NCBI GenBank assembly: GCA_026770705.1
Contig: JANJGN010000071.1
Span: forward strand, 682,001 to 746,000
Source of the DNA: Isurus oxyrinchus
Lineage: Eukaryota
Length of the DNA: 64,000 nucleotides
Direction of reading: 5' to 3'
In this document: positions 1 through 64,000 of the stretch, in pieces
Layout of the letters: each line of letters opens with the position of its first letter
Position numbering within the stretch: position 1 is the stretch's first letter
The notes under the pieces: model-generated
Database searches by the model: none
What the model was told of the DNA's origin: nothing
What the model saw: the letters and a program-made list of their open reading frames with translations, nothing else
Position numbers and translations under genes: made by a program

Positions 1-129
1 CAATAACACAATATCACACTGTGGTTATCATATAGCAGAGAATCAGTGCAGCACAGACACAGAGCCCACTGTAACCTTACACCAACTGGGACTGTCTCTT
101 TAAATCACTTCTGCACAAAGCACAGAATC

Positions 130-590
130 TAGAAGCTTGACACCATCCAGGACAAAGCAGCCCGATTGATCGACACCCCATCCACCACATTAAACATTCA
201 CTCCCTCCACCATGAACACACAGTGGCAGCAGTGTGTGTACCATCTACAAGATGCACTGCAGCAACTCAGCAAGGCTCCTTCAACAGCACCTTCCAAACC
301 CACGACCTCTACCATCTAGAAGGACAAGGGCAGCAGACACATGGGAACACCACCACCTGGAAGTTCCCCTCCAAGTCACTCACCATCCTGACTTGGAAAT
401 ATATCATCGTTCCTTCACTGTCACTGGGTCAAAATCCTGGAACTCCCTCTCTAACAGCACTGTGGGTGTACCTACACCACATGGACTGCAGCGGGTCAAG
501 AAGGCAGCTCACCACCACCTTCTCAAGGGGCAATTAGAGATGGGCAATTTAATAACGGCCTCACCATTGACAGTCACATTCGATTAAAGA
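130..590 (+). mobile_element. Non-LTR LINE 3' fragment (CR1-group RT C-terminus)
   Basis: Frameshifted LDTIQDKAA..IHSLHH..TVAAVCTIYKMHC..HLPNPRPL. Same family at 58340-60300. Confidence 0.7.
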
Positions 591-718
591 ATTTAAAATC
601 TCACAGCTCAGGAGGAAGCCACTCAGCCCATCGTGCCTGTGCTGGCCCTTTGTAAAAACTGTCCAATTAGTCCGAAACAAATGTTTATATTAAAATCAAG
701 TTAAATCTTCAGACTTAC

Positions 719-815
719 TTTCTCACACAGATGAAGATGAAGATTCCAGCCAGGAAAACACTCAACATGATCCCAGCCGTGAACAATCCTACTGTCCATT
801 TACTGGAGTCTCTAC
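719..815 (-). CDS. Gene A transmembrane exon (GRDSSKWTVGLFTAGIMLSVFLAGIFIFICVRK)
   Basis: Acceptor ttttacag| at 816-817 and donor |gtaagt at 718. Encodes about 23 hydrophobic residues with no charged residue, followed by RK. Missed by the ORF track. Confidence 0.85.
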
Positions 816-3800
816 CTGTAAAAACAGCCATTAATTACTGCACTACAGGTTTACAATGATGCTCCGATGTATCTCGAGAAGCGATACACTCACTCAGTGT
901 TTAAATACTCATTCTCGGGCAATGCTGACATTTATTGTCCATCCCTAGTTTCCCCTTGAGAAGGTGGTGGGGGGTCTTCCTCCTGAACCACTGGTTTGTC
1001 CCAAACTGGGAGAGCAGTTCAGAGGGCAGGTAAGAGTTAACCATGATGGTGTCTGAGACTGGAGTCACATATACACCCAGACCTGTTAAAATGGACAGGT
1101 TTCCCTCCCTTAAGATAATTAGTGACCCATATTATATATGTAATTTCTATATATATGTATCAACTAACCTCCCTAAAATAATCAATTATCACCTCAATTT
1201 CATGCTGTTGTTTGTGGGATCTTGCTGTGCACAAATCAGCTGTTGCGTTTCCTACATGATGACAGTGAGCTCACTTTGAAACTGCTTCACTGGTTATCGA
1301 GAGTTTTGGGAATTCCTAAGTATTTTATCAACGCAAGTCTTATTTTTCGATTTAATCCATGTAACATTTATATATAATATTTATCAATGTGATCCCTATA
1401 GCATAAATTTATAATATTTATCAATATAATCTATGTAACATTTATATATAATTTTTATCCATTTAATCTCTGTAATATTTATATATAATGTTTCTCGATT
1501 TAATCCATGTAACATTTATATATAATATTGCCCAATGTAATATATGTAACATTTATATATATTTATCCATTTAAACTGTGAAACATTTATATATAATTTT
1601 TATCAATGTAATCTATGTAACATTTATATATAATATTTCTCGATGTAATCTATGTAATATTTATATATAATATTTAGTCGTTTGGGAGGAGAACCTGAGT
1701 ATTGCTGAGAAAGGACATTTTGTCAAAGCTTTCTGTCTTGCACCCAATGAAGCAGCTTATCTGGGGGAGAGGGTTCCAGATTTCCACTCCCCTTTGTGTG
1801 AAGAAGTGCTTCCTGACATCACCCCCTGAACGGCCTGGCTCCAATTTGACCAAGTGTTGCCATTGTCACATGAGATCAGGTGATTCAAAGCTTGGTCAAA
1901 GGGGTAAGTTCTAAAGAGCATTTTAGAGGAGGTAGAGAGAGAGGTGGAGAGGTTGAGGGAGGGAATTCTCGAGTTTAGGGATCAATCCAGCTGAGTGGAG
2001 ATCGATCCTGAGCGAGTCTCTCACCTTTGACGCACAGATACACCTTGAACATGGCTTCCCCGTGTGGGTTTTGAACCGAGCAGGATGCAATCACTCCCCC
2101 CTCATCCTGGGGTCTCATCAGGGTGAGGGAACCAGTCACCAGATGCCCATCTCTGACCTGCCACGACACAAAACCTCCGTGTGTTTGGTTACCACTGATG
2201 TTGGCACTGGGCAGGTGCCAGGTGAGGTCTCCGGGTGGGTTGGAGGTGGCCACACAGATGCAGGTGACCACCTCTGATCTCCGAGTGCACTCCGACTGCT
2301 GGGAAATCTCCGGCTTATCTGAGGAGGGAAGGACAACAATAAGACAACGTCATAGCAAAGTTAGAGCGTAAGATAGAATCTTAACACTGAAACACTCATT
2401 CCTGCCTTTGTTACCTCTGCACTCAACTATCCCAACACTCTCCTGCCCGACCTCCCATCTTCCACTCTCCGTAAACATCAGCTCATCCCAAACGCTGCTG
2501 TCCCCATGTCCTAACTCACACCGAGTCCCGTTCACATATCACTCCCTGTTGGTCACTGAGGTACACTGGCTCCCGGTCCGACAATGCCACAATTTTAAAA
2601 TTCACATCGTCTCAAATCCCTCCTTACCCCCTCCCTATCTCTGATACCTCCTTCAGACCCTTCAACCCTCCCTATCTCTGTAACCTCCTCCAGCTCCTTC
2701 AACCCTCCCTATCTCTGTAACCTCCTCCAGCCCCTACAACCCTCCCTATCTCAGTAACCTCCTCCAGCCCCTTCAACCCTCCCTATCTCTGTAAACTCCT
2801 CCAGAACCTTCAACCCTCCCTATCTCTGTAACCTCCTCCAGCCCCTTCAACCCTCCCTATCTCTGTAACCTCATCCAGCCCTTACAACCCTCCCTATCTC
2901 TGTAACCTCCTCCAGCCCCTACAACCTTCCTTATCTCTGTAACCTCATCCAGCCCCTACAACCGTCCCTATCTCTGTAACCTCCTCCAGCCCCTTCAACC
3001 TTCCTTATCTCTGTAAACTCCTCCAGCCTCTACAACCCTCCGAGATCTCTGTGCACCTCCAATTCCAGCTTCTTGACATTCCCCCGATTCCTATCGCTCC
3101 ACCATTGGCAGCCGTGCCTTCAGCTGCCTGGATCCTAACCTCTGGAATTCCCTCCCTCATTTCTCACCTCCTTCGGACAAAATCTGACCACCACCAAAAG
3201 CATCTTCCCTTCACCCCCACCCCGTTGGCATTCCACAGGGATCATTCCCTCCAGGACACCCTGGTCCACTCCTCCATCACCCCTAGCACCTCAACCCTCT
3301 CCGATGACATCTTCCCATGTATTTCCAGAAGGTGCAACACCTGCCCCTTTACTTCCTCCCCCCTCACTGTCCAATGACCCAAACACTCCTACCAGGTGAA
3401 GCAGCGCTTCATGCAGACTTCCTTCAATTTAATCTACTGCATTCGCTGCTCCCAATGTGGTCTCCTCTACATTGGAGACACCAAACACAGACTGGGCGAT
3501 CGCTCTGATGAACACCTTCGGTCTGTCCACAAGCATGACCCAGACCTCCCTGTCGCTTGCCATTTTAACACCCCACCCTGCTCTCATGCCCACATGTCCG
3601 TCCTTGGCCTGCTGCATTGTTCCAGTGAAGCCCAACACAAACTGGAGGAACAACACCTCATCTTCCGACCTGGCACTTTACAGCCTTCCCGACTGAATAT
3701 TGAGTTCAACAATTTCAGATCATGAACTCTCTCCTCGATCTTCACTGCTTTTTGAACCCTTTTTTTATGTATTCATTTTAATTGTTTTATTTGTTAACTG

Positions 3801-6800
3801 TTTTCCACTTATTTTTATTATTATTATTTGAAATTCATTTCCATTTTTATTGATTGTTTTATCCGCAGATTTTAGTCTATTTTCGATCTTTATTCCCTCC
3901 ACCGTCCCCTCCCCCTGCCACACCCTCACGAAGGCCATCTGTCTCTTTCCAGAGTGCTTACCCTGGTCCCCCATTATCACACTCTGCTTAATGTCACCAT
4001 TAGCACCTCCTTTATCCAATACCACCACTGTTAACAACCCTTTGACCTTTTGTTTATGACATTTTTCACAATCTCTCCATTGCCTCCACCTATCGCTGGT
4101 TTTCTATCCAGCTCCACCTGTCCCATCGCCCCCCCTTAGACAGGATATATTTCACCACATGTCTACTTCCCTTTAGCTCTGAAGAGGAGTCTTACGGACT
4201 CCAAACGCTAACCCTGTCTTTCTCTCCACAGATGCTGCCAGATGCTCAGAATCAGCTGGATGGACAGAAAGACCAATGAGTGGCTTAGATCAAGAGGAGA
4301 CGTTCAGCAATTAAAAGGGTTGTTCAGGACAGTTAGAGAGAGAAAGGTCGTCAAGTATGGAGATTGGAAACGAAGACCTGACAGCCTTGTCCTCACAACC
4401 ATTGAAGGAGAAACTGAGAGCAAAAACAGAAAGGGAGAGGAAAAATTGGATGTGTGGATAACGTGGACTGAGCGAGGATTGAAGAAAACTGGATTAAAAA
4501 CAACACGATCCCAATGGCTCCACGGAGACCACGGAGACAACAAACAAACAAATGTATCTCCACACTCACGTTCCACAGTGATGGTTATGAACCCCTCCAC
4601 TGCTCCATGTTCATTCTCTGCCACACACTGATAGTCACAACCTGGGCTCCCTCTGCCCTATCAGGTTGGGATAAACAATCCCAAGGGTCAATACAAGGAA
4701 GAGCTCTCCCTGCTCAATATCACTCATTAAAAAAGGACCAGTTTTGTCTTCAACCCAGTGAAGTTTGTGGGATCTTGCTCTGCACAATGTATCCTATTAC
4801 AGCTAGTATAGAATGAAGGGTGTTCATATTTACATTGCACAGTTAGTACGAGGGTCCGCTCCGATGAAACAGATGGATATCTCACTCTGCAGCTGAGAGT
4901 GTGTCCGTGGTGTTTGAGTGATGGGATCAGGGTCAGAACAGAAGTATAGGTCAGAGTGACACCATGCTGAGTTACAGTGTTTGAGACTGATCCAGGTACG
5001 TCAGTGGGAGTGTCCCAGGTTAAGACAGGTGCTGCTGTTCCATTGCACGTTGTGTTGAAGGTGCAGCTTACATCCACACGCTTTCCTGCAATAATTTCAG
5101 CAGGGAATATCGTGGGTTTATCTGTGAAATCTAACAGACAGAGAATGGATCCTTTTAGAGAAATATAACGTGAAGCATCAGTTCAAATAGAAACCACAGT
5201 CCCACAAGAGAAAGCACTTTTACAAGGATGATATCAGAACTGAGAGATTACAATGATCAGGAGAGAATTTCCTATTTTCAGACTTAGTGGAATTTCTGTC
5301 TCTCAGATGAATTCACTTCCACTTTGAGACAATTGAATTGACAATCCCAGGTGAGGGTGGGGGAGCAGCTCACAGTTCCTGACACACTGGCTTGTTACTT
5401 TCTCCGAAATCTGCCAGATTTAAATTCTATCCAGTTCCCAGCAGGAGAGAATCCATTTGAACCAATCACTGAACCGGCATTTAAAGCAGATGATCAGGTT
5501 ATTGATCACATTGCTGTTTCTGGGAGATTCCTGTGAATAAATTGGCTACTGTGTTTCCCAAATTACAACAAGGGCTACATTTCAAGAATTATTTCATTGG
5601 TTGTGAATCCATTTGCGACCTACAGAGGTGGTGAAAGGTGCTAAAGAAATGTGAATCATTCTTTTGTCGATATGTAAGACTGTCAAACAGGGTTAGGGAG
5701 ATCAGTGGGAGTGGATATCCCGAAAACATTGATGGACACAGTCAATACATTTAATCATTGATATTAAAGTGAGTATTAGAGGTTGCTTTAGGACTGAACT
5801 GGAAGCTATCACCAGGTTATTGAGAATCAGACAGTGTGTTATAATAAGCTGTGTTTTGTGTTAATATGTAAACGTCACAGTTTGTGTTATTTCCCATTGA
5901 GTGTTGAATGTGAATTGTTGAGTAATTATAACACAGCACTTACCAGAAACGTGAAGCTGGGTTACAGGGTAATAGTTATGGCCCGGACCATTGTCAAATT
6001 CTATTCTGAAAAAATAAGGTCCTGCATCTTCCCGTCTGATGCTGTTTATAATCAGGGAACAGTCGCCATCTTTCAGGTCTCCAGACAGCCGGGTCCGATG
6101 GCGGAACCGTGGTAACTCGTGACTGTGATCCTTGGAGTGAAAGGCTATGGGAGCCCAGGGAATCTGTTCCTCATTATTAAACCAGACTCCACCTCGCGGT
6201 TGGTTTTCCAGACACGATGGATAACTGTAATGACATGGAATCTGTACACACGAACCTTCCTGAGCTGTCAACTCTCGTGGAGTGTCACCTTTCCACTCTT
6301 GTGACAGTCCAACTGGGGAGAGAAATCTCAATATTTATCTCTGAATGGTTTGTGGATCCACTGAACCCGATATTTACAGATGAGGCTGAATTTGGAGGAT
6401 GGTCAATACTGAGGAGAATGGCAACAAATTATTTTGGCAGGAAGAATAGAAAAACAGAATATTATTTAACTGGAGACAGGCTGCAGAATGCAGTACAGAG
6501 GGATTTGGGTGTCCTTGTACATGAATCACAGAAAGTCAGCATTCAGGAAAACTATGGAATGAGGAAGGCAAGTGGAATGTTGGCCTTTATTGCAAAAGGA
6601 TGGAGTATAAAAGGAGGGAAGTCTTGCAACAACTGCACAGGGTGTTAGTGAGATTGTAACAGGATCATTGTGTACAGGCAGTTCAGAGAAGCTTCACTGG
6701 GCTGATTCCTGGGATTAAAGGGTTTGTCCTGTGAGGAAATGTTGAGCAGGTTGGGCCTGTATCCATTGGAGTTTAGAAGAATGAGGGGTGAGCTTATTGA

Positions 6801-9800
6801 AACATATCCGATTCCGAGGGGGCTTGACAGGGTGGATGCTGGGAGGATGTTTCCCCCTCGTGGGGGAATCTAGAACCAGGGAGCACAGTTTCGGAATGAG
6901 GGCTCCCCCATTTAAGACTGAGATGAGGAGGAATTTCCTCTCTCAGAGGGGCGCTAGCCTGTGGAATTCTCTTCCCCAGAGAGCAGTGGAGGCTGGGCCA
7001 TTGAATAGACTCAAGGCTGAGTGAGGCAGGTTTTTGATTGACAAGGGAGTCAAGGGTTTGGGGGACAGGCAGGAAAATGGAGTTAAGGCCACAACCAGAT
7101 CAGCGAGAGCAGGCTCGAGGGGCCGAATGGCCTGCTCCTGTTCCTATTTCTAATGTTCTTATGTTGTTGTGTTATGAAGAATATTAAAATAGGGATAAAA
7201 GGGATAGCGAGAGAGAGAGAGGGAGAGAGTGAGAGAGAGAGAGTGAGAGAGAGATTGACAGAGAGGGAGAGGTGGGGAGAGGTGTAGAGATAAAATTCCA
7301 GAGCTCGGGGCCCCAGGCAGCAGAAGGCCTGGCTTCCAATGGCACAACGATGGGAATCGGGGGTAGCTCAAGAGACCGGAATTAGAGGAGTGCAGAGATC
7401 TCAGAGGATTGTAGGGGCTGGAGGAGGTTACAGAGATAGGGAGGGGTGTAGGGGCTGGAGGAGGTTACAGAGATAGGGAGGGGTGTAGGGGCTGGAGGAG
7501 GTTACAGAGATAGGGAGGATTGTAGGGGCTGGAGGAGGTTACAGAGATAGGGAGGGTTGTAGGGGCTGGAGGAGGTTACAGAGATAGGGAGGATTGTAGG
7601 GGCTGGAGGAGGTTACAGAGATAGGGAGGGTTGTAGGGGCTGGAGGAGGCTCCTGAGATAGGGAGGGTTGCCATGGCTGAAGCAAGAGGTGAGGATTACT
7701 GTAATGGGGAGGAAAAATATTCAAAAATTGTGACATTGAGACTTTGCTTGACCAGGAGCCAGTCTCGGTCATCGAGCAGAGCGGGTGATAAGGGAACGGG
7801 ACTTGGTGTGAGTAAGGACGTGGTCAGCAGTTTTGGATGGCCTCAAGTTTATGGAGTGTAGAGTGTGTGTTGGAACAGTCGAGTCTGGAGGTAATGAAGG
7901 CGTGGATGAGGGTTTCAGCAGCAGATGAGCTGAGACAGGGTGAAGTCGTGCGATGTTACGGAGGTGGAAATAGACGGTGTTAGTGAGGGCGCAGATATGA
8001 GGCCAGAAGCTCATCTCAGGATCAAATGGGACAACAAAGCTGTGAACAGATTGGCTTCAATCTCAGAGAGCTGCCAGGGAGAGGAATGGAGTTGGTAGCG
8101 AGGGAACAGAGTTTGGAGTGGGGAATGAAGGCAATGGCTTCAGTCTTTCCAATATTTAATTGGAGGGAATTTCTGCCCATCCAGTACTGGATGTCGGATA
8201 AGCAGCCTGATAATTTAGTAGCAGTGGAGGAGTCGAGAGAGGTGGTGGTGAGGTAGAGCTGGGGATCCTCAGTGGACAGGTGAAAACTAATACTGTTCAG
8301 ATGATGCTGCAAAGCCATTGCAAGTGATTCTCTGGCTACGATGAGATGGATAAGAATGGAGCCAGGGGAGAGCAGTCCCACCCAGCTGGACGACAGTGGA
8401 GAGGTGTTGGAGGAGGATGGTGCGGTTGAGCGTGTCAAAGGCTGCAGACAGATCGAGAAGGACGAGGAGGGAAAGTTGACCTTTGTCACAGTCACACAGG
8501 ATGCCATTTGTGACCTTGATAAGAGCTGTTTCAGCACAGTGGCTGGGGTGGGACCCTGATTGGAGGGATTCAAACATGGAGTTCCGGGAAAGATGGGAAA
8601 GGATTTGGGAGATGGAAACACGTTCAAGGACTTTGCAGGGGAAAGAGAGGCTGGAGATGGGACAGGGGTTTACACGGACAGTGTGAGGGGTGGAAGGTGT
8701 AGTGGGGAGGAGACACTTCACTCAGGGGGGAGGTGTCATCACCCCTCAGCTCGGTTTACGTTACAGCTTTGATGTGGATTCAATCACACACAATAAGCTC
8801 ATGGATCTGGGAGCAGAAATAGACAAATCATTAAAAATAGTGACGCTGGTTAACACGGCCAAAAAACAAGCAAATCAAACACTATTATTTCCCATTGAGT
8901 GTTGGATGTGAATTGGTGAGTAATTATAACACAGCACTTACCAGAAACGTGAAGCTGGGTTACAGGATAGTAGCTGTATCTATTTCTGCTGTCAAATTCT
9001 ATTCTGAAATAATAATATCCTGCATCTTCCCGTCTGATGTTGTTTATAATCAGGGAACAGTCACCATCTTTCAGGTCTCCAGACAGCCGGGTCCGATGGT
9101 GGAACCGTGTTAACTTGCGATTGTGATTCTTGGAGTGAAAGGCTATAGACCGTTCATTCCATGTTTCCCAATTCCTTCTCATATACCAGATTCCGACTGG
9201 TGATCTCGCTACTAAATATGATGGATAACTGTAATTACATGGAATCTGTACACACGAACCTTCCTGCGCTGTCACCTCTCGTGGAGTGTTGACTTTCCAC
9301 ACTTGTGATAGTCCAACTACGGAGAGAAATATCAATATTTAACTCTGAATGTTTTCTCAATCCACTATACTCAATATCCACCCCCTCCATCACTGGGGCA
9401 CAGTGGCTGCAGTCTGGATAATCCACAGGTCACACAATGAATGCCCCAAGGTTTTACCACAGATCGAAGAGAATTCTGGACACAGGAGTGGACAAGTTCA
9501 TTCTACATTGGCTCATGGCCCTCAGGAACCTATTTAGTGAAGTCAGTCTGCCACCCAACACAGTGTCTACAAGACGCACTGATTGAAGTGAGTTCACTGC
9601 TGATTTACAATGTAGGACAATGGATTTGGAGCCTTCAGAATTCCCCCATTATCACCATCATGAATCAGTAATTGGCCTAGCTGTCCTAGATCCTCAGTGT
9701 CTAAGGCAGTGGTTCCTATTGTGATGTAAGTATAATAATTTTCATAATATTTTATAGTATATTGTGAAGTAGGTTTATGGGGGTACGCATGATGGGTCTG

Positions 9801-12800
9801 CATGTGATTTAAATACATTTGGAGTTAATTAGATTGGAAGTTTAAAATGATCAAAAGGAACTAGGTGCTTGACATGCTATTGAGGAAACATGGATGCTGC
9901 TTAGCATGGAAGGTATGAAGAGAATTTGCATTTTTATTTCAATGAAGGGGTTGTTGGATTTCAAAGGAATCTTAGCTTGTTTACAACTAGCCAGATAAGC
10001 AAGACTAAGGAATGTGCTTATTTTTCTCAAAGGCTCCTGGCAATATGGGCACCACAAAAGAATTTGTTATGAGGAAGAGACAGTTTCAAAAACATTTGGA
10101 ACAATAGAATTTTCATGTTACAAAGAGAGAAATATATATCTATCAGGGAGAATGAAAGGCTATGTGTCAGAATGCCATGTAAGATCTAACACGAGTGTGT
10201 GATATAGTCTTAATGAAACCTCAAGCATTTGTGCACAAGCCTGCTATCCAACAGAACTGAAGTTGGGGAAAAGCCACTTGGAATTCCTCTGTGCAGGGTA
10301 TTGCTATTGTATTGTGTTAACTTGCTGAGTTGTTTTAAATCTAACATCTATTTTTAGTCTGTTGCCTTAAAGGGAGTGTAACTGGGAGTCAGGTTAATTT
10401 GGAATTTTAAGAATTATTATAGTGGTAATTGTAGAGTTATGTATGTGCTTGAAAGCTTTTATTTTGAGAGCAAGAATTTTAATTTAATTTTCAAATCTCT
10501 AAAGGTCTTGGTGTAATTATTGCTTCTGAATTCAGTGCACACATCTCATAATAAATACAAATTGCAAAATCATTATGATAGTGTGACCACCTTTCTCTCA
10601 TGGACTTGGTCTGCCTGGCACACATCACCTGCCAAGTGATAACACTGTTGTAATATGCCTTTCAGGGACAGCAGCATGACATCACTCGAGGGGAAGTGTG
10701 TCATGTGATTTTAGAACTGGGGATAGCTTAAGTAAGTTCTATGTGTATTTGTGTGTGTTAGGGTTTAAGGTCTATCTTTAAGTTCAAGTTTAGTTTGATT
10801 TCTGTATTTGTGTGTTAAGAAAGGGGGAAACTTCAGTTTTGGTTTCATTTTCATTTAGCAATCTAATGGGGTTTGATGTCTCTTGAAGGAAAGTCAAAAC
10901 AAACACAAGGTGTAAGAAACTGTGCTGTTGCTAAGCAACAGTGATCCAGAGGGACGGACCCATAGAGACAGAGAAAAACAGAAATGTGCTTTCAGTTTGG
11001 TTGAAAGGAGTTGCCAGGAGAAGCAGCAAAGGAGCGGGACAGATAGTCAGTCCCAAAGTAAAGAAGAAGCCAAAACTATCGAGTGGAACAGGAGAAAGAG
11101 CCAAGAAGACCCTCTAGTCCAAAGAAGATCAGGAATCTGAAAAAGGTCCTGTTAAGTCGAGATAAGATTGAGGAGCAGAGGAGGGATCCAAGCTAAAAGA
11201 GAAAAAGCAAAAGGACACAGACCTAAAGCAAAAAAGGCTGATTAGAAGCCAGAAGATCACAGGAGACAGCCAAATGTTGATGTCTTCTTACTATGACCAT
11301 GTGAAGCCATGGTGTTCCATTGGCATGACTGAGCATTGGAAAGACAACGCGTAGAAGGAAGGCTGAATGCATGTGGCGATCCAGGGGGCAGGAACATGGG
11401 AAGGAGAGTTTGAAATCATGGAAGTGGACCCTTGTGGAAGGTCTCTGAGTGAAAGTGTCATGTTAGAGAAGATTCCAAAGAGAGCACTTGACGAGTAGAG
11501 ATTGGAAACTCTCATGTGAAAGATACAGTTTTGTAAGACCAGTTGCCTCATGGTGTAACAAGTGTCTGGAGTCAGTTGAGCTGAAACCCATAGCATTTGT
11601 TCCAATTGGGGTCTATCACTTGGTTACAGAATGTGGTGTCCCTGACACCAGGTCGTCTATTGGTTTGCATGAACTGTGTACTTAGTGTGAACATGAGAGT
11701 ATAAGATAGTTATTGTAACTTGTATTCTACTTATGAATCTGTAAATGTATAGGTCTGGGTGAAGGAGTAATGTAATATAGTTTGTCTTTCCTAGTTTAAT
11801 AAATGTTTTATTCTTTTGTTAGAAGGTCATCAGATGATTCCTGTGACTCTGTTCAGTAGCCGCACTCCACATTCCTAAATAAAAAATAAAAGTTAGGACC
11901 TATCAAGCTGAGCTCCACCCTGGGATCTGACTTGCCCAGTAGTAACATCAGCTGGGATGATAACACCATCCAGTCCAAGTTTCACTTTGGCCTGTGAGCA
12001 GAACACAGCTCACACAGTTTGGCCGCAGGTGTCTCCCAGCTTTCTATCCTTGTTCTCATGTCCCTGTTCTAAATAAATGAACCCACAATGCATTTACCCA
12101 ATTCCGTATCAGTGGCTGGTGCCTTTATATCATTATAAAAACACAACATGGTGATCAGCGGTGGCCAAACATTCTGGCAGCAAGATTTAGTACAGGTAGG
12201 ATGTGGTGAACAGCCTTAGATCGAGCTACATGACATGAGACGACCCTCGACGCTTTGGTCAGACCAGAACAGAGACACAGCATCAGAGAGGGTTGAAATC
12301 GTAGTGTACTGACTGCTCAGGAAACCTTTGAAGACACAGTGACGGGACAGAGCACAAGTAAAGAGCTGGGGAGCAGACGGATCCCTCGTGGTGAGATTAC
12401 AGCACACGGCCTGTAGGTCAGTGAGTGGGACAGTGTGTATCGCCAGGACCAGCAGCGGGTTAGCTCAGTCAGGGAAGGCGAGTGACCAGGGTGTGGGCTG
12501 GATCGATAGTGAGCGAGGGAGAGTCAAACACACAAAAACCATTATAAAAATCAGCCCAGAGAAGTTAGTGATTATAACGGGCGGCTTTGAGATTGCTGAA
12601 CAGCAAATTGAATAAAAAACAAAGACTCCTTTACTCTGTGGTGTGTTCCTGCCACAACCCGTCTCCGTGGGCGGAGCTTCGGAAAAGCGCACGAAAGGGG
12701 CTAAAGCGACACTCATCCCAGATCCTGTAGGAGAAGGAAGGTCAAAGGAATATTGTCAGAATGTCCACGAAATTCCCCAGTTTGAACTGGGATGTAGCTG

Positions 12801-15353
12801 ACCGACTATCTGAATTCAGAATGTTTAAACAGCGTACAGAGCTCTGGTTTCCTGATTCAGCTGTGACTGAACCAGACGAGCCACCCATAAAAATTCACCT
12901 CGCGATTGGGAATGAAGGTCTACACAGGCTGCACACGTCAGGATTAACAGCAGAAGAGCGAAAGGATCCCCAATAGATATGGACGACATTGGAAGACAGG
13001 TTCAGAATCAGGTTAAACTTCATATTCATCAACTAGAGTTTATGTCATTTCATCAGCTTACACAATCCATAGATCACTTCATCAGCCGATGTAGAGAAAA
13101 GGGTACGCACTGTGATTTCAAACACAGAGCCTGCAGACAGAGTTGTTGAGTTGGTGATCGCATCCACTCCCATGGAAGGCTTCCAGAAAGATCTGCTAGA
13201 TAAGACCAAAACCTACAGCATTGAAGAGCTACTCAAGGATGGACATAAATACGAAGTGATCCTCGCAGGTCAACGAAGCTTACAGGTCCTCAGTACAACA
13301 TCAATTGTTGACACACTCACTAGAACATCCAGACCTAGTGAGACGTGTGGAAGGTGTGGCCTTCTGCAGGCACCAAGGAAATGCCCAGCTTTCCACCAAT
13401 CCTGCAAGGCTTGTGGCAGAAAGGGCCATTGACAGCGGCAGGGCACTAGAGCAAAGGCTGATGCCGCTACAGAGAGCCGTGCGCTGATCCAAACTAACCC
13501 TACACAACGGGGAACCTTCAAGCAATAAGAATGACCATCCGCTATCCCATCAGGAACATATACATGTGGTGACTGACAAACCAGGAAATGGCGATGATGT
13601 GCACGGGAGACGAGGAGCGGTGATCGATATTCTACCTCTCACACATATCCTGACGTGGCTTGCCAATAAATTGTGGATTGAGGTCTTTATTGATCTCTCT
13701 GGGCACATCAAATAAACGGAAAATGTCCCAAGGGGTGGGATTTGCTGGCCCCACCCACTGCCAGGATTGTCCGGACCAGCCGAAAGCCAAAGGATTTATG
13801 TCTGTCCCAGTCTCAGAAACTACTCCATCACCTCAGTTCATGACATAACATTGAAATATGCAGAAAGTTTCAACAATATTGGCAATTTCAAGGGAGCTGG
13901 AACATCACACCTGCAGGAGAATGCAAGTCTGTCAGACTCCTTGCATTAAAATAATTGCAATCCAACTTTGCCATTCTATCTTCTGCCAATAATTTCTCTG
14001 CCTTCCAGGTTCATTTGCTCTCTCTTCTAATTTTGGCTGTGCATCTCCCTTTGGTCAACCTCTTCTTGGGATCCCATCCCCTGCCATGTTAGTTTAAAGC
14101 CTCCCCAGTTGCATCAAGGGTAAAATGCCAATTGAAACAAGGGGCAACATCGATGAATGACAATCCCACAGATCAATGTGAGCAATTAAAGACACCTCCA
14201 GACAAGGTTCCCACCACAAGACCTGGGCGTAACAGCAGATTACCTCTATGCTTTAGAGACTTAAATATTCAACAGATCTATACATTTATGTAATTGTCAA
14301 GAATTATGAAAATGATACCAGAAACCTCTTGTTCCCTGTCCTTCTCAAAGATCCATCCCTGCAGCGGGAGCCTGAAGAGTTATTGATGTGGGGCTTAATT
14401 TGTCAGATTGTAGAATGATCTGGAACAGAAGGAAGCCATTTGGTCCATCGAGCCTGCGCTGGGCCTTTGAAAGATCTGTCCAATTAGTCCCACTGTCACC
14501 TCTGCTCTCTCCTCCACAGCCCTGCAAAATGTCCCCTTCAAGTATTTATCCAGTTCCCCTTCTGAAAGTTCCTGTTGAATCTGCTTCCACCGCCCTTTCA
14601 GGCAGTGAGTCAATGGTCTCTCTCTGAGCTGCAAAGTGCTCAGATTCTGTGAAATTTAAACTCTGCAGCAGGTCAGAGACAATTATGATAACTCAGAATA
14701 TTTGACAGTTCTACATATAGACAGCTTTGCCTCCCTTGTCTCTTTCAGTTATCTTGCTCCCTTATTGAAGTATCTAGCATGGTGAGAATGGACAGGAAGT
14801 GTGACACTGAACAGCCTGTCTATTCTAGGAGCTGCTGTGTTGTCTTCATGGGAAGTCCTGACTTAGATCAGCAAAAGACACAAAATTTCAGGGCATTGTT
14901 ATCCGTGTCCTAGCATCAGGATAGACTTCATCCCCCAGTTTTTATCCCTGATTCTCTATTCAGCCGATCGCTTCCCTGTCACTCACTGACCTACACTGAC
15001 TCCCAGTACAGCAATGACTCAAATTTCAAATTCTCATCATCGATTTCTTACCACACCATCACCCCTCTACACTCTCTATCTGTGTAACCTCCTCCAACCC
15101 TAAAACCCTCTGAGATCTCTGCTCTCCTCCAATTCTGCTGTCAGACATGGAGTCAGTGTATATCAGTGAGCACAGGGGTGATGGGTGAATGGGACTTGGT
15201 GTGTGTTTGTACACTGGCTCACTGCTGAATCGTTTCCCAATCACAGCTCAATAAGAATGATCTTTTACAAAGACTATTAACCATAAATCTGTCCAAGCTG
15301 ATGATGTTATTACCTTGGAGAAGTGACAGGAGGAAGTAAGATTTCCCGATCAT
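719..15353 (-). CDS. Gene A: Siglec-like (MAG/CD33-type) Ig receptor, leader-V1-V2-C2-C2-TM; 3' partial (cytoplasmic exons outside window); putative inhibitory-type member
   Basis: Six exons with canonical AG/GT sites and compatible phases: 15353-15314, 9316-8942, 6312-5944, 5130-4834, 2318-2025, 815-719. V-set domains have the Siglec Cys pattern (GSCVQIPC...GDCSL, no F-strand Cys) and YxFRIE. The TM is uncharged and ends at a phase-2 donor. Confidence 0.88.
1320..1675. repeat. AT-rich minisatellite (~38 bp, ATTTATATATAATATTT...AATCTATGTAAC)
   Basis: About 9 degenerate tandem units. Confidence 0.8.
2025..2318 (-). CDS. Gene A membrane-proximal Ig C2 exon (MAG Ig5-like: YKPEISQQSECTRRSEVVTCICVATSNPP...CSVQNPHG)
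   Basis: 294 bp, phase 1-1, cctcag| and |gtgaga. Has the C-x8-CxC-x3-SNP pattern typical of Siglec/MAG membrane-proximal domains. Confidence 0.87.
2440..3160 (+). mobile_element. L2-type LINE 3' fragment with internal 37 bp minisatellite expansion (~2617-3045)
   Basis: LHWLPV motif plus tandem CCCCTACAACCCTCCCTATCTCTGTAACCTCCTCCAG. Confidence 0.75.
3180..4240 (+). mobile_element. Penelope-like element 3' part (GIY-YIG endonuclease plus pLTR tail)
   Basis: NLIYCIRCSQCGLLYIGDT..RLGDR..EHLR..PVACHF..EQHLIF..GTLQP..LN. Degenerate hammerhead-like tail CTGAAGA near 4179. Confidence 0.85.
4242..4500 (+). mobile_element. RTE-like LINE C-terminal fragment
   Basis: MLRISWMDRKTNE..RK..YG..KR..L...IEG. 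Confidence 0.6.
4834..5130 (-). CDS. Gene A Ig C2-set exon (DFTDKPTIFP...VSCTFNTTC...LSCRV...LTVQ)
   Basis: 297 bp, phase 1-1, tgttag| and |gtaaat. Contains C-x5-C, the Siglec domain-2 interdomain Cys. Confidence 0.9.
5944..6312 (-). CDS. Gene A V-set exon 2 (Siglec-type)
   Basis: 369 bp open exon, ccccag| and |gtaagt. Motifs GSCVQIPC, GDCSL, YFFRIE. Confidence 0.9.
6365..7160 (+). mobile_element. CR1 LINE 3' fragment (antisense in gene A V1-V2 intron)
   Basis: QRDLGVLVHESQK..KASGMLAFI..RRNFLSQR..LWNSLPQRAVEA. Duplicated with the gene units. Confidence 0.85.
7400..7670. repeat. 37 bp L2-derived minisatellite
   Basis: Tandem GTAGGGGCTGGAGGAGGTTACAGAGATAGGGAGG(G/A)TT. Confidence 0.85.
7730..8665 (-). 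mobile_element. L2 LINE reverse-transcriptase fragment
   Basis: PISSL..SKVLER..LQSG..ETALIKVTN..LLVLLDLSAAFDT..QLNIGKTE, frameshifted. Confidence 0.85.
8942..9316 (-). CDS. Gene A V-set exon 1 (Siglec-type)
   Basis: 375 bp open exon, ccgtag| and |gtaagt. Motifs GSCVQIPC, GDCSL, YYFRIE. Confidence 0.9.
9720..11965 (+). mobile_element. Two adjacent solo-LTR-like elements (9720-10644; 10649-11965)
   Basis: TGT...AACA ends, internal AATAAA, non-coding. The second is also at 26197-27488 and 44410-45720. Confidence 0.45.
12140..14280 (+). mobile_element. Degraded Gypsy LTR retrotransposon (gag plus pol remnants)
   Basis: Gag-like FPSLNWD..FRMFKQR and double zinc knuckle CGRCG..CPA...CKACGRKGH, with stops and frameshifts. 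Confidence 0.78.
15314..15353 (-). CDS. Gene A leader (signal peptide) coding exon MIGKSYFLLSLLQ
   Basis: ATG at 15353-15351 in gacaATG context, 40 coding nt, phase-1 donor |gtaata. Splices in frame to V1 giving MIGKSYFLLSLLQ-VGLSQ-VW. Acceptor near 15396. Confidence 0.82.
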
Positions 15354-15803
15354 TGTCCACTCCCAGATATTTCATTAGCTTCTGACTTTCAAACTCTGAA
15401 AGAGAAAGGAGTTAAATAGACCTCACCTCTTGTCCGACAGCTCTCAAGAGATCAGAACTGCTTTTGGACAATGTCTTGACAGACTAATTTAATTCTCTGT
15501 GGGATGATAGGTACTCTGCAGAGAGTTACAAGGCTTTAAGAAAGAAAAACATTGAAGGATTTGCATTTCTATTGCACCTTTCACCACCTCAAGACGTCCC
15601 AAAGCTCATGTCTCTGCAATTCCCTCATCCCTTGAGCTAGAAAGATATTCTGTACAACAGACTTGAGCCTCACACCCTGATCTCAATAATCAGTAGAAAT
15701 CTTTCAAATGCATCAATCATTGGAATCTGTCTTTATAAAGTCACAACATCAACAAAGGACGGTGTTGGTCATGGAAGTGAATTCCAATCGTTCCGTTACT
15801 TAC

Positions 15804-15944
15804 CCAGGACCCGTCCGACTGCTCGTCTGGAGAGGAACTGCCCACCCGCTCTGCTTGAGCTGAATGACCTCTTCCTGTGCTGCTCCCTCTGTGTGTTTAA
15901 TTAGAAAGGGTGGATGTGTCACTGTGAGACAAAATGAGGAAGTG
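15804..15944 (-). promoter_or_regulatory. Gene A putative non-coding exon 1 and proximal promoter with PU.1/ETS motif
   Basis: Strong donor CTGG|gtaagt at 15803. AAAATGAGGAAGTG at 15931-15944. Block conserved in all three gene copies. Confidence 0.55.
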
Positions 15945-16164
15945 GGTAACCAGTGAGAAGATCGAGGATGTTTTGTGCTCTCAGCAAAACGTTTACCAAC
16001 TGATGATCTGTCAGCTCATATATGGGCATCTATAGTCATGAAGCTTCTCCATTGGCTCCGTGGGATTAGACTCCTCCCCCTCACCTCGGAGGCTGAAACT
16101 CAGGCGATAAGAGTTCCCAATACAGGTCTCTGGCCTTATGATTCATTTCAACGATCCCTGTTAT

Positions 16165-17150
16165 CATTACGGAGGGAGTGCTGCACTGTCAGTGGGACAG
16201 TACTGTGGGAGTGCTGCACTGTGGGAGAGTCAGTACTGAGGGAGTGCTGCACTAGCAGAGGGTCAGTAATGTGGGGGTGCTGCAATATCAGAGGGTGAGC
16301 AATGTGGGAGTGCTGCATTGTCAGAGGTTCAGTAATGAGGGAGTGCTGCAATGTAGGAGGGACAGTAGTGAGGGAGTGCTGCACTGTCAGAGGGTCAGTA
16401 ATGTGGGAGTGCTGCACTGTCAGAGGGTCAGTAATGAGGGAGTGCTGCACTATCAGATGGTCAGTAATGTGGGAGTGCTGAACAGTCAGCGTGTCTGTAC
16501 TGAGTGAGTTCCACACAGTCGGAGGCTCAGTATTGAGGGGGTGCCGGACTGTGGGATGGTTAATACTGAGGTAGAGCGGAGTAAGAGCAGATATCCTTTC
16601 ATGGCAAAGTTTAACTGGAATTTATTTAAACACTTGTACTGTGTGTTATTGCAAAAGAAAGGATTTGAGGAACTAAGTCTTGTTCCCGTAAGCCTAAAAA
16701 TAATTTTCACTGATTTCAATGATGTAGCAATGAAACCTCCCTCTTTGGGCACCAATCTTGATTGAAACAACTTGCGCAGCACAGTGGGAGTACTGATAGA
16801 GTGCTGCACTGTGGGAGGTTGAGTACTGAGGGAGTGCTGCACTGTCAGAGAGTCTGTACCACGGGAGTGCTGAACTGTCGGAAGGTCAGTAGTGAGGGAG
16901 GGATACAGTGTCAGAGAATCAGTACTGAGGGAGTGCTGTACTGTGGGTGGGTGAGTACTGAGGGAGTGCTGCACTGTCAGATTGTCAGCCATGAGGGAAT
17001 GCTGCACTGTCAGAAGGTTAGTGCTGACGGGGTGCTGCACTTGAAAAGGGTCAATAATGAGGTTGTGCAGCACTGTCAAAGGGACAGTAATGAGGGAGCG
17101 CTGCACTGACGGAGGGTCAGCACTGAGGAAACGCTGCACTGTCAGTTCTG
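16165..17150. repeat. 33 bp minisatellite arrays (GAGGGAGTGCTGCACTGTCAGAGGGTCAGTAAT-like), two blocks
   Basis: Tandem units giving the 11-aa periodic ORFs (TVQHSL..DP). Confidence 0.85.
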
Positions 17151-17502
17151 ATTGTGGTCCGCAATGTCCTAAGTGCATTCTAGGCACAGCCCAAGATTCC
17201 GCCTGATGTCTGTGTAACAACAACATCATGTACAAGTCAAGAATAATTCTCACTGTGTCAGTGCAGCAAGACAGCTTTGGAATGGCACCACCACTGGCAG
17301 GAGTGTGCAACTACAATGTGACATGTTTACATTGGAAATTTCTATTATAAAGATGGGCAATGGAATTCATATCATGGAGAAAATGTGACAACATGAAGTA
17401 ATGTCTTTGAGCCAAGAATTTGGCTGCAAAATAAGAATTTTAATCTATAAATATCTACAGAACAGGCTGAGCATTTTAATCACTTGAGTTAATCAATGTA
17501 AT

Positions 17503-17508
17503 TTTATT
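17503..17508 (-). terminator. Putative polyadenylation signal of gene B
   Basis: AATAAA on the minus strand, homologous to AATAAA at 55935-55940 downstream of gene C. Confidence 0.5.
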
Positions 17509-17874
17509 CATAACCTAAATGCCTCCTACAATCTATCGCAGCATGAAAAAGGTGCAGTATTCAGAAAGCACATTCCAATCAGAGAACAGAGTTTAGCAAC
17601 GTCACAGTTCTGTTCATTCCTATTCGACCATGTTGGCTGCACACAGCCAGATAATGCCGTGGTTATGATGTGTCCACACAGCAGGACTGGGGAGCACGAG
17701 GTATAAGGAAAAGTTTCAGCTTGCTGAGGAGAAGAAGGAGAATCTCTCGTTCCAGGTTTCTCTCCGTACATTAAGAAGCAGGCATGCCGATGTTTCATTG
17801 CACTCTGTCTGCTGATGGGAGTCCGCTTGGAAATTGCTGTTTGTGCTGATGGAAAGAATAAGCTTTTCATAAAT

Positions 17875-18470
17875 CGAGGGATTGAGAACAAACACAGGGA
17901 GGTTATGTTGAACATTTATAAAGCTCTGGTTAGGTGACAACTAGAGTATTGTGTCCAGTTCTGGTCTCCTCACTTTGGGAAGGAAGTGAGGGTCCTTGAG
18001 AGGGTGGGGAGGAGATTGAGCAGAATGGGTCCAGGGATGAGGGATTTTAGCTACAAGGTTGGGTTGGAGAAGCTGGGGTTGTTCTCCATGGAGTAAAGGA
18101 GATTGAGGGGGGATCTGATCGAGGTCTACAAGATGATGATGGGTTTAGATAACGGTAGACAAAGAGAAGCTGTTGCCATTAGCTGATGGTACAAGGACTG
18201 GGGGACACAGATTGAAGGTTTTGGGCAGAGGGGGGATGTGAGGAGGAACCTTTTTACACAGCAAGTGGTAATGAGCTGGAACTCGCTGCCTACGAGGATG
18301 GTGGAAGCGGAGACGATGAACGATTTCAAAAGGAAATTGGATGGACACTTGAGGGGAAATAAACTTGAAGAGATACAGGGATAGAGTGGGGGAATGGAAC
18401 TGACTGGATTGCTCTACAGAGAGACAGCATGGAGTCGATGGGCCAAATGCCGTTCTTCTGTTCCATGATG
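17875..18470 (+). mobile_element. CR1 LINE 3' fragment within gene B 3' UTR (antisense)
   Basis: IYKALVR..LEYCVQFWSP..RLRGDLIEVYK. Confidence 0.8.
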
Positions 18471-18491
18471 AGATTGTTGCTGTACAATGCT

Positions 18492-18631
18492 TCAAACAGT
18501 CTGTCGACTTCCTTTCACTGTTTGTTCCTCCCAGACACAGACTCCAGCGATAGTGATAACCACAGCCACAAGGAATATCACAGCTCGTATTCCCAGGATC
18601 AGGATCACGTGCAGAATCTCTCCTCCACTGT
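18492..18631 (-). CDS. Gene B terminal TM exon with intramembrane Arg and short tail (DSGGEILHVILILGIRAVIFLVAVVITIAGVCVWEEQTVKGSRQTV*)
   Basis: ctctag| acceptor, phase 1. CGA (Arg) at 18587-18585. TGA at 18494-18492. Confidence 0.85.
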
Positions 18632-20790
18632 CTAGAGAACACACAGAAAGAAATCATCACTGACTCTCCGCTTTCAATCTCTCACTCTGGCTGAACAATC
18701 AAGCTTTATATCACTGCAACATTTGCTGTAATATTGACCCATCCACTGGGATTCAATGTGGAATGAATGTTTTCATTGTAAACTCTCTAAGAGTGGACAA
18801 TCGGAACTTTCCCCTTAGCGTGGAACATTGTTGAGAATGGAACATTGTGCTGTTGGACTCCCTGTCCAATGTTTCTCTCCATCGCTGTGTACAGGATTGT
18901 GCTGTAGAAAATTCTGGAAACATTTAGTGCAGGGTGGAAATCCATCTCGGACGCGTGTGCGAATCGGGCAGGATCGAGATGGACTCCCCCATGGACTTAC
19001 ACCCCCCGCTTAATAAACAGTTCCAATCTTTACCCAGAGAGAGGGGAGAATGTGGAACTCGCTCCCACAGGGAGTTGTCGAGGTGAACAGTATCGATGTA
19101 TTTACGGGGCAGGAGGGTCGGTAACCAGAGGGACACAGATTGACGAACTGGAGGGGGAGATGAGGAGAATTTGTTTTGACAGAGCGAGTTGTTGTGATCT
19201 GGAAGGTGCTGCCTGAAAGGGCGGTGGAAGCAGATTCAATAGGAACTTTCAAAAGGGAAATTGGATAAACACTTGAAGGAGGAAGATGGGGGCAAAGTGG
19301 AGTGGTGGTTAGTGGATCTGATGGGATAGAACATTGAAAGACCTGGCACAGGCACAATGGGCTGAATGACTTCCTCCTGTGCTGTATCATTCTCTGCTTC
19401 CATGATCTCTCCCCCAGTCAGTAACCACTCCAGATCCCTCTTGAAGGCAACAGAGCAACAGCAACCACCACACCCACAGACAGCACATTCCCGAGGATCA
19501 CTGCTCTCTGGGAAAAGATGAACTCCCCAACATCCAGCCTATTCCTGCTTCCCAGAGAGTGTAAACCCTTCAGGGAGGCACTGAGGAAGTTTTCAATAAA
19601 ATGACATCAAATCTACCATTTGAGAAATACTTTAATTCCGATGAACTCACAGCTTGTGAGGCAAACTGGGAAGTGGATTTGCTTGAAAAGCTGAGAGATG
19701 CAAGGGTTAAGTTCTACTGTGCACCACTGGTGGTACAGTGTAACTACAGCGTGACGTTTACATAGGCAATCCCTATTATAAACAAGGACATTGGACATCA
19801 GGTGAAATACGGGCACTGGAAAAGTGAGAACATGATGTAAGCTTTTCACCAATAGGAATTCCCTTCCTAAACCTCTCCACCTCTCTCTTACTCTCAGATA
19901 CTCAAACAAAATTTCACACAGATTCAGGTAAGGAAGAGTTGGGACAATTGACTGGTCAAAGGGTTAGGTTTCAGGAAGCTTCTTAAAGGAGGATAGAGAG
20001 TTGGAGAGACAGAGAGTATCTGTGAGTGTCTCTATGCATCTGAGTGTCTGTAATAGACTTTGCAATTTCCATATTCTTCCATAAACATGAAAGGGAACAG
20101 AAATCTCAGAATCCAGGTCAACTCTCCGGTGCAACACTGAGGGAGGTCAGGTAACCCACTGGGGAGTATTGTGCTAGTGTGTTTGTTTGTGTCTTTGTGT
20201 GTGCTCATATACAAGGGATTGTGTATCTGCAGGTGTCTATTTAGGGCTGTATATTTGTGTGTGTTTGTGTCATGTTTCAATCTGAGACAGATGATGAAAT
20301 CTGTGTGCACTCACATTCCACAGTGATGGTTATGAATCCCTCCACTGCTCCATGTTCATTCTCTGCCAAACACTGATAGTCTCCAGTGTCCCTGGATTTA
20401 ACGTGAGGAATCACCAACCACAGCTCATTGTTGGAACTTGTTCTGTTCATTGTGATATTCAGATATCAGGGCAGGACTCAACAAGACAGATCGCATGTTT
20501 ACCAACAGAGAGTGAACAACAATTTATATTTAAAGGGAAGAGAGTGCTGATTGGTTGGCAAGTGGTCTCTGATATGTGGATGTGTTGCCATGGAAAATAA
20601 TGTGTGTGAGATTTAAAGTTTAAACAGCTTGTCTCTTCATTCAGCAACAATCAAATAAAGATCAGTTAACTTCTATCGACTGTGAAGCACTTTGAGAGGC
20701 ATGAGAATGTGGACACTGAGAACGGGCTGCACTGTCAGAGGGTCAGCGCTGAGGGAGTGCTGATGTAGAATGAAGGATATCTCAACTTAC

Positions 20791-21087
20791 CTTGCACAGT
20801 TAGTACGAGGGTCCGCTCCGATGAAACAGATGGATATCTCACTCTGCAGCTGAGAGTGTGTCCGTGGTGTTTGAGTGATGGGATCAGGGTCAGAACAGAA
20901 GTATAGGTCAGAGTGACACCATGCTGAGTTACAGTGTTTGAGACTGATCCAGGTACGTCAGTGGGAGTGTCCCAGGTTAAGACAGGTGCTGCTGTTCCAT
21001 TGCACGTTGTGTTGAAGGTGCAGCTTACATCCACACGCTTTCCTGCAATAATTTCAGCAGGGAATATCATGGGTTTATCTGTGAAAT
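20791..21087 (-). CDS. Gene B Ig C2-set exon
   Basis: 297 bp, phase 1-1, near-identical to 4834-5130. Confidence 0.88.
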
Positions 21088-21815
21088 CTAACAGACAGAG
21101 AATGGATCCTTTTAGAGAAATATAACGTGAAGCATCAGTTCAAATAGAAACCACAGTCCCACAAGAGAAAGCACTTTTACAAGGATGATATCAGAACTGA
21201 GAGGTTACAATGATCAGGAGAGCATTTCCTGCTTTGACACTTTGGTGTTTCTGTCTCTCAGCTTAATACACGTTCACTCCGAGACACTTGAACTGATAAT
21301 AGTGGGTGAGGGTGGAGGAGCAGACCAGAGTTTGGAGTGCACTACCCCATCATTCACTCAGCGATCTGGGCCATTTATTACTTTGCAATTTGTGGGAGAT
21401 TGCTGTGCGCAAATTGGCTGCTGTGTTTCTCACATTACAACAGTAACTACAATTCAGGAATCAGCTCATTGGCTGTGAAGTGACTTAGTACATATTGAGG
21501 TGGTGAAAGGCTCCATAGAAATGTGAATCTTTCTTTTGTCGATATGTCAGACTTCGAGACAGGATTAGAGAGATCGACGCGAGTGGATAACCTGATAACA
21601 TTGATGGACACAGTCAATACATTTAATCATTGATATTAAAGTGAATATTAGACGTTGCTTTAGGACTGAACTGGAAGCTATCACCAGGTTATTGAGAATC
21701 AGACAGTGTGTTATAATAAGCTGTGTTTTGTGTTAATATGTAAACGTCACAGTTTGCGTTATTTCCCCTTGAGTGTTGAATGTGAATTGTTGAGTAATTA
21801 TAACACAGCACTTAC

Positions 21816-22181
21816 CAGAAATGTGAAGCTGGGTTGCAGGATAGTAGCTGTAACTATTACTGTTGTCAAATTCTATTCTGAAAAAATAAGGTCCTGCATC
21901 TTCCCGTCTGATGTTGTTTATAATCAGGGAACAGTCGCCATCTTTCAGGTCTCCAGACAGCCGGGTCCAATGGTGGAACCGTGGTAACTCGTGACTGTGA
22001 TCCTTGGAGTGAAAGGCTATAGACGATGTTCCCCGTTCCTCATTATTAAACCAGACTCCACCTCGTGGTTGGTTTTCCAGACACGATGGATAACTGTAAT
22101 GACATGGAATCTGTATACAGGAACCTTCCTGCGCTGTCACCTCTCGTGGAGTGTCACCTTTCCACTCTTGTGAGGGTTCAG
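21816..22181 (-). CDS. Gene B V-set exon 2
   Basis: 366 bp open exon with canonical splice sites and YFFRIE. Confidence 0.88.
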
Positions 22182-22231
22182 CTGGGGAGAGAAATATCAA
22201 TATTTAACTCTGGATGTTTTATGGATCCACT

Positions 22232-23030
22232 GAACCCGATATTTGCAGATGTGGCTGAATTGGGGGGATGGTCAATACTGAGGAGGAGTGCAACAAATTA
22301 TTTTGGCAGGAAGAATAGAAAAACAGGATATTATTTAAATGGAGACAGGCTGCAGAATGCAGTACAGAGGGATCTGGGTGTCCTTGTACATGAATCACAG
22401 AAAGTCAGCATTCAGGAACACCACGGAATGAGGAAGGCAAGTGGAATGTTGGCCTTTATTGCAAACGGATGGAGTATAAAAGGAGGGAAGTCTTGCAACA
22501 GCTGCACAGGGCGTTAGTGAGACTGTAACACGAACATTGTGTACAGGCAGTTCAGAGAAGCTTCACTGGGCTGATTCCTGGGATTAAAGGGTTTGTCCTG
22601 TGAGGAAATGTTGAGCAGGTTGGGCCTGTATCCATTGGAATTTAGAAGAATGAGGGGTGACCTTATTGAAACATATCCGATTCCGAGGGGGCTTGACAGG
22701 GTGGATGCTGGGAGGATGTTTCCCCCTCGTGGGGGAATCTAGAACCAGGGAGCACAGTTTCGGAATGAGGGCTCTCCCATTTAAGACTGAGATGAGGAGG
22801 AATTTCCTCTCTCAGAGGGGCGCTAGCCTGTGGAATTCTCTTCCCCAGAGAGCAGTGGAGGCTGGGCCATTGAATAGACTCAAGGCTGAGTGAGGCAGGT
22901 TTTTGATCGACAAGGGAGTCAAGGGTTTGGGGGACAGGCAGGAAAATGGAGTTAAGGCCACAACCAGATCAGTGAGAGCAGGCTCGAGGGGCCGAATGGC
23001 CTGCTCCTGTCCCTATTTCTTATGATCCTA
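22232..23030 (+). mobile_element. CR1 fragment (paralogous copy of 6365-7160)
   Basis: Near-identical sequence. Confidence 0.85.
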
Positions 23031-24109
23031 CATTCTTACCTTCTTAAAATATTAAAGCTGCAGAATAAACATGCAAGTGACTGACCCGCTCGACCCACCT
23101 TCCATCTGGGGGTCCCATGGGGAGGACCCTTCCTGAGCCAGATCCACCAGCCAACATGGTCTGGATCCGAGCACAGGAGACACGGGGGGGAGTGACTAAC
23201 AGGCTCCTTGTGACAGGCCCCGTCTGTCCAATGGCTGGCTTTCAGCTGCCAAGGCCAGAGTGGTCCTTGCTAAAACCGGCTCAGGACAGGTCAGGATCCC
23301 TGTGCAGACCTCCTCCAGCGCTGCAGCCTCTGTACAAACCCCTCATGCGCTTGTGGAGAGACACAAACAAGGCTGCACATTACCGAGGAGAATCCCCTCT
23401 ACGGACTAAGGGGCTGACTCATCACCCTAAACTCAGCAAATGAGGAGGCTCTCGCTCGGTATCGGGGCTTGGCATTCGCTCAATAAAAATAATCAAATGA
23501 CATTTTGGTCAGAAATCTAAGGAGGTTGTACATTCCCTCAAAAATAAGACTCAATCTGGGGTCGAGGGTCAAAGGGCAACAAGTTATATTTACACAACAA
23601 CTTTAACATGACAAATCACCCCAAGGTGCTACACAGGAGCGTCATAAAACAAAGTATGTCACCCAGACACATGTGGAGATATTAGCGACAGCTGACCAGA
23701 AGAGGTCGGTGTTATGGAGAAACTTCAAAGAGGGATGAAATGGATAGTGAGAGAGAGAGAGATAGAAATAGAGAGAGAGAGAGAGAGAGAGAGTGAGAGA
23801 GAGGCACGGACAGTGGTTGAGGGAGGGTATTACAGAGCTCGGGACCCAGGCAGCTGAAGGCACGGCCGCCGATGTTGGAGTGATGGTATCGGGGGATGGT
23901 CAAGAGGCTGGAATTGGATGAGCACAGAGACCTCAGAGGGTTGGAGGGGCTGGAGGAGGTTACAGAGATTGGTAGGTTTGTTGGCCAGGATCAATTTGCA
24001 GATATAGGGAAGCGGTAGATACTTCAAGAGGTTACAGAGAATGGGATGGTTGTAGGTACTGGAGGAGGACGAGGAGATTACAGGGATAGAGAGGAAACAA
24101 AGATGAAAA

Positions 24110-25048
24110 TTTGGACATTGAGACTTTGCTTGACCAGGAGCCAGTCTTGGTCATCGAGCAGAGCGGGTGATAAGGGAACGGGACTTGGTGTGAGTAAGGA
24201 CGTGGTCAGCAGTTTTGGATGGCCTCAAGTTTATGCAGTGCAGAGCGTGTTGTGGAACAGTCGAGTCTGGAGGTAATGAAGGCGTGGATGACGGTTTCAG
24301 CAGCAGATGAGCTGAGACAGGGTGATGTCGTGCGATGTTACGCAGGTGGAAATAGACGGTGTTAGTGAGGGCGCAGATATGAGGCCGGAAGCTCATCTCA
24401 GGATCAAATGGGACAACAAAGCTGTGAACAGATTGGCTTCAATCTCAGAGAGCTGCCAGGGAGAGGAATGGAGTTGGTAGCGAGGGAACAGAGTTTGGAG
24501 CGGGGAATGAAGGCAATGGCTTCAGTCTTTCCAATATTTAATTGGAGGGAATTTCTGCCCATCCAGTACTGGATGTCGGATAAGCAGCCTGATAATTTAG
24601 CAGCAGTGGAGGAGTCGAGAGAGGTGGTGGTGAGGTAGAGCTGGGGATCCTCAGTGGACAGGTGAAAACTAACACTGTTCAGATGATGCTGCAAAGCCAT
24701 TGCAAGTGATTCTCTGGCTACGATGAGATGGATAAGAATGGAGCCAGGGGAGAGCAGACCCACCCAGCTGGACGACAGTGGAGAGGTGTTGGAGGAGGAT
24801 GGTGTGGTCGAGCGTGTCAAAGGCTGCAGACAGATCGAGAAGGACGAGGAGGGAAAGTTGACCTTTGTCACAGTCACACAGGATGCCATTTGTGACCTTG
24901 ATAAGAGCTGTTTCAGCACAGTGGCTGGGGTGGGAACCTGATTGGAGGGATTCAAACATGGAGTTCCGGGAAAGATGGGAATGGATTCGGGAGATGGAAA
25001 CACGTTCAAGGACTTTGGAGGTGAAAGAGAGGCTGGAGATGGGACGGG
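24110..25048 (-). mobile_element. L2 RT fragment (paralogous copy)
   Basis: LLVLLDLSAAFDTLDH. Confidence 0.85.
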
Positions 25049-25192
25049 AGATTACGCAGACGAGCAGAAATAGACAAATCATTGCAAATAGTGACACTGG
25101 TTAACACGGCCAAAAAACAAGCAAATCAAACATTATTATTTCCCATTGAGTGTTGAATGTGAATTGGTGAGTAATTATAACACAGCACTTAC

Positions 25193-25570
25193 CAGAAACC
25201 TGAAGCTGGGTTACAGGGGAAACGTTATGGCTCGGACGATTGCCAAATTTTATCATGAAAAAATAAGATCCTGCATCTTCCCGTCTGATGTTGTTTATAA
25301 TCAGGGAACAGTCGCCATCTTTCAGGTCTCCAGACAGCCGGGTCCGATGGCGGAACCGTGGCAACTCGCGACTGTGACCCTTGGAGTGAAAGGCTATAGA
25401 CGATTTAGACCATTTGTTCCGTATGTATCTTCTCATTTTCCAGATTCCGACCTGTGTTTTCTTTATCAAATCTGATGGATAACTGTAATGACATGGAATC
25501 TGTACACACGAACCTTCCTGCGCTGTCACCTCTCGTGGAGTGTCACCTTTCCACTCTTGTGACAATCCAA
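25193..25570 (-). CDS. Gene B V-set exon 1 (essential Arg replaced by Met)
   Basis: 378 bp open exon. YFFMIK where paralogs have YFFRIE. Confidence 0.87.
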
Positions 25571-27669
25571 CTGGGGAGAGAAATATCAATATTTAACTCT
25601 GGATGTTTTGTAGATCCACTACACTCGATATCCACCCCCTCCATCACTCGGGCACAGTGGCTGCAGTGTGGACCATCTGCAGGAGACACATGGAACTCCA
25701 AAAGGTATCACACCAGATGGAAGAGAATCCTGGACACAAAAGCGGAAAAGTTCATTCTACATTGGTTCATGGTCCTCAGGACCCTGTTTGTGCAGAAGCC
25801 TGCTCTCCAACAGAACTGAAGTTGGGGACAATGCATTTGGAATTCCACTGTCCGGGGCATTGGGTTAACTTGCTGATTTTGTTTTAAATCTAACATCTAT
25901 TTTTGGTCTGTTGCCTTTAAGGGACTGTAACTGGGAGTCAGGTTAATTAGGAATTTTAGGAGTTATGATAGCAGTCATTGTCGTTATGTATGTGCTTGAA
26001 ATCTTTTATTTTGACGACAAATATGTTAATTTATTGTTTTAAATCTCTAAAGGTATTGGTGGATTTATTGCTTCTGAATTAAGTGCACACATCTCATAAT
26101 AAATACAAATTGCAAAATCATTTTAATAGTGTGACCAGGTTTCTCTCAGGGACTTGGTCTGCCTGGCACACATCACCTGCCAAGTGATAACACTGTTGTA
26201 ATATGCCTTTCAGGGACAGCAGCATGACATCACTCGAGGGGAAGTGTGTCATGTGATTTTTAGGAACTGGTGTTCGCTTAAGTAAGTTCTATGTGTATTT
26301 GTGTGTGTTAGGCAAAAGGTCTATCTTCAAGTTCAAGTTTAGTTTGTATTTCTGTATTTGGGTGTTGAGAAAAGGGGGAACTTGAGTTAAAAAGAAGCCA
26401 GCATTCCATTGAGGTTTAATGACTGTTGAAGGGAAGTCAAAACAAATACAAGGTGTAAGAAACTGTGCTGTTGCCTAGCAACAGTGATCCAGAGGGAAGG
26501 ACCCACAGAAACAGAAAAAAACAGAAAAGTACCTTCAGTTCTGTTGAAAGGAGTTGCCAGGAGAAGCAGCAAAGGATTGGGACAGATAGTCAGTCCCAAA
26601 GTAAAGAAGAAGCCAAAACTATAGAGTTTGACAGGAGAAAGGGCCCAAGAAAACCTTCTAGTCAAATCTGGAAAAGGCCCTGTTAAGTGAAGTTAAGAGT
26701 GAGGAGCAGAAGAAGGCTTCAAGCATAAAGGGAGAAAGCAGCAGGACACAGGCCTAAAGCAAACTAGGCTTGTGAGAAGCCAGAAGATCCTAGGAGACAC
26801 CACAGGTTGGTGACTCATTACTACGGCCATGTGAAGCCATGGTGTTCCATTGACACGGCTGAGCATTGGAGAGACAGGGCGTGGAAGGAAGGCTGAATGC
26901 ACGTGGCGATCCAGGGGACAGGAACATGGGAAGGAGAGTTTGAAATAGTGAAAGTGGACCCTTGTGGAAGGTGTCTGAGTGAAAGTGTCATGTTGGAGAA
27001 GATTCCAAAGTGAGTTCTTGGAGAGTGGAGATTGGAAACTCTCATATGAAAGAAGCTTTTCAGTGAGACTGGTTGGCTCACAGTGTAACAAGCGTCTGGG
27101 GACAGATGAGACATAGAATTTGTTTCAAGTGGGCTCTGCCACTTGCTTTCAGAATGTGGTGTCCCTGACCACAGGTCGTCTATTGGTTTACACGGACTGT
27201 GTACTTAGTGTGAACATGAGAATATAAGATAGTTATCGTAATTTGTGTTCTACTTATGTATCTGTAAAGGTATAGGTCTGGGTGAAGGAGTAATGTCATA
27301 TAGTTTGTCTTTCCTAGTTTAATAAATGTTTTATTCTTTTGTTAGACGTTCATCAGATGACTCCTGTGACTCTGTTCAGTAGCCGCACTCCACATTCCTA
27401 AATAAAAAATAAAAGTTAGGACCTATCAAGCTGAGTTCCACCCTGGGATCTGACTTGCTCAGTAGTAACATCAGCTGGGATGGTAACACCATCCAGTCCA
27501 AGTTTCACTTTGGCCTGTGAGCAGAACACAGCTCACACAGTTTGGCTGCAGGTGTCTCCCAGCTTTCTATCCTTGTATATCTGTTCTCATGTCCCTGTTC
27601 TAAATAACTGAACCCACAATGTATTTACCCAATTCCGTATCAGTGGCTGGTGCCTTTATATCATTATAA

Positions 27670-29820
27670 AAACACAACATGGTGATCAGTGGTGGCCAAA
27701 CATTCTGGCAGCAAGTTTCAGTACAGGTATGACGTGGTGAACAGCCTAAGATCGAGCTACATGACATGAGACGACCCTCGACGCTTTGGTCAGACCACAA
27801 CAGAGACACAGCATCAGAGAGGGTTGAAATCGCAGTGTACTGACTGCTCAGGAAACCTTTGAAGACACAGTGACGGGAAAGAGCTCAAGTAAAGAGCTGG
27901 GGAGCAGACGGATCCCTCGTGGTGAGATTACAGCACACGGCCTGTAGGACAGTGAGTGGGACAGTGTGTATCGCCAGGACCAGCAGCGGGTTAGCTCAGT
28001 CAGGGAAGGCGAGTGACCAGGGTGTGGGCTGGATCGATAGTGAGCGAAGGAGAGTCAAACACACAAAAACCATTATAAAAATCAGCCCAGAGAAGTTAGT
28101 GATTATAACGGGCAGCTTCGAGATTGCTGAACAGCAAATTGAATAAAAAACAAAGACTCCATTACTCCGTGGTGTGTTCCTGCCACAACCCGTCTTCATG
28201 GGCGGAGCTTCGGAAAAGCACACAAAAGGGGCTAAAGCGACACTCATCCCAGGTCCTGTAGGAGAAGGAAGGTCAAAGGAATATTGTCAGAATATCCACG
28301 AAATTCCCCAGTTTGAACTGGGATGTAGCTGACCGACTATCTGAATTCAGAATGTTTAAACAGCGTACAGAGCTCTGGTTTCCTGATTCAGGTGTGACTG
28401 AACCAGACGAACAAGCCATAAAAATTCACCTCGCGATTGGGAATGAAGGTCTACACAGGCTGAGCACATCAGGATTAACAGCAGAAGAGCGAAAGGATCC
28501 CCAATAGAAACGGACGATATTGGAAGACAGGTTCAGAATCAGGTGAAACTCCATATTCATCAACTAGAGTTTATGTCATTTCATCAGCCTACACAATCCA
28601 TAGACCACTTCATCAGCCGATGTAGAGAAAAGGGTACGCACTGTGATTTCAAACACAGAGCCTGCAGACAGAGTTGTTGAGTTGGTGATTACATCCACTC
28701 CCATGGAAGCCTTCCAGAAAGATCTGCTAGATAAGACCAAAACCTATAGCATTGAAGAGCTACTCAAGGATGGACATAAATACGAAGTGATCCTCGCAGG
28801 TCAACGAAGCTTACAGGTCCTCAGTACAACATCAATTGTTGACACACTCACTAGAACATCCAAACCTAGTGAGACGTGTGGAAGGTGTGGCCTTCTGCAG
28901 GCACCAAGGAAATGCCCAGCTTTCCACCAATCCTGCAAGGCTTGTGGCAGAAAGGGCCATTGACAGCGGCAGCGCACTAGAGCAAAGGCTGATGCAGCTA
29001 CAAAGAGCTGTGCACTGATCCAAACAAACCCTACACAACGGGGAACTTTCAAGCAATAAGAATGACCATCCGCTATCCATCAGGAACATATAAATGTGGT
29101 GACTGACAAACCAGGAAATGGCGATGATGTACACGACGAGACTAGGAGCGGTGATCGATATTCCACCTCTCACACATATCCTGACGTGGCTTGCCAATAA
29201 ATTGTGGATTGTGGTCTTTATTGATCTCTCTGGGCACATCAAATTAACTGAAAATGTTCCCATAGGGGTGGGATTTTCTGGCCCCACCCACTTCCATGAT
29301 TGTCCAGTCCGGCCGAAAGCCAATGGATTTATGTCTGTCCCATTCTCAGAAACTATCCCATCAGCTCAGTTCATGACATAACATTGAAATATGCAGAAAG
29401 ATTCAACAATATTGGCAGGTTCAAGGGAGCTGCAACATTTCACCTGCAGGGGAATGCAAGTCTGTCAGACTCCTTGCATTAAAATTAATACAATCCAACT
29501 TTGCCACGCTATCTTGAGCCTTAAATGGCCAATAATTTCTATGCCTTCCAGTTTCATTTGCTCTCTCTTCTAATTTTGGCCGTGCATCTCTCTCTGTTGA
29601 ACCTCCTCTCGGGATCCGATCCCCTGCCATATTAGTTTAAAGCCTCCTCAGTTGCATCAAGGGTGTAATGTCAATTGAAACCAGAGACAACATCGAAGAA
29701 TGACAATCCCACAGATCAATGTGAGCAATTAAAGAAACCTCCAGACAATTTTGCCACCACAAGATCTTGATATAACAGCAGATTACCTCTACGCTTTAGA
29801 GACTCAAATATTCAACAGAT
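27670..29820 (+). mobile_element. Degraded Gypsy gag/pol (paralogous copy)
   Basis: Homologous to 12140-14280. Confidence 0.78.
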
Positions 29821-31127
29821 CTATACACTTATATAATTGTCAAGAAATATGAAAATGATACCAGGAACCTCTTGTTCCCTGTCCTTCTCAAAGATCCATC
29901 CCTGCAGCAGGAGCCTGAAGAGTTACTGATGTGGGGCTTAATTTATCAGATTGTAGAATGATCTGGAAATGAAGGATGCCATTTGGCCCATCGAGCCTGT
30001 GCTGGGCCTTTGAAAGATCTGTCCAATTAGTCCCACTCTAACCTCTGCTCTCTCCTCCACAGCCCTGCAAAATGTCCCCTTCAAGTATTTATCCAGTTCC
30101 TCTTCTGAAAGTTCCTGTTGAATCTGCTTCCACCGCCCTTTCAGGCAGTGAGTCAATGGTCTCTCTCTGAGCTGCAAAGTGATAAGTTTCAATGAAATAT
30201 AAACTCTGCAGCAGATCAGAAACCATCATGATAACTCAGAATATTTGACAGTTTTACATACAGACAGCTTTGCCTCCCTTCTCTCTATCAGTTATCTTGC
30301 TCCCTTATCGAATTTTCTAGCATGGTGAGAAGGGACAGGAAGTGTGACGCTGAACTGCCTGTCTAATCTAAGAGCTTCTGTGTTGTCTTCATGGGAAATT
30401 CTGATGAAAATCAGCAAGAGTGAAAAATTTCAGGGCATTGATATCGGAGTGCTAGCATCAGGATAGACTTCATCCCCCAGTTTTTATCCCTGCTTCTCTA
30501 TTCAGCCGATCGCTCCCCTGTCACTCGCTGACCTACACTGGCTCCCAGTCCAGCAATAACTCAATTTTCAAAATCTCTTCATTGATTCCTTATCCCTCCA
30601 TCCTCCCTCTCCACTCCCTATCACTGTCACTTCCTCCAGCCCTGAAACCCTTTGAGGTCTCTGCTGTCCTCCAATTCTGCTGTCAGACAGGGAGTCAGTG
30701 TATATCAGTGAGCACAGGGGTGATGGGTGAATGGGACTTGGTGTGAGTTTGTACACTGGCTCACTGCTGAACCGGTTCCCTATCAGAGCTCACTGCAGGA
30801 AGTGCGAGGGCTGGACTCTCTGTCTATTCTCACTGCAGCTGTGATGTGGTCGTGGTGATTCTCAGTAAAATGAAACCCTCTGAGCTCCTCCATCCCCGAG
30901 GTTTAGGGAGTGAATTCCAGAGCTCAGGACCCAGGCAGCTGAAGGCCCGGCCGCCAGTATTGGAGTGATGGGAATCGGGGGATGGTCAAGAGGCCGGAAT
31001 TGCAGTAACACAGAGATCTGGGAAGTTGTTTGGGTGAGTTGCAGGAGGTTACAGAGATAAAGAGATAAGAATGATCTTTTACAAAGACTATTAGCCATAA
31101 GTCTGTCCAAGCTGACGATGATATTAC

Positions 31128-31167
31128 CTTGGAGAAGTGACAGGAGGAAGTAAGATTTCCCGATCAC
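31128..31167 (-). pseudogene. Gene B leader exon with GTG in place of ATG (VIGKSYFLLSLLQ)
   Basis: Otherwise identical to the A and C leader coding sequence. Donor |gtaata intact. Confidence 0.8.
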
Positions 31168-31617
31168 TGTCCACTCCCAGATATTCCATCCACTTCTCAC
31201 TCTCAAGCTGTGAAAGAGAAAGGAGTTAATGAGACCTCACCGCTTGTCCGACAGCTCTCGAGAGATCAGAACTGCTTTTAGACAATGTCTTCACAGACTA
31301 ATTTGATTCTCTGTGGGATGATAGGTGCTCTGCAGAGAGTTACAAGTCTTTAAGTAAGACAAACAATGATTGATTTGCATTTCTATAGCACCTTTCACTA
31401 TCTCAGGACATCCCAAATCTCATGTCCCTGCACTTCCCTCATCCATTGAGCTAGAAAGATGTTCTGTACAACAGACTTGAGTCTCACACCCAGAATTCAA
31501 TAATCAGTAAAAATCTTTCAAAGGCATCAATCATTGGAATCTGTCTTTATAAAGTCACAACATCAACAAAGGACGGTGTTGGTGGTGGAAGTGAATTCCA
31601 ATCATTCCGTTACTTAC

Positions 31618-31758
31618 CCAGGACCTGTCCGACTGCTTGCCTGGGGAGGAACTGCCCACACGCTCTGCTTGGGCTGAATGACCTCTTCCTGTGCTGCTCC
31701 CTATTTGTGTTTAATTAAAAAGGGTGCATGTGTCACTGTGAGTCAAAATGAGGAAGTG
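31618..31758 (-). promoter_or_regulatory. Gene B putative non-coding exon 1 and promoter (PU.1/ETS plus AP-1 motif)
   Basis: Donor |gtaagt at 31617. AAAATGAGGAAGTG at 31745-31758. TGAGTCA at 31739-31745. Confidence 0.55.
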
Positions 31759-31865
31759 CTTGGTACCAAGTGAGAAAGCAACTCTTTGCCTCGCACTGTT
31801 AGAAAACTGTTAACCCTTTGCGTGCCAATAATGTGGTTGAAGGGCCATCGACTGTTCATATGCAA

Positions 31866-33225
31866 CAAGCTCGAGGGTTTGAATGGGCCTCCTCCTGTTC
31901 CTGTGTAACAGGCTCGAGGGGTCTAAATGGGCCTCCTCCTGTTCCAGTGTGACATGATTGTGTGGCTGATTAAGCCTCCCCCTGTTCCTGTGTAACAGTC
32001 TTTGGCAGGGCTGAATGTGCCTCCTCCTGTTCCTGTGTAACAGGCTCCAGGTGCTGAATGCCCTCCCCCTGTCCTTGTGTAACAGGCTCGAGTGTCCGAA
32101 TAGGCCTCCTCCTGTTCCTGTGTAACAGGCTCAAGAGGCTGAATGGATCTCCTTGTTTTCCTGTGTTACAGGTTAGATGGTCTGAATGGGCCACCTCCTG
32201 TTCCTGTGTAACAGGTTCAAGGGGACAGAATGGGCCTCCTCCTGTTCCTGTGTAACAGCATCATGGGGCTGAATGGGCCTCCACCTGTTCCTATCTAACA
32301 GGCTTGAGTGGCAGAATGGGCCTCCTCCTGTTCCTGTGTAACAGGCTTGATGGGGCTAAATGAAGCCCCTAATGTTCCTGTGTAACAAGCTTGTGGAGGC
32401 TGAATGGGTCTCCTGTACCTGTGTAACAGGCTCAAGGGGACAGAATGGGCCTCCTCCTGTTCCAGTGTAACAGGCTCGAGGGAACAGAATGGGCCTCCTC
32501 CTTTTCCTGTGTAACAGGCACGAGGGACTGAATGGGTTTCCTATTCCTGTGTAAGTGGGTTGAGAGACTGAACGTCCTCTTCCTGTTCCTGGGTAACAGG
32601 CTCGAGGAGCTGAGACTCTCTCCTGTTCCTGTGGAAGGGTGTTGAGGGACTGAATGTCCTTTTCCTGTTCCTGTATAATAGGCTCAAGAGGCTGATGGGC
32701 TTTCTCCTGTCCTCATGTAACAGGCTTGAGTGGCTGAATGGTCCTCCTCCTGTTCCTGTGTAACAGGCTTGAGGGAATGAATGGGCCTCCTCCTGTTCCT
32801 GTGTAACAAGCTCGAGGGGGCTGAATGGGCCTCCTCCTGTTCCTGTGTAACAGGCTCGAGGGAATGAATGGGCCTCCTCCTGTTCCTGTGTAACAGGTTC
32901 GAGGGGGCTGAATGGCCTCCTGCTGTTCCTGTGTAACAGGATCAAGAGGCTGAATGGGCCTCTTCCTGTTCCTGTGTAACAGGCTCGAGGGGGCTGGATG
33001 GGCCTCCTCCTGTTCCTGTGTAACAGGCTCGAGGGGCTGAATGTGCCTCCTCCTGTTCCTGTGTAACAAGCTCGAGGGGGCTGAATGGGCCTCCTCCTGT
33101 TCCTGTGTAACAGGCTCGAGGGCCTGAATGGGCCTCCTCCTGTTCCTGTGTAACAGGCTCGAGGGGGCTGAATGGCCTCCTGCTGTTCCTGTGTAACAGG
33201 ATCAAGAGGCTGAATGTCCTCCTGT
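31866..33225. repeat. ~42-43 bp minisatellite from CR1/SINE tail (CCTCCTCCTGTTCCTGTGTAACAGGCTCGAGGGGCTGAATGGG)n
   Basis: About 30 tandem units immediately upstream of the gene B promoter. Confidence 0.9.
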
Positions 33226-33229
33226 CATT

Positions 33230-33445
33230 AAAAATAAATACTGCAGATGCTGTAAATCTGAAATAAAAACAGAAAATGCTGCATTAACTCAGCAGGTCTG
33301 GTAGCAGCTGTGGAGAGAGAAACAGACTTCTTGCTTATAGACTCTGAAGAAGGGTCATAAGGACACAAAATGCTAATTCTGTTTATCTCTGCACAGATGC
33401 TGCCAGACCAACTCAGTTTCTCCAGCATTTTCTGTTTTTGTATCA
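33230..33445. mobile_element. Penelope pLTR fragments in inverted orientation
   Basis: AACAGAAAATGCTG...CAGCAGGTCTGG and CCAGACC...CAGCATTTTCTGTT flank CTGAAGAAGGGTC. Confidence 0.65.
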
Positions 33446-34559
33446 GGTGCCCTCTTGTTCTTGTGTAGCAGGTTCGAGGGGGCTGAATGGCCTCCTCCTG
33501 TTCCTATTCAATGGGCAGTCAAAGAATGTCTGATTTTGGACCTCGAACCCAATTCTGTCCTCAGGACATTGACAGAAGGAGAGACCAGTTACAGGTTAAT
33601 GCCGGAGGATTATTTATTTTCCCAATCTTTTATCCAAGTATCTCATCAAACACAGAGCAGAACCAGGATCAAGGATGTTGGTCTCTGTGATCTGTAACAC
33701 ATCGCACAGTCCACCCATCCACTCAGCCTTCAGGATGGATGCTCATTGTACTCTCCAAGTGTGAAAGACTAAAATGATGGTTTATTGCAGCTATATCTCA
33801 TTCTGTTGTCAAAGCTGTCTCATCCATCCATGACATATTGAAGAAGGTAAACCTGCAACCAATTTTTCACATCATAATTTCCTATGTTCATTGGCAACAT
33901 CAATGTAAACATGTCACGCTGAAATGATGTCCTGCCACCAGTGGTGGCACTGTATCACATCTGTTATCCTCTGAGCTGCAGAGAATTTCTCAAATCTCCA
34001 ATCAAATTGTTTCCCTGTTTCCGGGATTGCTGATGGTTTTGCTCTTTAACGATGAAGTGTAAAATCCAAATATATATCTGAAAATACATTTGACTACAAA
34101 ATGCTGAGTAAATTTTACCAATCTCTTCTGCTCCAATTATCCACCGATCCTGCATTTCCTGAAGTCTACACTGGCTGATGAATATTCTGTAAACACTGAC
34201 AGACAGGAAGGTGAATAACAGAATGAAAATTAACTCATAATCACGGACACGGGATTGAATTTGTGCGTTCTGTCCTGGTACATCATCGAACGATATCTAA
34301 AGACATTTACAATCAGATTGGAGAGAAGTATGTTTCCAACAGTGAGGGACAAATCTGAAGGAGGATGTTCGAATTGAAACCCACAGACAATCATCCTGGA
34401 TAGATCATTCCGAAGAAATTCCATCAGATTGTAACAAGAGGTTTAAATCTATTTCCTGGGAGTGAGTTCCTGTGGATATTAGGAAGGTAAATTGGAGTTT
34501 TGAATGATTCTCCCGTTCTGTATTCTCCCCACACTGTCTGTGTCTCATTCTTGCTCAGT

Positions 34560-34676
34560 TTATAAATTCCCATAAACAGAATCCTCGGCAAAATCACAGT
34601 TTGCGTAAAGATCATCATCTGTATCAGGATTGACTCCGCGGTTAGATTTCATTTCCAGATCCTTCTCATCTTTCTT
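34560..34676 (-). CDS. Orphan terminal cytoplasmic exon with tyrosine motifs (KKDEKDLEMKSNRGVNPDTDDDLYANCDFAEDSVYGNL*)
   Basis: Acceptor tttctgtttctattacag|, phase 0, 38 codons then TAA. DLYAN plus C-terminal SVYGNL (ITIM consensus). AATAAA on the minus strand at 33781-33786. Confidence 0.72.
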   Translation of the reverse strand, partial: KKDEKDLEMKSNRGVNPDTDDDLYANCDFAEDSVYGNL

Positions 34677-34789
34677 CTGTAATAGAAACAGAAATGATCA
34701 GAGTGACAATCAGAGTGATCAGTGTTTAGTATTATTGATCCAAATCGAAAATTCCACCCACAATACATACATTAATTATTGATACTGTT

Positions 34790-37700
34790 GGATGCTGCTC
34801 ACGAGTTTGTTGGGACTTATGGATCCAGGCTTGTTTTGGAGAGGCTGAGTAGGTACAATAGACAGAGTAGATCAGCAGACAGTTCTTAGATGAAACACAT
34901 TCTGCTTATTTACAAAGGAACTCAGCTACACTTGTGTGCTTTCAACTCAAGCCCTGTCTCCGCATTACAGGCTCTAACTAAAGGTGACCGACTACTGAGG
35001 TACCTGCGCCACTCGGCTGTTGGACACTGATATAAGAGTTAAACAGGGACTTCTATTAGTGAAAACCAAAGGTCAGCAGAATTCTCCAGGTGAACCTTGT
35101 GCACCATGGGGCTGACATCAGCAGAACTCTCCAGAAAGGGCTTGAAGATCACAAGGGATTAACTCGAGAAGTGACATAAAGAGATGCTGAGGGTAAACAG
35201 ATAAGGTAAAGGCAAACAGCACCAGGCTAGAACGAGATAAACAGTTCTTGCTTGGGTAAGGAGCAGATATGTACCTGGGACTGGGAACATCTGCTTATTA
35301 TGTGATTATGTACTGACAAGATTTGAATTTAAATAACCCAATGTGTACGTGACTAACTCTGTGAACAAAAAAGATGGTTTCCCTGTAATGGGTAGAGTTC
35401 TGTTTTTAGCCAGGCCTGAGGTTGATTCTGAGAACACACCACAACACTGAGCTCATGTTATCTTCCATTGTAACCTTCTTCTTAAAGGTATATCACACAT
35501 CAGATTACCACCACCCTCCCCCTTTACTCAGAAACACATTTTACACTTACTTTTACCATTTTCTCAAAGTATCAGATGATTAACACAGATCAGTAATTTA
35601 CAAATTCAGTCTTTCTGGGGGGTTTCCTTATGCGTCTGGAACGTCTCAGATCCACAGCTTCAGATGCTTTGTCAGGAGTCTCCTTTTCTGATGTTGTCCC
35701 AACACCAGCTTCTTCGGTGGACACCTGCAAACCTGTTTCCTCAACTCTTGCAGGTCCAACGGACCCTTCAGACACATCTGTTCTCAGCTGAGTTCTTTCA
35801 ACAGGAGACATAGACGCAGCCGTGAAGACTGGTGGGGTTGTTTCTTGGTACTTTGTTTCTCTCCTCCTTATATGACCCACATGTCTCCATATGACTCGCT
35901 CTTCCACTTTCACATGGTGAGAAAGAGTTCCAATCGCTGCATTTATTTCACCCGGTGACCACTTTGGCCGTTCTCTAAAATCGTTCACATATACCGTCTC
36001 TCCTACGGTCAGCTTCCTGTCATGACTATGCCAGTCATGTCCAGTTTCCTGTCTTCCTGGACTCCTTTCCACCTTCCCGCTGACATTTAGCATGACTGAT
36101 GTTGCAAATGTGACGTGAGAAAAAACTTTTTCACACAACTAAGTTTTGGGCCTGGAATGCACGGCCTGGAAGTGTTGTGGAGGCAGGTTCAATCGAGGCA
36201 TTCAGGAGGGCATTAGATGATTATTTGGATAGAGAAAAGGTGCAGGGGCACGGGGAAAGGCAGGGCAATGACACTAGGTCATGATGCTCATTTGGAGAGC
36301 TGGGATAGACATGATGGGCTGAATGGCCTCCTGCTGTGCCATTAAGACTCTGTGATCCTGCAGAGGAGACTCTGAAAGGCAAACCGGTTTATTGATACAA
36401 CCCTTTGTGTGTATTAATTGTGACAAACTTCTGGGAGGCCTTCTCGAACTCCAATTGTTGATAAGCATGGCTCATATCAGCTCCGTGTAGGCCGTTCCAG
36501 TCAATTCTTGTCATCTCCACAAACACATTGGCCAGGCTCAGGTACAGGGACTATTGGTGCTGCCCATTCTGAGGACAGCACAGATTGTATCACTCCCAGT
36601 TTCTAGAACCTGCCCAATTCAGCATCTGCCTTTTCCCACATTGCATAAGGTACTGGCCGTGCCTTCATAAATCAGAGGGGTAGAGTCTGGATCCACATGA
36701 ATTTTTGCTTGCAGCCCCTGGATCTCCCCGAGTTCATCTTGGAAAACTGAGATGTATTTTTGTAGTAGCTCAGGTAGCCCACTGGCTCTCAGTTGGAAGA
36801 TCTCAGACCAATCCAGCTTAATATCTTTCAGCCAGTTTCATCCAAGGAGGCTTGGTCCCTCACCAGCTCCCATCATCAAGGGTCATTTTACTGATTGACT
36901 TCCATACTGTATAATAACCCTGCTTATGTCTTTGGCTTGAATGTCTTCTCCCGTGTAAGTTTTCAATTAGTCATCTGTTTCTTCCAAATTTAATTGACTT
37001 TCCCCATGATTCCAGTATTTGAAAGTATGCTCACCAATTAGCGTAGTGTTAGCTCCTGTATCCACCCCCATTCTGAGAGCTCTATCATTCACCCTCACTG
37101 TTACATAGATTGGCTCTGTTCTTCCTACCTTTAAATTATACAATGAATAACTATCTGAATCTGTTACTTCAGGCTCTTCTATGTTATGGATCTCACAGGG
37201 TTTTCTCTCTTGATTGAAACTCTGCCTGATTCTATCCTTGCAATCTCTCATGGGCTCTCTGTTTCGATGACAGTAAAAACAATTGATATTTTTAAAGTTC
37301 CATTCACTACGAGGTTGTCTGCTTCACCTCTGTTCCCATTATTCCATGTTTTCTCTGCTAAGTCATTCCTTTTTATTTGCTGCTAGTGGTGGACGTTTCC
37401 CGTTTCTCATCAGAGCTGTACATTTTCCCACACTTCTTGGCTGAGGCTCCTCACCCAACATGAGGACGGTGACATTTTGCACTCTCCATATGTTTTTCGA
37501 GTCCCTCACTGCTCTTTCCATAGCCAGCACTCTTCCCAGCGCCTTCTGAATATCCAAATCTGTTTCAGACAGTAATCTCTTCTGAATCGAATCTTCATTT
37601 ATACTGCACACCAGTCGATCTCTCAGCATATCATTTATAGATTTACCAAACTCACAATGTCCTGTTAACTGTTTCAGAATTTCCACATAACATGCAGCTG

Positions 37701-38160
37701 CCTCCCCTGGGACTCTATTTCTTGAGTTAAATTTGGACCGTTGCATCGTTACCGAGGGCTGGGGCTGGGAAGGAATCTTCACAAGGTTCACTATATCATC
37801 TAAACTTTTTGAATCCATGGCACCGGGTGACATTAAAGTTCGCATCAATCCCTAAGTCTTACTCCCACACGTGGATAAGAGGGTCGCTCGCCTCTTCTCC
37901 TCCCCATCAATGTCATTCACTTGGAAAAAGAACGCGAGGAGTTCACCATAATGAGACCAATCGCCCACCGTTGGGTCGAAAGGATCAACTCTTCCAAACT
38001 GCAGCATTCTTCGAGGGGACTGCTTCGGTTATTAGGATGGAAATTATATTTATAATCACTGCGTGAGGCACAGCCCGATTTCAGTTCCCTTGCTCTCATT
38101 CCTTGCTTTTTCTTCCTTGTTTTTCACCTCATCGCCAGTTTATTCAACGCTTGTCACTAC
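34790..38160 (-). mobile_element. Degraded Gypsy LTR retrotransposon (gag, protease, RT start, integrase C-terminus, 3' LTR)
   Basis: PBS-like TGGCGATGAG at ~38138. Gag CEFG...LRDRLVC.I.EDSIQKRLL. Protease VDTGA. LRRSRRIRKPP. Polypurine tract near 35515-35525. Confidence 0.8.
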
Positions 38161-38164
38161 TTTA

Positions 38165-38470
38165 GTTTGCACTCCCTCGGTACTGAGCCTGCGACAGTGC
38201 AGCATTCCCTGGGTACGGACCCTCCGACTGTGCAGTGGTCCCTTAGTCATGAGCCCCTGATAGTGCAGCAGCCCCTAAGTGCTGATGCTTGAAAAGTGTA
38301 GCGCTCCCTCAGCATTGACCATCTGACAGTGCAGCACTCCTTCAGTACTGGCACACCCAGAGTGCAACACTCGCAGTACAGAACCTCCGACAGTGCAGCA
38401 TTAAGTCAGTGCTGACCGTCCAACAGTGCAACACTCCCTCAGTACTGACTCTCCGACTGTGCAGGACTCT
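38165..38470. repeat. Degenerate 33 bp minisatellite upstream of gene C
   Basis: CAGTGCAGCACTCCCTCAGTACTGAC-like units. Confidence 0.75.
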
Positions 38471-38707
38471 CAGTCCGGACACCGAGTGCCGGTCTGGTTT
38501 GCCAGCCTGAATTTTGCCAAATGAATTTCGAACTGACGACCTTCTCACTCAGAGAGAGAGAGAGGGTTCGAAATCCAGTGTCCCACAGGAGAAATTCCTG
38601 GTCAATGACTTTCCACTTTTGAGCAGAAATATCATCACAAGTCCAGAACGCAAAGGGTTAACAGCTTCAAAAAACTCAAAACACGACCTGTTCTGTCACT
38701 TTGATCC

Positions 38708-38848
38708 AACTTCCTCATTTTGTCACACAGTGACACATCAACCCTTTCTCATTAAATACACAGAGGGAGCAGCACAGGAAGAGGTCATTCAGCCCAAGCA
38801 GAGCGTGTGGGCAGTTCCTCCCCAGGCAAGCAGACGGACAGGTCCTGG
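38708..38848 (+). promoter_or_regulatory. Gene C promoter (ETS/PU.1 motif) and putative non-coding exon 1
   Basis: AACTTCCTCATTTT at 38708-38721. Donor CTGG|gtaagt at 38849. Inverted homolog of the A and B blocks. Confidence 0.55.
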
Positions 38849-39298
38849 GTAAGTAACGGAATGATTGGAATTCACTTCCACAACCAACACCGTCCTTTGT
38901 TGATGTTGTGACTTTATAAAGACAGATTCCAATGATTGATGCCTTTGAAAGATTTCTACTGATTATTGAGATCTGGGTGTGAGGCTCAAGTCTGTTGTAC
39001 AGAACATCTTTCAGGCTCAAGGGATGAGGGAAGTGCAGAGACATGAGCTTTGGGACATCCTGAGGAGGTGAAAGGCGATATAGAAATGCAAGTCCTTCAT
39101 TGATTTATTTTTTTAAAGCTTTTTAACTCTCTGCAGAGCACCTATCATCCCACAGAGAACCAAATTAGTCTGTGTAGACATTGTGTAAAAGCAGTTCTGA
39201 TCTCTCGAGAGCTGTCGGACAAGAGGTGAGGTCTATTTAACTCCTTTCTCTTTCACAGTTTAAGAGTCAGAAGCTAAAGGAATATCTGGGAGTGGACA

Positions 39299-39338
39299 AT
39301 GATCGGGAAATCTTACTTCCTCCTGTCACTTCTCCAAG
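39299..39338 (+). CDS. Gene C leader coding exon MIGKSYFLLSLLQ
   Basis: Acceptor tttcacag| at 39258, ATG at 39299, donor |gtaata at 39339. Confidence 0.84.
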
Positions 39339-42300
39339 GTAATATCATCGTCAGCTTGGACAGACTTATGGCTAATAGTCTTTGTAAAAGATCATTCTTA
39401 TTGAGCTCTGATAGGGAACCGATTCAGCAGTGAGCCAGTGTACAAACTCACACCAAGTCCCATTCACCCATCACCCCTGTGCTCACTGATATACACTGAC
39501 TCCCTGTCTGACAGCAGAATTGGAGGAGAGCAGAGACCTCAAAGGGTTTCAGGGCTGGAGGAGGTGACAGTGACAGGGATTAGAGAGGGAGGATGGAGGG
39601 ATAAGGAATCAATGAAGAGATTTTGAAAATTGAGTCATTGCTGGACTGGGAGCCAGTGGAGGTCAGCGAGTGACAGGGGAGCGATCGGCTGAATAGAGAA
39701 GCAGGGATAAAAACTGGGGGATGAAGTCTATCCTGATGCAAGCACTCCGATATTAATGCCCTGAAATGTTTCTCTCTTGCTGATTTTCATCAGAATTTCC
39801 CATGAAGACAACACAGAAGCTCTTAGATTAGACAGGCAGTTCAGCGTCACACTTCCTGTCCCTTCTCACCATGCTAGAAAATTCGATAAGATAGCAAGAT
39901 AACTGATAGAGAGAAGGGAGGCAAAGCTGTCTGTATGTAAAACTGTCAAATATTCTGAGTTATCATGATTGTCTCTGATCTGCTGCAGAGTTTATATTTC
40001 ATTGAAACTTATCACTTTGCAGCTCAGAGAGAGACCATTGACTCACTGCCTGAAAGGGCGGTGGAAGCAGATTCAACAGGAACTTTCAGAAGGGGAACTG
40101 GATAAATACTTGAAGGGGACATTTTGCAGGGCTGTGGGGGAGAGAGCAGAGGTGAGAGTGGGAATAATTGGACAGATCTTTCAAAGGCCCAGCACAGTTT
40201 CGATGGGCCAAATGGCTTCCTTCTGTTCCGGATCATTCTACAATCCGATAAATTAAGTCCCTTTTCAATAACTCTTCAGGCTCCTGCTGCAGGAATGGAT
40301 CTTTGAGAAGGATAGGGAGCAAGCGGTTTCTCATATCATGTTCATATTTATTGACAATTACATAAGTGTACGGAACTGTTGAATATTTGAGTCTCTAAAG
40401 TGTGGATTTGACCTTCTGGTACACCCAGATCTTGTGCTGGTTACCTTGTCCGGAGGTGTCTTTAACTGTTCACAGTGATCTGTGGGATTGTCACCCTTGG
40501 ATGTTGTTCCTGATTTCATGTGGGATCTTCTCCTCGATGGAATAGGAGCGGGAATGTATCTGATTTATCCTCGGTTCCGCCTCACCGCTGTGCCCTTGTG
40601 TGTTTGACTCCATAGGCCCTTGGTTCTGAACAAATCCTTGTCACCTCGGCTGGTGGTCATGAACCTTCTGTGGGATCCTGGATGTGAACTTGTCCCAACT
40701 GTAAACTTGGCAACTCTGCACCTCCATTTTTATCACGAACATTCCTTATCTTCTCTTGTAGTTTTAAAAGTTGCGCTCTGGTTTCTGAGAGAGTAGAATG
40801 GGTAAGAGTAGCGAAATTGGTCACTACTGGCCCACCAAACATGCTCTCTGTCAGTGATGGAATAAGGTGAGGTGATGGTGTAGTGGTATTGTTGCTGGAC
40901 GAGTAATTCAGAGACCCAGGGTAATGTCCTGAGCATATGGGTTCAAATCCTGCCATAATAGATGATGGAATTTGAATTAAATAAAAATATGAAATTCAAA
41001 GTCTAGCAATGACCACAAAACGATTGTTGGAAATCCCACCTTGTTCACCAGTGCCCTTTAGAGAACAAAATTGTCTGGCCGACATGTGACTCCAGACTCC
41101 ACGTCAATGTGGTTAACTCTTACATTAGGGATGGGTAATAAATCCTGGCCTGACCAGTGACTCCCACATCCCATGAATGAATTTAACAAAGTTGCAGTTG
41201 TAGGTGTCGATCTCAGATGTAACATTGCAATGTGTGGATCTTGCTTGGCCTGTCTACATTTGAGAATTAGGGATTTCACTGTGTGAATCATTCATTCAGC
41301 TAGGCTGTTAGATCTGGGGTAATGAGGAGAAGAAGTAGTGTGATTGATATTCCAGATTATCTGTAATCATGTCCCTAGGCTCACCAAATAAACTGAAAAT
41401 AGTGCTTAGAGTGTAAGCAGCAGTTGTGCTCGGTGTGTTGTGCTATTTTTGAATAACGGGATATCTGGTAAAGCTGTCGACGATGATGATGAAGTCAGTG
41501 ACATGGACATGAAAGGATTCAGATGTGATTTTGGACTAAGAATGGGCAGGAATTTCCTGTGGAATCAGTGGTTCTTTGTGTTGACTTGGCTCATCCTCTT
41601 GACAAGCCTCGAACTTCCCTACAACAACTTCAAGGTCATTGTTCATACCCGGCCAGGGACTGTATCTCTTGTGAGTCTCCTTGTCTGATCTGTGCCCATG
41701 TGTGAGGGATGAAGTTGTTGAAGAATATATCATCACAAAGGTTCTGGTATGATGCGATGCCTGCCATTAAAAATGACTCCCTGGGAGATGCCTCGCTTAT
41801 CCCGATGAGGTCAAGTTGAATCAGGCCACCCTTTCAATGATATTTCCACAGTTCCTGTAGATTTTTTCACTGTCCCCTCTTGTAGCTGCTGGCATTTCTG
41901 TTGTGCTAAATGTACTGGATCAATTGACAGACTTGCATTCTCCTGCAGGTGTAATGTTGCAGCTCCCTTGAAACTGCAAATACTGTTGAAACTTTCTGCA
42001 TATTTCAATGTTATGTCCATGAACTGAGTTGATGGGGTAGTTTCTGAGGTTGACCCATGTCAGTTCTGACAGATTCCATGGATTGTCACTAGTGTGAGGT
42101 CACCGCATGCCGGTAGACTTGCAATTGCTCAGCCTTTAGTCTCCACGATGTAGAACATCTGTGACACCCAGGAGGATTGATTGTACTTGCACCCCAGGAC
42201 TATGTATTCCGCACATGGAGTTGGTGAATTGTTGTACACAGCAGTAGGTTTCCCCATGGACTTCCATGTCCTTGGATACATGTCTTTGAAAATTTACTGG

Positions 42301-45300
42301 GGTGGTCTGGGGGAGGGGAATGTTGGCACTTGCCCTTGTGTCAATCTTGGCCAATAAAGGAGAGGTAGCAACTTTCTCAGGGCAGATAATTGGAATCTTG
42401 GCCAATAGTGCGGGTGATGTGACAGCATCTGTTCTCCGTGAGATTGATGGTGTAAAAGGTGTGAAATTGTTCAACAATTGCACAAAACGTTGAGCACAAA
42501 TGTTGCACAAACTCTAGGCCGGGGTTTTCCGGCCCGGTCATGGTGGGACCTGCCTTGGGAGATTGGGACAAATATAAATCCATTGGCTTTCGGCCGGACC
42601 GGACAATCCTGGCAGTGGGTGGGGCCAGAAAATCCCACCACTATGGGACATTTTCAGTTTATTTGATGTGCCCAGAGAGATCATTAAGGACAACAATCCA
42701 CAATTTATTGGCAAGCCACGTCAGGATATGTGTGAGAGGTGGAATATCAATCACCGCTCCTCGTCTCACCGTGTACATCATCGCCATTTCCTGGTTTGTC
42801 AGTCACCACATGTATATGTTCCTGATGGGATAGCAGATGGTCATTCTTATTGATTGAAGGTTCCCCGTTGTGTAGGGTCTGTTTGGATCAGCGCATGGCT
42901 CTTTGTAGCTGCATCAGCCTTTGCTCTAGTGCCCTGCCGCTGTCAATGGCCCTTTCTGCCACAAGCCTTGCAGGATTGGTGGAAAGCTGGGCATTTCCTT
43001 GGTGCCTGCAGAAGGCCACACCTTCCACACGTCTCACTAGGTTTGGATGTTCTAGTGAGTGTGTCAACAATTGATGTTGTACTGAGGACCTGTAAGCTTC
43101 GTTGACCTGCGAGGATCACTTTGTATTTATGTCCATCCTTGAGTAGCTCTTCAATGCTATAGGTTTTGGTCTTATCTAGCAGATCTTTCTGGAAGGCTTC
43201 CATGGGCGTGGATGCGATCACCAACTCAACAACTGTGTCTGCAGATTCTGTGTTTGAAATCACAGTGCGTACCCTTTTCTCTACATCGGCTGATGAAGTG
43301 GTCTATGGATTGTGTAGGCTGATGAAATGACATAAACTCTAGTTGATGAATGTGGAGTTTAACGTGATTCTGAACCTGTCTTCCAATGTCGTCCATATCT
43401 ATTGGGGATCCTTTCGCTCTTCTGCTGTTAATCCTGATGTGTTCAGCCTGGGTAGACCTTCATTCCCAATCGCGAGGTGAATTTTTATGGCTTGTTCGTC
43501 TGGTTCAGTCACACCTGAATCAGGAAACCAGAGCTCTGTACGCTGTTTAAACATCCTGAATTCAGATAGTCGGTCAGCTACATCCCGGTTCAAACTGGGG
43601 AATTTCGTGGACATTCTGACAATATTCCTTTGACCTTCCTTCTCCTACAGGATCTGGGATGAGTGTCGCTTTAGCCCCTTTTGTGTGCTTTTCCGAAGCT
43701 CCGCCCACGAAGACGGGTTGTGGCAGGAACACACCACGGAGTAATGGAGTCTTTGTTTTTTATTCAATTTGCTGTTCAACAATCTCGAAGCCGCCCGTTA
43801 TAATCACTAACTTCTCTGGGCTGATTTTTATAATGGTTTTTGTGTGTTTGACTCTCCCTCGCTCACTATCGATCCAGCCCACACCCTGGTCACTCGCCTT
43901 CCCTGACTGAGCTAACCCGCTGCTGGTCCTGGCGATACACACTGTCCCACTCACTGACCTACAGGCCGTGTGCTGTAATCTCACCACGAGGGATCCGTCT
44001 GCTCCCCAGCTCTTTACTTGAGCTCTTTCCCGTCACTGTGTCTTCGAAGGATTCCTGAGCAGTCAGTACACTGCGATTTCAACCCTCTCTGATGCTGTGT
44101 CTCTGTTGTGGTCTGACCAAAGCGTCGAGGGTCGTCTCATGTCATGTAGCTCGATCTAAGGCTGTTCACCACGTCATACCTGTACTGAATCTTGCTGCCA
44201 GAATGTTTGGCCACCGCTGATCACCATGTTGTGTTTTTATAATGATATAAAGGCACCAGCCACTGATACGGAATTGGGTAAATACATTGTGGGTTCAGTT
44301 ATTTAGAATAGGGAGATGAGAACAAGGATAGAAAGCTGGGAGACACCTGCAGCCAAACTGTGTGAGCTGTGTTCTGCTCACAGGCCAAAGAGAAACTTGG
44401 ACTGGATGGTGTTATCATCCCAGCTGATGTTACTACTGGGCAAGTCAGATACCAGGGTGGAACTCAGCTTGATAGGTCCTAACTTTTATTTTTTATTTTG
44501 GAATGTGGAGTGCGGCTACTGAACAGAGTCACAGGAGTCATCTGATGTACTTCTAACTAAAGAATAAAACATTTATTAAACTAGGAAAGACAAACTATAT
44601 TACATTACTCCTTCACCCAGACCTATACCTTTGCAGATTCATAAGTAGAACACAAGTTACAATAGCTATCTTATACTCTCATGTTCACACTAAGTGCACA
44701 GTCGATGTAAACCAATAGACGACCTGGGGTCAGGGACACCACATTCTGAAAGAAACTGACAGAACCCACTTGGAACAAATGCTATGTCTCCCTCCTCATC
44801 AGACCCCAGACGCTTGTTACACTGTGAGCCAACCAGTCTCACTGAACTGAGATATCCATATGAGGGTTTCCAATCTCCACTCTCCAAGAACTCGCTTTGG
44901 AATCTTCTCCAACATGACACTTTCACTCAGACACCTTCCACAAGGGTCCACTTTCACTATTTCAAACTCTCCTTCCCATGTTCCTGCCCCCTGGATCGCC
45001 ACGTGCATTCAGCCTTCCTTCCACGCCCTGTCTCTCCAATGCTCAGCCGTGTCAATGGAACACCATGGCTTCACATGGCCGTAGTAATGAGTCACCAACC
45101 TGTGGTGTCTCCTAGGATCTTCTGGCTTCTCACAAGCCTATTTTGCTTTAGGTCTGTGTCCTGCTGCTTTCTCCCTTTATGTTTCGAGCCTTCTTCTGTT
45201 CCTCACTCTTAACTTCACTTAACAGGGCCTTTTCCAGATTTGACTAGAAGGTTTTCTTGGGCCCTTTCTCCGGTTCCACTCGATGGTTTTGGCTTCATCT

Positions 45301-48300
45301 TTACTTTGGGACTGACTATCTGTCCCGCTCCTTTGCTGCTTCTCCTGGCAACTCCTTTCAACAGAACTGAAAGTATTTTTCTGTTTTTCTCGGTCTCTGT
45401 GGGTCTTTCCGTCTGGACCACTGTTACTAGGCAACAGCACAGTTTCTTCTACCTTGTGTTTGTTTTGACTTCCCTTCAAGAGTCATAAAAACTCATTAGA
45501 TAGGCGGCTTCTTCCAAAGTGAAACCAAAACTCAAGTTCCCCCTTTTCAAAACACCCAAATACAGAAATACAAACTAAACTTCAACTTACAGATATACGT
45601 TATGCCTAACACACACAAATACACAGAGAACTTCCTTAAGCCAAGCCCAGTTCTGAAAAATCACATGACACACTTCCTCTCGAGTGATGTCATGCTGCTG
45701 TCCCTGAAAGGCATATTACAACAGTGTTATCACTTGGCAGGTGATGTGTGCCAGGCAGACCAAGTCCATGAGAGAAAGGTGGTCACACGATCATAATGAT
45801 TTTGCAATTTGTATTTATTATGAGATGTGTGCACTGAATTCAGAAGCAATAATTACACCAAGACCTTTAGAGATTTAAAGAAATAAATTAAAATATTTGT
45901 CATCAAAATAAAAGATTTTAAGCACATACATAAGACTACAATGACTGCTATAATAACTCCTAAAATTCCTAATTAACCTGACTCCCAGTTACACTCCCTT
46001 TAAGGCAACAGACCAAAAATAGATGTTAGATTTAAAACAAACTCAGCAAGTTAACACAATGCCCTGGACAATGGAATTCCAAATGGATTTTCCCCAACTT
46101 CAGTTCTGTTGGATAGCAGGTTGTGCACAAACAGGGTCCTGAGCACCATCAGCCAATGTAGAATGAACTTGTCCACTCCTGTGTCCAGGATTCTCTTCCA
46201 TCCATTGTGATATCTTGTGGAGTTCCTTGTGTGTCCTGTAGATGGTCCAAACTGCAGCCACTGTGCCCCAGTGATGGAGGGGGTGGATATCGAGTCTAGT
46301 GGATCTACAAACCATCCAGAGTTTAATATTGATATTTCTCTCCCCAGTTGGACTGTCACAAGAGTGGAAAGGTGACAGTCCCCGAGAGGTGACAGCGCAG
46401 GAAGGTTCATGTGTACAGATTCCATGTCATTACAGTTACTCATCACATTTGGTAAAGAAAACACATGTCGGAATCTGGTATATGAGGAGGTACATACAGA
46501 ACAAATGGTCTAAATGGTCTATAGCCTTTCACTCCAAGGATCACAGTCACGAGTTACCACGGTTCCACCATCGGACCCGGCTGTCTGGAGACCTGAAAGA
46601 TGGCGACTGTTCCCTGATTATAAACAACATCAGACGGGAAGATGAAGGACCTTATTTTTTCAGAATAGAATTTGACAATGGTCCGAGCCATAACTATTAC
46701 CCTGAAACCCAGCTTCAGGTTTCTGGTAAGTGCTGTGTTATAATTACTCAACAATTCACTCAATGGGAAATAATAGTGTTTGATTTGCTTGTTTTTTGGC
46801 CGTGTTAACCAGCGTCACTATTTTTAATGATTTGTCTATTTCTGCTCCCAGATCCATGAGCTTATTGTGTGTGATTGAATCCACATCATAGCTGTAATAT
46901 AAACCGAGCTGAGGGGTGATGACACATCCCCCCTGAGTGAAGTGTCTCCTCCCCACTACACCTTCCACCCCTCACACTGTCCGTGTAAACCCCCGTCCCA
47001 TCTCCAGCCTCTCTTTCCCCTCCAAAGTCCTGCAACCTGTTTCCATCTCCCGAATCCGTCCCCATCTTTCCCGGAACTCCATGTTTGAATCCCTCCAATC
47101 AGGTTCCCACCCCAGCCACTGTGCTGAAACAGCTCTTATCAAGGTCACAAATGGCATCCTGTGTGACTGTGACAAAGGTCAACTTTCCCTCCTCGTCCTT
47201 CTCGATCTGTCTGCAGCCTTTGACACGCTCGACCACACCATCCTCCTCCAACACCTCTCCACTGTCGTCCAGCTGGGTGGGACTGCTCTCCCCTGGCTCC
47301 ATTCTTATCCATCTCATCGTAGCCAGAGAATCACTTGCAATGGCTTTGCAGCATCATCTGAACAGTGTTAGTTTTCACCTGTCCACTGAGGATGCCCAGC
47401 TCTACCTCGCCACCACCTCTCTCGACTCCTCCACTGCTGCTAAATTATCAGGCTGCTTATCCGACATCCAGTACTGGATGGGCAGAAATTCCCTCCAATT
47501 AAATATTGGAAAGACTGAAGCCATTGTCTTCATTCCCCGCTCCAAACTCTGTTCCCTCGCTACCAACTCCATTCCTCTCCCTGACAGTTCTCTGAGATTG
47601 AAGCCAATCTGTTCACAGCTTTGTTGTCCCATTTGATCCTGAGATGAGCTTCCGGCCTCCTATCTGCGCCCTCACTAACACCGTCTATTTCCACCTCAGT
47701 AACATCGCACGACGTCACCCTGTCTCAGCTCATCTGCTGCTGAAACCCTCATCCACACCTTCATTACCTCCAGACTCGACTGTTCCAACACACGCTCTAC
47801 ACTCCATAAACTTGAGGCCATTCAAAACTGCTGACCACGTCCTTACTCACACCAAGTCCCATTCCCTTATCACCCGCTCTGCTCGATGACCGAGACTGGC
47901 TCCTGGTCAAGCAAAGTCTCAATGTCCAAATTTACATATTTGTTTCCTCTCTATCCCTGTAATCTCCTCGTCCTCCTCCAGTACCTACAACCATCCCATT
48001 CTCTGTAACCTCTTGAAGTATCTACCGCTTCCCTATATCTGCAAATTGATCCTGCCCAACAAACCTACCAATCTCTGCAACCTCCTCCAGCCACTACAAA
48101 TCTCCCTATTTCTGTAACTTCCTCCTGCCCCTAAAAGCTTCCCTATCTCTGTAGCCTGCTCCAGTCCCGACAACTTTCCCTGCCCCTGTAACCTGCCCCA
48201 GTCACTACAACCCTCCCTACCTCTGCAAACTCCTCCAGACCCTACACTCTCCCAATCTCTCTTAACTTTTCCAGCCCCTACAACCCTCCCTATCTCTGTA

Positions 48301-51300
48301 ACTCCTCCAATCACTACAACCCTCCTTATCTCTGTAACCTCCTCCAGCCCCTCCAACCCTCTGAGGTCTCTGTGCTCATCCAATTCCAGCCTCTTGACCA
48401 TCCCCCGATCCCATCACTGCAATATCGGCGGCCGTGCCTTCAGCTGCCTGGGGCCCGAGCTCTGTAATACCCTCCCTCATCCCCTCTCCGTCCCTCTCTC
48501 TCACTCTCTCTGTCTCTCTCTCTCTCTCTCTCTATCTCTATCTCTCTGTCTCTCTCTCACTATCCATTTCATCCCTCTTTGAAGATTCTCCATAACACCG
48601 ACCTCTTCTGGTCAGCTGTCGCTAATATCTCCACATGTGTCTGGGTGACATACTTTGTTTTATGACGCTCCTGTGTAGCACCTTGGGGTGATTTGTCATG
48701 TTAAAGTTGTTGTGTAAATATAAGTTGTTGCCCTTTGACCCGCGACCCCAGCTCGAGTCTTATTTTTGAGGGAATGTACAACCTCCTTAGATTTCTGACC
48801 AAAATGTAATTTGATTATTTTTATTGAGCGAATGCCAAGCCCCGATACCGAGCGAGAGCCTCCTCATTTGCTGAGTTTAAGGTGATGAGTCAGCCCCTTA
48901 GTCCGTAGAGGGGATTCTCCTCGGTAATGTGCAGCCTTGTTTGTGTCTCTCCACAAGCGCATGAGGGATTTGTACAGAGGCTGCAGCGCTGGAGGGGGTC
49001 TGCACAGGGGTCCTGGCCTGTCCTGAGCTGGTTTTAGCAAGGACCACTCTGGCCTTGGCAGCTGAAAGCCAGCCATTGGACAGACAGGGCCTGTCACATG
49101 GAGCCTGTTAGTCACTCCCCCCCGTGTCTCCTGTGCTCGGATCCAGACCATGTTGGCTGGTGGATCTGGCTCAGGAAGGGTCCTCCCCATGGGACCCCCA
49201 GATGGAAGGTGGGTCGAGCGGGTCAGTCACTTGCATGTTTATTCTGCAGCTTTAATATTTTAAGAAGGTAAGAATGTAGGAACATAAGAAATAGGGACAG
49301 GAGCAGGCCATTCGGCCCCTCCAGCCTGCCCTCGCTGATCTGGTTGTGGCCTTAACTCCATTTTCCTGCCTGTCCCCCAAACCCTTGACTCCCTTGTCGA
49401 TCAAAAACCTGCCTCACTCAGCCTTGAGTCTATTCAATGGCCCAGCCTCCACTGCTCTCTGGGGAAGAGAATTCCACAGGCTAGCGCCCCTCTGAGAGAG
49501 GAAATTCCTCCTCATCTCAGTCTTAAATGGGAGAGTCCTCATTCCGAAACTGTGCTCCCTGGTTCTAGATTCCCCCACGAGGGGGAAACATCCTCCCAGC
49601 ATCCACCCTGTCAAGCCCCCTCGGAATTGGATATGTTTCAATAAGGTCACCCCTCATTCTTCTAAACTCCAATGGATACAGGCCCAACCTGCTCAACATT
49701 TCCTCACAGGACAAACCCTTTAATCCCAGGAATCAGCCCAGTGAAGCTTCTCTGAACTGCCTGTACACAATGATCCTGTTACAATCTCACTAACGCCCTG
49801 TGCAGCTGTTGCAAGACTTCCCTCCTTTTATACTCCATCCCTTTGCAATAAAGGCCAACATTCCACTTGCCTTCCTCATTCCGTGGTGTTCCTGAATGCT
49901 GACTTTCTGTGATTCATGTACAAGGACACCCAGATCCCTCTGTACTGCATTCTGCAGCCTGTCTCCATTTAAATAATATCCTGTTTTTCTATTCTTCCTG
50001 CCAAAATAATTTGTTGCCATTCTCCTCAGTATTGACCATCCCCCCAATTCAGCCTCATCTGTAAATTTTGAGTCTAGTGGATCCACAAACCATCCAGAGA
50101 TAAATATTGAGATTTCTCTCCCCAGTTGGACTGTCACAAGAGTGGAAAGGTGACACTCCACGAGAGGTGACAGCTCAGGAAGGTTCGTGTGTACAGATTC
50201 CATGTCATTACAGTTATCCATCGTGTCTGGAAAACCAACCGCGAGGTGGACTCTGGTTTAATAATGAGAAACAGATTCCCTGGGCTCCCATTGCCTTTCA
50301 CTCCAAGGATCACAGTCACGAGTTACCACGGTTCCGCCATCGGACCCGGCTGTCTGGAGACCTGAAAGATGGCGACTGTTCCCTGATTATAAACAACATC
50401 AGACGGGAAGATGCAGGACCTTATTTTTTCAGAATAGAATTTGACAATGGTCCGAGCCATAACTATTACCCTGTAACCCAGCTTCACGTTTCTGGTAAGT
50501 GCTGTGTTATAATTACTCAACAATTCACATTCAACACTCAATGGGAATTAACACAAACTGTGACGTTTACATATTAACACAAAACACAGTTTATTATAAC
50601 ACACTGTCTGATTCTCAATAACCTGGTGATAGCTTCCAGTTCAGTCCTAAAGCAATGTCTAATACTCACTTTAATATCAATGATTAAATGTGTTGACTGT
50701 GTCTATCAATGTTATCAGGTTATCCACTCCCATCAATCTCTCAAATCCTGTCTTGAAGTCTGACATATCGACAGAAGAAAGATTTACATTTCTACAGCGC
50801 CTTTCACCACCCTAGACTTCCCACCCTAAACCTCTCCCTGTCCCTCTTCCTCTCCCTCTCTCTCTCTCTCTCTCTGTCTCTTTCTCTCTGTCTCTCCATA
50901 ACACCGACCTCTTCTGGCCAGCTGTCGCTAATATCTACATGTGTCTGGGTGACATACTTTGTTTTATGACGCTCCTGTGTAGCACCTTGAGGTGATTTGT
51001 CATGTTAAAGTTGTTGTGAAAATATAAGTTGTTGCCCTTTGACTCTCGACCCCAGATCGAGTCTTATTTTTGAGGGAATGTACAACCTCCTTAGATTTCT
51101 GACCAAAATGTCATTTGATTATTTTTATTGAGCGAATGCCAAGCCCCGATACCCGAGCGAGAGCCTCCTCATTTGCCGAGTTTAGGGTGATGAGTCAGCC
51201 CCTTAGTCCGTAGAGGGGATTCTCCTCGGTAATGAGCAGCCTTGTTTGTGTCTCTCCACAAGCGCATGAGGGGTTTGTACAGAGGCTGCAGCGCTGGAGG

Positions 51301-54300
51301 GGGTCTGCACAGGGGTCCTGGCCTGTCCTGAGCCGGTTTTAGCAAGGACAACTCTGGCCTTGGCAGCTGAAAGCCAGCCATTGGACAGACGGGGCCTGTC
51401 ACAAGGAGCCTGTTAGTCACTCCCCCCCGTGTCTCCTGTGCTCGGATCCAGACCATGTTGGCTGGTGGATCTGGCTCAGGAAGGGTCCTCCCCATGGGAC
51501 CCCCAGATGGAAGGTGGGTCGAGCGGTTCAGTCACTTGCATGTTTATTCTGCAGCTTTAATATTTTAAGAAGGTAAGAATGTAGGAACATAAGAAATAGG
51601 GACAGGAGCAGGCCATTCGGCCCCTCCAGCCTGCTCTCACTGATCTGGTTGTGGCCTTAACTCCATTTTCCTGCCTGTCCCCCAAACCCTTGACTCTCTT
51701 GTCGATCAAAAACCTGCCTCACTCAGCCTTGAGTCTATTCAATGGCCCAGCCTCCACTGCTCTCTGGGGAAGAGAATTCCACAGGCTAGCGCCCCTCTGA
51801 GAGAGGAAATTCCTCCTCATCTCAGTCTTAAATGGGAGAGCCCTCATTCTGAAACTGTGCTCCCTGGTTCTAGATTCCCCCACGAGGGGGAAACATCCTC
51901 CCAGCATCCACCCTGTCAAGCCCCCTCGGAATTGGATATGTTTCAATAAGGTCACCCCTCATTCTTCTAAACTCCAATGGATACAGGCCCAACCTGCTCA
52001 ACATTTCCTCACAGGACAAACCCTTTAATCCCAGGAATCAGCCCAGTGAAGCTTCTCTGAACTGCCTGTACACAATGATCCTGTTACAATCTCACTAACG
52101 CCCTGTGCAGCTGTTGCAAGACTTCCCTCCTTTTATACTCCATCCCTTTGCAATAAAGGCCAACATTCCACTTGCCTTCCTCATTCCGTGGTGTTCCTGA
52201 TTGCTGACTTTCTGTGATTCATGTACAAGGACAACCAGATCCCTCTGTACTGCATTCTGCAGCCTGTCTCCATTTAAATAATATCCTGTTTTTCTATTCT
52301 TCCTGCCAAAATAATTTGTTGCCATTCTCCTCAGTATTGACCATCCCCCCAATTCAGCCTCATCTGTAAATTTTGAGTCTAGTGGATCCACAAACCATCC
52401 AGAGTTAAATATTGAGATTTCTCTCCCCAGCTGAACCCTCACAAGAGTGGAAAGGTGACACTCCACGAGAGGTGACAGTGCAGGAAGGTTCCTGTGTACA
52501 GATTCCATGTCATTATAGTTATCCATCATGTCTGGAAAACCAACCGCGACGTGGAGTCTGGCTTAATAATGAGGAATGGAGAACATCGTCTATAGCCTTT
52601 CACTCCAAGGATCACAGTCACGAGTTACCACGGTTCCACCATCGGACCCGGCTGTCTGGAGACCTGAAAGATGGCGACTGTTCCCTGATTATAAACAACA
52701 TCACATGGGAAGATGCAGGACCTTATTTTTTCAGAATAGAATTTGACAATGGTCCGAGCCATAACTATTACCCTGTAACCCAGCTTCACGTTTCTGGTAA
52801 GTGCTGTGTTATAATTACTCAACAATTCACATTCAACACTCAATGGGAAATAACACAAACTGTGACGTTTACATATTAACACAAAACACAGCTTATTATA
52901 ACACACTGTCTGATTCTCAATAACCTGGTGATAGCTTCCAGTTCAGTCCTAAAGCAACCTCTAATACTCACTTTAATATCAATGATTAAATGTATTGACT
53001 GTGTCCATCAATGTTATCAGGTTATCCATTCCCATCAATCTCTCTAATCCTGTCTCGAAGTCTGACATATCGACAGAAGAAAGATTCACATTTCTGTAGC
53101 ACCTTTCACCACCTCAGCATGGACCAAATCACTTCACAGCCAATGAGCTGATTCCTGAATTTAAGTTACTATTGTAATGTGGGAAACACAGCAACCAATT
53201 TGCGCACAGCAAGCTCCCACAAATTGCAAAGTAAAAAATGGCCTAGATCGCTGAGGGACTGATGGGTTAGTGCACTCCAAACTCTGGTCTGCTCCACCAC
53301 CCTCACCCACTATTATCAGTTCAAGTGTCTCGGAGTGAACGTGTATTAAGCTGAGAGACAGAAACACCAAAGTCTCAAAGCAGGAAATTCTCTCCTAATC
53401 ATTGTAACCTCTCAGATCTGATATCATCCTTGTAAAAGTGCTTTTTCTTGTGGGACTGTGATTTCTACTTGAACTGATGCTTCACGTTATATTTCTCTAA
53501 AAGGATCCATTCTCTGTCTGTTAGATTTCACAGATAAACCCATGATATTCCCTGCTGAAATTATTGCAGGAAAGCGTGTGGATGTAAGCTGCACCTTCAA
53601 CACAACGTGCAATGGAACAGCAGCACCTGTCTTAACCTGGGACACTCCCACTGACGTACCTGGATCAGTCTCAAACACTGTAACTCAGCATGGTGTCACT
53701 CTGACCTATACTTCTGTTCTGACCCTGATCCCATCACTCAAACACCACAGACACAATCTCAGCTGCAGAGTGAGATATCCATCTGTTTCATCGGAGCGGA
53801 CCCTCGTACTAACTATGCAAGGTAAGTACGGACACCCTTCATTCTACATCAGCACTCCCTCAGCGCTGACCCTCTGACAGTGCAGCCCGTTCTCAGTGTC
53901 CACATTCTCATGCCTCTCAAAGTGCTTCACAGTCGATAGAAGTTAACTGATCTTTATTTGATTGTTGCTGAATGAAGAGACAAGCTGTCTAAACTTTGCA
54001 TCTCACACACATTATTTTCCATGGCAACACCTCCTCCAATCAGAGACCACTTGCTGATTAACCAGCACTCTCTTCCCTTTAAATATAAATTGTTGTTCAC
54101 TTTCTGTTGGTAAACCTGCAATCTGTCTTGTTGAGTCCAGTCCTGACATCTGAATATCACAATGAACAGAACAAGTTCCAACAATGAGCTGTGGTTGGTG
54201 ATTCCTCACGTTACATCCAGGGACACTGGAGACTATCAGTGTGCTCAGAGAATGAACATGGAGCAGTGGAGGGGTTCATAACCATCACTGTGGAACGTTA

Positions 54301-55550
54301 GTTAAGACAAACTTCAACATCTCTCTCAGATTGAAACACTACAAAAACACACATAAATATACAGCCTTAAATAGACACCTGCATACACACAATCCCACAT
54401 CTATGAGCACACACAAAGACACACTCACAAACAAACACACTAGCACATACTCCCCTGTGGATTACCTGACCTCCCTCAGTGCTGCACCGGAGAGTTGACC
54501 TGGATTCTGGGATTTGTGTTCCCTTTCATATTTATGGAAGAATATGGAAATTGCAAAGTCTATTACAGACACTCAGATGCACAGAGATACTCACAGATAC
54601 ACTCTGCCTCTCCAACTCTCTATCCTACTTTAAGAACCTTCCTGAAATCTAACTCTTTGACCAGTCACCAGTCCCAATTCCTCCTTACGTGATTTTGTGT
54701 GAAATTTTGTTTGAGTATCTGAGAGTAAGAGGGAAGTGGAGAGGTTTAGGAAGGGAATTCCTGTTGCTGAAAAGCTTACATCAAGTTCTCAGCTTTCCAG
54801 TGCCCATTTTTCACATGATGTCCATGTTCATAATGGGGATTGCCTATGTAAACATCACGCTGTAGTTACACTCTCCCACCAGTGGTAGCACGGTAACACT
54901 TAACCCTTGCATCTCCAAGCTTTTCAAGCAATTTCACTTCCTAATTTCCTACTATTCACCTCAACCATTCCCTGTGGGAGCGAGTTCCATATTCTCCCCT
55001 CTCTCTGGGTAAAGATTGGAACTGTTTATTAAGCGGGGGGTGTAAGTCCGTGGGGGAGTCCATCCCGATACTGCCCGATTCGCACACACGGCTGAGATGG
55101 ATTTTCACCCGGCACTAAAGGTTTCCAGAATTTTCTACAGCACAATCCTGTACACAGCGATGGAGAGAAACATTGGACAGGGAGTCCAACAGCACAATGA
55201 TCCATTCTCACCAATGTTCCACGCTAAGGAGAAAGTTCCGATTGTCCACTCTTAGAGTGTTTACAATGAAAACATTCATTCCACATTGAATCCCAGTGGA
55301 TGGGTCAATATTACAGCAAATGTTGCAGTGATATGAAGCTTGATTGTTCAGCCAGAGTGAGAGATTGAAAGCGGAGAGTCAGTGATGATTTCTTTCTGTG
55401 TGTTCTCTAGACAGTGGAGGAGAGATTCTGCACGTGATCCTGATCCTGGGAATACGAGCTGTGATATTCCTTGTGGCTGTGGTTATCACTATCACTGGAG
55501 TCTGTGTCTGGGAGAGACAAACAGTGAAAGGAAGTCGACAGACTGTTTGA
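39299..55550 (+). CDS. Gene C: intact Siglec-like activating-type receptor, leader-V1-V2-V3-C2-TM(Arg)-short tail
   Basis: Exons 39299-39338, 46348-46725, 50126-50494, 52431-52796, 53525-53821 and 55411-55550. All open and phase-compatible with canonical splice sites, running ATG to TGA. Confidence 0.88.
40380..44240 (-). mobile_element. Degraded Gypsy (longer paralogous copy: gag, protease AKIDT.AS, integrase remnants) with nested SINE (~40870-41190) and MITE-like insert (~42517-42640)
   Basis: Inverted homolog of 12140-14280 with extra pol segments. SINE B-box GGTTCAAATCC at ~40940. Confidence 0.78.
46348..46725 (+). CDS. Gene C V-set exon 1
   Basis: 378 bp open exon with YFFRIE. Confidence 0.9.
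46985..48480 (+). mobile_element. L2 RT fragment plus 37 bp minisatellite (paralogous copy)
   Basis: LLVLLDLSAAFDTLDH. Confidence 0.85.
49275..50065 (-). mobile_element. CR1 fragment (paralogous copy)
   Basis: Homologous to 22232-23030. Confidence 0.85.
50126..50494 (+). CDS. Gene C V-set exon 2
   Basis: 369 bp open exon, 5 aa different from gene A V2. Confidence 0.9.
51580..52370 (-). mobile_element. CR1 fragment (second copy from the 2.3 kb tandem duplication)
   Basis: Homologous to 49275-50065. Confidence 0.85.
52431..52796 (+). CDS. Gene C V-set exon 3
   Basis: 366 bp open exon starting AEPSQ like gene B V2, with YFFRIE. Confidence 0.9.
53525..53821 (+). CDS. Gene C Ig C2-set exon
   Basis: 297 bp, tgttag| and |gtaagt. 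Confidence 0.9.
55411..55550 (+). CDS. Gene C terminal TM exon with intramembrane Arg (DSGGEILHVILILGIRAVIFLVAVVITITGVCVWERQTVKGSRQTV*)
   Basis: ctctag| acceptor. CGA at 55455-55457. TGA at 55548-55550. Confidence 0.86.
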
Positions 55551-55934
55551 AGCTTTGTACAGCAACAATCTGGTCAGTCAGTGCGGACAAATAACGTGTG
55601 ATGTTGTGTTAAGTTGTAATGAAACTGGTCAGTGTCCTGGTTATAATCATCTCCGTATCATCGAGTCATTCCAGCAATGGAGGAGGACATTTGGCCCATT
55701 GAGTCTATGCTGTCTCTCTGTAAAGGAATCCACTCAGTCCCATCCCCTGCTCTATCCCCGTATCCCTGCAAATTTATTTCCAAGTGTCCGTCCAATTTCC
55801 TTTTGAAATTGTTCATCGAATAGGAATGAACAGAAATGTGACGTTGCTAAACTCTGTTCTCTGATTGGAATGTGCTTTCTGAATGCTGCACCTTTTTCAT
55901 GCTGCGATAGATTGTAAGAAGCATTTGGCTTATG

Positions 55935-55940
55935 AATAAA
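55935..55940 (+). terminator. Putative polyadenylation signal of gene C
   Basis: AATAAA about 385 bp after the stop codon, conserved in the gene B arm. Confidence 0.5.
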
Positions 55941-56282
55941 ATTACATTGATTAACTCAAGTGATTAAAATGCTCAGCCTGTTCTGTAGATATTTAAAGAT
56001 TAAAATTCTTGTTTTGCTGCAAAATACTTGGCTCAAAGACATAGCTTCCTGTTGTCACGTTTTCCAATCAGATGAATTCCTCTGTCCATCTTTATAATAG
56101 AAATTTCCAATGTAAACATGTCACATTGTAACTGCACACTCTTGCCAGTGGGTGGTGTGATACCAAAGCTGTCTTGCTGCAGAGAAACAGCGAGAAATAT
56201 TCCTGTTGTGTGCATGAACTTCATGTTAGCATGAGACACAGGCATCAGATGAAATTTTGTGCTATTTGTACAATGTTCTTTA

Positions 56283-56835
56283 GACAGTGCAGCACTCCCT
56301 CAGATCAGACCCTCCGACAATGCAGCACTCCCTCAGTTCAAACCCTCCGACAGTGCAGCACTCCCTCAGTTCAGACCCTCCGACTGTGCAGCACTCCCTC
56401 AGTTCAAACCCTCCGACAGTGCAGCACTCCCTCAGTTCAGACCCTCCGACTGTGCAGCACTCCCTCAGTCCAAACCCTCAGGCAGTGCAGCACTCCCTCA
56501 GTTCAGAACCTCCGACAGTGCAGCACTCTCTCAGTTCAGACCCTCCATCAGTGCAGCACTCCCTCATTTCAGACCCTCCAACAGTGCAGCACTCCCTCAG
56601 TTCAGACCCTCCGACAGTGCAGCACTCCTTCAGTTCAGACCCTCCGACAGTGCAGCACTCCCTCAGTTCAAACCCTCCGACAGTGCAGCACTCCCTCATT
56701 TCAGAGCCTCCGACAGTGCAGCACTCCCTCAGTTCAGAGCCTCCGACAGTGCAGCACTCCCTCAGTTCAGACCCTCCGACAGTGCAGCACTCCCTCAGTA
56801 CTGAACCTCCGACAGTGCCGCACTACCTCAGTACT
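56283..56835. repeat. 33 bp minisatellite (CAGTGCAGCACTCCCTCAGTTCAGACCCTCCGA)n
   Basis: About 16 highly similar units. Confidence 0.92.
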
Positions 56836-57944
56836 TCTCCGCCGATGCTGCCAGACCTGCTGAGTTTTTCCAGGTATTTCTGTTTCTGTTTCTGTTTTGG
56901 ATTTCCAGCATCTGCAGTTTTTTTGCTTTTAGTGCTGGGCAGTTGCTCAGCAAGGATTCGGGCCACAAAACATTGCGAGTGCTGTGGGTCTGCGCCACGA
57001 TTTAGAGAGCTGTGCTTGGCACGCCTATTCTAGTCCCAGTCCAGTGTGGTGGGGAGAGCCTGGCAGTCCTGGGTTGGTCGTGCCCAGCATGGTGTGCAGG
57101 ACGTGGTCAGTCCCTCACACACGTCGGTCCTGGGGGTGGGTGGCTTGATACTAGGCCGCAGGTGGCACAATCCCAGTCAGGGGAGGCATCTGCAGCCTGT
57201 CAGTGGGGAGCAGGTAATATAGAGAGTAGGGGTGGGGGTGGGAATCTAAGGGGGCCGGTGGTCTCTGTAAGTCACAGTACAATGGGCCTCTAGTTGGAGA
57301 GTGGTCAGGTCTACATGGGGCATTGGGATGTCAACATCAGACAGTCTAGGGAGGAGGACTGGGATGTCAACCCCGAACACAATAAGATCAAGGATTAGAG
57401 AGGAAGGGAGGAGACTGATTGGAAGGAGGGGAATGTGCACATTATGCTCCTCCAGCACGATGGGAGGGACTGTGATGGTTACGGGGGTGGGGGGGGTGAC
57501 GTGTGTGGGGATAGACGCTTACCTGGTGGTATTGCCTCAGCCTCACCCTTTTTCAAGCTGATCCAATGTCACAGTTGAAGAATAAGCTACAAAACAAATT
57601 GGCAGGGGAGGTCTCCCAGGGCCTGTGGGAGACATCACCCACTGCATCTTTGGCCTGTTTGAAGGGGCACCCGAACAATTCCGGCTTTTCCAAATGATGA
57701 GGAAGACACAGCTGCACCCCGAGTCCCCTACTGGGGATCCAGAAGGTTACAATAGCGCTGCGAGGGACTCATGGGCTCCACAGTGACTCCCTAATTAGCG
57801 ACTGGAAGGTTTATGTTCATTTATCTTTATTATCCGTTCATATTGAGCAATGGAGCTCCTGATTTGTCACCTTTCTGTACCTCATCCAATGCTTCTGTTA
57901 TCAGGACTTCCACATCGATGTGAAAGAGCCATGATGATAGCAGA

Positions 57945-58070
57945 CAGTCGCACAATGGGAATGGCACTAGGCCAGTGATCCAGAGGCCCAGGTGAATGCT
58001 TTGAAGGCACGGGTTCAAATCCCACCACGGCAGCTGGAGGAATTTCAATTCGATTAATCAATAAATTTAA
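57945..58070 (+). mobile_element. tRNA-derived SINE 5' part
   Basis: B-box GGTTCAAATCCC at ~58011-58022. Confidence 0.6.
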
Positions 58071-58334
58071 TTGATTGATACATTTTTTTCTTATTCATTT
58101 CAGGGATGTTGGTGTCGCTGACTAGGCCAGTATTTGTTGCCCATCCCCAATTGCCTTTGAGAACATCTGGATATCTGAGTTAGGATCAGGAGTAGGTCGC
58201 TCAGTCCCTCGAACCTGCTCCGCCATTCAGTAAGATCATGGCTGATCTGATTGTCACCTCAACCTCACATTCCTGTCTACCCCCAATGACCTTTCACCCC
58301 CTTGTTAATCAAGAATCTATCTAGCTCTGTGGAA

Positions 58335-60280
58335 GGGGAGCCAATCAATCGGGCTGCTTTGTCCTGGATGGTGTCGAGCTTCTTGAGTGTTGTTGGAGCT
58401 GCACTCATCCAGGCATGTGGAGAGTATTCCATCACACTCCTGACTTGTGCGTTGTAGATGGTGGACAGGCTTTGGGGAGTCAGGAGGTGAGTTCCTGTCT
58501 GCAGGGTTCCCAGCCTCTGACCTGCTCTTGCAGCCACAGTGTTTATATGGCTGGTCCAGTTCAGTTTCTGCTCAATGGTAACTCCCAGGATGTTGATATT
58601 GGGGGATTTATTGATGGTAATGCCATTGAATGTCAAGGGGAGATGGTTATGAATGGTCTGTGGAATATTCTGGTACAAAATTTCAACACTCGGACTCCAG
58701 ATGCAATATTCAAGTGGTTCCTTTATTACGCATGTGGGGAGCAAACGCTGGGCAGTCCAGGTGCTTCTCCACCGAGGTTCAAATGAGCACAGTTTATATA
58801 TTTTTACTCTCAGTTACAAGGTAATGGTATTAGTTAGACAAAGGCCACAGCACAATGATCCTCCGGTGGGCTGATAATTGTGTTCTTGTTCAGTAATTAC
58901 AGGGCAGAGACTGGCTATTGTCCTTTTGAGACAGCAAAGAATCTATGTTTGTTCAATACAAAAGGTTTCCGGAGGCTGACTGGATGTGGTTCAAGGCCAT
59001 CGGACGGTGTGAAATAACCTTCCCCATTTCTTGATTGAGTCACCCAGTGTCCTTGTGTGTGTGTCTCCCATTTCCTCATTGCAAATTTCCAACTGAGCCC
59101 TTAGTACAGGTTTTTAAGTTTTCACGTAAGGATGTGTACGCTTTGGCGCCCTAGCTGCTGGTCCTGGCTGGCTCTTGAACATAAATCCAAATTTTCTGCA
59201 CCTTCAATTAGATTCTCTCTTGTTGGAGCTGGTCATTGCCTGGTACTTGTGTGGCATGAATGTTACTTGTCACCTGTCAGCCCAAGCCTGGATGTTGTCC
59301 AGGTCTTGCTGCATTTGGACATAACTTGCTTCAGTATCTGAGGAGCTGTGAATGGTGCTGAACATTGTGCAAATATCAGCAAACATCCCCACTTCTGACC
59401 TTATGATGGAAGGAAGGTCATTGATGAAGCAGTTGAAGATGTTTGAGCCTAGGACACTACCCTGAGTAACTCCTGCAGTGATGTCCTGGAACTGAGATGA
59501 TTGACCCCCAATAATCACAACCATCGTCCTTTGTGCTGGGTATGACTCCAAGCAGCGGAGAGTTTTCCCCCAATTCCCATTGACTCCAGTTTTGCTCGGG
59601 CTCCTTGATTTGCCACACTCAGTCAAATGCTGCCTTGATGTCAAGGGCAGTCCCTCTCACCTCTGGAGTTCAGCTCATTTGTGCATGTTTGAACCAAGGC
59701 TGTAATGAGGCCAGGAGCTGAATGATCCTGGTGGAACACAAACTGAGCGTCAGTGAGCAGGTTCTTGCTAAGCAGGTGCTGCTTGCAAGCGCTGTTGATG
59801 ACCCCTTCCATCACTTTAGTAATGATCAAGAATAGACTGCTGGGGAATTGGCTGGGTTGGATTTGTCCTGCTTTTTGTGTACAGGACGTACCCCATAGCC
59901 GGGTAGTTGCCAGTGTTGCAGCTGTACTAGAAAATTCCAGAAAAGCTTGGCTAGGGGCGCAGCAAGTTCTGGAGCACAAGTCTTCAGTACTATTGCCAGA
60001 ATATTGTCAGGGCCTGGAGCCTTTGCAATATCCAGTGCCTTCAGCCCTTTCTTGATGTCACGTGGAATTAATCGAATTGGCTAAAGATTGGCATCTGTGA
60101 TGCTGGGGACCTCCGGAGGAGGCCGAGATGGATCAGCCACTCAGCACTTCTGGCTGAAGATTGTTGCGCATGCTTCAGTCTTGTCTTTTGCACCGATGTG
60201 CTGGGCTCCTCCATCATTGAGGATGGGGATATTTGTGGAGCCTCCTCCTCCAGTGAGTTGTTTAATTGTCCACGACTGGA
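58335..60280 (-). mobile_element. CR1-group LINE RT fragment interrupted by an unrelated insert (~58655-59215)
   Basis: GVTQGSVLG..FINDLP..MFAD and ILGVTI..LNWTSHI..YNAQVRSVMEYS. Confidence 0.82.
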
Positions 60281-62119
60281 TGTGACATCTGGAATGCGAA
60301 GCTAGTCTCTGTAATGGTGACCATGAAACTAAGGCCAATTGTTGCAAAAACCCATCTGGGTCACTAATGCCCTTTGGGGAAGGAAACCTGCCGTCCTTAC
60401 CCATTCTGGCCTACGTGTGACTCCTGACCCACAGCAATGTGGTTGACTCTTAACTGGCCCCTGAAATGGCCGAGCAAGCCACTGAGTTATATCAAAACCC
60501 GCCACAGACCAGTCAAACCAGGCGAACTGCAGCACTTCGAAAAGGCAGCTCAGCACCCCCTTCTCAAGGGGTCAGTCAGGAACAGGTAACAAACGCTGTC
60601 CACATCCCGTGAAAGAATTTTGGTAAAAAGGTAACGTGTATCACCACCCACGCCCAGCGCCAACCCCCCCACCCCTACCTGATTGCACCAGTTTCAGATT
60701 ACACCAGGTCAATGAACGGATAGAAACCCAAACCAATGAGATGAGCACAGAGAAGGATCAAGCCAGAGAGAGTTGGTGGGAAGAATTGGGAAAGCAACAA
60801 AAAAGGCAGAGCGGACACTAACACTATAACAAAGTAAAGACCAGAGGAGGAAGGAAGCAAGTGCGAAGAGGAATTGAGAGTAGAGCTGGTAGGCTGCTTG
60901 TCGAAGCCAAGGACCCTCCATAGGGCACACCCACAGTGCTTTTGGGGAGGGTGACACATGATTTTGACCCAGGATCATCAAGTGTTGCACTGGCAGAGCC
61001 TTTAAAGTAAAGGGACCTTTACTACCCGTGCACCCCCCCGCCCTACAAAGCTGTTGACCTGCTGAGTCCACCTGTACAGGCAACCTCCAGACAGTTGGCT
61101 ACAGAGGCCATTGCAGCTGCTGAATATGACTTCCAGTTTCAAACCCTTCATGAATGCAAGGATGGAGAATTCAGCAGGAATATTCCTGCACACCCTGTGG
61201 CAGATCCTGTAAATAAAAGGGACCTTCACTCACTCCCCAAAGCTGCTGACCTGCTGATTCACATCTACAGGCAACCTCCAAATAGTCAACTAGAGAAGAC
61301 AACGCAGCTGCTGAATGTGACTCCTAGTTTTAAACCCTTCACTCTGGAAAGAAGGAATCCAGTGCAATGGCCTCAGTATGATTCTTCACAGAAACTGATT
61401 TTAAATCTCATGTCTAAGTATTATTTTTCCTTTGCTTACATTTTAATCCCTGCACCTGATGGCTTTATCGCTTCAACTTAAATAACTTTCAGCAGGAGCC
61501 AGGTTCAAATTGAATGGACAAGCTGGCTTGGGAGGCCAAAAGGCCTACTCCTGCTTCTGTTTATTTATGTTGGTGTTGTTATGTAGTGGAACTAGAGAGG
61601 TTATAGCAGTTATGAGAACATTAAGCAAACAGCAGTAAGAATTGAACACCTACGTTGTGGTTTATGAAAAGGTTTTCAACCTGGTCAACTGGTAAAATCT
61701 GTTGAAAGTGGGCTATCATGGCATGTGCCCTTTGTGAGATATTTGTAACAACGTTCTCGATGTCGGAACAGCTTGCATTGAACAAAGCTGATCTTTACCC
61801 AGAACTTCAGAGGAAGGGGGGACAATTGTTCCCTGGTGTGGGGGGCATGGTGGGGGGGGAGGGTGAGGGAGAGACAAGTAGCCTGAAATACCAAGCCAGA
61901 CACTTTGTGAAGACAAAAGTTGTTTATTCATTTTTTTTCACAAATCATAATCTTTACAATTAAAGTCCCGACAAGATGATGGTGAATCATGAACACATTG
62001 TCGGGGTCAATCTGTGCCCGGGAGCATAAAGCAGCAAAATCAGGAGCCCGCTTTACATCTCTCTGAATTTTAACTATCATTAACCCCAGTAACATCCATT
62101 CAAATGACTTAGTCATAAG

Positions 62120-62276
62120 ATTCCTCACACATTCACTTGCACACTCACACACCCACACCCACACAGACACACTGACACACTCACTCATTCACATTGACAC
62201 ACACTGACAGAGTCACACACACCCACACAGACACACTGACACACTCACTCATTCACATTGACACACACTGACACAG

Positions 62277-62312
<36 letters not shown>

Positions 62313-62460
62313 ACACAATCACACACATTCACATTGACACGCACTGACAGTCACACATACACACACACACGCTGACACAATCACACACATTCACATTGAC
62401 ACACACATATTGACAGTCACACACACACGCTCATAAAGACAGACACAAACACAGTCACGT
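62120..62460. repeat. (CA)-rich compound microsatellite
   Basis: Direct inspection. Confidence 0.9.
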
Positions 62461-62959
62461 GAGGTGAATAGTGTCGATGTATTTAAGGGGAAGCTGGATA
62501 AACACACGAGGGAGAAATGAATAGAAGGATATGGTGATGGGGTGAGATGGAGAAGGGGTGGGCGGAGACTCGTGTGGAGCAGAAACTCCAGCATGGAACA
62601 GATGGGCCGAATGGCTTCTTTCCCTGCTGTAAAACGCAGGTAAAGATTCAGTTGGAATTAATGAACAGGGCCTGTGTGAAATAGATTGCTAAGCAGTAGA
62701 TAAGGAGGGGAGAGGCTGTGGCATGGTGCAGGATGACCTTGCGTGAATGAGGCCAGGGTCTAATATCTACAGCAGAGACCACAAGTCTCATTTGGTTCTC
62801 TCCAATTACAGCAGTTACAGCAGAATCTGCAGAGCTGCTGTCTGCCCATTCTGTTCTGGCGCTGCAGCAAGGAGCCCTGGAAAAGCAGGAGGACAATAGG
62901 TGAGAACATTCCGGAAAGAAAGAAGGCATCATTTCAATCAGGCGCGTCATTGGAAGGAG

Positions 62960-63340
62960 GATGGCACATTTCCATAGCGCCTTTCCCCTCCTCAGGATGG
63001 CCCAAAGTGTTCCACAGCTGAAGGAAGGACTTTTTCTGAAGTGAGCTCACCGCTGTAATGTAGGAAACGCAGCAGGCAATTCACGCACAGCAAGATCCCA
63101 CAAACAGAAATGTGATAATGGCCCCGATTTTCAGTTTTTTACCAATGTCAGTTGAGGGATAAATGTTTGCCCCAGGAAAGCGGACATAACTCCACCCCAT
63201 CCAGCCCCCACCACCCCCTCCACACATACCCCCAACTCCTGACGCACTTCATTTAAATTGTGGCCATGGAATCCTCTACATCCATCTGAGAGGGCAGATC
63301 TTGTCTCAGTTTAACATCTCATCTGAAAGACAGCGCCTTC
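62960..63340 (-). mobile_element. Deu-domain-type SINE fragment
   Basis: Minus-strand TTTGTGGGATCTTGCTGTG...GCGTTTCCTACATTAC. Similar pieces at ~1205, 5510, 21390, 53090 and 63700. Confidence 0.55.
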
Positions 63341-63575
63341 AACAGTGCAGCACCCCCTCAGTATTGACCCTCCGACTGTGCAGCACTCCCTCAGTACTGA
63401 CCGTCTGACAATGCAGCACCCCCTCAGTACTGACCCTCCGACTGTGCAGTCCCCCGCCGGTACTGACCCTCTGACAGTGCAGCACTCCAAGACTGACCGT
63501 CTGACAATGCAGCACCCCCTCAGTACTGATCCTCCGACTGTCCTGCCCCCCCGCCGGTACTGACCCTCCGACAGC
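63340..63575. repeat. 33 bp minisatellite
   Basis: CAGTGCAGCACCCCCTCAGTACTGACCCTCCGA units. Confidence 0.85.
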
Positions 63576-63848
63576 TCGGTAATTTCTCAATTACGCCTGG
63601 TGGTCCTTTTAACTCAGAGCTGAGAGTTGCAGAGAATCGAGCAGACACCCTGAACTGACACTTGCAGTGCAAGTACTGGGAGTGCGCTGGTCATTATCAT
63701 GCTGCTGTCTGTGGGATCTTACAGTGCGCCAATGGCTGATTCTTTTCCCACAGTACATCAGTGACCTCACATGAAAGAAAACAAGCACTTGATTGTCTGC
63801 GAAACAGTTTGGGACGTCCTGATGTGTTGGAAGGCGCTAGAGAAATGC

Positions 63849-64000
63849 AAGAGTTGACGTTTCGAGTCCTCATGACCCTTCTGAGGACTCGAAACGTCAA
63901 CTCTTTTCTTCTCCGCCGATGCTGCCAGACCTGCTGAGTTTTTTCAGGTAATTCTGTTTTTGTTTTGGATTTCCAGCATCCGCAGTTTTCTTTGTTTTTA
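63849..64000 (+). mobile_element. Penelope pLTR fragment with 5' inversion (perfect hairpin)
   Basis: 24 bp inverted repeat (63849-63872 and 63882-63905) followed by GATGCTGCCAGACCTGCTGAG...TTCCAGCATC. Confidence 0.7.

What the first reader, a model, noticed from the sequence alone, without database searches (positions are those of the whole stretch)
719..55550. Paired activating/inhibitory Siglec-like receptor cluster, apparently in a cartilaginous fish
Seen: three paralogs share near-identical ectodomain exons but have two unrelated 3' ends. A has an extra MAG-Ig5-like domain, an uncharged TM and further cytoplasmic exons. B and C have a single terminal exon with Arg inside the TM and a ~12 aa tyrosine-free tail. 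Established: this is the layout of paired receptors such as human SIGLEC5/SIGLEC14 and SIGLEC11/SIGLEC16, where a charged-TM member signals through an ITAM adaptor. Inference: an independently evolved paired Siglec-like system. The inhibitory role of A is not proven because its tail is off-window.
Basis: partly seen in the sequence, partly recalled or inferred. Interest (0 to 1): 0.88.

Follow-up and report, generated by a model that had tools for sequence, protein, structure and literature searches.

The report
Shark paired activating/inhibitory Siglec gene cluster
This shark DNA holds three duplicated Siglec-type immune receptor genes: one has an inhibitory-type end, and two end in a conserved exon with an arginine in the membrane span, which matters because paired Siglecs like this have so far been described only in mammals.

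Summary
The window is a 3-fold segmental duplication (two direct copies, one inverted) from a lamniform shark. It carries three CD33/MAG-like Siglec genes.

- **Shared parts:** each gene has a leader exon, 2-3 intact Siglec-type V exons (7 in all) and one C2 exon that is 96-99% identical between genes.
- **Gene A:** it continues with a MAG-Ig5-like domain and an uncharged TM exon. Its tail lies off the window.
- **Genes B and C:** they end in one terminal exon that encodes an Arg-containing TM and a 12-residue tail without tyrosine.

RNA contigs from three runs (two studies) show the GT..AG splice from the C2 exon to the Arg-TM exon.

The Arg-TM exon is conserved, with an invariant ILGIRA core, in three shark orders. 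The C2 domains group by shark order, not by tail type (AU test p = 0.003). That pattern is the concerted evolution expected of paired receptors.

Caveats:
- Gene B has lost its ATG, and its V1 has lost the sialic-acid arginine.
- V1 exons are only 71-84% identical between genes.
- A's ITIM is inferred from Carcharodon homologs.
- Adaptor binding is untested.

The family is auto-annotated in RefSeq for many sharks and rays, but I found no paper on it. The scan flagged the same kind of pair elsewhere in this genome (s1-868598, s1-868674, s1-866815). I call it a new variant of a known kind. Interest is 0.62.

The parts
15314..15353 (-). Gene A leader exon (coding part, MIGKSYFLLSLLQ + 1 nt, donor AAG|gtaata). 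An out-of-frame ATG lies upstream.
8942..9316 (-). Gene A V-set exon V1 (intact, YYFR arginine present)
5944..6312 (-). Gene A V-set exon V2 (intact, 95.9% aa identical to C_V2)
4834..5130 (-). Gene A C2-1 exon (donor T|gtaaat, so the junction codon with the next exon is Tyr)
4563..4657 (-). Gene A relic of the C2-2 exon (3' half only, the 5' half is deleted)
2025..2318 (-). Gene A membrane-proximal C2 exon, MAG-Ig5-like
719..815 (-). Gene A uncharged TM exon (phase-2 donor AAA|gtaagt). The cytoplasmic exons are off the window.
31128..31167 (-). Gene B leader exon, with the start codon changed from ATG to GTG
25193..25570 (-). Gene B V1 exon (open frame, canonical Arg replaced: YFFM)
21816..22181 (-). 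Gene B V2 exon (AEPSQEW-type, the last V before C2)
20791..21087 (-). Gene B C2-1 exon (donor G|gtaagt)
20308..20650 (-). Gene B decayed C2-2 exon (frameshift, the 'SNLTW' strand is deleted)
18492..18631 (-). Gene B terminal exon (coding part): Arg-containing TM, 12-residue tail without Tyr, stop
39299..39338 (+). Gene C leader exon (ATG intact)
46348..46725 (+). Gene C V1 exon
50126..50494 (+). Gene C V2 exon. RNA contigs join the leader to its acceptor and join its donor to C2-1.
52431..52796 (+). Gene C V3 exon. RNA contigs enter it from a V exon that ends ...LHVS.
53525..53821 (+). Gene C C2-1 exon
54034..54296 (+). Gene C decayed C2-2 exon (two frameshifts in the window sequence)
55411..55550 (+). 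Gene C terminal exon (coding part): Arg-containing TM, 12-residue tail, stop. Spliced to C2-1 in RNA contigs.
34563..34676 (-). Orphan but intact ITIM-type terminal exon (…DLYANC…SVYGNL, stop) in the spacer between the B and C leaders
15804..15890 (-). Relic of a juxtamembrane cytoplasmic exon (P0004-like) upstream of leader A. Copies lie at 31603-31782 (-) and 38756-38863 (+).

Best explanation
The window holds a tandem/inverted cluster of three CD33/MAG-like Siglec genes of a lamniform shark. The cluster arose by segmental duplication and is organised as paired receptors.

- **Gene A:** leader, V1, V2, C2-1, MAG-Ig5-like C2, uncharged TM, then a tail off the window. It is the inhibitory-type member.
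- **Genes C and B:** leader, V1, V2 (plus V3 in C), C2-1, then one terminal exon. They are activating-type members. The terminal exon puts an arginine about a third of the way into the membrane span and leaves only a 12-residue tail without tyrosine.

Shown:
- The exon anatomy.
- The Siglec-type V fold markers.
- The C2-1 to Arg-TM splice in RNA contigs.
- Deep conservation of the Arg-TM exon.
- Lineage-wise homogenisation of the ectodomain across tail types.

Inferred:
- The Arg pairs with the TM aspartate of an ITAM adaptor (DAP12 or FcR-gamma type), so that ligand binding activates the cell.
- A recruits SHP phosphatases through an ITIM/ITSM tail and inhibits the cell.
- The V domains bind sialic acid.

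Gene B is probably decaying, because it has lost its start codon and its V1 has lost the canonical Arg.
For: - **Duplication map:**
- **V-set and Ig_CD22 Pfam hits above cut-off for all 7 V exons:**
- **PDB hits:** best matches are Siglec-5, -7, MAG, -8 and CD33, with YFFR and C-x4-C aligned.
- **Splice sites and phases:** intact.
- **Leaders:**
- **Arg-TM exon:**
- **RNA joints:** GT..AG joint 53821->55411 in X1, X2 and X6. Joints leader->V2, V->V3 and V2->C2-1 are also seen. X1 3'UTR contigs have 0 mismatches.
- **RefSeq models with the same tail:** P0006, P0166, P0170, P0178, P0181, P0194.
- **Model with A's architecture:** P0155, with a tail ELLYANPQVF…AEYAQIRF.
- **A's TM end:** 100% identical to P0155, P0168 and P0177.
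- **Invariant ILGIRA core:** in 11 sequences from 3 shark orders.
- **C2-1 tree:** it groups by order. Monophyly of Arg-TM members is rejected (p-AU 0.003), with at least 7 tail changes on the tree.
Against: - A's cytoplasmic tail is not in the window. In some Carcharodon homologs the proximal motif is LLYANP, which is not a canonical ITIM.
- Gene B has GTG in place of ATG, and its V1 reads YFFM.
- The RNA contigs are short, were laid at 92% likeness or more, and paralogs are 93-97% alike. The joints therefore prove the splice for the family and probably for C, but not uniquely for C.
- No adaptor gene, binding or signalling was tested.
- V1 exons are only 71-84% identical between the genes.
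Confidence: 0.75

Rival explanations
1. B and C encode tail-less decoy or co-receptor forms that do not signal through an ITAM adaptor. The TM arginine would serve another role, such as membrane positioning, retention or oligomerisation.
For: - No adaptor was examined.
- The tail is short and has no motif.
- The atlas search of the exon gave no informative relatives.
Against: The invariant G-I-R-A core sits inside a hydrophobic span and is kept across three shark orders. In known immune receptors this is the pattern of adaptor-dependent TM segments (established knowledge: Siglec-14/-15/-16, KIR-DS, PILR-beta).
Confidence: 0.12
2. The copies in this window are dying duplicates. The transcripts seen come from intact paralogs elsewhere in the genome, so this particular locus is not a working pair.
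For: - B has no ATG, and its V1 has lost the Arg.
- The C2-2 exon is decayed in all three genes.
- Many paralogs exist.
- Contigs were laid at 92% likeness or more.
Against: - Every coding exon of C and all in-window exons of A keep open frames and consensus splice sites.
- C has an intact ATG.
- X1 contigs match C's 3'UTR with 0 mismatches at high depth, next to the C2-1->Arg-TM joint.
Confidence: 0.1
3. The proteins are Siglec-like in fold but recognise a ligand other than sialic acid. In that case 'Siglec' describes ancestry, not function.
For: - dN/dS between V paralogs is high (0.4-1.4), with variation concentrated in the C-C' loop.
- One V domain has lost the Arg.
Against: Six of seven V domains keep the canonical Arg and the Siglec cysteine pattern, aligned with Siglec-5.
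Confidence: 0.15
4. The triplication is an assembly artefact, either uncollapsed haplotypes or a mis-join.
For: It is a repeat-rich region with satellites at the copy borders.
Against: - The copies differ by 3-10% and in structure: C has an extra V exon, B has a 567-bp insertion, and A has a different 3' end.
- Carcharodon RefSeq lists several such genes on single contigs.
Confidence: 0.03

Closest known systems
Human SIGLEC5/SIGLEC14 and SIGLEC11/SIGLEC16 paired receptors
   Same: - Linked genes with highly similar ligand-binding domains.
- One partner has an uncharged TM and a long tail.
- The other has a basic TM residue and a short tail without tyrosine.
- Ectodomains are homogenised between partners (review PMC13358205; PMC4042635).
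   Different: - The shark activating exon is old, being shared by three shark orders, whereas the mammalian pairs are recent.
- The shark genes carry 2-3 tandem V-set exons.
- Adaptor use is unknown.
- One of the two activating copies here lacks a start codon.
Mammalian CD33-related Siglecs (CD33, Siglec-5, -7, -8, -10)
   Same: - Best PDB matches of the V and C2-1 exons.
- Homologs of gene A end in a proximal (L)LYA(N/S)xxF motif and a distal TEYAQI motif. From my memory, this resembles the CD33 ITIM plus ITIM-like pair.
   Different: - More than one V domain.
- A MAG-Ig5-like membrane-proximal domain.
- Orthology and synteny with the mammalian cluster were not tested.
- PMC7226832 states that fish genomes lack CD33-related Siglecs.
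Myelin-associated glycoprotein (MAG, Siglec-4)
   Same: The V, C2-1 and membrane-proximal domains match MAG Ig1, Ig2 and Ig5.
   Different: - A multigene, fast-evolving family.
- ITIM/ITSM-type or Arg-TM ends.
- RNA found in runs of unknown tissue.
- Not a single conserved gene.
RefSeq predicted proteins of sharks and rays (for example Carcharodon XP_041037179, Scyliorhinus canicula XP_038670873, S. torazame XP_072325011)
   Same: Same family and same exon joins, 90-100% identity per exon to Carcharodon models.
   Different: - These are automatic models with borrowed mammalian names.
- No exact match to this window.
- I found no publication that describes them as paired receptors.

Membership tests
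Siglec (I-type lectin) family | N-terminal V-set Ig domain of the Siglec type | tested here: met
   All 7 V exons score above the Pfam cut-offs for V-set and Ig_CD22. The best PDB matches are Siglec-5, -7, MAG, -8 and CD33, E 5e-15 to 3e-13.
Siglec (I-type lectin) family | Conserved sialic-acid-binding arginine on strand F | tested here: met
   YFFR aligns with the YFFRVE of Siglec-5. It is present in 6 of 7 V exons. B_V1 has Met instead.
Siglec (I-type lectin) family | Three-cysteine pattern of the V domain (C-x4-C in strand B plus Cys in strand E) | tested here: met
   GSCVQIPC and GDCSL align with LCVLVPC and KNCSL of Siglec-5. The pattern is invariant in all 7 V exons.
Siglec (I-type lectin) family | Binds sialylated glycans | not testable with these tools
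   This needs glycan arrays or cell binding with Arg mutants.
CD33-related Siglec subgroup | Cytoplasmic ITIM plus a distal ITIM-like/ITSM motif | not testable with these tools
   Gene A's tail is off the window. The closest homologs with an identical TM end carry LLYAN(P/I)… and (T/A)EYAQI.
CD33-related Siglec subgroup | One V-set domain followed by C2-set domains | tested here: not met
   Each gene has 2-3 intact V exons. V-to-V joins are seen in RNA contig ends and in RefSeq models P0155, P0170 and P0007.
CD33-related Siglec subgroup | Orthology or synteny with the mammalian CD33rSiglec cluster | not tested
   No tetrapod reference set or flanking genes were available. The nearest non-shark hits are amphibian CD33-like models.
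Paired activating/inhibitory immune receptors | Closely linked genes with highly similar ligand-binding domains | tested here: met
   All three genes lie within 55 kb. C2-1 is 96-99% identical and A_V2 against C_V2 is 95.9% in protein. V1 exons are only 71-84% identical.
Paired activating/inhibitory immune receptors | Activating partner: basic residue inside the TM and a short tail without a signalling motif | tested here: met
   …ILILGIRAVIF… followed by a 12-residue tail without Tyr. The exon is spliced to C2-1 in RNA.
Paired activating/inhibitory immune receptors | Inhibitory partner: uncharged TM and an ITIM-bearing tail | tested here: inconclusive
   The uncharged TM exon is present. The tail is off the window and is inferred from homologs.
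Paired activating/inhibitory immune receptors | Ectodomains kept alike by gene conversion or concerted evolution | tested here: met
   The C2-1 tree groups by shark order. The AU test rejects one clade of Arg-TM members (p 0.003), with at least 7 tail-type changes.
Paired activating/inhibitory immune receptors | Activating partner associates with an ITAM adaptor (DAP12 / FcR-gamma) | not testable with these tools
   No shark adaptor sequence was available. The literature searches gave nothing.

The most novel reading that the evidence does not exclude
Galeomorph sharks keep an ancient Siglec paired-receptor system. One conserved 'activating cassette' exon (Arg-TM, short tail) has been re-paired again and again, by duplication and gene conversion, with fast-evolving ectodomains that string two or three sialic-acid-type V domains in tandem. 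No Siglec with that architecture has been described. Together with inhibitory partners that carry a CD33-like ITIM+ITSM tail, this would place CD33/MAG-type immune Siglecs and their activating counterparts before or near the base of jawed vertebrates. That runs against the published statement that fish lack CD33-related Siglecs.
Probability: 0.45. Interest if true: 0.78.

Novelty: new variant of a known kind. Interest (0 to 1): 0.62.

Why it matters
Paired Siglecs are the textbook example of host receptors evolving under pathogen sialic-acid mimicry, and they have been described only in mammals. Reviews say that fish lack CD33-related Siglecs (PMC7226832), and a 2025 survey of vertebrate sialoglycan-binding proteins does not mention sharks (PMC13358205).

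A shark system would give an independent, much older instance of this arms race. It has a conserved Arg-TM exon, homogenised ectodomains and tandem V domains.

It also makes several questions directly testable:
- Which adaptor the Arg-TM receptor uses.
- Which glycans the V domains bind.
- Whether the tandem V domains each bind sialic acid.

Tried and rejected
- **Leader scan:** an ab initio leader-exon scan gave a false candidate (MSSISIG…, inside a retroelement). It was replaced by the homology-defined leader.
- **Atlas search:** the search of the Arg-TM exon gave scores of 0.84 or less and unnamed clusters, so nothing usable.
- **Literature searches:** searches for shark Siglecs, shark DAP12 and TYROBP found nothing relevant. 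PMC3015071 is not held.
- **A's tail:** tblastn of homolog tails against 1-760 found no cytoplasmic exon of gene A.
- **Joined models:** the spliced models were not assembled or sent to any search or fold tool.
- **Not run:**
  - Complex prediction was not used because no shark adaptor sequence was available.
  - No structure was predicted.
- **Species:** the species could not be named. Runs are coded. The best protein identities are 95-100% per exon to Carcharodon and 92-97% to Cetorhinus, with no exact full match.
Full report
**What is in the window.** The 64-kb window has no N runs. Self-comparison shows a three-fold segmental duplication. Copy A spans about 4.8-15.9 kb and copy B about 20.8-31.8 kb, both with genes on the minus strand. 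Copy C spans about 38.7-53.8 kb and is inverted, with its gene on the plus strand. DNA identity between copies is 90-97%. Copy C also carries an internal 2.2-kb tandem duplication (48587-50811 against 50893-53113, 96.9%) that adds a third V exon. Retroelement fragments and 33-, 37- and 43-bp satellites fill introns and spacers.

**Exons.**
- **V exons.** Seven V-set exons are present: A 8942-9316 and 5944-6312, B 25193-25570 and 21816-22181, C 46348-46725, 50126-50494 and 52431-52796. Each is an open, phase 1-1 exon with a (c/t)ag acceptor and a G|gtaagt donor.
- **Leader exons.** Homology to shark RefSeq proteins located them at 15314-15353, 31128-31167 and 39299-39338 (MIGKSYFLLSLLQ, phase 1). 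A and C start with ATG. B has GTG and no other in-frame ATG in that exon.
- **C2-1 exons.** Each gene has one: 4834-5130, 20791-21087 and 53525-53821. They are 96-99% identical in protein.
- **C2-2 exons.** A further exon type (C2-2, '…NEHGAVEG…') is decayed in all three genes. It is truncated in A, frameshifted with loss of the 'SNLTW' strand in B and C, and has a second frameshift in C.

**The two 3' ends.** Downstream of C2-1, A shares only a 74-nt C2-2 relic with B and C.
- **Gene A.** It continues with a membrane-proximal C2 exon (2025-2318) whose only strong PDB match is MAG Ig5 (E 5e-11). An uncharged TM exon follows (719-815, donor AAA|gtaagt). No cytoplasmic exon lies in 1-718.
- **Genes B and C.** They end in one exon (18492-18631 and 55411-55550). 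After the junction Asp it reads SGGEILHV-ILILGIRAVIFLVAVVITI(A/T)GVCVW, then 12 residues without Tyr, then a stop.

The junction codons fit both models. A's C2-1 ends in T, giving Tyr with the next exon, as in Carcharodon P0155. The C2-1 of B and C ends in G, giving Asp, as in P0170.

**Siglec identity.** All V exons pass the Pfam V-set and Ig_CD22 cut-offs. The best solved relatives are Siglec-5, Siglec-7, MAG, Siglec-8, CD33, Siglec-10 and sialoadhesin. CD22 and Siglec-15 are far weaker. The YFFR arginine and the C-x4-C plus E-strand cysteine pattern align with Siglec-5. Six of the seven V domains keep the Arg. B_V1 has Met. C2-1 matches MAG Ig2 and the CD33 C2 domain.

**Expression and splicing.** Laying contigs of four runs on 50050-55999 gave these joints:
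- A GT..AG joint from 53821 to 55411 (C2-1 to Arg-TM exon) in X1 and X2 (one sample) and in X6 (another study, organism B).
- A joint 54296->55411 (C2-2 to Arg-TM) in X4, on a 674-nt contig about 93% like the window, so from a paralog or a relative with an intact C2-2.
- A joint 50494->53525 (V2 to C2-1).
- Contig ends that join the leader to 50126 (32 nt).
- Contig ends that join a V exon ending …LHVS to 52431 (11 nt; three contigs in X1, one in X2).

X1 also holds contigs identical to C's 3'UTR (55537-55725 and 55816-55999, 0 mismatches). The GT..AG joints show that these runs contain spliced RNA. Paralogs are 93-97% alike and the contig sides are short.

**Relatives.** A full HMMER search with the C2-1 exon found 24 proteins at E<1e-30. 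All those I named come from elasmobranchs: Carcharodon, Cetorhinus, Mustelus, Scyliorhinus, Stegostoma, Chiloscyllium, Pristis, Pristiophorus and skates. Their automatic names are 'CD33-like', 'Siglec-5/8/10/12/13/14' and 'MAG-like'.
- Per-exon identity to Carcharodon models is 95-100% and to Cetorhinus 92-97%, with no full exact match. The source is therefore a lamniform shark that I cannot name.
- P0155 (Carcharodon, 598 aa) has exactly gene A's architecture. Its tail holds ELLYANPQVF and AEYAQIRF. Other Carcharodon models with the same TM end have ELLY(A/T)NINF and TEYAQIRF, a canonical ITIM and ITSM.
- The last 14 residues of A's TM exon are identical to those models.
- P0166, P0170 and P0181 (Carcharodon), P0178 and P0194 (S. 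canicula), P0006 and P0225 (S. torazame) and P0016 and P0013 (Chiloscyllium) carry the Arg-TM exon. The core ILGIRA-x-IF is invariant in all 11 sequences.
- The nearest non-shark hits are amphibian CD33-like models.

**Paired-receptor dynamics.** A maximum-likelihood tree of the C2-1 domain (42 rows) groups sequences by shark order. Lamniformes have support 97/82 and Orectolobiformes 100/99. Arg-TM, ITIM/ITSM and YxN-type tails are mixed inside each group. Forcing all Arg-TM members into one clade costs 49.6 log-likelihood units (p-AU 0.003), and at least seven tail-type changes are needed on the tree. I named the group after seeing the tree, which weakens the p-value somewhat. The Arg-TM exon itself is plainly homologous across orders. 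It follows that ectodomains are repeatedly exchanged or homogenised between activating and inhibitory genes. Within the window, A_V2 and C_V2 differ by 5 replacements and 1 silent change (95.9% aa). V1 exons are 71-84% alike, with differences concentrated in the C-C' region and dN/dS of 0.4-1.4.

**Mechanism.**
- Shown: the anatomy, the splice and the conservation.
- Inferred from established knowledge of Siglec-14/-15/-16, PILR-beta and KIR-DS: the TM Arg pairs with the TM Asp of an ITAM adaptor, so C (and B, if it is translated) would activate.
- Inferred: A would inhibit through SHP recruitment by an ITIM/ITSM tail.
- Inferred: the V domains would bind sialic acid.
- B is probably decaying. 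It has GTG in place of ATG, YFFM in V1 and HHW in V2.

**Literature.** I found no paper on shark Siglec pairs. PMC7226832 states that fish genomes lack CD33-related Siglecs. The 2025 review PMC13358205 treats paired Siglecs only in mammals and never mentions sharks. The whale-shark genome paper lists Siglecs only as one gene family that arose in jawed vertebrates.

**Earlier scan notes.** First-reader notes flag the same kind of pair on other pieces of this genome and several sub-features of this window. I treated them as leads. I checked the Arg-TM exon, the A_V2/C_V2 near-copy and the orphan ITIM exon myself.

**Limits.**
- The joined spliced models were not searched or folded. Exons were handled one by one by reference.
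- Adaptor binding, ligand binding, tissue of expression and gene A's tail remain open.

Noticed in passing
31128-31167 (-), 25193-25570 (-), 21816-22181 (-): Gene B shows signs of decay. Its leader start codon is GTG with no in-frame ATG in the exon. Its V1 has YFFM in place of YFFR. Its V2 has HHWTRL in place of HHRTRL. All frames are still open.
   Followed up: partly
34563-34676 (-): An intact orphan terminal exon with DLYANC and a canonical SVYGNL ITIM plus a stop lies in the unique spacer between the head-to-head leaders of B and C. It is not colinear with any gene in the window.
   Followed up: partly
15804-15890 (-), 31603-31782 (-), 38756-38863 (+): A relic of a juxtamembrane cytoplasmic exon (like Carcharodon P0004, …GSSTGRGHSAQAERVGSSSP…) sits 0.4-0.6 kb upstream of each leader. 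The duplicated unit therefore began inside the 3' end of an older inhibitory neighbour.
   Followed up: partly
15354-15375 (-): Gene A's leader exon has an upstream ATG in another frame (MKYLGVDNDREILLPPVTSP). RefSeq isoforms P0002 and P0168 of Carcharodon start with exactly this peptide, so those models probably translate the wrong frame. In Scyliorhinus, MKYL is in frame with MIGKSYF.
   Followed up: partly
4730-4833 (-): Gene A's C2-1 donor is weak (T|gtaaat), and the frame stays open for 34 codons into the intron. A Cetorhinus RefSeq isoform (P0162) ends with the orthologous read-through peptide, so a secreted V-V-C2 form is possible.
   Followed up: no
5944-6312, 21816-22181, 50126-50494, 52431-52796: All V exons that are not first in their gene carry an extra cysteine (YPSCLEN). 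The three V1 exons have Y, D or H there. Together with the V-to-V splices, this fits a tandem-V ectodomain with extra interdomain disulfides.
   Followed up: no
54243: RNA contigs of all four runs carry an extra T after 54243, which would remove gene C's second frameshift in the decayed C2-2 exon. They probably come from paralogs with an intact C2-2, but an allele or an assembly error is not excluded.
   Followed up: no
16174-17145, 56283-56832, 63342-63574; 31852-33223; 2629-3041, 7404-7670, 47972-48361: A 33-bp satellite lies just downstream of both Arg-TM exons. A 43-bp satellite (32 copies) lies between the B and C leaders. A 37-bp minisatellite lies in introns.
   Followed up: no
10398-10484 (+), 25947-26039 (+), 45856-45972 (-): A hydrophobic TM-like open frame (LGILGVIIAVIVV…) recurs in each copy on the strand opposite to the Siglec gene, near V1. 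It may be chance or part of a repeat.
   Followed up: no
8287-8721 (-), 24669-25097 (-), 46937-47371 (+), 59270-59644 (-), 3396-3725 (+): Reverse-transcriptase fragments lie between V1 and V2 in every copy, so they predate the duplication. A weak GIY-YIG (Penelope-like) hit lies in gene A's intron.
   Followed up: partly

Follow-up and report, generated by a model that had tools for sequence, protein, structure and literature searches.

A stranded terminal exon of a shark Siglec-like receptor subfamily, most likely gene debris multiplied within a very large cluster of paired receptors

The window analysed here, the whole 64-kb stretch G000:C71:682001-746000 of a 5-Gb genome assembly, is surrounded by V-set and C2-set exons whose best solved relatives are those of Siglecs. 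It holds the transmembrane (TM) exons of three genes, which we call A, B and C, and, between two inverted arms, a terminal coding exon with no gene attached, hereafter the stranded exon. The features are as follows, with coordinates in the window.

719..815, minus strand: neutral TM exon of gene A, whose own cytoplasmic exons lie at -3..-84 and from -1311 (G000:C71:680689)
18490..18630, minus strand: TM exon of gene B, with an intramembrane Arg and its own stop, activating type
29676..31823, minus strand: upstream block of gene B, one inverted arm
31834..33225, strand not applicable: 43-bp minisatellite, downstream of the 3′ UTR of the stranded tail
33613..34559, minus strand: 3′ UTR with two AATAAA signals; probable-RNA contigs of relatives cover 33690-34680
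34560..34676, minus strand: stranded terminal coding exon, 38 codons plus stop, 92% identical to the C-terminus of XP_041037225.1
34677..34785, minus strand: last-intron remnant of 109 bp (24-bp minisatellite end, pyrimidine tract, acceptor), matching the intron end of gene-linked copies
34786..35511, minus strand: Gypsy-type 3′ LTR with a nested insert of ~400 bp; its natural end is the junction with the intron remnant
35512..38140, minus strand: Gypsy-type body, decayed and with internal deletions (pieces of gag, protease, RT and integrase), 5′ LTR missing, with the break at the primer-binding site
38169..38480, strand not applicable: 33-bp minisatellite marking the second breakpoint; the inverted flank from upstream of gene C starts here
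38648..40518, plus strand: upstream block of gene C, the other inverted arm; it includes, at 38764-38848, a first-cytoplasmic-exon copy whose strand does not suit the stranded exon
55412..55552, plus strand: TM exon of gene C, with an intramembrane Arg and its own stop, activating type

The stranded exon runs from 34676 to 34560 on the minus strand, with 38 open codons (34676-34563), a TAA stop (34562-34560) and an in-frame Met at codon 9, and is preceded by a pyrimidine tract and an AG acceptor at 34678-34677. Its translation, a probably disordered stretch of 38 residues, carries two tyrosine motifs: DLYANC, which is YxN and not an ITIM, and the C-terminal SVYGNL, which is YxN and also fits the ITIM consensus S/I/V/L-x-Y-x-x-I/V/L, as worded in the accessible part of PMC4810170. 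One AATAAA lies at 33786-33781, 774 bp past the stop, and another at 33618-33613. A preliminary description of this DNA had reported the acceptor, the 38-codon open exon, both YxN tyrosines with the ITIM fit of the last, and a downstream AATAAA, and each of these is seen on the minus strand, the acceptor and coding part at 34678-34560. Also correct was its placement of the exon 5′ of gene B on the same strand and antisense to gene C, as was its remark that convincing partner exons are missing: none was found upstream on the same strand within the 64-kb window. A pattern for the exon, set up post hoc, was found once among 60 shuffled windows; that the exon is beyond chance is settled by homology.

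Gene A has a tail of its own just left of the window, made up of an 82-nt exon (-3..-84) and a terminal exon that runs from -1311, 1.3 kb outside. This terminal exon carries an ITIM-like and a TxYxxI motif and is of another type than the stranded exon, so the earlier idea that the stranded exon previews the tail of gene A falls, and its identity with that tail is ruled out by gene A's own terminal exon. Several other features of the neighborhood were recorded. The first V exon of gene B (25101-25592, minus strand) has Met in place of the essential Arg, which its second V exon keeps. At C71:662151-672618 (window -9.4 to -19.8 kb) lies a gene with one V exon and at least eight C2 exons; its TM is neutral, and its tail has a classical ITIM and a TxYxxI motif. 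The number of C2 exons differs widely between the paralogs of the cluster. Truncated V exons, cut just past the F-strand, lie at +72.2 kb (minus strand) and +94.2 kb (plus strand) in the L029-L031 region and are of the same subtype as in the white-shark homolog described below. A 295-bp block that holds a copy of the 85-nt first cytoplasmic exon is found upstream of most cluster promoters, in the window at 38764-38848 (plus strand), ~31600-31700 (minus strand) and ~15800-15900 (minus strand); either the duplication unit left this block behind as debris, or the block serves both upstream and as an exon.

Homologs were found in a protein search, in which two proteins among seven candidates end in this exon with 92% identity, both of them white-shark ‘MAG-like’ RefSeq isoforms. 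With a white-shark protein as the nearest named one, the source of the window is probably a shark. The Carcharodon carcharias ‘myelin-associated glycoprotein-like’ proteins (XP_041037222-225, RefSeq predicted) share the TM exon, both cytoplasmic exons and the terminal exon, and in XP_041037225.1 they follow in that order with this exon at the very end. The window copy of the exon, for its part, has no gene attached. In its V and first C2 domains the white-shark homolog belongs to a different subtype from the one gene-linked copy that was modelled (~30% identity in V). Transcript evidence comes from contigs of relatives in runs whose RNA status is a guess. Contigs of four such runs (coded organisms A and B) cover 33690-34680 and end at the acceptor, and the loose ends of contigs X1, X2 and X6 (two studies) agree by eye in 30 of 30 letters with the 3′ end of a 105-nt penultimate exon. 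Because the contigs leave the stretch at the acceptor and their loose ends match the penultimate exon, we regard the exon type as real and spliced in relatives. Of the spliced junction at 34676 that the preliminary description had looked to, the join to a penultimate exon therefore stands in relatives, while the contigs are not assignable to the window copy. No contig in the relatives' runs covers 34684-34800 or the joint between LTR and exon, but these runs may lack the cassette, so that the gap speaks neither for nor against use.

How widespread is the exon in the assembly itself? A 23-base motif of the tail exon gave 133 matches (reversed control, none) and a motif of the penultimate exon 95 (control, none). 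Among the first 100 of the 133 tail matches listed, 71 have the penultimate exon within 5 kb, 26 have the stranded junction and three are other, two being another gene and one a stranded copy with an altered junction. Assembly-wide, the tail exon divides into ~95 gene-linked copies (TM, two cytoplasmic exons, tail) and ~40 stranded ones, although the counts of 133, 95 and 40 may include two haplotypes and the numbers per haplotype may be half of these; a hint in that direction is that another Siglec-like gene occurs twice and that the loci L001 and L002 are 99.6% identical. The term orphan exon, used previously, holds insofar as the exon is real and without a gene here, but with 133 matches it is not unique.

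All 45 gene-linked copies examined have the order TM exon, 85-nt exon, penultimate exon, tail, with a normal distance from penultimate exon to tail of 0.4-3.4 kb. Thirty-five of them are open with canonical splice sites; six of the remaining 10 have an altered penultimate acceptor, and skipping the penultimate exon preserves the frame, as in white-shark isoform X2 (of XP_041037222-225), in which it is skipped in frame. Splicing of the TM exon straight to the tail was considered for the parent gene and rejected, because the phases clash and the 85-nt exon (phase 2 to 0) and the 105-nt exon intervene. One damaged member of the subfamily near the window, C71:796478-800254 (window +114.5 to +118.3 kb, L034), has a 2-bp deletion in its tail and an altered penultimate acceptor. 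The tail of the parent gene reads YENC, YANC and terminal SVYGNL, that is, three YxN tyrosines with the last one in an ITIM, and 86 of the 87 copies of the exon carry SVYGNL in frame. Together with their acceptors, the penultimate and terminal exons go back to an old internal duplication (69% over 127 nt; L052, C71:415227-415913).

One full gene of this kind, at C71:404-416 kb, consists of V, four C2, TM and tail and keeps the essential Arg. In a comparison made for one gene, the V exon of the gene-linked copy C71:407803 matched PDB entries with a best E of 3e-15; the 17 best of its 32 PDB matches are Siglec-5, CD33, Siglec-8, MAG, Siglec-10, sialoadhesin and Siglec-7, and its YFFRIE aligns with YFFRVE of Siglec-5, which carries the essential Arg of the F-strand. 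That Arg is absent, by eye, in the white-shark homolog (P0001) and hence varies within the subfamily. C2-set domains, a single neutral TM and cytoplasmic tyrosine motifs, all of them Siglec traits, are present in the parent gene (Pfam on P0001). The CD33-related pattern of a membrane-proximal ITIM and a distal ITIM-like motif is not found in its tail, whose last tyrosine alone matches the ITIM consensus; the tail of gene A comes close to that pattern. On sequence grounds, then, the exon type is the last exon of a shark Siglec-like receptor subfamily, inhibitory-type by motif. Sialic-acid binding by the parent receptor is putative. From analogy with CD22 and the catfish receptor LITR 1.1b, the phosphotyrosines of the working genes are predicted to recruit Grb2-family adaptors and, through SH2 domains, an SHP/SHIP phosphatase, which would damp activation. 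A transposon origin of the exon was also considered and is ruled out, as the exon is gene-linked at ~95 places and present in a RefSeq protein.

The same exon is used by a second gene. A many-C2 Siglec-like gene, present in two copies at G000:C121:1443911-1450548 (L045) and on C150 (L082), has the terminal exon 6.4-7 kb downstream of its TM exon and is without the two cytoplasmic exons, and a second loose end, in contigs X6 and X8 (two studies), matches its TM exon, so that TM exon and tail exon are joined directly in these contigs. That TM exon ends in phase 2, so that the tail exon would be read in a shifted frame, giving nine mostly basic residues and a stop and leaving the tyrosine motifs in the 3′ UTR; the frame of this type of join in relatives we infer from the ungapped alignment. 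A possible intervening exon of 67 nt in the genomic copy of this gene is absent from contigs X6 and X8.

Turning to the stranded copies, a motif across the 3′ junction gave 38 matches on 10 contigs (control, none) and a search with the LTR added two more, and the junction is common to 40 of 40 copies, on 11 contigs. An assembly artefact is unlikely, since 40 diverged copies on 11 contigs argue otherwise. A 5′ junction motif gave 43 matches, 42 of them on cluster contigs; the LTR match on C21 is a fragment only. The acceptor, the frame, both tyrosines and a poly(A) signal are intact in all 40. Not one of the 38 junction-motif copies has a penultimate exon within 80 kb, the nearest lying 80-823 kb away (23 copies) or being absent from the contig (15 copies), and the window copy lacks what a functional exon would be expected to have: no partner exon lies within 80 kb, and no spliced contigs are assignable to it. 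Each of the 23 stranded copies with long flanks (18 and 5 from two sets) faces an inverted promoter, the genes behind these promoters differing between copies, and in the 264 kb around the window the cassette sits at two of three head-to-head switches. Accordingly, the earlier proposal that the exon is the remnant of an inhibitory paralog severed by the rearrangement that created gene C survives in part: an inhibitory-type remnant does lie at a rearrangement junction, but the cut is not specific to gene C, because the same junction occurs 40 times with different genes in C's place.

The junction can be assigned to a retroelement. The LTR family ends at the base matching 34786 in 10 of 10 fetched loci, which makes the junction an insertion edge; it sits 109 bp above the acceptor, and in the window copy the rest of the last intron is gone. 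The LTR is in sense orientation directly upstream of the exon, old and interrupted. A Gypsy element directly upstream had been noted before, and this agrees with a remnant that adjoins the exon and has weak aspartyl-protease matches (E ~5e-4, below the Pfam cut-off). Two elements at other places in the genome, which have paired LTRs and are ~80% identical to each other, share 74-82% identity with it. Pfam gave no match for the gag and integrase pieces; the order gag-protease-RT-integrase and a PBS-like motif were read by eye, and the window copy has only the 3′ LTR. The clade of the element is probably Ty3/Gypsy. On its 5′ side the element breaks off at the primer-binding site, where the 33-bp minisatellite takes over and, with it, the inverted flank from upstream of gene C. 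One stranded copy is without most of the LTR and another without most of the Gypsy body, and both still carry the exon.

Stranded and linked copies have no fixed differences. Of 705 columns compared (leaving aside the linked row L034, with its short flank), 26 are polymorphic in both groups, 20 of these non-CpG and several at similar frequency. Diversity among the stranded copies is 0.027 in the exon vs. 0.013 in the adjacent LTR, the latter from 38 of 40 copies, two being left out (LTR deleted in one, flank short in the other). On a tree, the stranded/linked label needs 10 changes, at least three of them forced by well-supported branches; the AU test did not reject a single clade of stranded copies (p=0.135), and the case for exchange therefore rests on the shared variants and not on the tree. 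Taken with a single origin, the shared variants suggest that conversion or unequal crossover with working genes is likely what keeps the stranded exons fresh, while recurrent mutation may lie behind some of the shared sites. The exchange is seen as a pattern, without direction or benefit. As for selection, 57 of 723 LTR sites are variable, and at that density only ~0.7 disabling events would be expected in the exons (1.1 including the tyrosines), so the intactness of 40 of 40 copies is no sign of selection, the test being weak both ways. The ratio of nonsynonymous to synonymous variants is 11:4 in stranded vs. 12:4 in linked copies, on ~92:22 sites. Neither variant counts nor intactness, at low power, gives a sign of selection on the stranded copies.

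We conclude that the window exon is very probably the terminal exon of an inhibitory-type shark Siglec-like subfamily, left here as a stranded, likely non-coding leftover, likely of one origin, that now exists in ~40 copies. The stranded copy is most likely debris of a gene, amplified within a very large paired-receptor cluster, and the stranded copies are likely unused as protein. The simplest reading is of one insertion, one severing inversion and then segmental duplication: a Gypsy element would have inserted into the last intron of such a gene; an inversion-type break at the 5′ end of the element would then have cut off the tail and created a head-to-head junction; this junction would have spread by segmental duplication; and gene conversion or unequal crossover with working genes would preserve the exon without any selection acting on the stranded copy. 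The order of insertion and break is what we infer, as the two have not been seen separately: in none of the 45 gene-linked copies examined does an intact intron still contain the element. Against the debris reading, the acceptor, frame and tyrosines retained in all 40 copies are as a used exon would show.

Could the stranded copies be used after all? They might be expressed from the sense-oriented LTR directly upstream, yielding a soluble ITIM/YxN peptide of 30 residues that starts at the in-frame Met of codon 9, or a regulatory RNA, as a decoy for phosphatases or Grb2, and the acceptor, frame and poly(A) signal kept in 40 of 40 copies would suit such a role. However, intact exons are expected by chance at this divergence, the variant ratios of stranded and linked copies (given above) point to no special constraint, the LTR is old and interrupted, and a motif scan found no strong donor-like motif within it, only one just upstream, all of which makes this very improbable. 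Very unlikely, too, is that selection maintains the stranded tails as a stock of 3′ modules from which receptor genes are repaired or re-tailed via recombination. Variants common to stranded and working copies would fit this, as would the occurrence of the same 3′ module on a different Siglec-like gene and a frameshifted linked tail 80 kb off in the same orientation, but the exchange is only a pattern in which neither direction nor benefit appears, and passive hitch-hiking with the promoters of the two flanking genes accounts for the copy number.

The preliminary description had also considered that the exon might close a long gene whose start lies beyond 64 kb, gene C being nested in its intron. 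A same-strand set of TM, first cytoplasmic and penultimate exons does exist at 115-117 kb in window coordinates, and 2 bp are deleted from its tail copy; yet the nearest same-strand penultimate exon is 80.4 kb off and has this frameshifted tail copy of its own, against which the claim does not stand. Such a gene would need an 80-kb intron, when normal spacing between penultimate exon and tail does not exceed a few kb, and that intron would have to pass over a TM exon on the same strand at 106.7 kb as well as a nearer acceptor followed by its 3′ UTR; upstream of the 115-117 kb gene, the fetched flank shows no V exon, and for the other stranded copies the nearest candidate is as far off or absent from the contig. 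We therefore hold this to be extremely unlikely. More speculatively, the 3′ signalling module may be a swappable part, the ~40 stranded copies a recombining reserve from which genes are repaired or re-tailed, and the other Siglec-like gene one that captured the exon. We think this unlikely; were it true, signalling class would be switched by the shuffling of tails and not by the ectodomain conversion known in primate Siglecs.

The debris reading that we prefer has consequences of its own. About 30% of the ITIM exons of this type look perfect and yet are without a gene, a warning for annotators that, wherever gene conversion operates, an intact frame and intact motifs do not prove that an exon is used. 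The cluster is large, with 227 matches to an Arg-type and 225 to a gene-A-type TM-exon motif assembly-wide (contigs C52, C71, C121, C150, C189 and others) and more than 500 matches to TM-exon or penultimate-exon motifs, possibly over two haplotypes. Supplementary file 9 of PMC8455134, which from the part available lists Siglec families, may bear on cluster size. A literature search short on subscription journals and without supplements found no paper on a shark Siglec cluster or on this cassette.

As far as the available parts of PMC6288428 and PMC5701461 describe them, the CD33-related Siglecs, with the paired Siglec-5/14 and -11/16, likewise have a V-set domain with the essential Arg and C2-set domains, and likewise combine ITIM genes clustered with charged-TM activating genes and gene conversion among paralogs. 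The shark tail differs from theirs and from that of gene A, having three YxN tyrosines and one terminal ITIM where gene A has a pair of ITIM and ITIM-like motifs, and the shark cluster differs from these Siglecs in its hundreds of TM exons and in that it is the signalling tail, and not the ectodomain, that undergoes conversion. Inhibitory Ig-family tails that combine ITIMs with a pYxN motif for Grb2 are described for CD22, with its Grb2 site, and for catfish IpLITR 1.1b in the available portions of PMC5302901 and PMC4810170; there binding is shown or reported, whereas in the shark tail it is predicted only, and CD22 has three ITIMs, unlike the single terminal ITIM of the shark tail. Inverse duplication is known from LILR clusters, according to the part of PMC3533184 available. 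The cassette, for its part, is a clean marker for the growth of a very large shark paired-receptor cluster. In the KIR/LILR and chicken CHIR clusters, partial genes have been left and multiplied by duplication and inversion, so that the stranded exon is of a known kind. In contrast to the fragments in those clusters, in the shark one fragment and one retroelement junction mark ~40 head-to-head junctions.
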